From assembly GCA_965226795.1 (NCBI GenBank), contig CBDDDZ010000005.1, positions 608,001 through 672,000 of the forward strand: a stretch of DNA of 64,000 nucleotides. Reading direction: 5' to 3'. The notes below the pieces were generated by a model that saw nothing but the letters and a program-made list of their open reading frames with translations, was not told the DNA's origin and searched no databases. The first letter of the stretch is position 1; each line of letters opens with the position of its first letter. The position numbers and the translations under genes were made by a program. The stretch is from Candidatus Latescibacterota bacterium. GTDB lineage: Bacteria > Latescibacterota > UBA2968 > GCA-2709665. Positions 1 through 64,000 of this stretch are shown here, piece by piece.

Positions 1-2
1 AT

Positions 3-395
3 CTCTACGTCATTATACCGGACGGCCCCACCGAACGCATCTTTACCGCGGACCTGGGCGCCGTGCTGGCGGGGAACTGGCGGCGGGACGAGCGGGTGGA
101 TCTCACCGATCCCCTCCTGCCCAAGCAAGTTCGGCGCGTCACGTTTGCGGACCGGGTGCCTCTGAAGACGTACGGGTCCAAAACGATGCAGGTCTTCACG
201 TCGACCAAACCGGATATCTTCCAGTCGTCCGATATTCCCGACGCCGACCGCGCCGGTATCCACGAATTCGCCTTCGACTATCCAGTGAGTTCGCCCTTGC
301 AGGACTGCCGGCTCCAGGTGCGCTATCGCCAGGACGTCCTGTTGCCCTACAAGTGGCACATGGCGGGCGCCCATTTCCAATGCGAATGGAATTGA
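3..395 (+). CDS. Hypothetical protein, 5'-partial (runs off the window start)
   Basis: Frame is open from nt 3 (LYVIIPDGPTERIF...) to TGA at 393-395; co-oriented with lpoB. Confidence 0.6.
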   Translation, partial: LYVIIPDGPTERIFTADLGAVLAGNWRRDERVDLTDPLLPKQVRRVTFADRVPLKTYGSKTMQVFTSTKPDIFQSSDIPDADRAGIHEFAFDYPVSSPLQDCRLQVRYRQDVLLPYKWHMAGAHFQCEWN

Positions 396-479
396 AATCG
401 CAACCACTCGTCGCGAGCAACACGTGAAACGGCATAGCCACACAACCGCACCATCAATCACACGAGGAGGAGAATCGCC

Positions 480-1076
480 ATGAAACCAGGAATCTGCATC
501 ACCGTGGCCGTTGCTCTCGCGTTCGCCGTCAGCTGCGCGGGACCCAGAGCCTTCACGAAGGGCACGTACGAGGATCCGAAAACCATCGCGTTGCTGGATG
601 ACCAATTCAACGAAAACGACATGCAACTCATCGCCAAGAAAATGATCGAGTCGATGGCCGGCAGCAACATTGCCGGGAGCAACGGCGCGCCGGTTGTCAT
701 GATCGGGAAAATGCGCAACCGCACGTCCGAGCATATCGACATGACCATGCTTTCCAACAAAGTCCGCACACAACTCGTCCAGAGCGGAAGATTTCGCTTT
801 GCCGACGTACAGAATCGCGGGGATATTGCCGAGGAGTACGAGTACCAGCAGTCCGGATACGTGGATCCGGACCAGGCCAGGGGTCCTGGCAGCCAGACGG
901 GCGCGGAGTATCTGCTGACCGGCACCCTCACGGCCAACGTGCAGCAGGTTGGAAAGAACAAACTGGTCTACTATAAGGCTACCTTCCAGTTGACCAATCT
1001 GCTCACGTCGGAAATCGCCTGGACCGACGAGAAGGAAATCCGGAAGGCCTACAAGAAGCGCCATATCGGAATCTAG
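480..1076 (+). CDS. lpoB: Penicillin-binding protein activator LpoB-family lipoprotein
   Basis: GAGGAG RBS; lipobox AVSC; LpoB-type motifs NRTSEHID, GAEYLLTGTL, IAWTDEKEIRK. Confidence 0.8.
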   Translation: MKPGICITVAVALAFAVSCAGPRAFTKGTYEDPKTIALLDDQFNENDMQLIAKKMIESMAGSNIAGSNGAPVVMIGKMRNRTSEHIDMTMLSNKVRTQLVQSGRFRFADVQNRGDIAEEYEYQQSGYVDPDQARGPGSQTGAEYLLTGTLTANVQQVGKNKLVYYKATFQLTNLLTSEIAWTDEKEIRKAYKKRHIGI

Positions 1077-1134
1077 CCCGCGGACAGGCGGCAACGCAAC
1101 CCACCGGCTTCCTTAATTTGAAAGGAAACTCGCC

Positions 1135-1689
1135 ATGAGAACCGCAAGCCTCACCCTGATCTTCACCATTTGCGCGGCAATGTTCTGCATGCGGTTGGAC
1201 GCCGCGGAGCCCGGCCGCACCGACGGACCCGAAGGCACCGAACTGGGCCGCGGCGGCTATCCGTTCGGCGGGCCCGAAGGCCGATTTTACATCAGCCCGG
1301 CGTTCGGCTCGGGGATATTCGACAGAAATGCGGACAGCAGCCGCACCGGCCTCCTATACAGCCTGAACCTGGGATACGAGCGCGACGGCTGGCTTGCAAT
1401 CGAGGGCGGTTACGCCTATCTTTCGGATAGAAAACTGTCCATTTACAGCCTGGGTTCCCGCTTCGATTACAACGCCGATCCCTTCGTCTATTATTTCTCT
1501 GCGCAGGCCGGACTCTACAAGCCTACCGAGGGCGAAAGCAACTTCGGCCTGGCCCCCGGCGCGGGCATCGACATCATTCTCAACGACCGGATCCGCGTTG
1601 GACTGAACTACAAGCGGGACTTCATCTTTACGGACGGCAACACCACGGATGTCGATCGCCTGTTCGCCGGGCTAAAGTTCTACTTCTGA
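1135..1689 (+). CDS. Outer-membrane beta-barrel protein (OmpA-like/porin family)
   Basis: Signal peptide, alternating amphipathic strands, C-terminal GLKFYF beta-signal. Confidence 0.75.
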   Translation: MRTASLTLIFTICAAMFCMRLDAAEPGRTDGPEGTELGRGGYPFGGPEGRFYISPAFGSGIFDRNADSSRTGLLYSLNLGYERDGWLAIEGGYAYLSDRKLSIYSLGSRFDYNADPFVYYFSAQAGLYKPTEGESNFGLAPGAGIDIILNDRIRVGLNYKRDFIFTDGNTTDVDRLFAGLKFYF

Positions 1690-1700
1690 GCCAGAGCATC

Positions 1701-1753
1701 GGACGACCGGCGCGGCGATTTTGCGCTATTTGCCGCGCGGGTCGTCCGGTTTT
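1701..1753 (+). terminator. Probable intrinsic terminator
   Basis: GGACGACC-GGCGCGGC...GCCGCGC-GGGTCGTCC hairpin followed by GGTTTT, just after the 1689 stop. Confidence 0.5.
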
Positions 1754-1797
1754 CGCGGGAATGACCCTCGTTCGAGGCTCAAGGGTAAGGATCAACC

Positions 1798-2125
1798 ATG
1801 CGTCGTCTACGTTTAATCCATGCTGTTCGCGACCCTTCCTGTGTTATCCGGATGCGAGTTTCCCGTCCGGTCGCTGCATCCGTTCTATGCGGATGAGAAT
1901 CTGATTGAACCCGCCTTGCGGCTGAGTTTTCCGGACCAGGACTGGCTGCTGAAACTGCTCAAAGAGAATCCCGGTGCAATTCGCCATGAAGCGCTCGGAA
2001 GCTCCGATTTGATCCTGACCGCTTCAACCGACGCATTGCAGCGCTTCTGGCTCGAGTACCCGGGTAACGAAGACGCTTTTATCGAATCGATCTACCTTCA
2101 GCGAATAAAGGATTCCACGGACTGA
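1798..2125 (+). pseudogene. Lipoprotein remnant (frameshift near start, probable internal deletion)
   Basis: RBS plus ATG at 1798 (MRRLRLI) is out of frame with 1820..2125, which has lipobox LSGC-xxxxSLHPFY and then jumps to what looks like a C-terminal segment (DWLLKLLKENP...LILTAST). Confidence 0.45.
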
Positions 2126-2490
2126 CGTGGAGCCGACCTCATTGGTGGGCCGGTCTTCTCAAGTCGCCCGCGCTGTCAACGAAGCGCAAAACGAGAGAAG
2201 TTTCGAGGGCACGAAACGAAGCCTTCAGGCCCACAGGAAAACCAAGTGACCAGTGCAGACGGGCTGCCCGATTCCACTTCAGGCAGCCCATCTTGCATGT
2301 TGCGTTTCCGTTGCTACGTGTCGGCCGATTGGTTAACTTTGAACGGCTGTCAGGCGAGTGTATTTTTGCCTTTCGGCCATGGCGTCTCGAGAGGATGTCG
2401 AGAAAATGCGGGCCCCGTTGTCGCGCCAATCAACGACGTCCGCAGCGACGGGGAAGGCGAGGGGGCGTTCGGTTGTTAAGGCTTTGCTCC

Positions 2491-3723
2491 ATGATCATTC
2501 GAGATCCGATCCACGGCGACATCCGCTTCAACGAAGTCGAACGCCGGCTGATGGATACCCGTCAGTTCCAGCGCCTTCGGGGCATCCGGCAGACCGGCAC
2601 GGCCTATCTGGTGTACCCGGGCTGCACGCATACCCGGTTCGAACATTCGCTGGGAACGGCGTCGATGGCCAGGCGCATAATCGGGGTTCTCAGAGACTCG
2701 GGAATCAGTGTGAGCCCGGAACAGGAGACTGCGGTTGTCGTGGCCGCCCTGGTACACGACGTGGGTCACTTTCCGTTCGGCCATACCTTCGAAGACGAAC
2801 GCAAACTGTTCCCGCGGCACGATACGGCGGAGCGGATGCGACATGCACTCTCCCAGGACGAACTGGCGAACGCCCTCGACGCGTCCGGCCAGCAAGAGCA
2901 GGTGGTGGCGCTCCTCACCGAGCGGGGTTTCGATCCACCCTGGATGCGGCAGATCGTTACAAGCACGGTAGATGCCGACCTGCTCGACTACCTCCGCCGC
3001 GACGCCTATTTCGCGGGTCTGAAACACGACTACGACGACCGCATCCTGAGTACATTCACGGTTGCAGACGGCAAACTGGCGATCAACCTGGAGAAACTCA
3101 GCACCCGGACGGAACTGCTCCATCTCCTGCGGCTGCGCTATTTCCTGACCGAACGCGTTTATTTTCACCACGCGAAAGTCGCATCCGGCGCCATGATCGC
3201 GAAAGCCGTGGAACTGGCCGTTCAGCAGGGGCTGCGGCAGGAGGATATCTACCATCTCACGGATGGCGCCCTGCTGCGGTCTCTCACCGCAAGAAAGGAT
3301 GAGCGCATCGATCGTCTGGTCCGAGGTGTGGTCTACCGCAATCTGTTGAAGCGCGCGTATGTGCTGTCCACCGGTGAAATCGGAAGGCGCGCCCGGGATG
3401 AACTGATCGCCTCGTACAACAGGTCCATCGAATCAAGGCAATGCGTCGAACGCGAAATCGCCGACGCGATCGTCGTCGAACCCGACCAGGTTATCCTGTA
3501 CTGCCCGGATATTTCCTCTATCAAGGAAGCGAGGGTATTCACGAAAACCAAAAACGGCGTTCGCCGCCTCAACGAACCGCTCGAAAGTCCGCCGTTCGAC
3601 GTAAAGGCCGTAGAGGACCAGTACGAACGGCTCTGGAAACTCTACGTCTTCGTCCCCGACGGCTATCAGGAACGTGCCGGCAAGGTCTGTGAACGTCTGT
3701 TCGGAGAGAAAAACGCCGTTTAG
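2491..3723 (+). CDS. HD-domain phosphohydrolase (SAMHD1/dNTP triphosphohydrolase-like)
   Basis: IRDPIHG, FQRLRGIRQTG, YPGCTHTRFEHSLG, LVHDVGHFPFGH, DADLLDYLRRD motifs; start placed at ATG 2491. Confidence 0.88.
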   Translation: MIIRDPIHGDIRFNEVERRLMDTRQFQRLRGIRQTGTAYLVYPGCTHTRFEHSLGTASMARRIIGVLRDSGISVSPEQETAVVVAALVHDVGHFPFGHTFEDERKLFPRHDTAERMRHALSQDELANALDASGQQEQVVALLTERGFDPPWMRQIVTSTVDADLLDYLRRDAYFAGLKHDYDDRILSTFTVADGKLAINLEKLSTRTELLHLLRLRYFLTERVYFHHAKVASGAMIAKAVELAVQQGLRQEDIYHLTDGALLRSLTARKDERIDRLVRGVVYRNLLKRAYVLSTGEIGRRARDELIASYNRSIESRQCVEREIADAIVVEPDQVILYCPDISSIKEARVFTKTKNGVRRLNEPLESPPFDVKAVEDQYERLWKLYVFVPDGYQERAGKVCERLFGEKNAV

Positions 3724-3746
3724 CGGTGGATGTCCAACGTTGCGCA

Positions 3747-4289
3747 TCATTCGAGATCCTGCCGCTGGCCGGGATGCCTCACCGCGTGGAAGAGCGGAAG
3801 TTCGTCGCCCAGCCTGTCCTCCAGGCGTTTGTGGCACGACGCGCAGACCGAGATCAGATTGTCCAGCCGGTTGGCTGCAGAGGCCGAAGCAAACAGCCGG
3901 ACCGGCGTCTTGTGATGCACGTCCAGTTGCCGCCCCAGCGTCTCTTCGGTAACCCCGCAATTTCTGCAGCGGAAACCGTCCCGTTCTCTCGCCAGCGCGG
4001 TCTGCACCTTCCAGTTTCCACCCCTATATTCCGGGCGTCCCCTCAACACCGGCCGGTTCTCGCCTTCCGGAAGTACCGACGTCCACGCGTCGAGACAGGT
4101 TTTGCCGCAGAAGTGGAGGCGCACATTCCCACGGGCAAACCAGCGCGGGACGCCAAACGGGTTCCTGCACTGCTCGCAGCGGACCGCGATCGTCTGCCCT
4201 TCGGGCGCCCGCTGAGCTTCCGGAAAACGCAGTTGCAACTGATTCGGGAAAACGGGAACGCCGCTTCCCCTATGTGCGTACCCGGGCAT
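3747..4289 (-). CDS. HNH endonuclease with N-terminal Cys-rich zinc-binding motif
   Basis: CEQC...FCGKTC, then RERDGFRCRNCG...LDVHH...NRLDNLISVCASCH; start placed at ATG 4289. Confidence 0.8.
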   Translation of the reverse strand: MPGYAHRGSGVPVFPNQLQLRFPEAQRAPEGQTIAVRCEQCRNPFGVPRWFARGNVRLHFCGKTCLDAWTSVLPEGENRPVLRGRPEYRGGNWKVQTALARERDGFRCRNCGVTEETLGRQLDVHHKTPVRLFASASAANRLDNLISVCASCHKRLEDRLGDELPLFHAVRHPGQRQDLE

Positions 4290-4603
4290 AACCCACACCT
4301 GTGTGACCACCGTTCCGACAGCCGAGCCGCTATCCGAGAATATTCCTAACGCGTTGAATATAAGCTTGTTATGAAAATAAGTCAACGTCGGTTTCCGCTT
4401 TTGGGCGGGCTGCATGGACCGATATTGCAACACAAAGTGACCCGAGCGCTTCGCGACTGTATCCAGACCACGGGAATTTGCATGATAGCATGCAAGTCCG
4501 TATCTTGCGGATGTCCACGGCGCGGATCGTATTCGTTGCCCGATCGGGAACGACATCGGCCGGCCCGATAGTCGAAACCGGTGTTCAACCCACCTCCCAC
4601 GGT

Positions 4604-5319
4604 ATGATGGCAGCCATGGAGCAAATCACGTCGATAGACCCGGCGCGGGTCCTTGAACCGGATACGGGCTTCCCCAGGGGCAGCCGCCGTCTGATTCACA
4701 CCCGCGACATGGGCTGGCATTTCGGCCAGGGAACCTGGCTGTTCGGCGATCCGGCCGAGCCAGATCATCTGAGGAAGTGGATACGCAACCTGGCTGCGGG
4801 AGGCGCGGACACGTACGTTCCGGAAGCGTATTTCGACGGCTTGATCGCTTACCAACGCAGTCGCCGGTGCCCGAATTGGAAATCGCCCGCATTCGGGCGG
4901 TTCGACGCGATGATGGACTGCGGCGTGATGCCGCTGGATATATTCGTTGACGAAGCGCGCAACCGGGGCATTGAAGTGCTGGCGGGCTTCCGGATAAACG
5001 ATCGCCACGGGATCAACAACCGGCAGCCTGGCTAATCTTCAGAGCCGTCGGCAAGAGCACCGAGGATGAAATTGCAGTAACTCTGAACGGCCGGAAAATC
5101 CCGGTAGACACAATCAGGTCCATCTGGCATCCACAGGGTCGACCGGCCTGGGAGGGTAGGCCGCTGCCGCCCCATACCGAACTGCGCATGAACCTGACGT
5201 CGCCGCCGGGAGTTTACGGGGACAATACCCTGGGCATCGGGCTGGTACCGAAAAACAGCGCGGAAAGCCGGGAATTCACCGTGGACAAAGTCGAGGTCGT
5301 CGTCAACGTCGTCGACTGA
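4604..5319 (+). pseudogene. Glycoside hydrolase-like (GHL10-type) gene with internal deletion
   Basis: N-terminal part ends at ARNRGIEVLAGFRINDRH with a stop at 5035; a C-terminal-like segment (IAVTLNG...GDNTLGI...VEVVVNVVD*) continues in another frame to 5319. Confidence 0.55.
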
Positions 5320-5369
5320 ACGCCGGTCGCTTCCATTTCGGGGCCGGATCTACAGACAGGAGACTACTC

Positions 5370-6557
5370 GTGCCCGTTCCGGACGTCTACACGGAAACGC
5401 GAATCTCCATGCTAACGCCCGACCTCAGGCAGAGGGTGAGGGACAACCTGGTTACGTCGCAGTTCAAGAAGGCGGGGTGTACCCGGCCGGATGGACAGGA
5501 ATGGCCGGCCTGGTTCGACCATGCGCCGATGCGGCGCGTCCGGGTGGCGACGGGCTCAAGGGCGTTTGGCACCTACAATCATCAAGCCGGTATCTGCAGA
5601 TGGCGTAACAGGTACTGGTATGTTTTTTCGAACGGCGCCGTGCATGAAGAGGCGCCGGGGCAGCGGACGCTGATCACCCGAAGCGAGGATCTCTCATCGT
5701 GGTCAAGGCCGGCCTGTGTGGCGCCCGGCGACGTCTCACGTAGACTGTGGCGCAATACCGGCGGGATTATGGGATACGAAGACCGTCTCGTCGTATTCGT
5801 ACAGACGAAAACCGGCGGAGGGGCTGCCCCGAAACCGGGAATGAGCGCCAACGAGGAGAGCAGGACCACATGCACGATAGGACTCGTTATATCCGCCGAC
5901 GGTGAGAACTGGATTGAGCGGGACGTCGCCGAAGACTGTTTCTGGTACGAAGCGCCAAGGATGACGCGGGAGGGCAGGCTGTTGTGCGCGGGATCCCGAT
6001 TGGGAAAACCGATCGTGTTTCTGTGGCCGGGGGAGAATCCCCTGGAGCCCCCGGAGATCGTGGAGATCCCCTACGACGGCTCGCGAGGGATGGATTCCGG
6101 GCGGTTTCCGTACGGAGAAGCGTCGTGGTACCAAACCGACGACGGCGCGATCTTCATGTTTCACCGGAACGAGACGGACGAAATGCGGTTGCGCGTGGCG
6201 CTCAGCGACGATGGCGGCAGAAGCTGGACCCCGCCCATGCTCTCGAATATTCCCGACTCGAAGTCCCGCGTAAGCGCGGGGCGCCTGGCGGACGGGCGTT
6301 ACTTCCTTATTAACAACGCCATTGCCGACCTCTTGAACCGGGTGCCGTTAATGATATTCCTATCGACGAACGGCGCGAAATTCGAAAGACAATACTTCCT
6401 CATTGACGAACCCACCACCATCGTCTTTTCGGGCGCCCTGAAAGCCCACGGACACCAGTATCCGTGCGCGATGGTCGAGCAGGACAGGCTGATTGTCGCC
6501 TACTCGGTCAACAAGGAGCACATGGAACTCCTCACGGTGGATCCGGGAGACCTGTGA
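5370..6557 (+). CDS. BNR/Asp-box exo-alpha-sialidase-like beta-propeller protein
   Basis: Asp-box motifs SDDGGRSW, SADGENW, SEDLSSW; QYP near C-terminus; GGAG RBS. Confidence 0.75.
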   Translation: MPVPDVYTETRISMLTPDLRQRVRDNLVTSQFKKAGCTRPDGQEWPAWFDHAPMRRVRVATGSRAFGTYNHQAGICRWRNRYWYVFSNGAVHEEAPGQRTLITRSEDLSSWSRPACVAPGDVSRRLWRNTGGIMGYEDRLVVFVQTKTGGGAAPKPGMSANEESRTTCTIGLVISADGENWIERDVAEDCFWYEAPRMTREGRLLCAGSRLGKPIVFLWPGENPLEPPEIVEIPYDGSRGMDSGRFPYGEASWYQTDDGAIFMFHRNETDEMRLRVALSDDGGRSWTPPMLSNIPDSKSRVSAGRLADGRYFLINNAIADLLNRVPLMIFLSTNGAKFERQYFLIDEPTTIVFSGALKAHGHQYPCAMVEQDRLIVAYSVNKEHMELLTVDPGDL

Positions 6558-6571
6558 GGCGACGGAGTCGC

Positions 6572-7213
6572 TCACTCGCTCAGCCGGAACCGGATGGGCA
6601 TTGTCATTTTCACCGCGACGGAACGATCGTTCTGCACGGCCGGTTCGAATGCAAATTGCGAAACCGCCTCGACTGCCGCCTGTCTGAAGATTTCCGGCCC
6701 TCGCACCACCCGCACGTCTCTGACGCTTCCGTCGGCGCCTACCGTGAACGCCACGAACACCACCCCTTCCAGCCCGGCTCTCTTCGCCATTTCCGGGTAA
6801 ACCGGCAGTGTGCGACCCACCAGCGCGGGTTGTCGCTCCACCCGCCAGTATTCCAGGACTTCCTCCTCAACGGGCGCGGTCTCGTGGCGCACCGGCCGGG
6901 ACAGATCCAGGGGTACACGGTCGAGTTCCAGTTCCGTCGACTCGATCGTCACGTCTTCCTGTACATCGTCGCTGTCTGTTTCGACGGGCACGGCGGGGCG
7001 TTTGGGTTCCGGGCGGCGATCCTGCCGGGTTTCCGGTATATTCTCGACGTGTAGCACCTCGGTCCGGCGGACCCCCGCCGGCGTGTCCATCTCGAACGAG
7101 GGAAACAGCAGCGCGAGGACCAGAAGAAGCAGGAAGGAAATACAGACGCACCGCGTCATCACCTTATGGTATGCCAACTTCAGGTCCGCAGCGGGGAATT
7201 TATGGCTTATCAT
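6572..7213 (-). CDS. tonB: Energy transducer TonB
   Basis: N-terminal TM helix, Pro-rich linker, C-terminal YPEMAKRAGLEGVVFVAFTV...FEPAVQ domain. Confidence 0.85.
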   Translation of the reverse strand: MISHKFPAADLKLAYHKVMTRCVCISFLLLLVLALLFPSFEMDTPAGVRRTEVLHVENIPETRQDRRPEPKRPAVPVETDSDDVQEDVTIESTELELDRVPLDLSRPVRHETAPVEEEVLEYWRVERQPALVGRTLPVYPEMAKRAGLEGVVFVAFTVGADGSVRDVRVVRGPEIFRQAAVEAVSQFAFEPAVQNDRSVAVKMTMPIRFRLSE

Positions 7214-7385
7214 CGTCAGCCTCCTTTCCGCCGGAAAGTGTTTCCCGGCAATAAAAATATTATTTAATTAATAATTTAGTCCGAGTTAACCCCGTAAATT
7301 AAAACTCCTGCCCCGGATAGCGGGGAATGTACGGGCGGTGGCCGGGTGTCGACGCCCTGGGGTTCGGCCAGTGTCGCCGGGAGGA

Positions 7386-9532
7386 TCAGTGGCGCCCGGC
7401 CGTCGCGAGGCGGTCCTCGTAAAACGGCCCCGTTTCAAACGTCCTGGCGACAACGTCCAACTGACGCAGATAGGTTTCTTTCTTTCGATTCGGGCCGTAA
7501 ACCCCAAAGTCCACGAAGTAGAGCCGATCTGTCGTCTCGTCCACCAGCACGTAGCTTCTGAAGGGTCCGCCCTTCCACGCAAGATTGTTCTGCCACACAC
7601 CTTCAAGATGCACCGCCAGCCGGCTCCCCAACTTCCGCTGACTTACCTTCAGGCCTGTCTGATCCACGACGTCGTTCTCAAAGAACCGGGCGGTGATCTC
7701 GTTCCGCTTCCGGATGCACCACGCCGCCGTCAAACGATCCGGGCTGACACCATCCTCACGGTAGACAAACATCCACTGTGTCACGCGCGCGTGCGTTCGC
7801 GTGAGTACCACGAACCCGCTATCGGCATGGGTATCGATGAAATTGAACCCGAAAGGAATGCGCACACGCCAACCGAACCGGTCCGCCAGTTCCGATGCAA
7901 GCCCCTCTCTTTCGCCAAACCGGAAGAGAGCCTCGGCGACCCGTTCATCGCGCTTCCCGTCGATTGCGCCGTAAATCCGATCCGCCTCCGTCATAATATT
8001 GGCTGTCAGCGCATTGCGATGCTCACCCGTAACCAGAACCACGACCTGGTCGTCGGCCCACATGTCCCGCCGGATGACCACAGGCGCCGCTCCATTCCGG
8101 ATGGCGTTTCTGTGCGCCGACGGCACGAGGGAGCGTACCAGACCGCCTGCTTCACGGTCTCCATCCAGCGGCGCGGCGATCACGATATTCTTCCGTCGCA
8201 GCTTGCTGAAATCTCCGGCGTGAACGAATGAGACGTGGTAAAGGCGCTCCTTCCTTGGCGTCAGGATTACCTTGTGCATAACGTCCTGGAGAGGTTTCCG
8301 TAACGTCCGCGCATCCAGGGAATCCGCAATTACCGTGACCATGTCGACGCGTCCGGAACCGGTAGGCAGCCCATCCAGCCGCAGGAACGAGAGCAGCCGA
8401 TCCTTGATCGCCGCCAGCTTTACGACGGCTTCGGACCGGCCCGGCACCTCGACCGTGGGGCCGACGCGTCCGCACTGTATCAACGCCGCCAGGATCAAAC
8501 CCGAAGCCAGCAGCAGACCTGTGCGGGACAGGCGGCGTTCGCGGCCCCGCCTGGCATTCAGCAGCCGGAAGATTCGGCGAACGATCTGCTTCCGGTCTCC
8601 GGCGGCGGCAATGCCCATTGCCGATCCGACCGGCGACGTTACCATCGCCGTCAGGCGGGTGAGGCAGATCGCATACCCCCTGGCTTTCCCGGTAATGCCC
8701 ACCACCACGTCGTCACACGCGACCTCCCGTTCCAGGTTCATCTGTCGTGCAATCCACCATACGGCCAGATGGAAGAAAAGAACACAACCCGCGAGCGCCT
8801 GAAACAGTCTGGACCAGTCGTCCAGCCGGTGCAGGTGCGCCAGTTCGTGCAGGACCACCTGATCGAATTCCGCCTCCGACAGCCGCTCCGGCATGGACCC
8901 GGAATCAGAATCACGGGTCTGAACAGACCCGTCGCCGCAGGCGTGCCTACTCGCGTGGAACTGCAAAGGCGCACCCAGCGCCGCGTTTCGCTTGAGCGGA
9001 TTAAATGGCGCAATCTGTCTTGATATCGAGCGGGCAGGGGCTTTGCACTCTGTTTGAGGCGCCGGACGTGCCGAACGCCCAGATAAATCTTGGCCGACAG
9101 TGTCAGCGAGACCAGCATCCAGACCGCGAAAACCACCGGCGGCCATCGCCCCGGCAGTTCCGGCGTAAACGCCGGCTCCGCGTGTTCCCTGTCCCTCGGT
9201 TGATCAGCGCCTGGCGGAGATTCAAAGGCGGCAGCCTCGCCCGGCTTCCGTGAATCGTTCGTCTCCGGATCGTTCGTCTCCGCGGCCTTAAACCACATCC
9301 GTGCGGCGCCCGCACGATTGGGCGGTTTCCAGATCTCGGACCAGGACAGCGCGAATACGACCATCAACGTGGCCGTCCAGATCACGTACCTTGTCCGGGC
9401 GTTCAGCCACCGCACGAGGTACAACAGGCACGCGACCGCAAGCGTCACGACCAGGCCCTTCCAGAGTCCGTCGAGCGCGGAGGACACCGTCACCCGGGAA
9501 ACGGCATCGAAAAAATCATAGGCCGCCAACAT
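7386..9532 (-). CDS. BlaR1/MecR1-like M56 metallopeptidase fused to a DUF4837-like domain (one frameshift near 8898)
   Basis: ORF 8738..9532 gives TM helices and PAATGLFRPVILIP; ORF 7386..9146 continues with HELAHLHRLD and EREVACDD, then a DUF4837-like region (EGVW...GGPF...YLRQL). One extra G in CCGGG-TCC joins the frames. Confidence 0.75.
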
Positions 9533-9542
9533 ACGCCTTCCC

Positions 9543-9920
9543 CTAACCGCTGTCTTCCACCATTTGTTTCAGGCGCTCGAGAACGTCGGCGTCGACCGCT
9601 TCATTCTCGAGAATGTTCAGCACCAGCATCTCCGGCGAATTGTTGAAAAATCGGCTCATCATGTACCGGACCACGCTGTTTCTGGCTTCCTCGCGGCCGA
9701 CCACCGGCTGGTAGACATAGGCCCTGCCCTCCTTTTCGTGGGACAGGTAGCCTTTCCGTTCGAGGATCCTGAGCGTTGTCAACACCGTACTATAAGCGAG
9801 CGGTTCCTTGCCGGGCAGCGCCGCGACCACGTCGCTTACGGTGGCCGTCTCCTTTTTCCAAAGTACGTCCATCAGCCTGAGTTCGGCTTCCGTTAGCGTG
9901 GGTGACTTCGGCCTTGCCAT
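9543..9920 (-). CDS. BlaI/MecI/CopY family transcriptional repressor
   Basis: LTEAELRLMDVLW, LAYSTVLTTLRILERKG, GRAYVY; directly upstream of the M56 peptidase. Confidence 0.92.
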   Translation of the reverse strand: MARPKSPTLTEAELRLMDVLWKKETATVSDVVAALPGKEPLAYSTVLTTLRILERKGYLSHEKEGRAYVYQPVVGREEARNSVVRYMMSRFFNNSPEMLVLNILENEAVDADVLERLKQMVEDSG

Positions 9921-10089
9921 ACAGTCATCTCCTGTAATGATAGCGTTTGAGTACGAATTTCCGTGATGGCGCCGTTCGACTGTCCGGTCAGCGTCTGAAC
10001 GGCCACCAGCCCCATGAGGCGCATCTCGAGGCGGTGCGATTCACGTCGCCGCTGCCCGCGGCAGGGCGTAAACGCTGCGGCGCGATTAA

Positions 10090-10130
10090 TTCCTTAATTT
10101 AAAATATAAGGAAGATTCGTTTCTTGTCAA
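10090..10130 (-). promoter_or_regulatory. Sigma70-type promoter of the blaI-like operon with overlapping palindromic operator
   Basis: Minus strand TTGACA (10130-10125)-16 nt-TATATT (10108-10103); inverted repeat TTCCTTA-N10-TAAGGAA at 10090-10113. Confidence 0.6.
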
Positions 10131-10257
10131 TTAAAAAATTAATAATTGGTTCGTGAACCATCGTTCAGCTTGGATGGGATTGATGACATTCACCCTTGTG
10201 CGGGGCCGGAACCATTCGTAAGCAGGATGAATTTCCCGGAATCCCTGGCAGATTCGC

Positions 10258-10318
10258 TTGACATGCGTTTCTGGAATGGATATATTAAAACGTTCGTTTT
10301 AATCATACGTTTGTTTGA
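10258..10318 (+). promoter_or_regulatory. Sigma70 promoter and tandem TetR (PsrA-like) operators
   Basis: TTGACA(10258)-17 nt-TATATT(10281); palindromes TTAAAAC-GTTC-GTTTTAA (10285-10302) and TCATAC-GTTT-GTTTGA (10303-10318). Confidence 0.7.
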
Positions 10319-10343
10319 ATTCTGTCATTAGCGTTCTGAATCG

Positions 10344-10988
10344 ATGAACCAGACCGACACCCAAAACCGCTTGCTCGACGCCGCCGAGCAACGCTTTGCC
10401 GAAAACGGAATCGGCGCCACGTCCCTGCGGGCCATTACTTCCGAGGCGTCCGCAAACCTGGCCTCCGTCCACTACCACTTCGGCTCCAAAGAAGCGCTGA
10501 TCGAAGCCGTCTTCGCCCGAAGGCTGGAACCGCTCAACCGGGAACGCTGCCGCCTTCTCGACGCGGAAGTGGCGGCCTCGGGTGGCGCGCCCACCGTCGA
10601 AGCCACCGTAAACGCCTTCGTTTCGCCCGTGATGCGGCTGGCATACGACCCCGCGGGCGGCGGCGAGAACTTCATGCTGCTCATCGGAAGGCTCTACTCC
10701 GAACCGGGAGACCTGGCATATAGGATCACGGAACAGTTCGCCGAAGTCTTCCAGCGATTTACGTCGACTCTTTCTCGCAGCCTTCCCCACCTGTCCCAGA
10801 CCGACCTGCTCTGGAGATTCTTCTTCATGGTCGGCGGCATCAGCATGCCGCTGATGGGGAGGCACATCATCCCGCGAAGGACGAGCGGCCTGTGCGATCC
10901 GTCCGACACCGAAAACAACATCAAACGACTCGTCGCGTTCCTCGCGGCCGGCCTACGGGCCGATGCCCCCAATGGAGACACATCTTGA
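10344..10988 (+). CDS. TetR/AcrR family regulator (PsrA-like)
   Basis: LLDAAEQRFAENG...SLRAIT...ANLASVHYHFGSKEAL HTH. Confidence 0.92.
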   Translation: MNQTDTQNRLLDAAEQRFAENGIGATSLRAITSEASANLASVHYHFGSKEALIEAVFARRLEPLNRERCRLLDAEVAASGGAPTVEATVNAFVSPVMRLAYDPAGGGENFMLLIGRLYSEPGDLAYRITEQFAEVFQRFTSTLSRSLPHLSQTDLLWRFFFMVGGISMPLMGRHIIPRRTSGLCDPSDTENNIKRLVAFLAAGLRADAPNGDTS

Positions 10989-12427
10989 GACGTGTACTTC
11001 CCATTCTCGCCCTGCTGCTGGCGGCCTGCGCCGCTGCGCCAAAGGTGAACCCACCCGACCTCAACGTGACGGTACCGGAGCGCTGGTCTGCCGGGCAGCC
11101 CGGCGCCGCAAAGACGGACACCCTCTGGTGGCGCGCGTTCAATGACGAAACCCTAACCGGCCTGGTCGCCGAGGCGCTCGCGCACAACCTCAACCTTCAG
11201 GCCGCCGCCGCCCGGGTAAACGCCGCCGCAGCGCGCGCCAGAATCGCGGGCGCCCCTCTATATCCCGATGCGGCAGGCCGCGCCGGCGGGTCACGCCGCA
11301 AACAGAATTTCATCGGCCTGCCCATCCCCGGATCCGGAAACGGCGTTCTGACCTCTACGTCCAACAGCGTCGGCTTATCGCTCGATATCTCCTGGGAACT
11401 CGATCTCTGGGGTCGTCTGGGAGCCGGGGCGTCCGCGGCACTGGCCGATATGCAAGCCGCGCGCGCCGATTACGCGGGCGCCCGACTTTCGCTGGCGGGA
11501 CAGACCGCCAAGACCTGGTTTGCGGCTGTGGAGGCCCACAGGCAGGTTGAACTGTCGGAGGCCACCGTCGAAAACTTCCGGACCTCCAGCGAGGTCGTGC
11601 GCGAACGCTACAGGCGCGGTCTGAGGCACGCCCTGGACCTCCGCCGCGCACTGTCGAACCTGGCCGGCGCCGAGGCCGTCCTTCAACAAAACCGACTCGT
11701 CTACGGCGCGACCCGCCGCCAGCTCGAGGTTCTCCTGGGCCGATATCCCGCCGCCGCTCTCAGCCCCGGCATCGCTCTGCCCGGCCTGCCCGATGCCGTT
11801 CCCGCCGGCCTCCCCGCCGACCTCGTCTCCCGCCGTCCGGACCTCGTGGCGGCCGAACGCGGGCTGGCGGCTTCCTACGCCCGTTACACGCAGGCAAAAA
11901 GGGCGCTCTTTCCCCGCATCAGCCTTACGGGGTCCGCCGGTACCTCGAGCAAGGAACTGGAAAATCTGCTCGACGGCGACTTCAGCGTGTGGAACCTGGC
12001 GGGCAACATCCTGCAACCCCTCTTCCAGGGCGGACGAATCCGCGGCGGCATCCAGCAGGCGGCCTCACAATCCGAACAGGCGCTGGCGCTATACGTTCAT
12101 AGCGTCCTGGCCGCCTATGCGGAAGTGGAAAACGCGCTTGCAGCCGAGGGTCTTCTGGCCAAACGACAGGCCGCGCTCGAAACCGCCACGGAACAGGCGC
12201 TTGCCGCGCGCCGCCTTGCCGAAGACCGGTACGCGGGCGGGCTTGTGGACCTCAATACGATGCTTGACGCTCAGCGCGGCGCCTACGCTTCCGAAAGCCA
12301 GTTGATTGCCGTGCGCCGCCAGCGTCTGGGAAACCGGGTCAACCTGCACCTCGCTCTCGGTGGGGGCTTTACGGGTTCCGACAGAGTGGTTTCAAGTATT
12401 CCCACCGCGCAACCGGAAGGACATTAA
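10985..12427 (+). CDS. RND efflux outer-membrane lipoprotein (NodT/OprM family)
   Basis: TTG start overlapping the tetR stop; lipobox LAAC; SWELDLWG, PADLVSRRPDL, LHLALGGG motifs. Confidence 0.9.
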   Translation: MRRVLPILALLLAACAAAPKVNPPDLNVTVPERWSAGQPGAAKTDTLWWRAFNDETLTGLVAEALAHNLNLQAAAARVNAAAARARIAGAPLYPDAAGRAGGSRRKQNFIGLPIPGSGNGVLTSTSNSVGLSLDISWELDLWGRLGAGASAALADMQAARADYAGARLSLAGQTAKTWFAAVEAHRQVELSEATVENFRTSSEVVRERYRRGLRHALDLRRALSNLAGAEAVLQQNRLVYGATRRQLEVLLGRYPAAALSPGIALPGLPDAVPAGLPADLVSRRPDLVAAERGLAASYARYTQAKRALFPRISLTGSAGTSSKELENLLDGDFSVWNLAGNILQPLFQGGRIRGGIQQAASQSEQALALYVHSVLAAYAEVENALAAEGLLAKRQAALETATEQALAARRLAEDRYAGGLVDLNTMLDAQRGAYASESQLIAVRRQRLGNRVNLHLALGGGFTGSDRVVSSIPTAQPEGH

Positions 12428-12430
12428 TCC

Positions 12431-13708
12431 ATGGGTCGGTATCAAAGGAGGAATCCGGACAGACCGCGAATTTTCGCACGTTTTTGGGGCGCCGTGTTCG
12501 GCTGGATTCGGCGGCATCCAAAGGCGCTGCTCCCCGTGGCCGTGATTCTAATCGGAATTCTGAGCGCGTACGTCCTCATCAGCGCGCGGTCCAAAGTCGT
12601 GGTGGCGCCCCCGGAAGTACCGCCTCCGCTGGTGCGAGCGATAACGGTCGAATCCCGGGACTTTCAATTGAAGGTTCATGCTCAGGGCATCGTCGCGCCG
12701 CGCACAGAAACCAGTCTGGTGTCCCAGGTTGCCGGACAGATCATCTCCGTCTCCCCCGCCTTCGCCAACGGTGGCTTCTTTAAAGCCGGTGATGTACTGC
12801 TCACCATCGATCCTCGGGACTACGAACTCGCGGTCGATCGTGCGCGGGCCGTGGTCGCGCAGGCCGAAGTGAGACTGGCGAGGGAAGAGGAAGAATCCGA
12901 ATTGGCCATGCAGGAATGGAAGCGCCTGGGCGACGGCGAGGCCACGGACCTGGCCCTTCGCAAACCCCAGCTGGCCGACGCACGCGCCGCCCGCCAGGCC
13001 GCGCGGGCGTCCCGGGAACTGGCCCGCCTCGCGCTCGAGCGAACCCGCATCCGCGCTCCCTACGAAGGGCGCGTGCTCTCCAAATCAGTGGGCCTGGGCC
13101 AGCACATCAATCCCGGTGCTCCCGTCGCCCGCATCTACGCCGTCGACTACGCCGAGATCCGACTGGCCGTGCCGCACGAACAACTTGCCTACCTCGATCT
13201 GGCCTACAGCTTTCGCAACGAACTCGAACCCGCGTCGCGACCGAAAGCCCTGATTCGAGCGGTGTTCGCCGGACGCCGGCACACGTGGGCGGGTCAAGTC
13301 GTACGTATAGAAGGTGAAATCGACGCCCGCACCCGCATGGTCCACCTGGTAGCCCGCGTCGATGCTCCATACGACAGGGGGGATGATCCGGATCGTCCTC
13401 CGCTCTTCGCCGGCCTGTTTGTCGAGGCCGAAATCGTGGGGCGCGTCGCCCGGAACATCCTGGTTGTGCCGCGTGCAGCCGTCAGGGGTTCGGATGAGGT
13501 TCTCGTTATAGATGACGACAACCGTCTGCGTTTCCGTCGCGTCGATCTGTTAAGGCTGGAAGCGGAAAACGCGCTGATCCGATCCGGTCTGGCCACCGGC
13601 GAACGGGTCTGCATCTCGCCGCTCGCCGCGGTCGTCGACGGCATGCGGGTCCGCGTCCTTACGGAGAACGATAAACCTGCATCGAGGCGGCAAGGAGGTA
13701 TCGGATGA
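12431..13708 (+). CDS. RND efflux periplasmic adaptor (membrane fusion protein)
   Basis: TM anchor, SQVAGQI lipoyl half, IRAPYEG, IDARTR, GLFVEAEI. Confidence 0.9.
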   Translation: MGRYQRRNPDRPRIFARFWGAVFGWIRRHPKALLPVAVILIGILSAYVLISARSKVVVAPPEVPPPLVRAITVESRDFQLKVHAQGIVAPRTETSLVSQVAGQIISVSPAFANGGFFKAGDVLLTIDPRDYELAVDRARAVVAQAEVRLAREEEESELAMQEWKRLGDGEATDLALRKPQLADARAARQAARASRELARLALERTRIRAPYEGRVLSKSVGLGQHINPGAPVARIYAVDYAEIRLAVPHEQLAYLDLAYSFRNELEPASRPKALIRAVFAGRRHTWAGQVVRIEGEIDARTRMVHLVARVDAPYDRGDDPDRPPLFAGLFVEAEIVGRVARNILVVPRAAVRGSDEVLVIDDDNRLRFRRVDLLRLEAENALIRSGLATGERVCISPLAAVVDGMRVRVLTENDKPASRRQGGIG

Positions 13709-16700
13709 ACCGCGCCATTGCCTGGTTCGCCGAAAACAGCGTCGCCGCGAATCTGCTCATGGTTGTTATCCTGGCCAGCGGCATACTCACGATTTCCAGC
13801 CTTGAAGTCGAGCATTTTCCGGAATTCTCGTCCGACCTCATCTCGGTTTCAGTCGTTTATCGCGGTGCGGCGCCGGAGGAAGTGGAAGAAGGCGTCTGTG
13901 TGCGGATCGAGGAGGCGGTGCAGAGTCTGGAAGGCATCAAACGCATTCGGTCCACCGCTTCCGAAAACCGGGGCAGCGTCAACATCGAACTCAAGCCCGG
14001 CGCGGATGCCCGCAAGTTGCTGGAAGATGTCAAGTCCGCCGTTGACGGGATCGACACGTTTCCCGACGAAACCGAACAACCCGTCATCCAGGAAGTCGTG
14101 TTGCGTCGCCAGGTAATCAACGTGGCCGTTTCCGGCAACGCCGACGAAGCCACGCTCAAATACCTGGGTGAGCAGGTGCGCGACGAGATCACGGCCATAC
14201 CCGGAATTACCCAGGCGGTACTCAGCGGCGCGCGTCCGTACGAGGTTTCCATCGAAGTCCCCGAATCCGCGCTGCGGCGCTTCAACCTGACCTTCGACGA
14301 AGTCGTCAGGGCGGTACGCCGATCCTCCCTGGATCTGCCCGGCGGCGCCATCAAAACGGAAGGCGGGGAAATCCTGCTGCGGACAAAAGGGCAGGCCTAC
14401 CGGGGTCCGGCCTTTGAAAACATCGTCCTGCGCACCCGGCCTGACGGGGCCGCGCTCACCGTGGGCGACGTTGCCAGGGTTGTGGACGGATTTGCGGACG
14501 CGGATCTAACCGGACGTTTCGACCTGGAACCCGGTGTGATTGTACAGGTCTTTCGGGTGGGCGACCAGGATGCGCTTGAAATCTCCCGAAATGTCAAGGA
14601 ATACGTCAAATCGGCGGCATCCCGGCTGCCCGAGGGCATTTCTCTGACCGTCTACTCCGATTTCTCCAGGATCCTGGAAGGGCGGCTCAACCTGATGCTG
14701 AAAAACGGGCGGGGCGGCTTTATTCTGGTCCTCATTATCCTGGCTATGTTTTTGCGTCTTCGTCTGGCCTTCTGGATCGCCCTGGGGATTCCCGTCTCCT
14801 TCCTCGGCGCCATCTGGGTGATGCCGTCGATCGGCGCGTCCATTAATGTGATCTCGCTGTTTGCATTCATCGTGGTGCTGGGCATCGTTGTCGACGACGC
14901 AATCGTCGTCGGAGAGAATATTTACCGCCGGTTTCAGCAGGGGGAGCGCGGCCTGCGCGGCGCCATCGCCGGCGTCCAGGAAGTGGCCGTGCCGGTCACC
15001 TTTGCCGTGTTGACCTCCATTGCCGCGTTTTCGCCCCTGTTGATGGTTCCGGGCAACACCGGCAAGATCATGAGATTGATCCCCGAGATCGTCATTCTTA
15101 CGTTGGTTTTTTCACTGGTGGAATCCCTGTTCATTCTTCCCGCCCACCTGGCACACGTCAAGCTGCGCGGCAGAAAAAAAACAACCAGCCGTATCGGCCG
15201 GTTGTTGAGGGCGTTTCGAGACGGTTTTTCAACTCGCGTGGAATGGTTCATTCATGGGGTTTACCGCCCGCTGCTCGAACGCTGCCTGGAGTGGCGTTAC
15301 CTCAGCGCGTCAGTGGGCGTGGCCGCGCTGACACTGACGGCCGGACTCATTCTCGGCGGCTGGATTCAATTCCTGTTCTTCCCCCAGGTCCCGGCAGACA
15401 ACGTGGCGGCAAACCTGACGATGCCGCAGGGAACACCCGCCGAGACGACCGCGCGGGCCGTCAGCCGCCTTGAATCGTCCGCCATTCGGCTTCAGAGCGA
15501 AATGGAATCTGAAAGCGATCAGAAAATCTTCATGCATATGTTGGCTGTTGTGGGGGATCAACCCCTCAGGACGGCGCAGCGCCGATTTCAGGGTGGGAAT
15601 GCCGCTTTCTCCGGTGCGCACCTGGGCGAGGTCAACATTGAACTCACGCCCGCCGAGGAGCGAACCGTCAGCAGCATCGAAATCGCGAGGCGTTGGCGCG
15701 AACTTACCGGACCCATTTCCGATGCAACGGAACTGACGTTCACCTCGTCCCTCTTTTCCGCGGGCGATCCCATCAACATCCAGCTTACCGGCCCCGACTA
15801 CGCCGAACTCCGGGCCGCGGCGGAAAAGTTAAAGAGCAAACTCGCGGAGTACCCGGGTGTGCTGGACATTGCCGACTCGTTTCGCCCGGGCAAGAAGGAG
15901 GTTAAGCTCGCGCTGACCAAAGAGGCCCGCCTGCTTGGCCTCACCATGTCCGACCTGGCTCGGCAGGTGCGCCAGGCGTTCTACGGCGAAGAAGCGCAGC
16001 GTATCCAGAGAGGAAGGGACGACGTTCGGGTGATGGTACGCTATCCCGAGAGCGAGCGGCGGTCGTTGAACAACCTGGAGACCATGCGCATTCGAACGCC
16101 GGAAGGCGTGGAAGTGCCCTTCTCCGTTGCCGCCCGGACCGAAATCGGCAGGGGCTACGCCGCCATCAATCGCACCGACCGCCAGCGAATTGTAAACGTA
16201 ACGGCCGATGTCGACCGGAACAGAGCCAATGCCAATGATATTCTGGCCGACGTCACGTCGCAGGTGCTCCCGGCCATTGTGGCGGACCACCCCCGCGTAC
16301 GCTACAGCCTCGAAGGCGAGCAGCGGGAGCAGCAGGAAACCGTCTCCGGCCTATCGCAAAGCTTCGGCGTCGCCCTCATTGTCATCTTCGGCCTGCTCGC
16401 GATCCCCTTCCGATCCTATCTCCAGCCGTTCATTATCATGGCCGTTATCCCCTTCGGGTTTGTGGGCGCCATTTGGGGCCATATCATAATGGGCCTGGAC
16501 CTCACCATTCTATCACTATTCGGTCTGGTCGCACTGTCCGGCGTGGTCATCAACGACAGCCTCGTCCTCGTGGACTTCATCAACCGCCGGCGCGCGGCGG
16601 GAAACAGCCTGGAAGAAGCCATCCGCGAAGCCGGCGTGGCCCGCTTCCGGCCCATCATCCTCACGTCTCTCACGACCTTCGGCGGCCTTTCACCGCTGCT

Positions 16701-16905
16701 CTTTGAGACCAGCCTGCAGGCCCAGTTCCTCATCCCTATGGCGACTTCTCTGGGCTTCGGCGTCATTTTTGGTACCGCCGTTATCCTGATTCTGGTTCCC
16801 GTCACTTACGCCATCCTGGAAGACGTGAGGCACGCCGTCGCCCGGTTGTTCGGCCGCCTGCCGGCCGCGGAGACCGACCTCTCACCCCGTACCGCAGATG
16901 ACTGA
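13705..16905 (+). CDS. RND efflux permease (AcrB/AcrD/AcrF family)
   Basis: 1066 aa; GIVVDDAIVVGENI, GVVINDSLVL and RFRPIILTSLTT motifs. Confidence 0.95.
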   Translation: MNRAIAWFAENSVAANLLMVVILASGILTISSLEVEHFPEFSSDLISVSVVYRGAAPEEVEEGVCVRIEEAVQSLEGIKRIRSTASENRGSVNIELKPGADARKLLEDVKSAVDGIDTFPDETEQPVIQEVVLRRQVINVAVSGNADEATLKYLGEQVRDEITAIPGITQAVLSGARPYEVSIEVPESALRRFNLTFDEVVRAVRRSSLDLPGGAIKTEGGEILLRTKGQAYRGPAFENIVLRTRPDGAALTVGDVARVVDGFADADLTGRFDLEPGVIVQVFRVGDQDALEISRNVKEYVKSAASRLPEGISLTVYSDFSRILEGRLNLMLKNGRGGFILVLIILAMFLRLRLAFWIALGIPVSFLGAIWVMPSIGASINVISLFAFIVVLGIVVDDAIVVGENIYRRFQQGERGLRGAIAGVQEVAVPVTFAVLTSIAAFSPLLMVPGNTGKIMRLIPEIVILTLVFSLVESLFILPAHLAHVKLRGRKKTTSRIGRLLRAFRDGFSTRVEWFIHGVYRPLLERCLEWRYLSASVGVAALTLTAGLILGGWIQFLFFPQVPADNVAANLTMPQGTPAETTARAVSRLESSAIRLQSEMESESDQKIFMHMLAVVGDQPLRTAQRRFQGGNAAFSGAHLGEVNIELTPAEERTVSSIEIARRWRELTGPISDATELTFTSSLFSAGDPINIQLTGPDYAELRAAAEKLKSKLAEYPGVLDIADSFRPGKKEVKLALTKEARLLGLTMSDLARQVRQAFYGEEAQRIQRGRDDVRVMVRYPESERRSLNNLETMRIRTPEGVEVPFSVAARTEIGRGYAAINRTDRQRIVNVTADVDRNRANANDILADVTSQVLPAIVADHPRVRYSLEGEQREQQETVSGLSQSFGVALIVIFGLLAIPFRSYLQPFIIMAVIPFGFVGAIWGHIIMGLDLTILSLFGLVALSGVVINDSLVLVDFINRRRAAGNSLEEAIREAGVARFRPIILTSLTTFGGLSPLLFETSLQAQFLIPMATSLGFGVIFGTAVILILVPVTYAILEDVRHAVARLFGRLPAAETDLSPRTADD

Positions 16906-17464
16906 AACGGCATTCCCTCCGCAGGCTAAACCGGACGGACACTATCGCGTGGCGCCGTATCACCGTCCCATCGAACGGGCTAAAAAAATATCCGCGAAAT
17001 ATTGCCTTTGGGGCTGGTCTGAGGTAGACAACGAAGGCGTCCGATTCGAGAACCTTATCGCATCCCATCTTCTCAAGTTCTGCCACTTTCTTCGAGACGC
17101 CAATGGGGTAAACGCGGACCTGCGGCTATTGCGAGATCGTGAGAAACGGGAAGTGGACTTCGTCGTTCCGTGGAATGAGAGGCCTTGGTTCCTGGTTGAA
17201 TGCAAACCAACAGTACCCCGCAGGCACGGACACCTCGTTCGCTATGGTGAACTCCTGGACGTCAGGCAGAGATATGTCGTGACGCTTTCCGAAAGAGACG
17301 ACTACTACGACCGCGATACGGGCGTCCGTGTTCTGCCCGCATCCAGGTTCCTTACGGCGCTCCCGCAGGCAGCCGCCAATCAGCCGCAGCTTTTTCGTGA
17401 ACCCGTTTACAAAAGCGACCTGACAAAGCCCCCATCCACCTGCAGGGACGTGCCCGTGATATAG
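16898..17464 (+). pseudogene. C-terminal remnant of an AAA+/DUF4143 ATPase-nuclease
   Basis: FENLIASHLLK, RDREKREVDFVV, LVECK resemble the DUF4143/PD-(D/E)xK tail; no ATPase N-terminus is present. Confidence 0.6.
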
Positions 17465-18195
17465 CTCGACCGGTCCGAAGCCAGGAATATAACGTAATCG
17501 GAAAGTTCCTGCACCGTTCCAAGACGGCCCAGCGGTATTTCGTCGACCAGCGGACGCATCTCGTCCTGAACGGAAGTTTCCTTTGCCCTGGCGGCTTCCT
17601 CGAACTCCTCCCTCAGGAGTTCGGTGTCGATAAACCCCGTGCACACGTTGTTTACCAGAATCCGATCGCGGGCGTATTCGTTTGCGAGGGTCTTCGCCGC
17701 GCCCACAACCGCCGTCCGCAACACGTTCGACGCCGTATTCCCCGCCGGTTGCCTGACCGCGAACGCGCACAGGTTGATTATCCTCCCGCCTCCCCGCGCC
17801 TGCATCAGCGGGATGGCCCGCCTGCACATCCGCAGCACGTAATTCAGGATCAGATCCGTGTATTCCCGCCACATCGCTTCCGACACTTCCGCGAAGGGGG
17901 TGGCGGGCGGACCCCCTGAATTGTTCACAAGAATATCGATTCCGCCGAACGCGCTCACGGTCTCTTCCACCAATCGATCCACGCTCTCCTCACGGGATAG
18001 ATCTCCGGCAACGGTAAGCACTTCCGACCCGGTCGCCGCCCTGATTTCGGCTGATGCCGCTTCGAGCCTGCGCTCGTTCCTCGCGCAGATGGAGACCCGC
18101 GCCCCCTCCCGGGCAAGCGCCATCGCGCATCCTTTCCCCAGGCCGCGGCTCGCACCCCCCACGACCGCCACCTTATCTTTCAATCCCATGTTCAT
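17407..18195 (-). CDS. SDR family oxidoreductase
   Basis: GGASRGLG Rossmann motif, [20 protein letters not shown]; catalytic motif atypical (SNVLR in place of YxxxK); start ATG 18195. Confidence 0.9.
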
Positions 18196-18398
18196 CTGAA
18201 GACCCCCCTCCGATAGACTTGACAACGGCGGTCCATTCGCCCGTGCGTTCGCATCGGGAAACGAACTTCCGCATTTTGATTGACATTCGTTCACGCCACG
18301 CGCATGATACCAATCCAGACCACTCGGCGGATTCTGGTGTACGGACAACCTGCCGCCGACCCATGTCACACACCAGACCGGAAAGAAGAGGCCGGAGC

Positions 18399-20270
18399 AT
18401 GAGATCAACCGAGGTTCTCGCCCATAATTTCCGTCATCACGGCCCCGCCACCACCAGCAGCCACCCCAGGGGAACCGTTGCCGCCGCTGACGGCAACGGC
18501 CGGAACGTGGTTCTCGTCTGGCTGTTCGACCACCGCGGCGGGTACGCACTGCTGGTTATCGATGCCGCGACCGGTGAAAGCCGGGAGTTCCCGGTACCCT
18601 TTCCGCCCGGAGGCGATTGCCCCTATGCCTCACTCCTTTCCAGCCGGAATCGGTTCTACACCCACTTCAACGGCTACTTCGTGGAGTTCGACGTCAACGC
18701 TCTGGACTACACTTTCTGCCACGAAACCGCCCCCCGCATGGCGATGGGATTGACGGAAGACGACAGGGGAGTAATCTGGTCTTCCACCTATCCGCAAAGC
18801 GGGCTCGCGTCCTACGATCCGGATAGCGGAGATTTCAGGGACTACGGGCACCTGTACGACCAGAACTGGCGCCAGTATCCCACCACCCTTGCCGCGGACG
18901 ACGCCGGCTGGATTTACTTCGGCATCGGCACGACCCTGTGCCAGATCATTGCGTTTGACAGGGAACGTGAACACGCAGCGCCGCTGCTGGCGGAGCACGA
19001 ACGTTCCCGAGGGAGCGCGTCCGTCTACCGGGACCTCAACGGTAGAGTCTACGCGCTTCCACCGACCGGAACCCCATGGCCCGGGGACAACCCGGACGCG
19101 GAATCATGGTACGAACTCTACCGGGGTGAACGCAAGGCGGTACCCAGGCGGGAAAGGCGAGAAAAGCCCTATATTGCAGGAGATTCCGGCCACGTTCATC
19201 CACACTTCCCCGACGGGAGCACACTTCTGAAATGCTGTCTCGTCGATCGCGTGTTATCCGTGGAGGGCCCGGATGGCGTGCAATCGCCGGACGTGTCGTT
19301 CGACTACACGAGCGAGGGCGCGCACATCATGGGCGTCGCTGCCGCGCCGGACGGGAGCATCTGCGGGGGCACATTTTTCCCGAGGCGCACTTTCAGCTAT
19401 CAACCCGATACGGACACCTGGATCGAGAGGGAGAGCTTCGGCCAGTGGAATACCGTGGGCCGCCAGGGAGACCGCTTCTTCGTGGGCGGGTACGGCAGCG
19501 GCTCCCTCCTGGAATGGGATCCCTTCAGGCCCTGGGTGACTACGGAAAAAGAGAATCCAGGCTCGAATCCCTTCTTCCACCGGATCTGTACGCCCACCCT
19601 GCATCGCCCACACAAACTGCTCGTCCATCCCGACGGCAAAACGCTGGTGGTGGCCGGTACCCCTGGCTACGGCTATACGGGCGGCGGCCTGCTCATCTGG
19701 AATTGCGACAGGCGAACCGGGACCCTTCTGGAACATACCGACCTGTTGCCTGATCACTCAACGGCAAGCTTGGCCGCTCTGCCGGGCGGGAAGCTGCTGG
19801 GCGGCACGACAACCAGTCCGGGAACCGGCGGGGAACAGAAGGCCGCCGAAGCCGAACTCTACATTTTCGACATGGCCGACAGAAAGGTGGCGTGGCGCGA
19901 GGTTCTCTTCCCCGGGGCGCAGGAATACACGGACCTGTGCAACGGGCACGACGGTCTTGTTTACGGTTTCGTTGACCGGGCGCGATTTTTCGTCTTCTGT
20001 CCCGACAGACGCGAGGTGGTTCATCAGGAAGAGACGGAAAGGAACTTCGGACCAACGGCGCATCAGCAGGGGCCGCGCGTCTTCGTGACGGCGCCTGACG
20101 ATACCGTCTACATTCTATTCGAAAAAGGCATCGCCCGCATCGAAAGCGGCACGTTCGCGATCGACCTGTGCGCCCCCTCACCGGTGCCCGTCAGCAACGG
20201 GGGTGACTTTCTGGACGGCCGTATCTATTTCACCAGCGACTCGCATCTTTACAGCTGGGAAATTTCGTAA
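18399..20270 (+). CDS. Beta-propeller repeat protein (PQQ-like/WD40-like), function unknown
   Basis: Repeated blade motifs (xxDGxIY/xxGT), [17 protein letters not shown] before ATG 18399. Confidence 0.65.
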
Positions 20271-20615
20271 TGGGACGCCACGGTGGGGCCCGTCTCCCGT
20301 CCTCGTCGCGTCCGTCCGGCACAAACCGCGATCGCTTTACCCTTCAATAATCCCCCGCAGCCGCTCATCCAGATCCGCCCAGACTTCCGGCTGCGATTCC
20401 ATCAGGCGTCGGTCTCTCAGCGAACCTCCAGGCACGCGCGGGGGCAGGATCAACGCAGGGCCTCCGACCGCGCCCGGTCGTTGCCGGTCGGTTGTGTTAA
20501 GCAGGAAGTTTGGATGCGATGTCTGACTTAAACGCGCTTCTCCGTTCCGGTCTCGTGTGCACGCCTCCCGCATCGAGTTCGGACGTCGGCTCCGAATGTG
20601 TACCGCCGGCGATTT

Positions 20616-21350
20616 TTATGGATCGTATCCAAGTGCTTTTGCCTTCCAATTCTCGTAAAACCGCCTCGCGTATTCCCGAAAAAGATCGAGGCGGTCCATA
20701 ACGGCCTGCTCGAAGTCATGCATGGCATCCTCGCCCAGCGTTTCGAGCAGGGCCTCGTGGTAGGCGGGCACGGCATCCCATTCCTTAATGGTCTCCGCCG
20801 TGATTTCTATGTGAAACTGGGCGGTGATCGCGTGATCCCCCATACTCATCGCCTGGACCGCGCACAACTCGGACGACGCAAGGACCTCCAGTTCGTCCGG
20901 CACGGTCTTCACCGCCGAGCTATGCCACTGCAGGCACGGGAGCCTCGCCGGGAAACCCGTGAAGAATCCACTTGCCTTACCTGGGGTCGTCAGGGAAATA
21001 TCCATCACCCCCACCTCGGGGCTCTCGTTCGCACCGACCAGGCCGCCCAGGGCCGCGGCCAGCAACTGGTGTCCCAGGCAGATGCCCACGAAGGGCATTT
21101 TTTTCTCGGCGACCGTGTATCGAATGGCCGCTTTCTCCTCGGCCAGCCAGGGGTACGCGTCCTCCTGCCACACATCCATGGGGCCGCCCATCACCCACAG
21201 TGCGTCGTAGGCGTCCAGATCCGGGATGCGCTCTCCCGCATCCAGTTCCACAACGTCCCACCGGATTCCATCCTCAGCGAAGAACTCGCGAAAGAGGCCG
21301 GGATGTTCAACGTCCAGATGTTGGAAGACCAGCAGCCGCTTGAGGCCCAA
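20616..21350 (-). CDS. Class I glutamine amidotransferase (GMP synthase-like)
   Basis: MGGPMDV, GICLGHQLLA, LQWH, QFHIE triad motifs. Confidence 0.9.
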   Translation of the reverse strand: MGLKRLLVFQHLDVEHPGLFREFFAEDGIRWDVVELDAGERIPDLDAYDALWVMGGPMDVWQEDAYPWLAEEKAAIRYTVAEKKMPFVGICLGHQLLAAALGGLVGANESPEVGVMDISLTTPGKASGFFTGFPARLPCLQWHSSAVKTVPDELEVLASSELCAVQAMSMGDHAITAQFHIEITAETIKEWDAVPAYHEALLETLGEDAMHDFEQAVMDRLDLFREYARRFYENWKAKALGYDP

Positions 21351-21437
21351 GGTTGCCTCCCGGGTTTTCCTTCTGGATTCCAGGTTGTGAAATCAATATC
21401 TTAAGTCTGTGGCCCCTGAGCCCTGCTGTGAGCAGCA

Positions 21438-21456
21438 CCCTGAGCCTGTCGAAGGG
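21438..21456. repeat. REP-like repeat CCCTGAGCCTGTCGAAGGG
   Basis: Same family as the clusters at 23286-23376 and 43241-43505. Confidence 0.6.
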
Positions 21457-21512
21457 CTGTCACGGGGGCAATCCTGCAAGACACCGTTCAACGTCTCGTG
21501 GAGGCAGATACG

Positions 21513-22226
21513 ATGAATCTGTTGAGAAAATGCGGGGCGGAATTTTTAGGCGCGTTCGCCATCGTGCTGGGCGGGTGCGGCGCCGTAGCCGTAAACCATA
21601 TCAGCGGCGGCGGCGTCTCCCACGTGGGTATCGCCACCTCATTCGGGCTTATTGTGATGACAATGGTTTACGCCACCGGCCACATCTCCGGCGCGCACTT
21701 CAATCCTGCCGTTACGATCGCCTTCTCCTTCACGCGACACTTTCCCAAACGGGAGATCGCGCCGTACATTGCCGCCCAATGCCTGGGCGCTGTCCTCGCC
21801 AGCAGCATCCACCTCTTCACTCTTTCGCCCGTCCTGAAAGCCAGGCTACCGGGCGACAGCCTCGATCTGGGTGTCACCCAGCCCCTGGACGGCGCGTGGA
21901 CCACCGCCTTCGTCTGGGAGTTTCTGCTCGCCTTCCTGCTGATGGTTGTCATTATGGCGGTTGCCACGGACTACCGTGCCACGGGCCAGGCCGCGGGCCT
22001 TGCCATCGGAGGCACGATCTGGTTCGAAGCCATGTTTGCCGGCCCCATATGCGGCGCGTCCATGAATCCCGCCCGCAGCCTGGGCCCGGCCCTTGTTTCA
22101 GGCAACTGGAAACATTTTTCGGCCTATGCCGCCGGACCCGTGCTGGGCGCGCTTGCAGGCGCCATATTCTACGAATTCATACGGTGCCGCCCCAACGGGG
22201 GAGCGGAAGCCAAAGGTTGCTGCTGA
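21513..22226 (+). CDS. MIP family channel (NIP-like aquaporin)
   Basis: SGAHFNPAVT and GASMNPARS signatures; six TM segments; C-terminal GCC. Confidence 0.92.
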   Translation: MNLLRKCGAEFLGAFAIVLGGCGAVAVNHISGGGVSHVGIATSFGLIVMTMVYATGHISGAHFNPAVTIAFSFTRHFPKREIAPYIAAQCLGAVLASSIHLFTLSPVLKARLPGDSLDLGVTQPLDGAWTTAFVWEFLLAFLLMVVIMAVATDYRATGQAAGLAIGGTIWFEAMFAGPICGASMNPARSLGPALVSGNWKHFSAYAAGPVLGALAGAIFYEFIRCRPNGGAEAKGCC

Positions 22227-22297
22227 AATCTGCACTTGCGCCACGCCATCCAACGTTGAACCTGTCTGCGTCGTGCCGAAACGCATCCGGGCCTCTG

Positions 22298-23134
22298 CTA
22301 AATCACCAGCGCAACCGCCAGTACGGCCAGCCCGACACCGGCGGCGGCGACGCGGTTGAGACGTTCCTTCCAGAAGAAATGGGCGCTCAGATTGTCGAGC
22401 AGGATCACGCTGCAACCCACAGCGGGGAAAAAAAGTGTGCCCGGCAGTCGGCTGAGGGCAGTCATGATGACACACAGAGCCATGGCGTTGTAAGTGCCGA
22501 GGCTTAACCCCGTCGTCAGTTCGGGCCGCCTGGGCCGACGCATCCTCAACGCAATGAAAATAAAACCGATCGTGCCCGCGGTGGCGCCCATCACCGTCAG
22601 GATCTGGACGAATTCGTCGTCGAGTCCTGCGTAGTGGACCGAACGTAGGCAGGAGTGACTCAGGCCCTGGGCGAAAAAAACCGCGAACAGCAGGCCGAAG
22701 GTTCTTCCGCCAGTCGCGTGGGCGCCTCCCCTCGCGCCCGAGGTCATCATCATCAGCGCGGAAAAAGCAAGGATGATCCCGCCGAATTGAGCGGGTACAA
22801 CCGGTTCCTGCCAGAGCCAGATACCCAGGGCAACCGGAACCGCAATGGACATTCGAAAAGCCGTCAGCACGGCACCGACGGATGCGATTTCCAGGACGCG
22901 CATCATCAACGACATCGAACCGATGAATACCGCACCTGTAATCAGGCCGGTCTGCAGCGCCGCGGCCGAAAACGTGAACCGACCCGTGGCCAGGAGATAA
23001 ATGGCAAGGACCGCGCAGAGCGTCAGATAATTGGTAGATACGACGACGGGCGCGTAATAACCGCGCCTCTGGGAGAATTTGCAAATCTGGACGAATCCGA
23101 AATCGAGCAGAATCGCGAAAAACAGCCAGGACAA
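22298..23134 (-). CDS. DMT/EamA-like transporter
   Basis: About 10 TM helices in two repeats; WQEPV and WKERL motifs. Confidence 0.75.
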   Translation of the reverse strand: MSWLFFAILLDFGFVQICKFSQRRGYYAPVVVSTNYLTLCAVLAIYLLATGRFTFSAAALQTGLITGAVFIGSMSLMMRVLEIASVGAVLTAFRMSIAVPVALGIWLWQEPVVPAQFGGIILAFSALMMMTSGARGGAHATGGRTFGLLFAVFFAQGLSHSCLRSVHYAGLDDEFVQILTVMGATAGTIGFIFIALRMRRPRRPELTTGLSLGTYNAMALCVIMTALSRLPGTLFFPAVGCSVILLDNLSAHFFWKERLNRVAAAGVGLAVLAVALVI

Positions 23135-23285
23135 TTCGGGCGCCTCTTTCGTCGTTTTCAGCCGATCCCGATGGACCGGCAGAGAGATATCGCGTTCGAG
23201 AAATCCTGCATGTGTGCAGATCGCGTGGGGCTCGCACCCGGACGGCGATCCCTCCCCGGCGCGGGAAGGGGGGTATTATACCTTT

Positions 23286-23376
23286 CCTCGACAAGCTTGC
23301 TTCGACAGGCTCGCGTCGGCAGGCTCAGCGCAAGCAACGCAAGAAACGACCGCACTTCGACAAGCTCAGTGCAAGC
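23286..23376 (+). repeat. Cluster of CTTCGACA(A/G)GCTCA REP-like repeats
   Basis: CTCGACAAGCTT, CTTCGACAGGCTC, GTCGGCAGGCTCAGCGCAAGC and CTTCGACAAGCTCAGTGCAAGC in tandem. Confidence 0.7.
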
Positions 23377-23435
23377 AACGCAGCGAGGCGTGATGAATCG
23401 GCATAAGAATAGGGACATATTTCCGGGAAAGGACG

Positions 23436-24209
23436 CTACTCTCCCCAGGCCTCACGGATCCAGGGCAGGGCCGCCTTCAACGGCGCAACAAATAGATCGG
23501 TCTGGAAGTGAGTCAGACCCTGTACAACAATCATCTCGATTCGAACGCCTTTGTCAATCAGCGCTCGCACCGTCGTTTCAACCGGATCGAACGGAATCAC
23601 CTCATCCGCCACACTGTGGATCACGAGCAGGGGAATCCGCCAGTCGACGTTGGCGGCATTCTCCTCCGGCCGCGCCGAGATCGGAATGGCGGCCCGGAAC
23701 AGATCCGGATGTCGCGCCGCCATATACCAGGTGCCCCGCCCGCCCATGCTGAAACCCGTCACAAGCGTCCGGGCTTCGTCAATCGTGTAGTTGGCCTTGA
23801 TTACTCGGACCAGATCCAGCACGTTTTTCTCGCTCTCCGCGTTGTCCCAACCCCCCGACGTGGCGTCGGGCGCCACGAAAATCGCTCCCAATTCCGCCAG
23901 CGCCGGCAGGACCAGAATCTCCAGCATCTGGCCTCCGTAAAATGGCGTCACCGCTCCGCCGAAGTGCAGTGACAGAATCAGCGGCGTCGGCTGCCGGGTG
24001 TCGTATCCGGCCGGTATGGAGATGGTATACCGCTGGGAACCGGGCAGCAGCACCCTGCGATAGATACCCGGCGACTGTGGCATGCCCTCCTCGCCGGACC
24101 CCGCCGGATCGTCGGACCCGCAGGCTGTCACCGCAACTGCAAGCCCTCCCGCCAGCAACCAATGGCCGGCTGGCGATATTTTTCCTAACCATCGGCGCAA
24201 GAAATTCAT
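23436..24209 (-). CDS. Alpha/beta hydrolase lipoprotein (esterase/dienelactone hydrolase-like)
   Basis: Lipobox VTAC; LHFGG, GFSMGG nucleophile elbow, HSVADE, C-terminal His. Confidence 0.8.
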   Translation of the reverse strand: MNFLRRWLGKISPAGHWLLAGGLAVAVTACGSDDPAGSGEEGMPQSPGIYRRVLLPGSQRYTISIPAGYDTRQPTPLILSLHFGGAVTPFYGGQMLEILVLPALAELGAIFVAPDATSGGWDNAESEKNVLDLVRVIKANYTIDEARTLVTGFSMGGRGTWYMAARHPDLFRAAIPISARPEENAANVDWRIPLLVIHSVADEVIPFDPVETTVRALIDKGVRIEMIVVQGLTHFQTDLFVAPLKAALPWIREAWGE

Positions 24210-24301
24210 ATCTTTCCCCAATCCGGATCTGTGGACAGTTCCCCGTGGTTTCAATATACGGTATCCGGGATCCACAACAAGCGGGTATTGAAGGACGCAT
24301 C

Positions 24302-25924
24302 ATGACCGGTGCCGACATTCTTATTCGAAGTCTCAAAGCCCAGAACATCCGATGTATCGTCGGTATGCCGGGCAACCAGAATATCGACATTTACGACGCT
24401 CTGTTACGGGTCGGCGGTATAGACCATTACCTTATCAGAAACGAACAGGGCGCAACGCTTATCGCCAACGGATATGCCCGCGCGTCGGGCGAAGTGGGGG
24501 TTGCGCTCACCGTTCCGGGCCCCGGCGCCACGAACGCTTCCACCGGGATCGTCGACGCCCACACGGACTGCGTTCCGGTGCTGCTGATTACCGGCGGCAC
24601 GGAAGTGGCCTTCAACGGGCGAGACCGGAGCAAGTGTTTCCACGGCCTGGACCAGGCCGCGTTCTTCGCCCCGATTACCCGGTTCTTCGCCCGCCCGGAA
24701 CGCCTCGAAGACATCCCGGTAGCCGTCGCGGGCGCCTTCGCCGCGTTGCGCGCGCCCAGGCCGGGGCCGGCCGTGATCGAACTGCCCATGGACGTTGCCG
24801 CCGCGGAGGGTGAAGCCGACATTGCCGCGTACGTGGAGGGGAACCGGCCCGCGCCCGACCCGGCGGACCTTCGTCGCGTCGCCGAAGTGATCGCTCGCAT
24901 GGAGCGTCCGGCCATCCTCACCGGCGGCAATACGGCCGATGCGAACGCGGCCCCTGAACTTCGGGCATTTTCCGAAGCCCTCAACGCGCCCGTACTCTTC
25001 AGCCGGCTCGGCAAGGGCGCCTTTCCCGACTCTCATCCGCTTTCCGCCGGCCACTGCCGCGCCCGGCTGGCGGAAAACGTCCTTCAGCAGGCCGACGGGC
25101 TGATTGCCGTGGGTTGCAGATTCACACAGATCGACACCTCCGGCTGGACCATGGACATGCCGTCATTGCGCGTGCAACTGGATCCGGACCCGGCCGAACT
25201 CGGACGCGAAATCCCTGTAGACGCGGGCGTGGCGGCGGACCTGAAGCAGTCTCTACCCGCGCTCCTGGAAGTGCTGAATGAGACGGGAAAACCGGTCAAC
25301 ACCTGGCAGGAGACACTGGATCGATCACGGCGTGGAATCGCCCGGTCGCGCCGGCCGTTGCCGATCATGTCCGCGATGAGAGAAAGTCTCGATTCAGACG
25401 CCATCGTATCCGTGGACGTGACTTCCATCGGCTACCGGTCCTTCGACGAATTCCCCGTGGACCATCCCCGCTGCTTCATGTATCCGTGCCATTCGGTCAC
25501 CCTCGGTTTCGCGGCGCCGGCCGCGATAGGCGCGAAACTCGCCCAGCCGCACCGGCAGGTGGCCGCTTTCTGCGGCGACGGCGGATTTCAGATGACCGCT
25601 TTCGAGCTGGCTACAGCCGCCGAACATGGGATCGAGATCATTTGCGTGGTTATCAACGACGGCAGCCTCAGCGCCATTCGGGGCGCTCAGGCCAAGGCAT
25701 TCAACGGCCGAACCATCGACACGGACATGCAGACGCCCAGAATCGCCGACCTCGCCCGTTCCATGGGCGCCCGGGGCGTCCGCGTGGATGAACCCGACCG
25801 TTTCCCGGCCGTTTTCGCCGACGTAATCGGTCTCGAGGGACCGACCGTTATCGAAGTCGTGATGCAGAAACAGCGCGATAGCCTCATCCGGCAGGTACCC
25901 TGGTTGTATCCCGACCCGACCTGA
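24302..25924 (+). CDS. Thiamine pyrophosphate-binding enzyme (acetolactate synthase-like)
   Basis: GMPG, RNEQGA, GPGATN, GDGGF...IND TPP-binding motif. Confidence 0.9.
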   Translation: MTGADILIRSLKAQNIRCIVGMPGNQNIDIYDALLRVGGIDHYLIRNEQGATLIANGYARASGEVGVALTVPGPGATNASTGIVDAHTDCVPVLLITGGTEVAFNGRDRSKCFHGLDQAAFFAPITRFFARPERLEDIPVAVAGAFAALRAPRPGPAVIELPMDVAAAEGEADIAAYVEGNRPAPDPADLRRVAEVIARMERPAILTGGNTADANAAPELRAFSEALNAPVLFSRLGKGAFPDSHPLSAGHCRARLAENVLQQADGLIAVGCRFTQIDTSGWTMDMPSLRVQLDPDPAELGREIPVDAGVAADLKQSLPALLEVLNETGKPVNTWQETLDRSRRGIARSRRPLPIMSAMRESLDSDAIVSVDVTSIGYRSFDEFPVDHPRCFMYPCHSVTLGFAAPAAIGAKLAQPHRQVAAFCGDGGFQMTAFELATAAEHGIEIICVVINDGSLSAIRGAQAKAFNGRTIDTDMQTPRIADLARSMGARGVRVDEPDRFPAVFADVIGLEGPTVIEVVMQKQRDSLIRQVPWLYPDPT

Positions 25925-25953
25925 CGACTCAATTCGCGAGAAAGCGAGGATCG

Positions 25954-27087
25954 ATGAAAATAACAGAGGTCAAAACCTTTCCGGTCTTCTACGGTTCCCG
26001 GAACTACCTCTTTGTCAAGATTGAAACCGACGAGGGTATCTACGGCGTGGGTGAATTCGGGATCACGTGGAAGGAGCAGGCCGGCGTTGGCGCCATCCGG
26101 CACATGGCCTCCGACCTCGTGGGCAAGGATCCGCTCAACATAGAATACATCTGGCAACTCCTGTTTCGGGGCGACTTCTTCCCCGGCGGGCGCATTCACA
26201 TGGCCGCACAAAGCGCAATCGACATCGCCCTGTGGGACATCAAGGGCAAAGCCCTGGGGCAGCCGGTCTACATGCTGTTGGGCGGCAAGCTCCGCGACCG
26301 AGTGGTCTGTTATACCGGAATTGGAGGCGGGACGCCTGAAGAGACGGCCCGATCTGCGGAGGGCCGGGTCTCGGAGGGTTGGAAATACCTCCGTATGTCC
26401 GTCACCGATCGTGAAGGCGTCCTGGAACCTTCAACAGCGGTTCGAGACTCCGTTGCGCATTTCGCAGCGGCTCGCGAAGCCGTTGGTCCCGACATCGAAA
26501 TCTGCATCGACGTTCACACCCGGCTGGACCCGCCCGACACCATCCGCCTGGGCCGCAAACTGGAACCGTACGATCCATTCTTCATCGAAGATCCGCTGCG
26601 ATGTGAAAACCCGCAGACCTACCGGCTGGTCCGCAACCACGTGAACTGCCCGCTTGCCGTGGGGGAACACTACGCCACCAAGTGGGAATTCCGCCAGCTC
26701 ATCGAAGATGAACTGGCCGACTACGCGCGCATCGACCTCTGTATTGTCGGCGGTCTTACCGAGGCTCGCAAGGTGGCCAACTGGTGCGAGACCCACTACA
26801 TCAAAATCGTGCCCCACAACCCGCTCGGGCCCGTGTCGGCCGCCGCCTGCCTTCACCTGGACGTTGCCACCGACAACTTTGCCGTGCAGGAAGGCGGTCT
26901 GGTCGGCCGCACCGTGATGGAGGATCTGTTCCCCGTACAGGTGCCGTACGAATCGGGATACCTGCTGGCTCCGGACCGCCCCGGGCTGGGGGTTGAATTC
27001 GACGAGGTCGCCGCCGGGAAATATCCGTTCCAATGGGGACACGGACCGCGCCTCCATCGGGAAGACGGATCGTTCACGAACTGGTAG
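25954..27087 (+). CDS. Mandelate racemase/muconate lactonizing family acid-sugar dehydratase (DgoD-like)
   Basis: SAIDIALWDIKGK, DVH, FFIEDP, AVGE, PHNP, PGLGVEFD. Confidence 0.88.
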   Translation: MKITEVKTFPVFYGSRNYLFVKIETDEGIYGVGEFGITWKEQAGVGAIRHMASDLVGKDPLNIEYIWQLLFRGDFFPGGRIHMAAQSAIDIALWDIKGKALGQPVYMLLGGKLRDRVVCYTGIGGGTPEETARSAEGRVSEGWKYLRMSVTDREGVLEPSTAVRDSVAHFAAAREAVGPDIEICIDVHTRLDPPDTIRLGRKLEPYDPFFIEDPLRCENPQTYRLVRNHVNCPLAVGEHYATKWEFRQLIEDELADYARIDLCIVGGLTEARKVANWCETHYIKIVPHNPLGPVSAAACLHLDVATDNFAVQEGGLVGRTVMEDLFPVQVPYESGYLLAPDRPGLGVEFDEVAAGKYPFQWGHGPRLHREDGSFTNW

Positions 27088-27317
27088 GCACACCGGGAGG
27101 CGCGCACTGCAACGGGGTGGGGGAGTGACAACGTGCAGTGGACGATTGCACGTCCGGGTGGGGGATTCGTCACGGAAAAAGGCGAAATCGTCACTTGATC
27201 GCCACGCGGATGAAACATCCGTGTTTTACCATAACAGCGACCGAAGCGTCACTCTTCCCATGGAGAACGCTGGAACAGACCCACAGGCGCTCTCCAAACT
27301 TTTTTCGCAGGGGCACT

Positions 27318-27354
27318 AAAAAAGGGTTACGCCGAATTGACGTAACCCTTTTTT
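27318..27354. terminator. Bidirectional intrinsic terminator downstream of tRNA-Leu
   Basis: AAAAAAGGGTTACG-N9-CGTAACCCTTTTTT perfect inverted repeat. Confidence 0.75.
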
Positions 27355-27358
27355 ATTT

Positions 27359-27445
27359 TGGTGCCGAAGCCGAGACTCGAACTCGGACGGGCATTCGCCC
27401 ACTGCGCCCTCAACACAGCGTGTCTACCATTTCCACCACTTCGGC
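27359..27445 (-). tRNA. tRNA-Leu (anticodon GAG)
   Basis: GCCGAAG acceptor stem, anticodon arm CTGTG-TTGAGGG-CGCAG, long variable arm, GTTCGAG T-loop, encoded CCA; follows secG. Confidence 0.95.
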
Positions 27446-27554
27446 AAAAAAGAACCGACCCTCTGCCGGACCGATCGGTGAGCCTAGAGTCAGGCGGAAT
27501 GGCCGACACGGCACTCATTCGGTTCGCGCCGTCCGGGCGGGTCGGCGCGAATCG

Positions 27555-27947
27555 CTACCGCCCCGTATCGGCCGGCGAAGTTGCCGGCGCGGTGCTTTCG
27601 GTAGTCGTGCCCTGTCCAGTCTGGTCCAGCGGCTGCGGCAGGCCTGCAGGCATGCTCTGAAGCGGCACGGGCTGTTCCCGGAGCGCCCGCTCGGCCGCGG
27701 TTTCCGGAGCCGAGATATCGCCCCTGGAAGCGTACCAGAGTCCGGTGCAGGTTAGAAAAAAAACAACCGCCAGAACGGTGGTTACCCTGCTCAAAAATGT
27801 CGCGGCGCCAGCCCCGCCAAACATCGCGCTACCACCACTGCCGCCAAAAGCAGTGGATAGCCCGCCCCCCTTGCTGGCCTGCAAGAGAATGGATACGATC
27901 AGAACGAGGCAAACCAGAACATGAACGATCAGAAGTAGCGTTGTCAT
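27555..27947 (-). CDS. secG: Preprotein translocase subunit SecG
   Basis: ILLQASKGGGLS...FGG...FLSRVT; between tpiA and tRNA-Leu. Confidence 0.95.
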   Translation of the reverse strand: MTTLLLIVHVLVCLVLIVSILLQASKGGGLSTAFGGSGGSAMFGGAGAATFLSRVTTVLAVVFFLTCTGLWYASRGDISAPETAAERALREQPVPLQSMPAGLPQPLDQTGQGTTTESTAPATSPADTGR

Positions 27948-28726
27948 ATTGAATCCTGAACCAGATCAGGCAAAATTGCAGCTTTGACGATCGCCGCGAA
28001 TGCTTCGGGCTCCAGCGAAGCCCCGCCGATCAATCCACCGTCGATATCGGGCCGGTTAAACAGATCGGGGGCATTCTCCGGCTTGACGGATCCCCCGTAC
28101 TGGATACGCACCGCCCGCGCGACTTTGTCGTTGTAAAGGCCCCGCAATACCCGGCGGATTGATGTATGAACGGTTTCGGCCTGTTCCGGTGTGGCCGTCA
28201 GGCCGGTGCCGATGGCCCACACGGGTTCGTAGGCGGCCACGCAGCCAGCCGCATCCGACGCGGGCACCTGATCGAAAGCCGCCGTTACCTGCCGCCGCAC
28301 CACCCGTTCGGTTGCCCCGGATTGGCGCTCGCGGATGGTTTCTCCCACACAGACGATTGGCGTCAACCCGTCGGCCAGGGCGGCCCTAAGCCGCTGATTT
28401 ACAGTTGCATCCGTTTCGCCGAAGTAGGTGCGCCGTTCAGAGTGTCCTAATATAACGTACTCACATCCGCATGTCAACAGCATCCCTGCCGAAATCTCAC
28501 CGGTAAACGCCCCTTCACCCTCCCAGTGCAGATTCTGAGCGCCCAACTTTACCGAACTGCCCGCCAGCTCCTTTCGTACGCGCTCGAGAACGGTAAAGGA
28601 GGGACACACCACCACCTCTACCTCTTCGACGTGGTTCACGGCATCCACAATATCCCGCGCCAGGCCCTCGGCTTCGCCGGCCGTCTTGTGCATCTTCCAA
28701 TTCCCCGCCACAATCGGTACGCGCAT
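27944..28726 (-). CDS. tpiA: Triosephosphate isomerase
   Basis: AGNWKM, GHSERR, AYEPVWAIGTG, YGGSV, IGGASL. Confidence 0.97.
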   Translation of the reverse strand: MRVPIVAGNWKMHKTAGEAEGLARDIVDAVNHVEEVEVVVCPSFTVLERVRKELAGSSVKLGAQNLHWEGEGAFTGEISAGMLLTCGCEYVILGHSERRTYFGETDATVNQRLRAALADGLTPIVCVGETIRERQSGATERVVRRQVTAAFDQVPASDAAGCVAAYEPVWAIGTGLTATPEQAETVHTSIRRVLRGLYNDKVARAVRIQYGGSVKPENAPDLFNRPDIDGGLIGGASLEPEAFAAIVKAAILPDLVQDSI

Positions 28727-28766
28727 TTGCATCTCCACATGATGTGACTCGCTCACATCGGGCATC

Positions 28767-29960
28767 TCACGTCGAACGTCCCGACAACGCAGCCACGCCC
28801 GGCAACTCTCTCCCTTCCAGGTATTCCAGGAAGGCCCCACCGCCCGTGGAGACATGCCCCAATCGGTCCGCAAGACCGCACGTCGTCAACGCCGCTACCG
28901 TTTCTCCGCCGCCGGCCAGGGTAATGGCGCCTCGTGACGATGCCTCAGCAACGGCGTGCGCCACCGCCTCCGTGCCCGGGGCAAAAGTCGAAATCTCCGA
29001 CACGCCCATCGGTCCGTTCCACACCACGGATCCGGCGTTCAGAATCTCTTCCGAGAATATCGCCCGCGTGTCGGGCCCTATGTCGAATCCCTCCAGGTCC
29101 GCCGGCATTCCGTCTCTTGGCACAATCCGTGACGACGCGCCTTCCCGCGGCTGGGCCGCGACCACGCAGTCGGTTGGCAGCAGCAGCCGGACCTTTTCGG
29201 CAGCCGCGCGCTGCAGCAGGACTTCCGCCATCCCCACGCGGTCCTCCTCAAGCAGCGACCGGCCGATCTCCAGCCCCATCGCCTTGAAGAACGTGTACGC
29301 CATACCGCCGCCAATCAGGAGCGCATCGACGAGGGTCAGCAAATGCTGGATGACGTCGATTTTTCCCGATATCTTTGCGCCGCCCATAACCGCAACGAAC
29401 GGCCTGACCGGCGCCGACAATGCTTCTTCCAGAGAATCCAGTTCCCGCTGCATCAGGAACCCGGCGGCACATTCCACGAAATGATGCGTCACGCCCTCCG
29501 TAGACGCGTGCGCACGGTGTGCCGTTCCAAATGCGTCGTTCACGTAGGCCGAACCCAATTCACAGAGTTGGCGGGCGAATTCGGGATTGTTCGCCTCTTC
29601 CGCCGCGTGAAACCTTAAATTTTCCAGCAGGACCACGCCGTCAGCGTGTTTTGCGAGCGCCTCCACCTCCGGACCCACGCAATCCGGCGCCAATATGATC
29701 TCACGCCCCATCAATTCGCCCAGGCGTTCAGCTACGGGCTTCAACGAAAGCTCGGGTATAGCGCGTCCGTTGGGCCTGCCGAGGTGCGACATCAGGATCG
29801 GAACGCCTCCGTGCTCCAGAATGTATCTGACGGTGGGCACAGCGGCACGGATCCGCGTGTCGTCCCCGATCTCGCCGTTCTGGAGCGGCACATTGAAATC
29901 CACCCGTACCAGCACCCGCCGTCCATCAAGCTCCAGATCCGTAATAGAAAGCTTCCCCAT
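28767..29960 (-). CDS. pgk: Phosphoglycerate kinase
   Basis: RVDFNVP, SHLGRP, LLENLRF, DAFGTAHRAH, WNGPMG, STGGGA. Confidence 0.97.
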   Translation of the reverse strand: MGKLSITDLELDGRRVLVRVDFNVPLQNGEIGDDTRIRAAVPTVRYILEHGGVPILMSHLGRPNGRAIPELSLKPVAERLGELMGREIILAPDCVGPEVEALAKHADGVVLLENLRFHAAEEANNPEFARQLCELGSAYVNDAFGTAHRAHASTEGVTHHFVECAAGFLMQRELDSLEEALSAPVRPFVAVMGGAKISGKIDVIQHLLTLVDALLIGGGMAYTFFKAMGLEIGRSLLEEDRVGMAEVLLQRAAAEKVRLLLPTDCVVAAQPREGASSRIVPRDGMPADLEGFDIGPDTRAIFSEEILNAGSVVWNGPMGVSEISTFAPGTEAVAHAVAEASSRGAITLAGGGETVAALTTCGLADRLGHVSTGGGAFLEYLEGRELPGVAALSGRST

Positions 29961-30032
29961 AATCCGTGTTCCTCAAACCGTCCCGTTGCCGCTGGTTCTC
30001 TGTCCGATAGGCAATTTCGCGCCAGACGACGG

Positions 30033-30653
30033 CTAATTCAGCAGTTCTATCGCTTTCTCCAGGATCACGTCCCTCTCCAACGGTTCGTCAGAAGCGGCGA
30101 CGTGAACGGGAATATCCGGAGGTATGCCCACGGCTTCAAAGAATTCGCGATCGGCGGAAAACCACCAGGACCTTCCCGTCCTGCTGCTGAAGGACGCAAT
30201 GTGGATATAGCCTATCTCGGCGGACATCTGCCCATATGTGAAATTACCATTCCCCGCCGTCTGAAATCCCGAATTCAGATACTCACGTTTAACCAGCGCC
30301 ATATCGAGCGTCTTCAGGGGCTTTCTATTCGCAGAGTTGAAATACGCGAACGGTGTCGTTAGATCGACGTGACCGTCCTTCAGGTGAGCAAGCATGGCGG
30401 ACATGACGTCAAAGAGCGCACGATCGTCCGTGCGTTCCGTAACCTGCGGCGAATAGACGGCATACAGGGCATTCCAATTGATGTTCTTGAATTCGAACAG
30501 GGCATAGTAGCGATCGAAATTCTCCCACAGAATCTGAAAGTTGCTTCGCGGCGTGTCGGCAGGATCGGACCCGACCAGCGTGTTGCCGCAAGACAGCAAC
30601 AGAGGGATACCCAGTATGCCCACAATTCGGAACCGACAATGCAACGCGTTCAC
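30033..30653 (-). pseudogene. S41 family peptidase lipoprotein with catalytic core deleted
   Basis: Lipobox LLSC; tricorn-C1-like LKDGHV and GYIHIASF joined almost directly to the C-terminal EAVGIPPD...DVILEKA; no DLRxNxGG or catalytic Ser region. Confidence 0.65.
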
Positions 30654-30655
30654 TC

Positions 30656-31409
30656 TCAGAATTGGTACGACAGGCCCGTACGCAGGACGTGAAAGATTGA
30701 GACCGTCGTTAAAGGTTGAACATACCGATGGAAGATAAACCTGTACGCAAGGCGGAGCGCGAAATTAACGGACGGGGTGCGCTCATATTGCGCGGAAAAC
30801 CGAATTCACTGGTAACTGTTCAAGCTGGTTACGACCCCCCCCGGAGAAGTTGTTCACCGCATATCCGTTTCGTAACAGATAGCCCAGAAACGGGGTTGAC
30901 AGAGAGAAGACAACCCTGCGATTTTCAGGGCGCAGCAGCTCACATAAAAGGACCATATTGAGCGTTGAGGCCGCTGTGCCGGTTGGTGTTCCACTCAATG
31001 CCCGGGCGCCAAAGGAATAATCTCTTGCCGAAACCACATTATCCCAGATTCCGCCGAACCAGAATGTCAAACCTGCCCTGGAATCTCCTGACAACGGGCG
31101 CGCATAACCGTATTGGATGAGCCCGTAATAGTGGTCCGCGGAACTTGCCGACGACAAAGGTTTCAATTTACCGGTCATATATGCGACGCGCACCCAATGC
31201 CGATTCTTTGCCCCTCTATAGTCATAAAAGGCCCCAATTGTCCGTTCCGGTCCGCTATAGGACAGGGGCGACGCCAAATCGTCCCGGTTTGTGTAACTTG
31301 ATACGCCAATATCGATACCGATACCGTGTTTTTTTTCGGCGAATACAACGGATGAATGCAAGACCAACAGGCTTGCGACTGCAATACCATGTAACTTCAG
31401 GAAAGGCAC
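30656..31409 (-). pseudogene. Outer-membrane beta-barrel (DUF3316-like) gene, decayed at the 3' end
   Basis: Signal peptide and DDLASPLSYSG; after a G8 run near 30838 the frame shifts, meets an in-frame TGA, shifts again and ends ...GLSYQF* at 30656. Confidence 0.55.
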
Positions 31410-31592
31410 TGGCGCGATTTTCGTTTCCGGGGATTACAGGATAGGGAGCCGTACCGCGCTGGCATCCTTCGAAGTCTGGCTGCCCTATGCCCGCTTGTTG
31501 GGGCGTTCACCCGCAAGCGGCTATCTGATATTCTTTTTCTCAAGCGATTTCAGGCCCCGCCGGATATCGGGCGGCCGACCCCCGTTCGAAGC

Positions 31593-32657
<1,065 letters not shown>

Positions 32658-32782
32658 TTATGCAGGCGAATGCGATGATGCGCCGCGACAGTTGACGGGT
32701 CGGAGCGCACCGTACATAATAACTTGCCTGCGTTTTCGGTCAAATCAACGGAACTGAAAACCGTCACCGGGGGATGTCGGTG

Positions 32783-33820
32783 TCAGCCGAAAAAGACGCT
32801 TGCGATATCATAGAGGTCCATATCCACGGTGCGCAGTTTGGATACCGCGTCTTTCAGCGGTACCGGAACGATATTGGTGCCCCGCAACGCCACCATATTG
32901 CCGAAATCTCCGGCGTACACCAGGTCGATTGCAGCAATGCCGAAGCGGGTGCCCAGGACACGATCGAACGCAGTGGGGCTGCCTCCGCGCTGAACGTGGC
33001 CCAATACGGTCACCCGGGTTTCAAATCCCGTTCGTTTTTCTATTTCGTCGCCAAGTACGATTCCAATCCCGCCCAGACGGACGTGGCCGAAGGCATCGCG
33101 TTGCTCGGACTGAAGGACGTGGGATTCATCGGACAGCTTGGCGCCCTCGGCAACCACCACGATACTGAAGGTCTTGCCGCGATCGTGTCGTTTCTGGATG
33201 GAGGCACAGACCATTTCCAGATCGACAGGCTGTTCGGGAATCAGGATCATGTCGGCGCCGCCCGCAATGCCGGCTTCGACGGCTATCCATCCCGCGTGAC
33301 GCCCCATCACCTCCACAACCATTACGCGGTTGTGGGACTCGGCGGTGGTATGCAACCTGTCGATGGCTTCGGTAACAATATTGATGGCCGTATCGAAACC
33401 AAAGGTCTGTTCCGTGCCGTCCAGGTCGTTATCGATGGTTTTGGGCACGCCGATCACGTTCAAGCCGTCTTCGTACAGCTTGCTGGCCACGCCTACCGTG
33501 TCGTCTCCGCCAACGGTAATCAGCGCATCCAGTCCCATCTTCAGTATGTTCTGTTTCACGATCTCGCTGCCGTTGGGCTCGTTATACGGGTTGGTCCTGG
33601 ATGTGCCCAGGATGGTGCCTCCTTTGGGCAGAATACCCGAGACAGCATTAAGGTTCAGCGGCATGTAGATCGACTCGAGCATGCCCTTCCAACCCTGCAT
33701 AACGCCCACGATCTCGTATCCGTAAGCGTCTATGCCTTTCCGCGTAACCGCACGTATTACCGCATTCAGCCCGGGGCAATCGCCGCCGCCGGTTAAAATG
33801 CCAACACGCATGCTCGCCAT
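32783..33820 (-). CDS. pfk: 6-phosphofructokinase, probably pyrophosphate-dependent
   Basis: TGGGDCPGLN, GGDDT, PKTIDND, EVMGRHAG, LGHVQRGG. Confidence 0.92.
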   Translation of the reverse strand: MASMRVGILTGGGDCPGLNAVIRAVTRKGIDAYGYEIVGVMQGWKGMLESIYMPLNLNAVSGILPKGGTILGTSRTNPYNEPNGSEIVKQNILKMGLDALITVGGDDTVGVASKLYEDGLNVIGVPKTIDNDLDGTEQTFGFDTAINIVTEAIDRLHTTAESHNRVMVVEVMGRHAGWIAVEAGIAGGADMILIPEQPVDLEMVCASIQKRHDRGKTFSIVVVAEGAKLSDESHVLQSEQRDAFGHVRLGGIGIVLGDEIEKRTGFETRVTVLGHVQRGGSPTAFDRVLGTRFGIAAIDLVYAGDFGNMVALRGTNIVPVPLKDAVSKLRTVDMDLYDIASVFFG

Positions 33821-33990
33821 AGGTGCGCTCCGCGCCAGGTCCGATTGTAACGCATGAAATGTCGCAAGGACGGGGTCCGTTTACACGGCTTACTATCCGA
33901 AATACAATCCGTTCGGAACGGAGTGAATTTAAGACATCCCTCGCTTAGTGTCAAGCTGTTTTTTTTGTCAAAGTGTTTGGAATCAACGCG

Positions 33991-34812
33991 TTAGATGAAA
34001 ATATGGGAGCCCGGGTCGTCCACCCTGGCACCCGTTTTTTTCGCGTCAAAATACGGACATGCTACGGCCGCCACGACGACTTCGGATGCGCCCGCTTCCA
34101 GCAGCGCCGTGGCGCATGCATTGGCCGTGGCCCCCGTGGTAACCACGTCGTCCACGAGCAGGACCTGGCGGTTTCTGACCAGATCGCTCCGCCGCCCTCG
34201 GAAGGCTCCTTCCATGTTTATACCGCGTTCCGCCGAATCCAGGGCCGTTTGTGTCTCCGTGGCACGTACACGCTTCAGCGCCCGTTCCTCAACGGACAGA
34301 TCCAACACCCGCGCCAGCGCCCGTGCAATCAATAGGCTCTGGTTGTAGCCACGTTCCCGCAACCTGCTGCGGTGAAGGGGCACCGGCACCACGACCGGCC
34401 GGGCCTCCGAGAGCGGTTCCCCTGCCAGCATCCGACCCAATGCTCGGCCCAACGTCTGGCCGGCGACGGTCTGTCCCTGGTATTTCAAATTGTGAACCAG
34501 ACGCTGCACCGATTGGCTGAACGGTGTTAGCGCATACAACCGGGAAAAAACGAAATCCTTGTCCGCGCAATTCGTGCAGGGATATGTAAGACCGGGACAG
34601 CCGCAACGGCCGCATCGCGGGCCTCGAATTATGCCCAGCGTCTCCCAGCAAGCGGGGCATAGACCGTCCGATTCGTCCAGCGGCGTTCGGCACAGCAGAC
34701 AGTGCGGGGGGTATACGAACCCGAGTACGGATTCCAGGAGGGATTGAAGAAAGCGTCTGAAAGCGTCCGTTTTCACGTCATCACTATCGGAATGATGAAA
34801 AATGGCTTGCAT
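33991..34812 (-). CDS. comF: ComF family protein (zinc ribbon plus phosphoribosyltransferase domain)
   Basis: CxxC pairs, PVPLH...RGYNQS, LLVDDVVTTGAT. Confidence 0.9.
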   Translation of the reverse strand: MQAIFHHSDSDDVKTDAFRRFLQSLLESVLGFVYPPHCLLCRTPLDESDGLCPACWETLGIIRGPRCGRCGCPGLTYPCTNCADKDFVFSRLYALTPFSQSVQRLVHNLKYQGQTVAGQTLGRALGRMLAGEPLSEARPVVVPVPLHRSRLRERGYNQSLLIARALARVLDLSVEERALKRVRATETQTALDSAERGINMEGAFRGRRSDLVRNRQVLLVDDVVTTGATANACATALLEAGASEVVVAAVACPYFDAKKTGARVDDPGSHIFI

Positions 34813-35115
34813 AACCGGCCTGTTAACAATACATTCTCACACTCGATATGATCGTCCGCGCACGGTCTGCGAAGCCCGCTTCGATTGAGCGTTTCCGTCT
34901 CCCCGCATCTGCACGGCCACGCCCCTTGCGTCCTGTCCCATAAATATGTCGCCATTCTCCCGCCGATTCATCCCGTCTCGCTACGTTGCCTTCTCTCGCC
35001 GACCTTGGGCAGGTCGCCTCACTCAGGCGCCTTGCGAGCCGGCCGACTCGTCGGCCGAATTTAGGCAATCTATTTCCGGGACAGAACACTTGACGCCCGT
35101 TCCCAATCGTCATTC

Positions 35116-37092
35116 ATGAAAAACACCCGCGCGATCATCTTCGATCTGGACGGTACACTTTTCGATCTGGATCCACTGGTTCAGGCGGCCCGAATGCGGG
35201 TCGCGCGCCATCTGTACGTCAATGGATTCTTCGCCTCCGAATCCTGCGCCCTCGGCCGGATCAACGACCTGGAACTGCGGCATGGGCCCTATTACTCTTC
35301 GTCTCCGTACTATTTCGCCTTCTACGACATCGCAAAAGCCCTCCAGCGCGACAAACCCGATCGACTTGCCAACTATATCAACAGACAGCGTCCCAACCAT
35401 CGAAGCCTGGAAGACACCGATACCATCGAAGCCTTCGTTGCGGAGCTCGAATACGTATACAACAGCGACGCGGTTGAAGACGTTAAGCTTTTCCCCGGCG
35501 GCGTCCAGACCCTCAAGGAACTTCGTGACGCTGGCTTCATGCTTTTTCTGGTGACATTCGGAAGAACGCTACGGCAGAAAAACAAGATTGACCTTCTCAA
35601 CATTGGGCACTATTTTCACGAAATTGTCAACGAAGGCCAGGCTTCTCACGACTACTGGTTCGCCGAACTCATCAAAGTCCATAAACTCTCTCCGGAGGAA
35701 GTCGTCTGCGTCGGCGACAGGGCCCAGGATGAGATTCGGGCGGGCAACCGTCTCGGATGCACAACGGTCTGGATGCGCCGCGGAAGATACGCAGAGGAAG
35801 AACCCGGAGAGGGCGACCGGCCAACCCATCAGATCCGGCTCCTCCCTCAGCTGTCAACCCTGATCCATCTGGCCCGCATGGACAAAGACCGGCGCCAGCT
35901 GAAGGTAGCTGCGCTCGGGGGCGGCACCGGGCTTCCCATCGTGTTGCGCGGCATCCAGACCTATACAGACAGCCCCACCGCCGTCGTGGCGGTAACGGAC
36001 ACCGGGGCTTCATCGGGCCGCATCCGCTGGAATCTGGGTGTTCAACCGCCCGGCGACATCCGCAATGCGCTGACCGCGCTGGCCGACCGACGCCGGGTCT
36101 CTCCCGGGCTCGTCCGGGTTTTCCAACACAGGTTTCCGGATAGCGAACGTGAAGCCGGGATCTTCCGAAATGACAATATCGGTAACTTCCTCATTGCCGC
36201 CTTAACCCAGCAGCTCGGGGATTTTCAGAAGGCCATCCAGACGGCCGGCGATATTCTGCGTATACGCGGGGAGATCTTTCCCGCCACAAACCAGAACGTG
36301 GACATTTGCGCCGAACTCGAGGACGGCGAGCAGCGATATACCGAGTGGATGGTACGCCAAACCGGCAAATCCCCATTAAAACGGGCGTATCTTGTCGCCA
36401 ACAGCGACATCCTTCGGGAATTGCAACAGCCGGACGGGGCCCTTTATCGAAAAGACGATTCCCGAACGGGCCAGGTCGAGGTCCACGCGAGGCCCGGAAG
36501 AGACTTCCGCCCCGAAACGTGCGAAGTCCGCTCGCCGCGTGGCGCCGTGCAGGCCATCGCTGACGCGGACATTGTGGTGCTCGGCCCCGGCAGTCTCTTC
36601 ACGAGTGTGATTACGAATTTGCTCGTTCCGGACATCAGACAGGCCCTGTGCGCCCGTCACCACGGAAAGACCTTCTACGTCTGCAACATCGTGACCCAGC
36701 CGGGTCAGACCGACGGATTTCGCGCATCGGATCATCTCCGCGCCATCCTGCGCCACTTCCCTGAGAGACATAACGGCTTCCTGGACCACATGCTTGTGCA
36801 GGAACCGGAAGGATTCAAAAGGCCCGGAGGCCGAAATTGGCGGCCGGTATTGAATGCCTACCTCAACGACGGCAAAGAACCCGTTTTCTGCGATCCTGAT
36901 GAGATCCGCCGTCTGGTAACCTACACAGTTACGGATCTGCTTGAGGACTACACGTCTGAGGTGAAGAGCCGCCGTGCGGGAGACTTCATCAGCCACAATC
37001 CGGACAGGGTGGCCGACGCCGTCTGCCGGATTTATTGCGGGTTGGAAGTACCGGACTACGGGGAAGTGGACAATGGCTCGTCGGCGGATTGA
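35116..37092 (+). CDS. HAD hydrolase fused to a YvcK/CofD-like (UPF0052, GlmR/CuvA) domain
   Basis: N-terminal FDLDGTL...VGDR...GN HAD motifs; C-terminal LGGGTG, DTGASSG, PPGDIRN, LGPGSLFTS, NIVTQPGQT. Confidence 0.85.
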   Translation: MKNTRAIIFDLDGTLFDLDPLVQAARMRVARHLYVNGFFASESCALGRINDLELRHGPYYSSSPYYFAFYDIAKALQRDKPDRLANYINRQRPNHRSLEDTDTIEAFVAELEYVYNSDAVEDVKLFPGGVQTLKELRDAGFMLFLVTFGRTLRQKNKIDLLNIGHYFHEIVNEGQASHDYWFAELIKVHKLSPEEVVCVGDRAQDEIRAGNRLGCTTVWMRRGRYAEEEPGEGDRPTHQIRLLPQLSTLIHLARMDKDRRQLKVAALGGGTGLPIVLRGIQTYTDSPTAVVAVTDTGASSGRIRWNLGVQPPGDIRNALTALADRRRVSPGLVRVFQHRFPDSEREAGIFRNDNIGNFLIAALTQQLGDFQKAIQTAGDILRIRGEIFPATNQNVDICAELEDGEQRYTEWMVRQTGKSPLKRAYLVANSDILRELQQPDGALYRKDDSRTGQVEVHARPGRDFRPETCEVRSPRGAVQAIADADIVVLGPGSLFTSVITNLLVPDIRQALCARHHGKTFYVCNIVTQPGQTDGFRASDHLRAILRHFPERHNGFLDHMLVQEPEGFKRPGGRNWRPVLNAYLNDGKEPVFCDPDEIRRLVTYTVTDLLEDYTSEVKSRRAGDFISHNPDRVADAVCRIYCGLEVPDYGEVDNGSSAD

Positions 37093-37765
37093 AGCCGTCA
37101 TCTTCGACCTGGACGACACCCTTTTCGACTGCACGGCTCAGTTGACCGAACCGGCGCGCCGCAGGGCGGCTGAAACACTTGCCGCGGCCATTCCGGATTC
37201 AACCGCGTCCGCCCTGCATCGTCTGCAGGCGGAACTGGCAGATCGATTCAGTTCATCCGACGCCATTCGAGAAATCGCGCGCCGCCACGGATTGTCCGCC
37301 GATGTTGTGGAAAGCGCGCTTTCGGTATACAATCGGGGCGAGGTGGAAGCCATTACGCCCTTCCCGGACACGCTCCCCACGCTGGATGAACTCACGGTCA
37401 GGACCTACCGCCTCTGCCTGGTGACGACAGGCCGCCCGGAACGGCAGCGGCGAAAGATACGCCGCCTCGGCCTTCGGGTCTATTTCAGCGAGGAAGAGGG
37501 CACGCTCTTTTTCCACGACGACCGTCGCGTCCGTGCAAAAGACGAGGCGCTTCGTCGGGCGGTCAGACACCTCGACCTTCCACCCGGCCGGATCCTTTCG
37601 GTAGGGGACAAGCTGAATTCGGAAATCTCCGCGTCGAAACGCCTGGGCATGCGCACTGCGCGCCTGCGCTTCGGCAGGCAAAAAAACCAGCGCCCTCGAT
37701 CCCCCGTGGAACGCCCGGACCACGAATTGAACCGTCTGTCGGACCTGCTCGAACTGTTGCCCTGA
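37073..37765 (+). CDS. HAD family hydrolase
   Basis: FDLDDTL, LVTTG, VGDK; overlaps the upstream gene by 20 nt. Confidence 0.85.
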   Translation: MARRRIEAVIFDLDDTLFDCTAQLTEPARRRAAETLAAAIPDSTASALHRLQAELADRFSSSDAIREIARRHGLSADVVESALSVYNRGEVEAITPFPDTLPTLDELTVRTYRLCLVTTGRPERQRRKIRRLGLRVYFSEEEGTLFFHDDRRVRAKDEALRRAVRHLDLPPGRILSVGDKLNSEISASKRLGMRTARLRFGRQKNQRPRSPVERPDHELNRLSDLLELLP

Positions 37766-37799
37766 AATGAACGCGCATTTACGCGGATTTCTTCCGGGT

Positions 37800-38570
37800 T
37801 CAGAAATCCACGGTGACCCGATCGCCTCGCCTCAACCCCAGTTTCTGCGCTGCATTGCCTCCGTTTATCGCAACCTCCAGCGTATCCTCGCTTCCGTATA
37901 GAACCAGGGCCTCGCCCTCCGGAACGTCGGTGTACGTGCGGAAGATACCGTCAAACACGTTTTTTCCGACGCGCACGCCCACCTCTCCGTGACCCACCTG
38001 TCGTCTGTCGAGATTGCTGATCCCGTTTCCGAAACGATCCACGTGCACGATCCGACCGACAACCACGTTGTCGCGCACCTGAATCGTCCATATATCCAGG
38101 CGGATCGGATCCGTAACCGGCGGCCCCAGTCCGGCCACGGGGACTCCGTTGCACAGATGCGCCGCGACCGGGCCGAAGATATCCCGGCCGTGAAAGGTGG
38201 GGCTCGCCGCGGACCTGAAAACCGCCGCATTCGTGATCTCAACGACATTCCACTTCGGCTCGCAGTGGAACACCCCGCTGAACAATCCGTTGTCCGGCCC
38301 GACAAAGCGGTAGTCCGGCGTTTCCACCGCGATTGCGCGGCGTTGGCTTCCTACGCCGGGATCGACAACTGCGAGGTGGACCGTACCCACCGGGAAATAG
38401 CGGTACGCGCTGAACAGGATATAAGCCCCGGCGGCCACGTCCTGTGGAGGGACCTGATGGGTGACGTCCACCAGCGAGACATCCGGCGCGATAGCGAGCA
38501 TCGCCCCCTTCGTCGCGGCCACGTACCCGTCGTGAAGCCCGAAATCCGTTGTCAATGTAATCAGGCCCAA
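37800..38570 (-). CDS. SAM hydroxide adenosyltransferase / chlorinase-fluorinase family (DUF62)
   Basis: TLTTDFG, VVDPGVG, GPDNG, TFHGRDIF, VDRFGN; TTG start after GGGGAGG. Confidence 0.92.
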   Translation of the reverse strand: MGLITLTTDFGLHDGYVAATKGAMLAIAPDVSLVDVTHQVPPQDVAAGAYILFSAYRYFPVGTVHLAVVDPGVGSQRRAIAVETPDYRFVGPDNGLFSGVFHCEPKWNVVEITNAAVFRSAASPTFHGRDIFGPVAAHLCNGVPVAGLGPPVTDPIRLDIWTIQVRDNVVVGRIVHVDRFGNGISNLDRRQVGHGEVGVRVGKNVFDGIFRTYTDVPEGEALVLYGSEDTLEVAINGGNAAQKLGLRRGDRVTVDF

Positions 38571-38862
38571 AAGAAACCTCCCCGGTCGGCTGCCACCGGA
38601 CGGTCATCGCACTTTGCGGAGAGCCTAAGGAAAAAGCCAGGGAACCGACCGCTACAATATAAAGCAAGGAAAGCGGTCGCGCGAAACCGGATTCAAGCCC
38701 GCTCTGCGCCTCTGAACCACCCATCCTCGTGCCCGGCGGCTCCCCGACGGAATTGTCGGTTTGGTGGCACGGGATCGGCGCATTCCGACAGTCGCTGGCT
38801 GAGGGCGGGCGCGGGCTACGCCCGGTCCTGGCTCCCGTAACCACGTGACCGTGTCTGTTTCG

Positions 38863-39552
38863 TCAGAAAAGTTCCGCCTCCTTCATACTCAGGAAACGCT
38901 CCGCTCCCAGAATGATGTGGTCCAGAACTTCGATGCCCATAATCTCACCGGCCTGCACCATACGGCGCGTCAGTTCAATGTCCTCACGGCTCGGCGTTAC
39001 GTCTCCGGACGGGTGGTTGTGCGCCAGGATGACGCTGGCCGCGCACGAGCCCACGGCAGGGAAAAATACCTCGCGAGGATGAACCAGCGACGCGTTCAGC
39101 GATCCCACCGACACCTCCTCCCTGCAGATGACCTGGTTTCGGGCATTCAGAAAGAGCGCCACGAAATGCTCTTTTCTTCGATCCTTGAACTCCGCTAGCA
39201 GCCCGACCGCGTCGGACGGTTTCGTTATAGAAGGCTCGATGCCCATCCCCTGGTTCAACGCCCGCCTCGCCAATTCGAACCCTGCCACGAGACCGGCGGC
39301 CTTCGCCTGCCCGATGCCCTTGATTGCCGTCAGTTCCGTCAGCCCCATCGCCATCAGCGCCTGGGGTGAATGCTGTTTCAGAATCCCCCCGGCAACCTCG
39401 AGGACATTCTTGCCTTCATAACCCGTCCGCAGAAGGACCGCCAGCAATTCCTCGTTCCTCAGCGCTTCCGCGCCAAGCCGCTCCAGTTTTTCCCGCGGCA
39501 GATCCACGTCCGCGACTCCGTCGATTCCCCTGCGCCGGGCGAGTACTTCCAT
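38863..39552 (-). CDS. radC: RadC (JAB/MPN domain) protein
   Basis: PREKL, HhH IKGIG, VHPREVF, AHNHPSGD, LDHII. Confidence 0.93.
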   Translation of the reverse strand: MEVLARRRGIDGVADVDLPREKLERLGAEALRNEELLAVLLRTGYEGKNVLEVAGGILKQHSPQALMAMGLTELTAIKGIGQAKAAGLVAGFELARRALNQGMGIEPSITKPSDAVGLLAEFKDRRKEHFVALFLNARNQVICREEVSVGSLNASLVHPREVFFPAVGSCAASVILAHNHPSGDVTPSREDIELTRRMVQAGEIMGIEVLDHIILGAERFLSMKEAELF

Positions 39553-39612
39553 TCTGTCGTTTTCCTTACTTAAGTCGACGGATGCCAGACCGGGCCTGAT
39601 CTGAAGAAGCTG

Positions 39613-39900
39613 TCAGCGATCAGCAATCAGCGGTCAGCAAAAACAGTAAGAGGCAAGACGCGAGACGTGAGAAAAGGCAAAAAAGGCGGCAAGAGGCGAG
39701 ACGGAAGAGGTTAGACGTGTAGATATCCTCGACACATGACACTCCGTTTAGCAGACCTTCGCTAAGACGAAGCTTTAGCGATCTCGACGGGAGGGATACA
39801 AACGCGGGTTCGAGATCCGTGGGGAGAGGGGTGGACCTCTCACTTCTGGGGTCTCGCTTTTTTCCGGTTGTGGCCTTCTTCCCTCTGGCGTCTGCCTTCT
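39613..39900. repeat. Inverted arrays of 7-nt tandem repeats
   Basis: TCAGCNN x4 (39613-39640); AGANNNN arrays (39649-39719); complementary TCTNNNN arrays (39838-39900). Confidence 0.6.
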
Positions 39901-40387
39901 TGCCGAATCTTAAAGGTTCACCGTTCCGTCCTGCGTTTCGTCGAATCAGGCCGATTTCCGGCAATAGAATGAAGCAAACGCCGTTCCGATACGAAAAAAA
40001 ACACGGTCGCCGCATGCTGCCGGGCTCCGCGCGTCCTCTCGCGTCTTTTCCGACGCCGCTCGCTGAACACGGTTTTCAGAGCGGCAGGGTCGTACGGAAA
40101 GATCCTTCCAATAGAAGGGTGAATGCGAGTACCGGGTTTTCATAAAACAATTCCGAAGAATTCGGCCCCTTTTGGTTAAATCTCGAACCGTGCATTCTTC
40201 GATTGTGATTGAATGACGTGAGAGCGAACCAATGGACACGGCACAAGCGGTGAGCTTGTTCGAGAAGAACTGGTTCCTGCGCCATCAGAAGAAACTGGAT
40301 CTGAGAGCCGCGGAGTAACGCGCGGCCTTTACGGCGCTTCCTCAGCCGGCCACCTCGGCATACGCAGACCGTGCGCACTATACAGCG

Positions 40388-41627
40388 CTAATCGGTGAAC
40401 ACCGCACTCGCACCGGACAGGAGGTTCTCGACCCGTTCGCCGGCTTTCATCACGCGTCGGATCTCCTGCAAATACGCCACTTCCTCCAGGGGGTTTCCTT
40501 CCACGGCGATCACGTCCGCCAGGTAAGCCGGGCGCGAGGCGCCCCAGCCGATCCGACATACCCAGCATCAGGGCCGTATTCGTCGTCACGGCCCTGATCG
40601 CGTCGGCGGTTGAAACGCCGAGGTCCGAAAGTGCCCTGGCCTCCCGCCACAACGTCGCGTGGGTGCTGTCCGTTCCCAGGCAGACCTTCACCCCGGCATC
40701 GACGGCTTCCGGCAGGTAGCGCGACGTGCGTTCCCTCGCACGCTCCACGCGGCGCCGCCACCAATCCAGGCGCCAGGTCTCGAAGGATTCGAATCCGACC
40801 TCCCGGTCAAAGAACAGTTGAAGATTGGGATCGCTCAGGTACGCGCCGGACTTCACGAACAGTTCCACGTCCTTGGCTTCGAGCAGATTGGCGTGTTCGA
40901 TACTGTCGATCCCCGCCTCCATCGCCCACCGCATGGCCGGCCCGCCGATCGCGTGGGCGGCAACCGGGATCCCCAGGTTATGCGAGACGCCGATGGCCGT
41001 CTCGATCTCCTTTCGGGAGTAGGCCGCCACGTCCGTAAGGTCTCCGCGGAGATAGTCCGCGAACGTATCGCCGTCTCTCACGTTGGTGATAAACAGCTTC
41101 GTCCAATCCGCGCCCTGCGACGCGTTCTCACGGATCCGGACGTCCAGTTCCGCATCGCCGTCGGCCGGAAAAGACAGAAAGGGCGCTGTGCCCTTCGTCG
41201 GACGCAGCGCCCGTACACATACCCTCAGCCGGGGTCCCACCGCCTCTTTTCGTTCGATCGCCTCCTGAAACGGCTTTTCGACGCCCGGACGATCTCCAAG
41301 TGTCCGCATCGTCGTCACCCCGGTGGCTAAGTCGCTCCTGAGGTTCATCGCCCCACGCAGGACCGCGGTTGTCGGATCCAGTTCGAAGTGGGCGTTCAGC
41401 GGAACGCGGAAGCGGTTGTTGGCCGTAATGTGGGCATGGGAGTCTATCAGGGCCGGCATCACCGTCCACGAAGACCAGTCCAGCGTTTCCCACGTTGGAT
41501 CCACGTTCAGGTTCGACGGCGCTCCCGCGCCCAGAACGCGCTTGCCATCGAGTATCACGATACCGCCAAGTATGGGTGGTGCGTCAGGGTCGGCGATGAG
41601 TAGCTTCGATTTGATCAGGGTCGGCAT
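40388..41627 (-). CDS. Amidohydrolase family protein (one extra base near 40525)
   Basis: PALIDSHAH, AAHA, SIEH, GTD; removing one T restores GRLAPGYLADVIAVEGNPL...VMKAG to a TAG at 40388. Confidence 0.85.
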
Positions 41628-41666
41628 GGGCGGGTCAGTGCGCTCTTCGGGTGTTGGTAGTTGGCG

Positions 41667-42605
41667 TCAGACGCGGACCAGTTTGCGGAAACTGCGCATT
41701 TCTCTGGGTGGATCCAGTTGCGAACCGAAAGCGCTCCAGGACACTTCTCCAACGTAGATATCCCCACGCGAATCCACGGCCAACCCGTGCGGAGCCGTGA
41801 ACTGGCCGGGACCCTCGCCGGCCAGTGGGTCTCCCAACCTGGCCAGGCGGTTGCCCTCCACATCATGAATACTTACGCATGAGCCCACGTTGGGATAGGT
41901 TGCGTTGACGTCGAGTTGCGTGGGCAGCTGTCCGACGTAGACGAGGTCGCCGTCGATATGCAGGCCGCATGGGCGGTGGAGATTGTTCCACTGCGTAAGA
42001 TAATTGCCCTCGGGGTCGAACACCTGCACACGGTGGTTTTCCCGGTCGGCGATATAGACCGATCCGTGGCTGTCCGCGCAGACGCTGTGCACAAGGTTGA
42101 ACTGGCCGGGATCCGTTCCGTAGTTGCCCCAGGAAAAAAGGTGTTCGCCTGTCGACGAGAACTTGTGCACCCGCGCGTTACCGTAACCGTCCGAGATATA
42201 GAGATCTCCGATCGCAGGATCGAAGGCCACTTTGGTGGGCTGGTTGAACGGCGTCCCGCTTTGCGCCGGGGCGCCCCGACCGGGTGTTCCGATCACCATC
42301 AGCACCTCGCCATCCAGCGTGCACTTTCTGACACAGTGTCCCTGGTCGTCCACACAATATAGCATCCCGTCAGGACCCAGCGTCAGGCCGTGGGGGCGCG
42401 CGAACAGGCCTTCTCCCCATGAAAAAAGAAATTGCCCGTCCCGGTCGAACACGATGACCGGATGTTCTCCCCTGTTGAACACGTACACCCGGTCGTTTGA
42501 ATCCACCACCATATCCACCACCTCTTTAAACCGCCAGCCCTCGGGCAAACGCGCCCAGTCGGACTGTTCCTCATACTGGAATTTACCGCTGCCGAGAAGA
42601 GCCAT
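41667..42605 (-). CDS. NHL-repeat protein (peptidyl-alpha-hydroxyglycine lyase-like)
   Basis: VYVFNRG, SDGYGNARV, ADRENHRVQVF, PHGLAVDS repeats. Confidence 0.85.
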   Translation of the reverse strand: MALLGSGKFQYEEQSDWARLPEGWRFKEVVDMVVDSNDRVYVFNRGEHPVIVFDRDGQFLFSWGEGLFARPHGLTLGPDGMLYCVDDQGHCVRKCTLDGEVLMVIGTPGRGAPAQSGTPFNQPTKVAFDPAIGDLYISDGYGNARVHKFSSTGEHLFSWGNYGTDPGQFNLVHSVCADSHGSVYIADRENHRVQVFDPEGNYLTQWNNLHRPCGLHIDGDLVYVGQLPTQLDVNATYPNVGSCVSIHDVEGNRLARLGDPLAGEGPGQFTAPHGLAVDSRGDIYVGEVSWSAFGSQLDPPREMRSFRKLVRV

Positions 42606-42882
42606 AGGGTACCCCTTTTGCCGTAGTTGATTGATGGACCGCCCACTGTGGGGGCCGCCTGCCGGAACCATGCCGTACCGCGATGTTCCCTGGATTTCAT
42701 GCGCGATTCGGTCTGTGTCCAGTATACGCCCCCGCATTCCGGCCTGTCAACAGGAACGCGCGCCATCCGTTTACCGCGCACAATGTTCTTGTATGCGTAC
42801 ATACACATGGCTATCTTTTGCCGCAAGCCGTTCGAACAGACAGCGAATTCTACGACCCGACGCACCAACGGAAACCGAAATT

Positions 42883-43155
42883 ATGGCCATTTCTCCCGTA
42901 CAGGTCGCCTTCCGGGGTTTTCAGTGCGACCTCCCCGATGCGCGCATCCTGAATTGCATCCAGCAGGCGCTGATTGCCGGAAGGGTGAAACGTCCCGTAT
43001 TCACGCGTTGGCCCGGGGGCGAACCGATCTCCGTCCACATCGGCGAGTCCCATCTGACGAACTGGAGGCGCCAATTCCACGAGGGCGTGAGCGTGGACAT
43101 CCCCGCAGACGTGTCAGAGAAGCTGGACGACATTCTCGGCGTACCACGTACATAG
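42883..43155 (+). CDS. Small hypothetical protein
   Basis: 90-aa ORF with host-like codon usage, between a divergent gene and a repeat cluster. Confidence 0.45.
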   Translation: MAISPVQVAFRGFQCDLPDARILNCIQQALIAGRVKRPVFTRWPGGEPISVHIGESHLTNWRRQFHEGVSVDIPADVSEKLDDILGVPRT

Positions 43156-43240
43156 ACAGGCGTCTAAGGCGCCTGCGACCTGCGGAAGGCCTGCGAGTTC
43201 GCTTCGAATGTCTCAGTCCAGCCAGCACAAGCATCGTACG

Positions 43241-43505
43241 TTTCGACAAGCTCAACGACCGCAATGCACACGACGAACATCAATTTGACTGCGCCCTGAG
43301 CCGCTCCCTGAGCCTGTCGAAGGGTCGGCGAAGGGGTATCTATAGGCGCAGAACGCATCGCGAAACGCGGGCATTTCGACAAGCTCAATGACCTCGTTTC
43401 GGCAAGCACGTTTCGATGGCCGATTTCGACAAGCTTGTTTCGACAGGCTCAACGCAGGCAATGACCGCGCTTCGACAGATTCGTTCCCACAAGCTCAACG
43501 CAAGC
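43241..43505. repeat. Cluster of TTCGACAAGCTCA / TGAGCCTGTCGAAGGG REP-like repeats in both orientations
   Basis: At least five forward copies plus an inverted copy near 43307-43324. Confidence 0.75.
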
Positions 43506-43560
43506 AGCACAGGCAACGCGGCCAGGCACGAGAACCGCCAACCCGGAAAAGGAGACCGCA

Positions 43561-44370
43561 ATGGACGACGAAGAGAGATATTTTTTTGATCTCAATGGCT
43601 ATCTCGTGGTTGAGAACGCCCTCTCCTCAGCGGAAGTTGCCGCATGCAACGAAGCCATAGACCGGAACGTCCTCCTCATCCGCGAACGGCCCGAAGAACA
43701 ATCCCTCTCGGGTAAATCCAGAACGCTTAAGGGTCAGCAGGGTCGCGGCGATCTCGGCGGCATGCTGACGTGGCCGAAGCCCTGGTGCCAACCCTTCAGG
43801 GATCTCCTGGCTCATCCCGGTATCGTACCGTATCTCAATGAACTGCTGCGCGAGGGTTTCCGCCTGGATCACCTTTATGGAATCATCATGCGCCAGGGAA
43901 CGGAAGGACACGTGCTTCACGGCGGCGGCACCACGGATGACCTGACCCATTTCTACCAGTTTCACAATGGAAAGATGCGTTGCGGCCTTACCGTTGTTTC
44001 CTGGATCCTTACCGACTGCGGCCCGGGAGACGGGGGATTCGCCTGCATTCCAGGGAGCCACAAATCCAACTACCCGACCCCGCGGGGCGTGGCCCTGCTG
44101 GATAGAGACATCGGCGTGGTGCGGCAGGTGGAAGCGAAGGCCGGCTCGGCCGTCATTTTCACCGAAGCCCTAACGCACGGCACGATGCCCTGGGCGGCCG
44201 AACACCAGCGGCGTTCCATTCTGTACAAATACGCGCCCGGACCACTGACCTACGCACGAATCTACCTGCCGCAGGGCGTTGAAGAGGTTCTGGAGGAATT
44301 CACGCCGCAACAGCGCGCCGTGCTGGAACCGCCGTACCGCACCCAGCGGCCGACACTCGCGGCCAGTTGA
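43561..44370 (+). CDS. Phytanoyl-CoA dioxygenase (PhyH)-like Fe(II)/2OG enzyme
   Basis: FDLNGYLVVENAL, GGFACIPGSHK, LTHGT, RRS; first metal motif reads LHGG. Confidence 0.82.
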   Translation: MDDEERYFFDLNGYLVVENALSSAEVAACNEAIDRNVLLIRERPEEQSLSGKSRTLKGQQGRGDLGGMLTWPKPWCQPFRDLLAHPGIVPYLNELLREGFRLDHLYGIIMRQGTEGHVLHGGGTTDDLTHFYQFHNGKMRCGLTVVSWILTDCGPGDGGFACIPGSHKSNYPTPRGVALLDRDIGVVRQVEAKAGSAVIFTEALTHGTMPWAAEHQRRSILYKYAPGPLTYARIYLPQGVEEVLEEFTPQQRAVLEPPYRTQRPTLAAS

Positions 44371-44469
44371 CCGATGGCCTGCGCCGACGCGCGGATGCCG
44401 CCGAAGGACATACCCTGACACGGCAATACCGGCGTGCCAACAGCCCGCAATCAGAACCTTCATCATGCG

Positions 44470-44500
44470 AAAGCCCCGGTCTGATTCGACCGGGGCTTTT
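44470..44500. terminator. Bidirectional terminator between convergent genes
   Basis: AAAGCCCCGGTC-N6-GACCGGGGCTTTT. Confidence 0.75.
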
Positions 44501-44537
44501 GGCTGATCCTTAGTCGGCCGTCCCGCCAAAGCCGATC

Positions 44538-45686
44538 CTACAGATAATTCACACCATACCAGAGCGCCGGAATCGGGAACACCTCTGCCAGAATTTCGCC
44601 CGCACGACCTCCGGAATTCAGAAGCGACGCTTCGGCGCCGTCCAACGTGCCGAAAATCAACTGCACCGCCGCCCCCTGGTCGGGCGCCACCACGCGGTCG
44701 CCCCCATACGAGAAGATCATCTCGTCTCCCTGCTCATTGAAGACCAGGCTCCGGGCCTCCGTCTCGCCAACCACCTCTGCGAAATAGGGCCGCATCCGCT
44801 CCATAAACTGGACGAAATTGATCAGTGTGACCGTCCCCGACGAATTGGCCGGCGCACCGGTCAGGCCTCTCGCCTGAAGGCAATCCTGAAACCACCGATC
44901 GCAGCCCATAACGTGGAGGCTGAGCGCCTGGAGGTCCAGTTTCCGGATCAGTTTGCCCAGGGCGCCAGCCAGACACCGCCGGTCTCCCGCGGCCTCCTGC
45001 ACCGGTATCCTGTCGTCGCCGTCCCGGGGCTGCTGCACGATCATGTATCCACGCATTATCCCGGCTTCACACACCTTGAATACCAGCGCGGGTCGGTTCA
45101 TGACAAACCCGTTGAATGCGTGAGCGTAATCGGACGGCGGCCGCATCCACCGCACGGGCTCCTCACGGTACACCGAGGCCATTGCCGGTACGTCGTCCGG
45201 TGACGCATCGACGAGTTCCACGCCGGCGTCGTCGAAATCTCCGGCCTTGTCCGCCGTCAGCGAGAAATTCCAGTCTCGCCCGACGTACCGGCACCCGAAC
45301 CGGTGATACATCTTTCGATATCCGGACACCAGCATGAAATCCACCCCGTCCTCCCTGCAGACCCGCATCGTGTCCTCGAACAGGGCGGTCGCGTAGCCCT
45401 TGCCGCGGTATTCTTCGTACGTGGCCACCCCGCCCAGAGACGACGCGCGTACCGTACATCCGAATATGGACGCGTTCCGCCGCAGCGCGCCAATGTGCGA
45501 CACAACCCGCCCGTCCACCACCACCACCCGCATTTCCCCGGCGTGCGCCGGTGTGTAAAAGTGCGGGTATTCCTCGGCCAGGCCGGGGCGGAACACCGTG
45601 CCGACCAGTTCGCACAGACTCTCGAATTCATCCGGATGCAGGCTGCGCATGCCATCGCGCCACGAGGGTTGGGGGTCGATGGGCAT
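44538..45686 (-). CDS. GNAT N-acetyltransferase (Eis-like)
   Basis: LGGVATYEEYRGKGYA acetyl-CoA motif, MYHRFG. Confidence 0.8.
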   Translation of the reverse strand: MPIDPQPSWRDGMRSLHPDEFESLCELVGTVFRPGLAEEYPHFYTPAHAGEMRVVVVDGRVVSHIGALRRNASIFGCTVRASSLGGVATYEEYRGKGYATALFEDTMRVCREDGVDFMLVSGYRKMYHRFGCRYVGRDWNFSLTADKAGDFDDAGVELVDASPDDVPAMASVYREEPVRWMRPPSDYAHAFNGFVMNRPALVFKVCEAGIMRGYMIVQQPRDGDDRIPVQEAAGDRRCLAGALGKLIRKLDLQALSLHVMGCDRWFQDCLQARGLTGAPANSSGTVTLINFVQFMERMRPYFAEVVGETEARSLVFNEQGDEMIFSYGGDRVVAPDQGAAVQLIFGTLDGAEASLLNSGGRAGEILAEVFPIPALWYGVNYL

Positions 45687-45750
45687 CGTGGCCTCCTTAA
45701 ATCAGCGAACCGGCGCTCACTGATGCGGCGGTTCATGATGTCGATTGAAA

Positions 45751-46757
45751 TCACAGGGTCGAAGGGTTCGGGGAACAGTCGAAATTCGCGCCAGTCCAGG
45801 GACGTGGCGGCCAGGTCTCGTCCTGCCCCATAAAACCCGGGACACTGAAATATCGTTCCGCCGAATCGCAGATCACCGTGGCAACGCGCCGGCCTTCGCC
45901 CAACTCCTCCGCCACCCGGAGCGCGGTCCAGACATTCGCGCCGGCCGAAATGCCGCTCAGGATCCCCTCCTCGGCCGCCAGCCGCCTGGAGGTTTCGAAC
46001 GCATCGGCCTCGGTCGCGCAGATCACGCGATCGTAGATCTCCCGGTTCAGGACCTCGGGAACGAATCCCGCGCCGATGCCCTGGATATCGTGAAGCCCCG
46101 GCGCGCCGCCGGACAGCACGTTGGACCGTTGCGGTTCCACCGCCACCACCAGCAAACACGGAAATTCCGCCTTCAGGACCTCGCCCACGCCCGTGATGGT
46201 GCCGCCCGTGCCCACGCCGGCCACGAACGCATCCAGCCGCCCCTCGACCGCCTCCAGGATCTCACGCGCGGTTGTGCGGCGGTGAACCTCCGGATTCGCC
46301 GGATTCACGAACTGCTGCGGCATGAACGTCTCGGCGGCGGCTTCACGCGCGATGCGCACCGCCTCGTCCACGGCGCCTTGCATGTCCTTGGCGCCCGGCG
46401 TCAGCACCACCTCGGCCCCGAAACTCTGCAACAGATCCCGCCTTTCGCGGCTCATGGAATCCGGCATGGTCAGGACCAGCCGGTATCCCTTCGCCGCCGC
46501 CACCAGCGCCAGGCCGATGCCCGTATTCCCGCTGGTCGGCTCCACGATTGTCATGCCCGGCTTCAGACTGCCGTCCCGTTCCGCCGCCTCGATCATCGCA
46601 TCCGCAATCCGGTCCTTCACCGAAGCCACGGGGTTGGCGGCCTCGATTTTAACGGCCACCTCGGCCATGACGGTTCCACGAGCCGGTTCAGGCGCACCAT
46701 CGGCGTCTCGCCGATCAGTTCCAGGATATCGTCCGCCACCGCGTTGGCCAATGGCAT
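45751..46757 (-). CDS. cysK: Cysteine synthase A (one base missing near 46670)
   Basis: N-terminus MPLAN...LIGETPMVRLN lies in another frame upstream; SVKDRI PLP lysine, EPTSGNTG, GVGTGGT, IQGIGAG. Confidence 0.9.
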
Positions 46758-46826
46758 GTCGTCCCTTTCTAACGCTTCAACCAGGACCCGTCAACCCCCG
46801 TGATCGGGCAATCTCAAATGCTTCAT

Positions 46827-47288
46827 TTATCCCGCTTCGCCCGCGCTCTCGACGCGAGTTGCCACGGCCTCGATCGCCATTTTCCCCAGGCGCTGGATGT
46901 CTTCGGCGATCGTATCGTCCTCCAGGTCGGCCGGGGCGCACCACCGGTATCCCTCTGCCTCGGAGGCCGCCACCTTCAGGCTGCCCCCCGTCACGCGCGC
47001 GAAATAGATCAGATCGATATGCTGGTGATCGGCTGAAATCTGTTCCAGGAGAATACATTCGGGGCGGCTCAGCACATCCACCGTGCCCATCCGGGAGCGC
47101 GGTGAAAGCAGGGCCACCTCCAGGCCACACTCCTCCCGGACCTCGCGGACGGCTGCATCGCACGGCAGCTCGTCCTTGTCGATATGCCCGCCCGGCGGAA
47201 GCCACAGCCGGAGCCGCTTATGGAATAGCAACAACGTCCTGCCGTCCTGAACGACGAACGTGGTTGCCGTAAAGTCCCGTGTGGTCAT
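46827..47288 (-). CDS. NUDIX hydrolase
   Basis: Nudix box GGHIDKDELPCDAAVREVREECG. Confidence 0.9.
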   Translation of the reverse strand: MTTRDFTATTFVVQDGRTLLLFHKRLRLWLPPGGHIDKDELPCDAAVREVREECGLEVALLSPRSRMGTVDVLSRPECILLEQISADHQHIDLIYFARVTGGSLKVAASEAEGYRWCAPADLEDDTIAEDIQRLGKMAIEAVATRVESAGEAG

Positions 47289-47362
47289 CCTTTTGAATAT
47301 ACCTTGCGAATTCCCAGGTGAAAAGGGGAAAAGAACTACTGTGATTAAGGCACGTGCGGCTT

Positions 47363-47657
47363 ACATGGATGGACAGGATGAAAAGGATGGAAACCAGGAA
47401 CTGCAAGACCGGTGTCTGCTGACTAACTATGTTAAAAAAAATACACCCCACGAGCCGTCCCAGACTCACGGGGAATTCTCAAACCAACACCGACAAACAT
47501 GGGTCTACAGGATCTACTGTCAATCAGCCATAAGTCACGCGATTACGTTATTTTATGTGATTGTGCCAACCGCGTGGACAGGGTGGTTAGAGGGTTCCCG
47601 AGATTTTCGCGACTGTCGGGTTTCAGTCTTTATCCTGTCTATCCTGTGCATCCATGT
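47363..47657. repeat. Inverted pair of the 26-nt CAGGAT repeat
   Basis: ACATGGATGGACAGGATGAAAAGGAT (47363-47388) and ATCCTGTCTATCCTGTGCATCCATGT (47632-47657). Confidence 0.85.
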
Positions 47658-47718
47658 AAGATGTGTCGTCGAAAGGATCACCATCGCATAACCCGAAGTC
47701 CATCCGCGTCCAGTACGA

Positions 47719-47919
47719 TCACTCGTGTAGCCGGAACTTGATCTCGGCGATCGAAGCCGTCTCCAGGAATGATTCCAATTCTTTTTTCAGGTTTTCCTGG
47801 GCTTCGAATACAGTTTTTCCCTGGCTCGCGATGTCCAACTCGGGGCATAGAGAGACGTACCCATCGCCGACGCGCTCGATAATTGCCGTCAACTGTCTGG
47901 TCATCACCAACTCCCGCAT
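47719..47919 (-). CDS. hicB: HicB-family antitoxin (short, no adjacent HicA)
   Basis: LTAIIER..DGYVSLCPELDIASQGKT..EA..NL. Confidence 0.75.
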   Translation of the reverse strand: MRELVMTRQLTAIIERVGDGYVSLCPELDIASQGKTVFEAQENLKKELESFLETASIAEIKFRLHE

Positions 47920-47937
47920 TTCCGATTCAAAGAATTA

Positions 47938-48294
47938 ACATGGATGTACAGGATAATACTGTGATTACCCTGATTACACTATGATTGCCATGATTAAGTC
48001 GGATGCGCGGACAGGAAAGACGAGCGAAATCCGACTTGGCATCTGAAACACGGAAAAAAGCCTGTCAGTACCTTAATTAAGGTGAAATGTATGATTACTG
48101 ATTACCGTGATTAAGGCGCGTGGTCGCGGAAGGGCAACAGCGGAAATCCTGTGCATCATGTTAACCACAGTGTCTATCCTGAACATCCATGCCTCCCGCT
48201 TCGCCGCTTTTGCCTCGAATCACAGTCCATCATTATAATCACACGAATCATAGTCGTTTTTGGTCTTCATCCTGTCTATCCTGTGCATCCATGT
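47938..48294. mobile_element. Gene-less MITE/REPIN-like element, copy A
   Basis: Terminal inverted CAGGAT repeats, inner TGATTA/TAATCA arrays; both arms align with 63506-63844. Confidence 0.7.
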
Positions 48295-48295
48295 T

Positions 48296-48907
48296 TCATG
48301 CCTTTTTACGAGGATCGCCTGTCAATTGTTCCCACGCTTTCGTGAAGGACTCAGGCTCGACACCGAGCGCATCGGCCACGCGGTTGATATAGTTGAAATA
48401 GCCGACGATCTGGACCGCGTCATGAATGGCGCGATCGTCGAAGCCGTGCCGGCGCAACCCGTCTATATCCTCCGCCGTTGAAGTCTGGGGATCCAGGCTG
48501 AGTTTTTCCGCGAAGGCACAAAGTGCGCGGTCGGCCGGGGAGAGGCGGGCCCCGCGCCAATCCGTGGCCAACTGATGCACCAGACGGTCGGCCTCGTCGT
48601 CGTCCTCAACGCCGAAATCTCTGGCGACCTCGGCACGGAGGTCGTGGGCGTGGGCGCGTATTCAGTACACGCAATGATTCGCGGCCGAAACCACCACGGC
48701 CAGCATCTCCCGCCGCCCGCGGCTGAGAGGGGAGGGGCCGTGCATCAGAATGCCATAAAAATCCAGCGAAGCCTTCATGACGGGGGGGTTGGGGCTCATG
48801 ATGGACACAATGCCCCAGATACGTCCGGCGCGGGACATCGCGGCGTCGTACAGCTTCTTCAACAGGCCGGTGGCCTTATCTGGCGGGATGACATTGATAT
48901 CGGGCAT
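48296..48907 (-). CDS. AhpD/carboxymuconolactone decarboxylase-like peroxidase-related selenoprotein (UGA at 48662-48664)
   Basis: ORFs 48662..48928 and 48296..48580 are in frame, separated only by TGA in N-H-C-V-Y-U-I-R-A-H; SECIS-like hairpin 17 nt downstream; C-terminal FNYINRVADALGV. Confidence 0.85.
48625..48644 (-). promoter_or_regulatory. Putative bacterial SECIS element
   Basis: CGACCTC-CGTGCC-GAGGTCG hairpin with GT in the loop, starting 17 nt 3' of the UGA. Confidence 0.65.
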
Positions 48908-48972
48908 CACGGACCTCCAACCGAACACGGATCAACAGGGATATTCTAATCATACCAAAAACAAAACGACCT

Positions 48973-48998
48973 ACATGGATGGACAGGATGAACAGGAT
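48973..48998 (+). repeat. 26-nt CAGGAT repeat, left of the SIR2/CBASS cargo
   Basis: ACATGGATGGACAGGATGAACAGGAT; partial second copy at 49108-49124. Confidence 0.85.
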
Positions 48999-49194
48999 AA
49001 AACGGGAAAAACTGGAAAATCCAGTACACCCTGGACCATCACGATGCTAAAGCCGACGATCGGACGTAGTGACGGATTTCGTAGAATCTCCAGAAAAACA
49101 CCAAGATACAAGGATAGACAGGATGGTTGTCCCCGCTCCGGATAAATCCTACTTGGAGATTACGTCCCTTTATTGTTGGACGTAAATCAGCAAC

Positions 49195-49223
49195 TTGACA
49201 TAAGTCCGAAATAATACTATACT
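49195..49223 (+). promoter_or_regulatory. Sigma70 promoter of the SIR2-like gene
   Basis: TTGACA-17 nt-TATACT. Confidence 0.65.
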
Positions 49224-49443
49224 TTTGTGCAGTAATATCCAAACCACGAGGAACACTTGCAAATCTGATGCACTGTGGCACGAAATGGCTAGCGGTGATG
49301 TATCGTAAAGAGAAAACTGGGTTTGCGAATATGCAAATTGCTAATCTGCACTGCAGGCGACGATTGGTCGGTGGCATGTTAATCTAAGTTGCAGATTGCG
49401 CCGGGAAAACCGACGTTTGACGGCAAATACGACGAGGGACACA

Positions 49444-50733
49444 ATGGCGAAAACAGTAATGATATTTGGAGCAGGAGCGTCGATCCCATTTTTCTGCCCG
49501 CCCATTTCGACCGATGGATTGACTGAATTAGTACAGAATGAGACGAAATGGCAAAAGCTCCTGGATAGGTATAACGCAGAGATGCGTCGTGCGAGTCGCC
49601 TTTTGGTTTGTAAGGTCAAATGGGATCCCATATCGCGTTTAAGTCAACGGGCACGTGAAGTGAAAGGGTGTGTAAACTTCGAGGAACTCATTGGGTTTTG
49701 CGACATGTATTCATCATTCGTTTTGGACGAAACATATCTCGCAAACCCTGGAATTGGAAGAGAATCCAAACGTCAACATGATCTCTTAAGGTTTTTCAAC
49801 GTTAGACAGCCATTTCAATGTGGTCAGTACTGGCAATTTGTACCCTTCCTCTTCAGACAGCTGATTGCTGAAGAGATTGGAGAAAGGGATCGCCAATATC
49901 GATCAAATGACTTTTGCGACCTCCTGAGCAAACAATCGAGTTTGCTCTCGGGTCAATTGAAAGATGGGGATCTGTCAGTATTCACTTTTAACTATGATGA
50001 TGTCTTGCCTCAGACCGTGGAAGTTGCAACGATACCTCTGGAAACGGGTTTCTCGTCAGGATACTTTTGTAGTGAGAAATTCCTAAAAGCACCGTCAGTT
50101 CTGGCATTTCTACACGGCCATGCAAAATGGGCTCTGGAAGATTGCGGTATCAGGGAATTTGCATCAATCTCCGACGCCAACACTTGGCGACTTAAGCGCC
50201 TTTTTTCCGCGGAGTCGGCGTCGATGGAATTCGTCGATGAATCTGGTGCCTACGACTTCAATTCATTTTTGTCCACTGGCTTAGACAAGGAGCCATCATT
50301 CAACCGAAACCCCTATTGTGCGTACCACCAGCGTATAGCCCGCGACCTTATGTCTGCAGATGCCCTTATTGTCGCTGGTTACTCGTTCAGTGACCCCCAC
50401 ATTGACAGGTTACTATTAAACTTCCGAAACCTCCGGCCGGAGAATAAGATCCTGGCAATTGACCTGTCGAAACAGGACATTGAGATAACGGAGGAATATA
50501 AGAATTGTGAAAGATTTGTTGGCCGTTTACTCCAAGTATTCGACGTCACAACAATTCCCGTAGAGTCTAGGAATCTAAGCTACAAATACGCTGGCGCATT
50601 GAACTGTACAAACAGAAATGGCTACGGCTTTTTGTATCCTCAAATCTGGATCTACAAAAATGGTTACGGGGAGTTTCTTTCAGAATGGCAGACCGTTCTC
50701 GATAAGTGGCGACGCTCTCACGATCCGTATTAG
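49444..50733 (+). CDS. SIR2-like domain protein (SIR2_2 type), putative anti-phage NADase
   Basis: FGAGAS, TFNYDD, FLHG, AGYSFSDPHI motifs; AT-richer than host genes. Confidence 0.75.
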   Translation: MAKTVMIFGAGASIPFFCPPISTDGLTELVQNETKWQKLLDRYNAEMRRASRLLVCKVKWDPISRLSQRAREVKGCVNFEELIGFCDMYSSFVLDETYLANPGIGRESKRQHDLLRFFNVRQPFQCGQYWQFVPFLFRQLIAEEIGERDRQYRSNDFCDLLSKQSSLLSGQLKDGDLSVFTFNYDDVLPQTVEVATIPLETGFSSGYFCSEKFLKAPSVLAFLHGHAKWALEDCGIREFASISDANTWRLKRLFSAESASMEFVDESGAYDFNSFLSTGLDKEPSFNRNPYCAYHQRIARDLMSADALIVAGYSFSDPHIDRLLLNFRNLRPENKILAIDLSKQDIEITEEYKNCERFVGRLLQVFDVTTIPVESRNLSYKYAGALNCTNRNGYGFLYPQIWIYKNGYGEFLSEWQTVLDKWRRSHDPY

Positions 50734-50888
50734 TACGACCTTTTCCCTGTGACGTTGTTGCCATTGCGATCTTTTTTTAGCGACAGATGTAGGCATGACA
50801 CGGTCGGAAAAAACTGCTCTCAAGCAATACGTCGTCATAGGTCATGCCGACACGGGGACAGCACAAGTCTCGCGGGTTTGAACGGCCG

Positions 50889-51131
50889 CTAGTGCCTCTT
50901 GTCTTTGGGTGGGTTCGGGTCGTTACCGGGCGGTACCGTATCCGAATCACGCCAACGACCATCCCGTCCCTGAATGCGAACCTCTCCACCACCTGAGTTT
51001 CCAACAATCTCCTTTGCCCGTTGCTCGGCTTCGTACTGTGTGTCGTGAACAGAACTGGCTCTTTCCGAGTTTGGACCCTTTACAGCCCAGCCTCTCTGAT
51101 GCTTCGTTACATACCGTTCATTCCTTCCCAT
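50889..51131 (-). CDS. DUF2188 family protein
   Basis: YVT...GWAVK...RAS..HDTQ.EA...A.EI......EVRIQGRDG...DSD....DPNPPKD; AGGAGG RBS. Confidence 0.85.
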   Translation of the reverse strand: MGRNERYVTKHQRGWAVKGPNSERASSVHDTQYEAEQRAKEIVGNSGGGEVRIQGRDGRWRDSDTVPPGNDPNPPKDKRH

Positions 51132-51208
51132 GTTGACCTCCTTGATTTGGTTGGTTCGTGTTTACCGATAATTACCGAACGATCAAAGAGCGTTGGTTCA
51201 TTAAGATT

Positions 51209-53021
51209 GAGCCCACTCCGAAAAGTCGTGTTTACTTAACCAGGAAAAAGTACTAAATTCGAGGTGTCAACAGGTTGCAATGTTTCAGATTGATGTTTGA
51301 TCACAAAGAAGCGAGGGACATATGTTTAGAAGGAGTGCCCCTTCAAGTCAGCCGGATCTGTTTAGCAGCTTCGAGTCGCATTTCAAAGGTCCGAAGCTGG
51401 ATCGGCTAAATGATCCGGCCGCCTGGAATAATCTGTTCTACGAGCACATCACGTCAAAGGTCGATGAGGATATTTTTCGTGTGGTGTTTGACCCTGACAT
51501 AGGCCGTCCCAATGCGCCGATCCGGCATCTGGTGTCGATGATGATCTTGAAGGAGGGCTTTGGGTGGAGCGATGCCCAACTTTTTGAGCAATGTCGGTTC
51601 AACATCCTGGTGATGGGGGCATTGGGGTTGGTGAATCTTACGGATGAAGTGCCTGTCGAGTCCACGTATTATCTGTTCAAGCAGGCTTTGTATGCGTATC
51701 AACTGAAGACCGGTCGCGATCTGGTAGGAGAGACCTTTTTCAGCTTAACAAAGACGCAGGCCAAGGCCTTTGGTGTATTGGGTCAACAAATCCGAATGGA
51801 CAGTAAGTTGATCGGCGCCAACATTGCCTTGTGTTGTCGGTTGCAGTTGGTGGTTTGTTGCTTACAAGGGTTCTGGAGGTCATTGGACAAGGATGAGAAG
51901 GGACGATTATCGGCAACGGATCAGCAGGTTTTGGAGGATCTGATCCAAGGGAAGCCCCATCAGGTTGTCTACCGTCTCACCCCTACTGAAAAAGGCGAGA
52001 AGCTACAGGAATTGGGGCGGTTATTGAGCAGGCTACAAGAGACCTATACCGAGAAAGACAGCGATCGATATGGTCTGATCGTGCGTGTTTTTGAGGACCA
52101 ATATACGGTTTTGTCTTCCCCCGAAGAGGTGCTACCCAAGCCGCCGAAAGCGATCTGTTCATCCTCGTTGCAGTCTGCCCATGATGACGATGCGGCCTTT
52201 CGCAGGAAAGGCGAGAATAAGGTGAAAGGGTATAATGTCAACCTCACCGAGACCTGCGATGAGGATGGCCTCAATTTGATCACGGATGTTGACGTCAAAC
52301 CGGCGACGAGTCCCGACAACGCGTTTGTCCAACCTGCCATTGAGCAGACACAACGCGTGGTGGGTGACGTCTTGGAAGTGTCAATGGATGGGGCCTATAA
52401 TGATCAATCCAACGCCGAGTACGCAAAAGAACAGGACAAGCAATTCTATTACAGTGGCCTGCAAGGAACCCCAGGGCGTTTCAGTTATGAACGCGCAGCA
52501 GACGGTGTCAAGGTCATTGATCAACAAACCGGAGAGGTTCAGCTTGCCCAAGAATACAAACCGGGAAAATACAAAATCATCATCGATGGCAAACCACGAT
52601 ACTTTAAAGAACAACACATCGACAGTTACCTCAATCGCAAACAGATCGAAGCACTCCCTGCCCATATTAGAAACAGACGCAACAATGTCGAGGCCAGCAT
52701 CTTCCAGTTGAGCTATTACACCCAAAATGGCAAGACGCGCTATCGCGGACTGATGCCACACCAACGGTGGGCCTGGTGTCGTGGCCTATGGATCAATCTG
52801 GTTCGGATCAAGAACTACCTCGCTACACCCCTGATGATCCCCGCATAATCGGGGATTTCTTGTGCAAAACCCTGATTGACAACACCCAGACCAACCTGGT
52901 GGCCTCCCTCTACGTTGATGCGCCGCAGGTCGCTGTAAAATCCCGGCACCACGATACATCCCTATACGCATCGCTGTCCACCAACACGAATCCTTCGCGG
53001 CCCCCTTTTCGGAGGCGACTC
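51209..53021 (+). mobile_element. Complete insertion sequence (IS5/IS1182-like DDE)
   Basis: Imperfect 17-bp terminal IRs GAGCCCACTCCGAAAAG / CTTTTCGGAGGCGACTC flanked by a direct repeat AAGATT (51203-51208 and 53022-53027). Confidence 0.88.
51322..52848 (+). CDS. Transposase (DUF772 plus DDE)
   Basis: GRPNAP...GWSD, RMDSKLI, DGAY, RNNVEASI, RYRG. Confidence 0.88.
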   Translation: MFRRSAPSSQPDLFSSFESHFKGPKLDRLNDPAAWNNLFYEHITSKVDEDIFRVVFDPDIGRPNAPIRHLVSMMILKEGFGWSDAQLFEQCRFNILVMGALGLVNLTDEVPVESTYYLFKQALYAYQLKTGRDLVGETFFSLTKTQAKAFGVLGQQIRMDSKLIGANIALCCRLQLVVCCLQGFWRSLDKDEKGRLSATDQQVLEDLIQGKPHQVVYRLTPTEKGEKLQELGRLLSRLQETYTEKDSDRYGLIVRVFEDQYTVLSSPEEVLPKPPKAICSSSLQSAHDDDAAFRRKGENKVKGYNVNLTETCDEDGLNLITDVDVKPATSPDNAFVQPAIEQTQRVVGDVLEVSMDGAYNDQSNAEYAKEQDKQFYYSGLQGTPGRFSYERAADGVKVIDQQTGEVQLAQEYKPGKYKIIIDGKPRYFKEQHIDSYLNRKQIEALPAHIRNRRNNVEASIFQLSYYTQNGKTRYRGLMPHQRWAWCRGLWINLVRIKNYLATPLMIPA

Positions 53022-53307
53022 AAGATTGTATCCAGGATACTCTCGGTGACGCCGCCGTGGAACCCCCGTAGAGAAAGCGATCGGGCGGTGACGAAATACG
53101 ACGCCATCGATTAAATGATGCGGTCAGATGTTCCCTTCTCATCAACTTCCCTATTTGTTACTTGCGATGTTGCATCTTTAGCCTTGGTTCAGGCTATCAA
53201 GGAAGGCCATGCATCTTGGAAGTCAGCGGACATTGGCACATAATTCCCCAAGTCGTCTATTCGGAAAGGAATTCCAGACGCAGAGGTTGGGATTTGCTAC
53301 CGGTACG

Positions 53308-53862
53308 TCATCTCTTTTTACCTAATTCTTCCAATGACATCTCATCGATCTCCTTCGAAATCAGTACCTGTATTCTGAATTTCCTTTTGTACCGCAGGAA
53401 CTTGGCATTCGGTATCTGCGCTGTATTACCCATACAAACAATGTATTTGTCCTGTATATTCTGGATTTTTTCGTTCGCCACATCAATTGAATGCTGATCG
53501 ATACACTTATCAAGAAAATCAGCTTCTCTAATCAAACCTCCCCATATTGCTACCGCCGACTCGTGACGAGCCACCTTCTCCGTCCATTTGAAAACGGTGC
53601 TGTCCAACGCCTGAACAATCGCTGTTAAAAGAGGTAACAGAAAAATGAGTGACAGAATCATATCGCCTGTCCATACACGTCGAAAATGGAATCCGATTAA
53701 CGCAGTGGAAACTAAGGATAACAATACAACGGAGAATTCTTTGCTACTACGAAAATTGTTATATCGTTCCTTTAGCTCTGCGTGACAGAATCGGCACAAT
53801 TCTGCTTTCTTTCTCAGTTTCTTGAGAACATCCCGACTTAAATTCACGCTGTTATTTGACAT
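53308..53862 (-). CDS. Two-TM SLATT-like CBASS effector
   Basis: Two hydrophobic helices flanked by His-containing helices (FCHAEL; ARHESA); overlaps the TRIP13 stop; last gene of the operon. Confidence 0.7.
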   Translation of the reverse strand: MSNNSVNLSRDVLKKLRKKAELCRFCHAELKERYNNFRSSKEFSVVLLSLVSTALIGFHFRRVWTGDMILSLIFLLPLLTAIVQALDSTVFKWTEKVARHESAVAIWGGLIREADFLDKCIDQHSIDVANEKIQNIQDKYIVCMGNTAQIPNAKFLRYKRKFRIQVLISKEIDEMSLEELGKKR

Positions 53863-54757
53863 TTTCGTCGATCCGCGGGCTTGGTTTCACGATTGACACA
53901 GTTTCCTTAAGTAATTTGAAAGTCAATGCACGGTCCGGAAAGGCCTGGGAAAGAGCTTCTGGATAAAATCGTAACCGAAAATCGGAGTATGAATATCCAC
54001 TTTCTCCATACAATCCCCTAGTCGAGGTGAGAGACGCTAATTCGCATAGCTCTTTAGGTGCCAGTTCTATTCCTTGAAGATCCTTCTTCAGCAGTTCTAA
54101 ACTCTCGTCTCTAGTCGGTCGAGAAAACTCCATGTGTAATGCAGCACGTCTAACAACCGCTTGATCGATAACATCTGCTCTATTGGTACACAGAAATACA
54201 ACGGCTCGACCGCCCACTTGGCGAATCTCATCGATTTTTTGTATCAAAGTGTTAACGGCAGCCTTTTCTTCCTGGTGCATTTGTTCTGTGGACCGAAGCG
54301 ATGCAATCGAATCTGCCTCGTCTATCAGCAAAAAGGACAGACGCTTCTTGCCCGCTTGAGTTTTCAGATTTTCGAAGGCCTCCTGGATGAGTTGGCTCAT
54401 CTCTCCATGAAGACCCTTACCTCTCACCCGGGTGCTAAGTTTGAGCAGAAAACCTTCTTTGTGCATCTCTCTCGTCAACCGGTCAGCGGTACACTCGGCC
54501 GTAACAGTTTTTCCGGTCCCAACATCGCCACTGAAAAGAAAAAGCGGATATCTTTGTCGAATAACGTTACATAAGGGAATAATTCGTCCGTAGTACTTCT
54601 TGCTCCATTCATCTATTTGATCGGGCATTAACATTGTGATGAGCTGATTTTTCAGTGTTTCATAACGTCTCTCGAATCCAACAAGTGTTTCAGCGATATC
54701 TTTCAAATCATTTGATGGTAGGTCTCGTACTGTGTCAAACGTATTTTGTGTCATCAT
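53852..54757 (-). CDS. cap6: CBASS TRIP13/Pch2-like AAA+ ATPase
   Basis: GDVGTGKT Walker A, LIDEAD Walker B, VRGKGLHGEM, QMHQEEKAAVNTLIQ; follows HORMA. Confidence 0.9.
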   Translation of the reverse strand: MMTQNTFDTVRDLPSNDLKDIAETLVGFERRYETLKNQLITMLMPDQIDEWSKKYYGRIIPLCNVIRQRYPLFLFSGDVGTGKTVTAECTADRLTREMHKEGFLLKLSTRVRGKGLHGEMSQLIQEAFENLKTQAGKKRLSFLLIDEADSIASLRSTEQMHQEEKAAVNTLIQKIDEIRQVGGRAVVFLCTNRADVIDQAVVRRAALHMEFSRPTRDESLELLKKDLQGIELAPKELCELASLTSTRGLYGESGYSYSDFRLRFYPEALSQAFPDRALTFKLLKETVSIVKPSPRIDENVK

Positions 54758-54767
54758 CTCGCCCCGT

Positions 54768-55250
54768 TTAGTTCACAAATGTATCCCTGCGTAATCCGTA
54801 GGTACTGCTGGAATAGAGTCTGCCGTCGTCGTTTTGCATTTCCGAGTAATCGGTCGACAAGGATGACGGACTCCAACCTAGTTTTAACTTGCCTGAACTC
54901 TTGAGCTCTTCCGCCGTTTGACGATCAGAGTATTCAACTATCACGCATAGGCTGCCGTCCGGTAAGCATGGCCACCGATTGTCTCCCGGCCTTTCGGATT
55001 CCGACACAATGTCTTCTTTCACGGAATATCGATGAACCTTAGTGAGATTTTCCGTAGCGTCATACAATTGTAGGTGGACGCGCGTCAAACACTGTTCTTG
55101 TGCCATTAAACAGACATCATAAGCACACTTCTCTGCATGATCTAATTCCATTGCTTGTGTCCTTACAGCAAGCATTCGCAGGTCTGCCTGAAAGTTTTCG
55201 AAAACTTTACGGATATCTGTTCTGGTATATGTTCGCGTAATGGTGTTCAT
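54768..55250 (-). CDS. cap7: CBASS HORMA-domain protein
   Basis: TRTYTRTDIRKV...F.ADL N-terminus, RPGDNRWP, YSSSTYGL.R C-terminus; between CD-NTase and TRIP13. Confidence 0.85.
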   Translation of the reverse strand: MNTITRTYTRTDIRKVFENFQADLRMLAVRTQAMELDHAEKCAYDVCLMAQEQCLTRVHLQLYDATENLTKVHRYSVKEDIVSESERPGDNRWPCLPDGSLCVIVEYSDRQTAEELKSSGKLKLGWSPSSLSTDYSEMQNDDGRLYSSSTYGLRRDTFVN

Positions 55251-55255
55251 TAGTA

Positions 55256-56206
55256 TTACTCCTCCTTAATATTGAAACTTGGTCCGAAAACTTCCTTCCA
55301 CAACTCCAATGTTTTTCCAGTCTCTTGCACCGCTTGTGCATAGGAAATCGTCTCAAAGCTTTGTTCGGTCATGTCAACAATCTCGTTCCACTCCCTATCA
55401 GACATCCTGATTGTATTGTTTTCGTTGTTGGTTGGATCCGCTATCCACGGGGCATTGCCGTCTCGTGGCCCAATAGCGCCCGAGAAATACACTTTAGCGG
55501 GATTACCGTTACCGAAGAACTCGAAGAAATTGATAATCGCCTGATTTATCGAAGATCCAGATACTACTCGCCCTTCCGCAACCAAATTGGCCACGGCCAA
55601 TTCAATGGAAAAGGAGGAAAGTTCCAATTCTTGGTAGTTTCTCCAGCTTTTTATTATACGGACGATAGAAGTGAAATTGGGACACTTGCCCTTTATTTTT
55701 CTGGCAAAATCCAGTTGCTTGTCAACGCTCGTCTTAAACTCACCTGAATTGAGTTTCTTTCGAGGTTGCCTTCCGTAAGTCGTATTTCCTTTTTCGGGTA
55801 TAAATGGCACTATATCTACCTCAAGGCCAGTGCCTCTGAACACAACACCGATGGTTTTTTGGCCGTCGGTAAAATCGGATCTTTGTTTGTTCGGGTACGC
55901 TCTACATAGGACGTCAATTATACCCTCTCTAAGATCCTCGGCGTTGAACAAAGTATCTTCTTCTACGTTCAGGTAAAAAACCATGTCGATATCGAGTGGA
56001 TAGTCTCCTCGTGGTGCCAAGGCAGTGCCTTTCTTCCACGAGCCCGTCCTTAGCACCTTCGTTACCTTAGTGTTCTCCATTTCTTTTACTGCTTCGAGAA
56101 CGTTATCTTTCAAATTGTCGATTTGGTTGCCGTAAGTGGACTTTTTCTCTTGGGTGAGCTTTATCCGGTTTACGTAATTGTTCAGTTGCTTGTTTGTATA
56201 TTCCAC
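55256..56206 (-). CDS. CBASS cyclic oligonucleotide synthase (CD-NTase, CdnC-like)
   Basis: TGSWKKGTAL...DID, EVDIVP, SSFSIEL, DPTNNENN nucleotidyltransferase motifs; GGAGG RBS with GTG start. Confidence 0.9.
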   Translation of the reverse strand: MEYTNKQLNNYVNRIKLTQEKKSTYGNQIDNLKDNVLEAVKEMENTKVTKVLRTGSWKKGTALAPRGDYPLDIDMVFYLNVEEDTLFNAEDLREGIIDVLCRAYPNKQRSDFTDGQKTIGVVFRGTGLEVDIVPFIPEKGNTTYGRQPRKKLNSGEFKTSVDKQLDFARKIKGKCPNFTSIVRIIKSWRNYQELELSSFSIELAVANLVAEGRVVSGSSINQAIINFFEFFGNGNPAKVYFSGAIGPRDGNAPWIADPTNNENNTIRMSDREWNEIVDMTEQSFETISYAQAVQETGKTLELWKEVFGPSFNIKEE

Positions 56207-56526
56207 GTACCACCTCCTGTTGTATTCTAAAAAGCCCTAAAAGAAAAAAAGCTCGATTGCGACTCTGGATGTTGTCGTAACTCGTTGTTCTAAATTATGT
56301 TACGGTGGTGAATTGATGGGAGCACGGAACCATTAATTTCACTTCTGATTTTCGTAGTTTCCCGGTTGGAAACAAACACATCTTGAGTCACAACTGCAGG
56401 ACAATCTAACGGAAAAACCACCTTATATCAAGGAAAAAAAAGCAATTTTGCTTTGTATTAAAAATCAATAGCTGCGGTTTTGTGTCGCGTTTGAACGATA
56501 TATTGCACAAATTCGCTTTTTATTGA

Positions 56527-56556
56527 TTGACATCTGGGATTCAATATACCTATATT
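56527..56556 (+). promoter_or_regulatory. Promoter of the capH/capP-like pair, probably leaderless
   Basis: TTGACA(56527)-18 nt-TATATT(56551); ATG follows after 7 nt with no RBS. Confidence 0.55.
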
Positions 56557-56563
56557 CTTACGT

Positions 56564-56944
56564 ATGCGACGCCGACCTGAATCAGAGCGACTCTACGAGA
56601 TTGTGGGGCAGAAGGTGGAACGTAGGCGGCGTGAGGCGAAGCTCACGCAAGCCCAGTTGGCGCGGCTATGTGGCCTCGCACGAGGTTCCATTGCCAACAT
56701 AGAAAGTGGCAACCAGCGTCCAACAATTCATACGCTTTGGGACCTCGCAGATGCGCTTGAGGTCGATATGCGCTCACTTCTGCCTTCACCTGAAGAATTT
56801 CTGACGGATGTGGTGAGTACCGAGAGATCGGTTATCACAGGTCGGTTAGAGAAGGCGGCGGGGGGGAGCCGAAACCAGGTAGCTATCTTTATCGCTAACA
56901 GCCGAGCGGAGGTCATGCCAGATGTCTCTAGAGAGGCTGGCTGA
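56564..56944 (+). CDS. XRE-family HTH repressor (CapH-like)
   Basis: LTQAQLA...LARGSIANIESGNQRP; divergent from CBASS. Confidence 0.85.
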   Translation: MRRRPESERLYEIVGQKVERRRREAKLTQAQLARLCGLARGSIANIESGNQRPTIHTLWDLADALEVDMRSLLPSPEEFLTDVVSTERSVITGRLEKAAGGSRNQVAIFIANSRAEVMPDVSREAG

Positions 56945-57425
56945 GGGGCTACTCGCAAATGCAGGCGTCAAATCCGCACCGATTCGGTTGGATCGCGTCG
57001 CCAAACATCTGGGCGTAAGGATCCAGAATGCCGACCTCGGTGAAGATTGTTCGGGGGTGCTCGTTCGCAATGGGAACCGTGCTGTTATTGGCGTCAATGA
57101 GGATCACCATTCGAATCGGCAGCGGTTTAGCATCGCGCACGAAATCGCCCATTTCGTTCTTCACAGCGGGGATACGTACATCGACAAAGGGTATCGTGTG
57201 CAATTCCGCGACCTTGAATCAGGCTCTGGGACGAAACGGGAAGAGATGGAGGCTAATGCGTTTGCTGCGGCATTGCTAATGCCTGCCGCCTGGCTGAGGG
57301 ATGCCTTCCTGCGGCAGCCCTTTGATTTGACCGAAGACGATGACTTGGAGATGCTTGCTGAGAAGTTCGAAGTGAGTACTCAAGCAATGACCTACCGACT
57401 AATGAAACTGCGAATGATCGGCTGA
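56922..57425 (+). CDS. ImmA/IrrE family metallopeptidase (CapP-like)
   Basis: RQRFSIAHEIAH, EMEANAFAAALLMP, FEVS..AM.YRL. Confidence 0.9.
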   Translation: MSLERLAEGLLANAGVKSAPIRLDRVAKHLGVRIQNADLGEDCSGVLVRNGNRAVIGVNEDHHSNRQRFSIAHEIAHFVLHSGDTYIDKGYRVQFRDLESGSGTKREEMEANAFAAALLMPAAWLRDAFLRQPFDLTEDDDLEMLAEKFEVSTQAMTYRLMKLRMIG

Positions 57426-57577
57426 AAACCCGCTTTCTCCCGCACTCTAATTCTTTTTTGTCACCCACGCACCAATTCACCGCCTGACTCTTCCCCGCAA
57501 ACCCTTCTACTGACAGCCATTTTTCCGATACCATTCAGGCATGTTGTTTGACTGGGATCTGGCATCTTCGGTTTTCT

Positions 57578-57603
57578 GTCCTGCTTATTCTGTTTATCCA
57601 TGT
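57578..57603 (-). repeat. 26-nt CAGGAT repeat overlapping the M-S stop codon, right of the SIR2/CBASS cargo
   Basis: Minus strand ACATGGATAAACAGAATAAGCAGGAC; its TAA is the stop at 57594-57596. Confidence 0.75.
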
Positions 57604-60155
57604 TTCCCTTCTCCCCAAACCCTCCCAATGGCCGCCTGAATCCTTTTGTCAAATCGCTGGATCAACGCCCGGTTTGAATCCACGATCGATTGTTCGAGTT
57701 CTATCGCTCTCACGACGGCTTCTTGTGATTGTAGTGGTGGTAGCGGAATTTTGAATTCTGCCAGTGACTTCAAATTTATCCCGGCTTGGCCAATCCACTT
57801 ATTCGCGCGCGCAACGAAAGCACCGTTGCGCCACGCTGAGTGAAGACTAATCGCCAAGAACCCGGCATCACAGCGCTCCCTTGCAGTTCTAATACGGGTC
57901 ATGTGATTAGAATACCCGCCTTGAATTCCTTTCGAAATTACGCACGTCTTACCGACCAGTTCTTTGCTATTCGTATTGTTAAATAGAATGTCGTCAGCCT
58001 TGAGTGAGTAGTGCTCCTTACCTTGATATTTATCCGCGGGCAGGTACTTCATTCCTTCCCAAACAAACTGACCATCCTTTCCTATGTTCATTGGGCGGAC
58101 GTGCGGAACGCCTTCCGAGTCGGTGCTCGTTTTTCCACAGGCAAAGCCAGCTCTGAGCTCTCGTGAGATCTCACCAATCGTCACCATCGGCCAATCGGGG
58201 TCGATGGGAATATGGGGCCGGTAGTTGTCGATCACCGCGCGCGCTCCGTCGATCACCCGCTGGTACCCCTCTATCTCCGCCACAATTTCCCGCTGCACCT
58301 CCAACGGCGGCACAGGGATTTGAATTTGCGCGACCGCGGATGGGTTTGCGCGAGAAAGCGAACCACCAACACCGGTTATTGTCTGCATAAACCGAACGTG
58401 GAAGGTGTCGGAAACGAGTACACGCTGTAGGAATTGGGGTATGATCTCATTGCTGGAGAAAACCAACCATTCCGTGGAGGCAATTTGACGCCTATTGTAG
58501 GGGTCTTCTTTGACAACCCAAGCACGGCGAATGTGTGGAATAATTCGTGACAACAAGACATCTTTAGGATATACGGACTTTTTTGCCGAGCCGATATCAC
58601 GACCTGGAAGTATTTCTGGTCTTCCAGCATCAAAAGCGGGGATACTCCACAACTCGAATATTTCGTCCGGTGTGTTTCGAGGGTCAATGCTCTTAACCTT
58701 TGGTCTCAGAAAACGGCCTACGGGCACGAGATCGTAGACTGTGTTTAAAGTCTCACTCTCCCTGTACCGCTCCCCGCTTAGGTTATACTCCCCACCTGCC
58801 GCGATTTTGGTTTTTTCTACTATGAGGGCCGCGCCTTGCCGAACGAGTTCCGCCAACATTGACGATCTGGGGGCGGGGGCCGCTTTGTCTTTATCCTGTT
58901 TATCCTGTCCATCCATGTTCCCAACGTTGTCCATGTATTCCTTGACGGCATGCTCTGTTCCGGGCAGGTCGTTCTTGTCTATAGGTCTGCGCTGGGCGCC
59001 GAGGTCGAAGCCGTCGTTTTCGACCTTGAAGAATGCGATGCGGTCGGTTCTTTTCGCCAGGGCTCTGTCGAGGATCAGGATGGATGTTTTGACACCCGAG
59101 TAGGGGTTGAACACGCCCGCGGGGAGGGAGACGACCGCGACGAGGTACTCCTCGATCAGCATTTTGCGCAGCTGTTTGTGGGCGTTCTGGCTTTGAAAGA
59201 TGATGCCCTCGGGTACAATAATTCCGGCGCGGCCGGCTGGCGTGAGATGCTCGGCCATGTAGTCCACGAACAACACTTCGCTGCGTTTGGATTTCATGGA
59301 AAAGCGGTTGTGCGGGCGGATGCCGCCCTTCGGCGACATGAACGGCGGATTGGCAAGAATGACGTCGGCGTACTCGTTCCAGCGGTCGTCGCTGGTCAGG
59401 GTATCGTATTCGATGATGTGCGGCTCCGGGAATCCGTGCAGGTACATGTTTACCAGCGACAGGCGGACCATATCCGGCGAGATGTCATAGCCCTGCAAGT
59501 TGGCCGTGAGTCTTTCTCGTTCGTCGGGTGTAAGCGTACTGTTTCCCTCGTCATCGGTATTGGCGGCGATTATATGCTTGTACGACGAAATTAGAAACCC
59601 GGCGGTGCCGCAGGCTGGGTCGAGGACGGTTTCGCTCTTCTTCGGGTCAAGGACCGCAACGATGAAGTCGATGATATGGCGTGGGGTCCGGAACTGCCCG
59701 GCGTCGCCCTGTGATCCGAGGACCGAGAGCAGGTATTCGAAGGCGTCGCCGAGCCGCTCGCTGTGGTCGTAGGTGAACTCGTCGATAATCTTAAGGAAAG
59801 CTCGGAGCGTCTCCGGGTCGCGATAGGGGAGATAGGCGTTGTTGAAGATGTCCCGGAAGAGTACCGGGATACCCGGGTTCTCCGGCATCCTGCCAATGGC
59901 CTCGGCATAGAGATTCAGCATCTCGTGCCCGCCCAGGCCTGAACGCATCAGCTTCGGCCAGCCAAAGCGGGCGAACTCACCGGCAAAGAATTTCCGCGTG
60001 CCACCGAGTTCCTCACTTTCCGCGTCCATGTCGTCCATGAACTTGTAAATCAACGCGATGGTAATCTGTTCGACCTGGCTCTTGGGGTCGGGCACCTTAC
60101 CGACCAGAATATCGCGGGCCGTATCTAACCGCCGTTTTGTCTCGCTATCGAGCAT
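57594..60155 (-). CDS. Type I R-M N6-adenine methyltransferase fused to a specificity subunit (M-S fusion, two TRDs)
   Basis: GQFRTP, DPACGTAGF, NPPF, then two TRD/conserved-region units ending IPVPPLEVQ and IPLPPLQSQ. Confidence 0.9.
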   Translation of the reverse strand: MLDSETKRRLDTARDILVGKVPDPKSQVEQITIALIYKFMDDMDAESEELGGTRKFFAGEFARFGWPKLMRSGLGGHEMLNLYAEAIGRMPENPGIPVLFRDIFNNAYLPYRDPETLRAFLKIIDEFTYDHSERLGDAFEYLLSVLGSQGDAGQFRTPRHIIDFIVAVLDPKKSETVLDPACGTAGFLISSYKHIIAANTDDEGNSTLTPDERERLTANLQGYDISPDMVRLSLVNMYLHGFPEPHIIEYDTLTSDDRWNEYADVILANPPFMSPKGGIRPHNRFSMKSKRSEVLFVDYMAEHLTPAGRAGIIVPEGIIFQSQNAHKQLRKMLIEEYLVAVVSLPAGVFNPYSGVKTSILILDRALAKRTDRIAFFKVENDGFDLGAQRRPIDKNDLPGTEHAVKEYMDNVGNMDGQDKQDKDKAAPAPRSSMLAELVRQGAALIVEKTKIAAGGEYNLSGERYRESETLNTVYDLVPVGRFLRPKVKSIDPRNTPDEIFELWSIPAFDAGRPEILPGRDIGSAKKSVYPKDVLLSRIIPHIRRAWVVKEDPYNRRQIASTEWLVFSSNEIIPQFLQRVLVSDTFHVRFMQTITGVGGSLSRANPSAVAQIQIPVPPLEVQREIVAEIEGYQRVIDGARAVIDNYRPHIPIDPDWPMVTIGEISRELRAGFACGKTSTDSEGVPHVRPMNIGKDGQFVWEGMKYLPADKYQGKEHYSLKADDILFNNTNSKELVGKTCVISKGIQGGYSNHMTRIRTARERCDAGFLAISLHSAWRNGAFVARANKWIGQAGINLKSLAEFKIPLPPLQSQEAVVRAIELEQSIVDSNRALIQRFDKRIQAAIGRVWGEGKHG
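58893..58918 (-). repeat. 26-nt CAGGAT repeat lying in-frame inside the methyltransferase gene
   Basis: Minus strand ACATGGATGGACAGGATAAACAGGAT, translated as (N)MDGQDKQD. Confidence 0.85.
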
Positions 60156-60170
60156 AAGAAACCCCAACTT

Positions 60171-60352
60171 ACATGGATGTACAGGATGCACAGGATAAAG
60201 ATCGATAGTTCACAAACTACCCATTATCGGGGATCTGACGAACCGGGGGCTTTTGCCTCTCTCGAACAGTGAAATACACAGTCGCCTTTTCGGGATACAT
60301 TGCCCGAACCGACTGGTTTTGGCCTTATCCTGCCTATCCTGTGTATCCATGT
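60171..60352. repeat. Inverted pair of the 26-nt CAGGAT repeat
   Basis: 60171-60196 forward; 60327-60352 reverse, directly abutting the GxxExxY stop. Confidence 0.85.
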
Positions 60353-60764
60353 TTAGTCTTGTTTTTTCGGTGTTCGCGTAAACCGCTTAAACTCCAATTT
60401 GGGCTTCCCGAAGTTGATCAGTAGCCCGACCTCGAATCCGGTTGCGTTCAGGTAGTTGATGATCTGGGCTTTCATGTTCGCGCGTAAGCGCCTTGACTGC
60501 TTTGAGTTCGACGATGACTTTGTCTTCGACCAGGATATCCGCGATAAAATCCCCGACGGGTCTGCCGCGAAAACGCACGGCGATCGGTTTTTGCATCTCG
60601 TGTGAAACACCCGCATCCGATAGCGCAACGGTCAGGGCCTTCTCATAGACCGATTCCAGGAACCCGCTTCCAAGTTCATTGATCACCTCCAACGCACAAC
60701 CGATAATCTTGCGGGTCAAACCGCCGTGCAATAGCCCGTGATCCTGTTTATCCTGTGCATCCAT
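60353..60764 (-). CDS. GxxExxY protein (PD-(D/E)xK-like nuclease), one extra A near 60471
   Basis: LGSGFLESVYEKAL, ADILVEDKVIVELK; the alternate frame resumes AQIINYL...GLLINFG to a stop at 60353. Confidence 0.88.
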
Positions 60765-60936
60765 GTTGTCCTACCTTGCGAACTGGTACAGGAGTAACGA
60801 CGCAATCCTGTGGTTATTTCGTTGTTTTTGTTGGCTATAGACCCAGTAACTGGATGATTCCTTTTGTGTTTTTGTGCCTTTTGTGGCCATTTTGTTTCAA
60901 GAAGTCCCTGATCCTGTCTATCCTGTGCATCCATGT
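60741..60936 (-). repeat. Two direct copies of the 26-nt repeat plus a CACAAAA array
   Basis: 60741-60766 (contains the GxxExxY ATG) and 60911-60936; CCACAAAAGGCACAAAAACACAAAAG on the minus strand at about 60861-60886. Confidence 0.8.
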
Positions 60937-60940
60937 AGGC

Positions 60941-63469
60941 TTACGCAGCAAACTGGTTCAAAGGTACGTAGTCTTTCACGTATTCAGGGACGAGTTCACG
61001 GTATTTCTCGGGCACGGCGCGCAGGTCCTGCATTGAGAGCACCGGGTTTGTGGCCAGGCCGGTGTAGTCCCGATTTTCGATGATGTGGCGGATTTGGTCG
61101 CTGGTCACGTACGCCTTGAAGTAGTTCTTGATCGCGGGGATGGCCTCGACCTCTTCCGGTGTGTAGTCGGCCACGAACTTCGCGAATTCCTCCTCCAGCA
61201 TTTCGTCTCTGGATTTGAATCGCGGTATCAGCCCGAATACCTTTTCCAGAATCTCGCGCAAGGTGATGCGGCGGTCCACGGCCGCTGCCCGGCGGAGCTT
61301 TTCCAGGGTATAGTACTCTTCGGGCCGGTCGAAAACCTCATGGTTGACGTAGTCGATGACCCGGTCCCACTGACCGGCCTCGACGGCCGCGGCGATGACT
61401 TCGTCCTTACGCACGGTATCCTCGAATTTCTCGAAGAACATGCGGTCGATCTTCATCCCTTCCGAACCGACGGCCTCGACCTTGATCGTGGACAGGATGT
61501 CCCTGCCCAGGTACTCGTAAGAGCCCGCGTCGGATCCGGGCGATTCCGAGCCCTCTCTTTCGTGGGCATCCCTGTAGACAGGGAGTTCCAACACTTCGTC
61601 GTAGTTGAACTCGGTTTCGAAGTATTCGCAATTGGCGAAGAAATCGAACAGTTTGAACGCCGTCTTATCGGGCTGGTCCACGTCCTCCGCCAGGTTCGGA
61701 TCGTGCAACTGGTCGAGGAAGCTGTGTTTTCGCGTACCGCGTCCCTTGATCTGGATGAAGTCGGTAGGGGAGAAGATGGGGCGGAACAGCACCAGATTCA
61801 GGATATCCGTGCAATCGTACCCGGTTGTCATCATGCCGACCGTCACGCAAACCCGCGCTTTACTCGTCCGATAGGAGGGGAGGAAGTTGCTCCAGCCGAG
61901 CAGGTTATTGTTTGAATAATTGATGGTTAACCGTTGGGCATCCGAAATCTGCGACGTGACCTGCACGGCAAAGTCCGACTGATAACGGCCGGGAAACATG
62001 ACGTCGGCCATCAAGTTGAGGATCTGCGCCAGCCTTGACGCGTGGTTCTGGCTGACGGCAAAGACGATGGACTTGCCGACTTCGCCGCTCACGGGATCCC
62101 GCAGCGCGTTCTCCAGGAAAGTCTTGCAGAAAATCTGGTTGGTCGCGTCGGAAAAGAAGCGCTTTTCGAACTCGCGCTGTTTGTAGGCTTCTTCCTGTTC
62201 TTCTCCCTCATCGTCCGTAAAAGATACGACGAATCCCTGCTCCGAGAGCAACTCGGTCGTCACCTTTGTGCGTGCATCCACGACCGTCGGGTTGATCAGA
62301 TAGCCGTCCTTCACGCCGTCGAGCAGGGAGTACTTGAATGTGGGCTGCCCGCTCTCGCACCCGAAGGTGCGGTAGGTGTCCAGGAGCAACCGGCGTTCGG
62401 CTTCGCGCGGGTCCCGCGTGGCAGGACGCGTTTCGTTGAATCCCTTGAGATAGTCGCGGGGGGTTGCAGTCAGGCCCAGCTTGTACCCCACGAAATAGTC
62501 GAATACGGACCTGGCATTGCCGCCTATCGATCGGTGCGCTTCGTCTGAAATGACGAGGTCGAAGTCGGTGGGGGAGAAGAGGGACTGATACTTGTTGTTG
62601 AAAAGCAGCGACTGGACCGTGGTGACGACGATTTCCGCCGAGCGCCAGTCGTCGCGCCGCTCTTTGTACACCACCGTCTGGAAGTCCGCCGAAAGCAGGG
62701 CGGAGAAGACCTTGCGAGCCTGCTCTTCGAGTTCCAGCCGGTCCACGAGGAACAGAACGCGGGAGGCGTTTCCGGAGCGAAGAAATAACTTGATTACGGC
62801 GGCGGCCACCAGGGTCTTTCCCGTACCCGTGGCCATTTCGAACAGAAACCTGTCTCTGCCGTCTCTCACCGCCCGCTGCAGAGCATGAACGGCCCGGAGT
62901 TGGTAGGGGCGGAGTAAACTCAGTTTATTGGATTTGATGAAGCCGGGGCGCTCGGCTTCGTTTTTCCAGGCGGCTTCCGAAGCATAATTCGGCCGCTGGG
63001 TGAGCACAATGTAGTCCTCGCGGACCCGCTCATCGACCAGGCGCTGCGGGTTGGGCTGGACTTTGTTATAGTCGGTTACGGACTCCGGCGTGGGGAAGGA
63101 TGTGACAAGGTATGGATTACCACGGTCGAGGTCCCAGAAGTAGTGCAGATTTCCGTTGGAGAGGATAACGAAACGGCAGTTCTGCGAGCGGGCGTACTTA
63201 CGCGCCTGTTCCTTTCCCACAAGAGGATTCTTGTCCTCGGACTTGGCCTCCAGAACGACGAGCGGGAAGCCCTTCTCGTTCAGGAGGAGAAAGTCGATAC
63301 GACCCGTCGCGTTCTCGAAGTCGTCGCCCAATGCGTCCAGGTCCTCGCGCTTCAGGACGACCTTCTGTTCGACGCGAATGTTGCCGGGCTTGCCACCTTC
63401 GTCAAAGAAGCGCCACCCTGCCGCCTCGAGCATTTTGTTGATCTTTATTCTCGCCGCTGCTTCATTCAT
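60941..63469 (-). CDS. hsdR: Type I restriction enzyme R subunit (nuclease plus DEAH helicase)
   Basis: RIDFLL...LEAK nuclease motif, MATGTGKT, DEAHRS, GLTATP, MMTTGYD, QIKGRGTR. Confidence 0.9.
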   Translation of the reverse strand: MNEAAARIKINKMLEAAGWRFFDEGGKPGNIRVEQKVVLKREDLDALGDDFENATGRIDFLLLNEKGFPLVVLEAKSEDKNPLVGKEQARKYARSQNCRFVILSNGNLHYFWDLDRGNPYLVTSFPTPESVTDYNKVQPNPQRLVDERVREDYIVLTQRPNYASEAAWKNEAERPGFIKSNKLSLLRPYQLRAVHALQRAVRDGRDRFLFEMATGTGKTLVAAAVIKLFLRSGNASRVLFLVDRLELEEQARKVFSALLSADFQTVVYKERRDDWRSAEIVVTTVQSLLFNNKYQSLFSPTDFDLVISDEAHRSIGGNARSVFDYFVGYKLGLTATPRDYLKGFNETRPATRDPREAERRLLLDTYRTFGCESGQPTFKYSLLDGVKDGYLINPTVVDARTKVTTELLSEQGFVVSFTDDEGEEQEEAYKQREFEKRFFSDATNQIFCKTFLENALRDPVSGEVGKSIVFAVSQNHASRLAQILNLMADVMFPGRYQSDFAVQVTSQISDAQRLTINYSNNNLLGWSNFLPSYRTSKARVCVTVGMMTTGYDCTDILNLVLFRPIFSPTDFIQIKGRGTRKHSFLDQLHDPNLAEDVDQPDKTAFKLFDFFANCEYFETEFNYDEVLELPVYRDAHEREGSESPGSDAGSYEYLGRDILSTIKVEAVGSEGMKIDRMFFEKFEDTVRKDEVIAAAVEAGQWDRVIDYVNHEVFDRPEEYYTLEKLRRAAAVDRRITLREILEKVFGLIPRFKSRDEMLEEEFAKFVADYTPEEVEAIPAIKNYFKAYVTSDQIRHIIENRDYTGLATNPVLSMQDLRAVPEKYRELVPEYVKDYVPLNQFAA

Positions 63470-63505
63470 GGATAAGGCTTCTCTGATGTCGTTTAACAAC
63501 ATTTA

Positions 63506-63844
63506 ACATGGATGGACAGGATGAACAGGATAGACTGTGATTACCGTGATTAGACTATGATTACTGTGATTAAGGCAGATGCGCGGGCAGGAAGACGAGC
63601 GAAATCCGATTCACCACGTGACCCACTGTTAAATGCCTGCGATTAGTTCGATTAAAGTGCAGGAATGGACTGGGTGGGTAGGGTGGGATTTCGGTTCGCG
63701 CGATTGTCAGGTTTTGGTCTTCATCCTAATATCCATAGTTTCCCGCTTCTCCGCCGCTTTTGCCTTTAATCACAGCCCATCATTATAATCACACGAATCA
63801 CAGTCGTTTCTTGCCTTTATCCTGTCTATCCTGTTTATCCATGT
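63506..63844. mobile_element. Gene-less MITE/REPIN-like element, copy B
   Basis: Same architecture and arm sequences as 47938-48294. Confidence 0.7.
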
Positions 63845-63872
63845 TCCCCAGTTTGCGCCCTCTATGGTATTT

Positions 63873-64000
63873 CTACCAGCCCCCCACCTGCGTCCGGTCC
63901 ACAATATCCCGTGTCAGGATCTCGAACGCCGCGCCGAGGCCCTCCAGGCGAACCTCTTCCCGCTGGCCGGCTGCGTTGTAGATGCCGTATCCTTTCAGGC
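63873..64000 (-). CDS. 3' end of a gene running off the window, LptE-like C-terminus
   Basis: ...LKGYGIYNAAGQREEVRLEGLGAAFEILTRDIVDRTQVGGW* ending at TAG 63873. Confidence 0.45.
   Translation of the reverse strand, partial: LKGYGIYNAAGQREEVRLEGLGAAFEILTRDIVDRTQVGGW

Follow-up and report, generated by a model that had tools for sequence, protein, structure and literature searches.

A 26-base repeat flanking one clade of GxxExxY candidate nucleases in a Latescibacterota genome

The 26-base repeat found between positions 47363 and 63844 of the window, the whole stretch of 64,000 nucleotides of a Candidatus Latescibacterota contig that was analysed, is best read as part of a nuclease-repeat cassette of the Ssn or RAYT kind that would act on DNA, with the GxxExxY protein as the candidate enzyme. 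Genes of one GxxExxY clade have the repeat as their flanking arm; in this reading, to which sequence comparisons give about an even chance, the arm is likely the DNA site that the enzyme recognizes, and the whole would form a selfish cassette moved by nuclease cutting and host recombination.

Repeat arms in the window and the genome

Eleven window copies match the consensus with at most 3 mismatches at the coordinates given earlier (0 in 100 shuffles), so that the repeat is real; the copy at 57578 has 4 mismatches, and three partial copies (47938, 48176, and 49108) can be read directly from the letters. The first 47 kb of the window is indeed repeat-free. Genome-wide, there are 8, 16, 21, 22, and 24 copies at 0, 1, 2, 3, and 4 mismatches, respectively, and 12 of the 24 lie inside the window. 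The features are as follows:

47363..47388, +, repeat arm, antisense, 74 nt before the NUDIX start (consensus match)
47632..47657, -, repeat arm, sense, after the hicB-like gene, pairs with 47363 (consensus match and predicted fold)
47938..47954, +, two-unit partial arm before the hicB-like gene (seen in sequence)
47958..47996, +, nested array of the TGATTA type, a word that belongs to another GxxExxY clade
48176..48192, -, degenerate arm (seen in sequence)
48269..48294, -, repeat arm 1 nt after the stop of the peroxidase-related selenoprotein (consensus match)
48973..48998, +, repeat arm upstream of the selenoprotein start, forming the conserved right-hand anchor of the cargo hotspot
48999..63505, no strand, variable cargo between anchor arms: SIR2-like, DUF2188, IS, CBASS with HORMA and AAA ATPase, HTH/IrrE-like, RM
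49108..49124, +, degenerate arm (seen in sequence)
57578..57603, -, degenerate arm over the M-S stop codon (4 mismatches)
57594..60155, -, type I-like fused methyltransferase-specificity gene (M-S)
58893..58918, -, arm within the M-S reading frame, in a loop that tolerates insertions
60171..60196, +, antisense arm that closes the GxxExxY cassette, 15 nt upstream of the M-S start
60327..60352, -, third arm (sense), immediately downstream of the GxxExxY stop, small hairpin with 60171
60353..60764, -, GxxExxY gene (PF13366/TIGR04256), frameshifted near 60470
60741..60766, -, arm supplying the GxxExxY start codon
60860..60888, -, remnant CACAAAA-type arm
60911..60936, -, arm 4 nt downstream of the hsdR stop (consensus match)
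60941..63502, -, type I-like hsdR
63506..63531, +, antisense arm before hsdR (consensus match)
63532..63576, +, nested TGATTA-type array
63819..63844, -, arm 28 nt downstream of the lptE-like stop, forming the conserved left-hand anchor of the hotspot

The arm distances in the window agree with those first noted: arms start 1, 0, and 4 nt downstream of the selenoprotein, GxxExxY, and hsdR stop codons, respectively, one overlaps the M-S stop, and others follow the lptE-like and hicB-like stops by 28 and 61 nt; antisense arms lie 15 to 74 nt upstream of starts (for hsdR, 3 or 36 nt, depending on the choice of the start codon). These distances are informative, but the accompanying rule, "sense after stop, antisense before start," is a matter of geometry and carries no evidence: it cannot fail because the outer gene of any intergenic arm shows either its stop (same strand) or its start (opposite strand). 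An outer gap smaller than the inner one, seen in 19 of 22 intergenic arms, is likewise expected of any insert. The anticipated enrichment within 10 nt of stop codons is absent outside the window, where none of the 9 stop-facing intergenic arms is so placed (13 to 244 nt, mostly 13 to 68 nt, by our own gene calls).

Repeat word, protein clade, and the hsdR-hsdM junction

The proposed link between the repeat and GxxExxY genes holds across relatives, in which CAGGAT arrays are found at gene ends: in 18 of the 21 with at least 60% identity (about ten phyla) versus 13 of the 59 below 60%. CAGGAT matches number 71 in 38 kb near the gene versus 14 in 175 kb farther off. On a tree built from 130 columns, which leaves 52 of its 100 inner branches open and excludes 2 loci as duplicates and 3 genus hits as broken or partial, the CAGGAT label needs 10 changes versus 32.8 when shuffled, and all 13 labels need 23 versus 49.7, with 0 of 200 shuffles as low; kinship alone also produces such clustering, and the automatic labels on the 9 rows of the TGATTA clade include CAGGAT on 2 and none on 2. 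Within the genus, four of the five GxxExxY clades have one clear repeat word each, and the fifth has mostly TGATTA. No account of the repeat-gene link was found in the main texts of the openly accessible literature covered.

The cassette consists of an arm, the gene, an optional third arm (clear in only 8 of 21), a spacer, and an inverted arm, and lies downstream of one gene's stop and ahead of the following gene's RBS. In 37 of 38 co-directional junctions, the GxxExxY gene reads in the same sense as the operon around it, a real polarity, as opposed to the orientation rule discussed above. The linkers between cores vary freely and show no covariation (paired-arm match, 25/72 versus 25.2 shuffled), as expected of protein-binding cores; binding is predicted. 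A constant linker of 46 to 47 nt between back-to-back arms (12 copies, 9 genomes) was discarded as a ruler, as it may represent one event and other phyla have 14 to 44 nt. A generic scan for periodic repeats was uninformative.

The N-terminal frame of the window's GxxExxY gene matches PF13366 (96.9 bits; cut-off, 22) and TIGR04256 (95.1 bits; cut-off, 35). The extra base that causes the frameshift near 60470 is absent from contigs of related strains. In an alignment of 66 of the 80 loci (leaving out 6 with stop codons and 8 that were duplicate, near-duplicate, or unselected), D76, E86, and Y104 are invariant and K88 and Q100 are nearly so (K88 in at least 90% of the 66 rows). The best Foldseek matches of the structure model (pLDDT, 87) are Cas4 SSO0001 and lambda exonuclease, and a wider structural comparison places first, level with two others, the nuclease domain of a type IIG restriction enzyme (Z, 8.5; rmsd, 2.7; 95 aligned). 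Alignment and model give this candidate nuclease a Cas4/RecB-like PD-(D/E)XK fold with intact catalytic residues; the profile scan, in which it scores as PD-(D/E)XK, gave no GIY-YIG family match, and no sequence relative was found in PDB. PDDEXK_3 is listed as a family of unknown function with many horizontal transfers (PMC3424549).

As the original prediction anticipated, orthologous empty sites and presence/absence polymorphism exist among relatives. Among 93 homologous loci (17 of 110 hsdR loci, in which no M start was found, were removed), the hsdR-hsdM junction is no longer than 15 nt in 39, and 13 contain a GxxExxY cassette there, with three repeat types represented; the junction's alleles in relatives are empty, carry other GxxExxY/repeat types, or contain gene-less hairpins. 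One genus has empty or scarred, CACAAAA-filled, and CACGAA-filled alleles at 91 to 95% flank identity; for the CAGGAT type, even the most similar empty and filled alleles are just 81 to 87% alike. The CACAAAA word belongs to a different GxxExxY clade that fills the same junction in relatives, and the window keeps a remnant of its arm (60860..60888). Filled junctions retain the native RBS just beyond the closing arm, and no clean target duplication of the gene-carrying cassette could be defined. Type I RM junctions also gather genes without repeats. Arm-bounded units contain copies of upstream gene ends; seven displaced hsdR ends differ from the first copy by 8 synonymous and 8 nonsynonymous changes that are not independent, so that a synonymous bias is suggestive only.

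A mechanism can be proposed in which the GxxExxY enzyme would bind the 7- to 8-nt cores spaced every 9 nt and cut DNA, probably in single-stranded form, close to an arm. If the break were then repaired from a sister or from incoming DNA, arm-bounded units could be copied, duplicated, and swapped, which would leave gene-less hairpins resembling REPINs and a hotspot of cargo exchange. Independently of this, an IS1380-type MITE captured one arm, and many of the dispersed copies were likely spread by the IS1380 transposase.

Cargo hotspot and dispersed copies

The cargo at 48999..63505 varies among congeners and among near-identical strains. In 12 congener genomes, the arm-anchored lptE-selenoprotein junction contains 315 to 21,097 nt of swapped cargo and the Sec-NUDIX junction, also arm-anchored, contains 1,011 to 3,416 nt (12 genomes), versus at most 819 nt throughout in four neighboring junctions; this comparison covers one locus in related genomes.

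The suggestion that GxxExxY moves all copies does not hold. The repeat is found in all 15 genus genomes, and 12 of them lack a match to the cognate gene; of the 3 that have one, 1 is frameshifted, and the genome richest in the repeat (98 copies) has none. Many genome-wide copies in congeners are solo, and 38 of the 103 congener arms examined (copies in genomes G012 and G013 sampled in part) have an IS1380-type end, with 4-bp target duplications, versus 3.4% at random positions. Many dispersed copies sit on a ~245-bp IS1380-ended MITE, whose left end is identical to the terminal repeat of the resident IS1380 and whose right end is imperfect. Its YTAR-like target duplications of 4 bp agree at 52 of 68 letters versus 36.7 shuffled and are exact in 6 of 17 cases versus 1.5 shuffled; for the resident IS1380, both ends were found at 9 of 20 loci, and the duplication there is 4 bp. 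Empty orthologous sites were found for solo MITE copies. IS1380 is therefore the likely mover of the many dispersed copies that ride on this MITE with its 4-bp duplications, and the recent mobility that is proven is of the IS1380 type. The conserved TAR-CC leader 26 to 30 nt before the arm, once considered as a nuclease ruler or a sign of stop-codon targeting, proved to be the IS1380 end plus its target; the window's own IS (DUF772) was dismissed as the MITE source, its ends being unlike those of the MITE. A preference of dispersed copies for co-directional junctions, in which 40 of 47 lie, is ambiguous (P = 0.14 by junction count and 0.003 when length-weighted).

These data also fit an alternative, which appears unlikely, that the arms are old gene flanks, at most an autoregulatory operator, and that the nuclease moves none of them. 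They would then spread only on IS1380 MITEs, by tandem duplication, or when one copy recombines with another by homology, and would survive at tolerated sites. The independence of repeat number from the cognate gene, the perfect tandem duplications of units, and the acceptance of unrelated palindromes by the arm-bearing M-S loop all fit this explanation. However, it leaves unexplained the change of the repeat word with the protein clade over about ten phyla, the three gene/repeat pairs in the same hsdR-hsdM junction, and the window's own arms, which have no IS1380 ends and match the MITE over the arm alone (one congener leader excepted).

Known systems and alternative functions

The closest likeness is to Ssn nucleases, described in PMC11893778 as products of small GIY-YIG genes flanked by NTS/SRM hairpin repeats, with repeat variants tracking enzyme variants. 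Both comprise a single-domain nuclease gene flanked by a cognate hairpin repeat that varies with the enzyme, and many gene-less copies. In contrast to GIY-YIG, GxxExxY is predicted from sequence and model to be PD-(D/E)XK (Cas4/lambda-exonuclease-like), and its arms have tandem cores with a 9-nt period instead of the one short palindrome that this source describes. The parallel with NTS-ssnA-NTS (PMC11893778) raises the question of a domesticated host function, in which the enzyme would restrict or trim incoming repeat-bearing single-stranded DNA, like SsnA in Neisseria, or act as an RM/defense-island accessory, with repeat spread secondary. Recurrence of cassettes at hsdR-hsdM junctions, the anchoring of a defense/toxin-antitoxin hotspot by arms, and the structural match to the type IIG enzyme point the same way. 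Nevertheless, this function seems rather improbable: the cognate gene has a patchy distribution and its window copy carries a frameshift, many GxxExxY relatives appear to be placed in what we take to be housekeeping operons, and the repeat occurs in only 3 viral contigs (5 loci), as gene-less hairpins or solo arms, with no tblastn match to the window proteins used.

RAYT is retained as a single copy. REPIN-RAYT systems, as presented in PMC3116915, similarly have inverted doublets around a variable spacer, clusters, extragenic locations, and a nearby candidate enzyme; the arm-bracketed gene here is, however, PD-(D/E)XK and not an HUH (Y1) tyrosine transposase, GxxExxY is patchy and horizontally spread, and the arms are not internally palindromic REPs. 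The dispersed solo copies share with IS1380 elements, as outlined in PMC9330008, the terminal-repeat left end, imperfect right end, and YTAR-like 4-bp duplication; this fits only the ~245-bp solo element, whereas the window's paired arms and gene cassette have no such ends.

In the 23S rRNA IVS with an S23p ORF (PMC4990558), an ORF likewise lies between complementary arms inside a host transcript; in the window, however, the arms occupy protein-coding operon junctions (mRNA), not an rRNA helix, with no linker covariation, and GxxExxY has a nuclease fold where S23p is a four-helix bundle. TIGR02436 was not found in genome G000. The least probable reading is of this IVS-like kind, with arms pairing in mRNA to loop out the insert, so that the stop adjoins the downstream RBS, and processing by RNase III or GxxExxY. 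The arm pairing originally proposed was recovered in the predicted MFE structures of the four window inserts with both ends displayed, and the predicted fold energy of 4 of the 5 inserts lies far below that of shuffles, the hicB-NUDIX insert differing by only ~1 SD; the sense polarity of the gene and the retained native RBS agree with it. The stop-to-RBS loop-out itself found no support: the linkers do not covary, many arms are solo or in frame within a protein, no Rfam match was found in 45,000-64,000, and the nearest Foldseek folds are DNases. Contigs from four RNA runs contain loop sequence (DNA carry-over is possible) and no excision joint with a side of >32 letters, a weak test on assembled contigs only, in which gaps in coverage carry no weight; the joints seen at arms have no side longer than 37 letters and probably stem from other organisms.

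For the nuclease-repeat cassette, matched enzyme-substrate candidates (intact CAGGAT-clade genes, with the words of four other clades as specificity controls) and the empty, filled, and scarred alleles of the same hsdR-hsdM junction are at hand, so that an assay of cognate versus noncognate cleavage is directly possible. Positive cleavage would extend nuclease-repeat partnerships to a third fold beyond HUH and GIY-YIG, provide sequence-specific nucleases of ~130 aa, and suggest how some defense hotspots arise without an integrase. A wider view, possible but doubtful, is that the many GxxExxY proteins are minimal site-specific nucleases of a Cas4-like kind, a large family in which every lineage would read an array of its own with a 9-nt period. 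Arm-side cutting would drive integrase-free cassette exchange, in which RM, CBASS, and toxin-antitoxin genes keep replacing one another at fixed operon junctions, and this exchange platform would itself be parasitized by IS1380 MITEs and a group II intron.

Like an integron array, the locus is a fixed site that gathers toxin-antitoxin and defense cargo with same-polarity repeats. Its units differ from integron cassettes in not being one gene plus one site, and no integrase was detected among the window proteins scanned. IIC-attC group II introns reportedly target attC, and here too a group II intron homes into the repeat; it also enters solo arms that have no hairpin partner.

Clade-specific repeats and cassettes at operon junctions

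The GxxExxY gene is framed by a repeat specific to its clade, and the cassette, oriented sense to the operon, is present at some junctions and missing from others. In the window, the gene (60353-60764) exceeds the PF13366 and TIGR04256 cut-offs; near 60470 it has a frameshift, due to an extra base that is absent from the contigs of two other DNA runs. An intact congener copy, used as the query, retrieved 80 loci, with CAGGAT arrays at the gene ends in 18 of the 21 loci having at least 60% identity versus 13 of the 59 below 60%; array matches numbered 71 in 38 kb near the gene versus 14 in 175 kb farther away. Members of the close group (n = 21) carry a 5′ sense arm (17 loci), a 3′ antisense arm (18 loci) and, in 8 cases, one more sense arm, the third arm of the cassette, next to the stop codon. 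More distant relatives are accompanied by other words (CGGAT, CAGAT, CGAAT, CAAAT, and others), and within the genus five words are carried by five GxxExxY clades. On a quick, weakly resolved tree of 103 proteins, on which labels are common to kin, the repeat labels require 23 changes, compared with 49.7 after shuffling. The branch that includes the window's protein covers ∼10 phyla, with CAGGAT in 25 of its 27 rows, and 4 of the 9 rows of the TGATTA clade are labeled otherwise or unlabeled. The predicted link between GxxExxY genes and the repeat is borne out by these clade-specific arrays; no paper on a link of the repeats with GxxExxY genes was found in the literature searched.

The repeat copies in the window and their distances to stops and starts were quoted correctly in the original prediction: 11 match the consensus with at most 3 mismatches (0 in 100 shuffles), and the remaining ones are partial or degenerate. 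At up to 4 mismatches, there are 24 copies in this 5.4-Mb genome, 12 of them within the window. The repeat is present in all 14 congeners (11 to 98 copies per genome) and in 20 of the 168 genomes of the phylum. It was found in all 4 genomes with a cognate-gene match of at least 75% identity and in none of the 3 with 56 to 57% matches; the cognate gene was matched in only 3 of the 15 genus genomes, the 98-copy genome not being among them. The sequencing runs that contain the sequence include sponge metagenomes.

Among 110 hsdR loci, an M gene lies within reach in 93. Of these hsdR-hsdM junctions, 39 measure 15 nt or less, mostly as stop-RBS-start, and 13 are occupied by GxxExxY cassettes, of which 7 are of the CAGGAT type (three being identical), 3 CACAAAA, and 3 CACGAA, so the predicted orthologous empty sites do exist. 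The remaining junctions contain other inserts, four of which (loci L297, L337, L334, and L276) carry genes that are presumably four-helix-bundle-like; some of these are accompanied by short repeat arrays. In one genus, with flanks 91 to 95% identical, empty or scarred alleles are found along with CACAAAA and CACGAA cassettes. A CACAAAA remnant persists in the window's own junction, which has therefore been occupied more than once. CAGGAT cassettes begin 3 to 9 nt past the stop codon, and in metagenome and family-level examples an RBS remains beyond the closing arm. The GxxExxY gene is sense to its neighbors in 37 of 38 co-directional junctions, as judged by simple ORF calls.

In genome G013, the region from hsdR to M-S, the fused methyltransferase-specificity gene (L032-L033), contains a seven-unit array in which each unit repeats the final eight codons of hsdR together with a CACAAAA-type hairpin; the array surrounds an IS and a GxxExxY gene that belongs to another clade. 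At locus L346 of genome G015, the 5′ arm has grown to ∼16 units in tandem; upstream of the start of M-S there is also a displaced 3′ end of this gene, accompanied by an arm. TGATTA-type inverted arrays are nested within CAGGAT hairpins in the window (47958-48255 and 63532-63805), and the same word flanks an intact GxxExxY gene on contig C1. The arm at 58893 is in frame within a loop of M-S. Of 63 homologs, 43 have a 48-aa loop, and the five that carry the arm have one of 62 to 66 aa; other palindromes occupy this loop in further homologs. Several unrelated palindromic repeats are inserted there in frame (L311, L326, L280, L340, and L282), the one at L311 resembling, we assume, dRS3/NTS.

The enzyme, the dispersed copies, and rival readings

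The predicted model of the GxxExxY protein (pLDDT 87) retains D76, E86, K88, and a QxxxY motif that we take to be RecB-type. Its top Foldseek matches are Cas4 SSO0001 and lambda exonuclease, and generic PD-(D/E)XK domains give a Z of ∼8. With about an even chance of being right, it can be proposed that the enzyme would read the periodic cores of the arms and cut DNA beside them, and that host recombination would then copy and swap the arm-bounded units. In the way it would work, the cassette is most like Ssn/SRM (PMC11893778) and REPIN-RAYT (PMC3116915); it differs from both in enzyme family. PDDEXK_3 is listed as function unknown in PMC3424549.

That the repeat is carried along as a passive passenger is appreciably less probable. 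GxxExxY had been predicted as a possible mover of the repeat; the dispersed copies with IS1380-type ends and 4-bp duplications offer no argument for this role. Of 48 congener sites with a syntenic counterpart in the window's genome (G000), 3 have an arm in G000 as well, and at 38 the G000 sequence is at least 100 nt shorter. Many dispersed copies belong to a discrete element of ∼245 bp that carries a single arm 26 to 27 nt inside its left end. This end is identical to the terminal repeat found in resident IS1380 elements, which duplicate 4 bp of their target. An IS1380-type end occurs at 38 of 103 congener arms versus 3.4% at random, and the flanking 4-mers of 17 elements with both ends agree in 52 of 68 letters versus 36.7 (exact matches, 6 versus 1.5). 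Insertions of these elements occur in either orientation (6 sense, 13 antisense); judging by their ends and duplications, they are IS1380 MITEs. Examples include L066, L075, L081, L082, and L088 in genome G012 and C4:908553-908810 in G000. The window's arms showed no IS1380-type ends on comparison with the MITE, and in G012, which has many MITE copies, the terminal repeat was found in none of the 4 weak IS1380-family loci examined. End misrecognition is known for IS1380 (PMC9330008).

The arm is exploited by two other mobile elements, the second being a 1,979-nt group II intron. One congener (G008) has five copies of it, 99.7 to 100% identical, all inserted at one and the same position in the arm, and another (G001) has a single, internally deleted copy. 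Three of the five targets have no partner arm within 330 nt downstream. Relatives of this intron in G000 are inserted instead into a terminal repeat of IS1380 or into a word resembling it.

Copies of the group II intron
L120:320-2298, G008
L034, G008
L108, G008
L109, G008
L110, G008
L344, G001, internally deleted

A domesticated restriction or defense role of this PD-(D/E)XK-like enzyme appears unlikely. The originally predicted RNA loop-out by paired arms is about as unlikely, the results deciding neither for nor against it. The arms do pair in predicted RNA structures, but linkers agree no better between paired arms than between shuffled pairs (25 of 72 versus 25.2), and an Rfam search of 45000-64000 gave no match. 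In four RNA runs, represented by assembled contigs only, the loop sequence is present and no joint that would credibly indicate excision was seen. The rule that sense copies follow stops and antisense copies precede starts carries no evidential weight, as it cannot fail for an intergenic arm: the gene on the arm's outer side presents either a stop or a start. A spacing of 0 to 4 nt from stops occurs only in the window; elsewhere in the genome, according to our own gene calls, stop-facing arms lie 13 to 244 nt off.

The arm-anchored cargo hotspot

The arms also anchor a cargo hotspot. Those located after the lptE-like gene and before the selenoprotein (Sec) gene are kept across congeners; in 12 genomes, the lptE-Sec junction spans 315 to 21,097 nt and the Sec-NUDIX junction 1,011 to 3,416 nt, with four neighboring junctions at 819 nt or less. 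Among the cargo are RM, CBASS, SIR2-like, and TA-like genes. We assume the designations hicB, lptE-like, and TA; the hicB-like protein matched nothing in Pfam or NCBIfam, and the lptE-like protein nothing in NCBIfam. The predicted presence/absence polymorphism is evident in a near-identical strain, in whose three DNA runs the SIR2 and CBASS cargo has no cover and the arm junctions differ.

Cargo and neighboring genes in the window
53308-56206, CBASS operon: cyclase (NF041116), bacterial HORMA, AAA ATPase, and a 184-aa gene without a Pfam match
49444-50733, SIR2-like gene
48296-48907, peroxidase-related AhpD-like gene, split by an in-frame TGA

The sequence of the AhpD-like gene is consistent with a selenoprotein; two copies of this gene, separated by cargo, are present in G008 and in G013. 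Sense and antisense arms of the hotspot differ in their linkers, the first linker being GG in 4 of 48 sense arms versus 32 of 43 antisense arms, which indicates that the units multiplied with their polarity kept. Units also contain copies of gene ends: the lptE end recurs in 12 linkers, spread over 9 genomes, and the hsdR end seven times in one genome, although these events are not independent. At 46668, the start of a cysK-like gene, the window is one base shorter than three DNA runs and all RNA runs of a close strain, possibly owing to an assembly slip or a strain difference.
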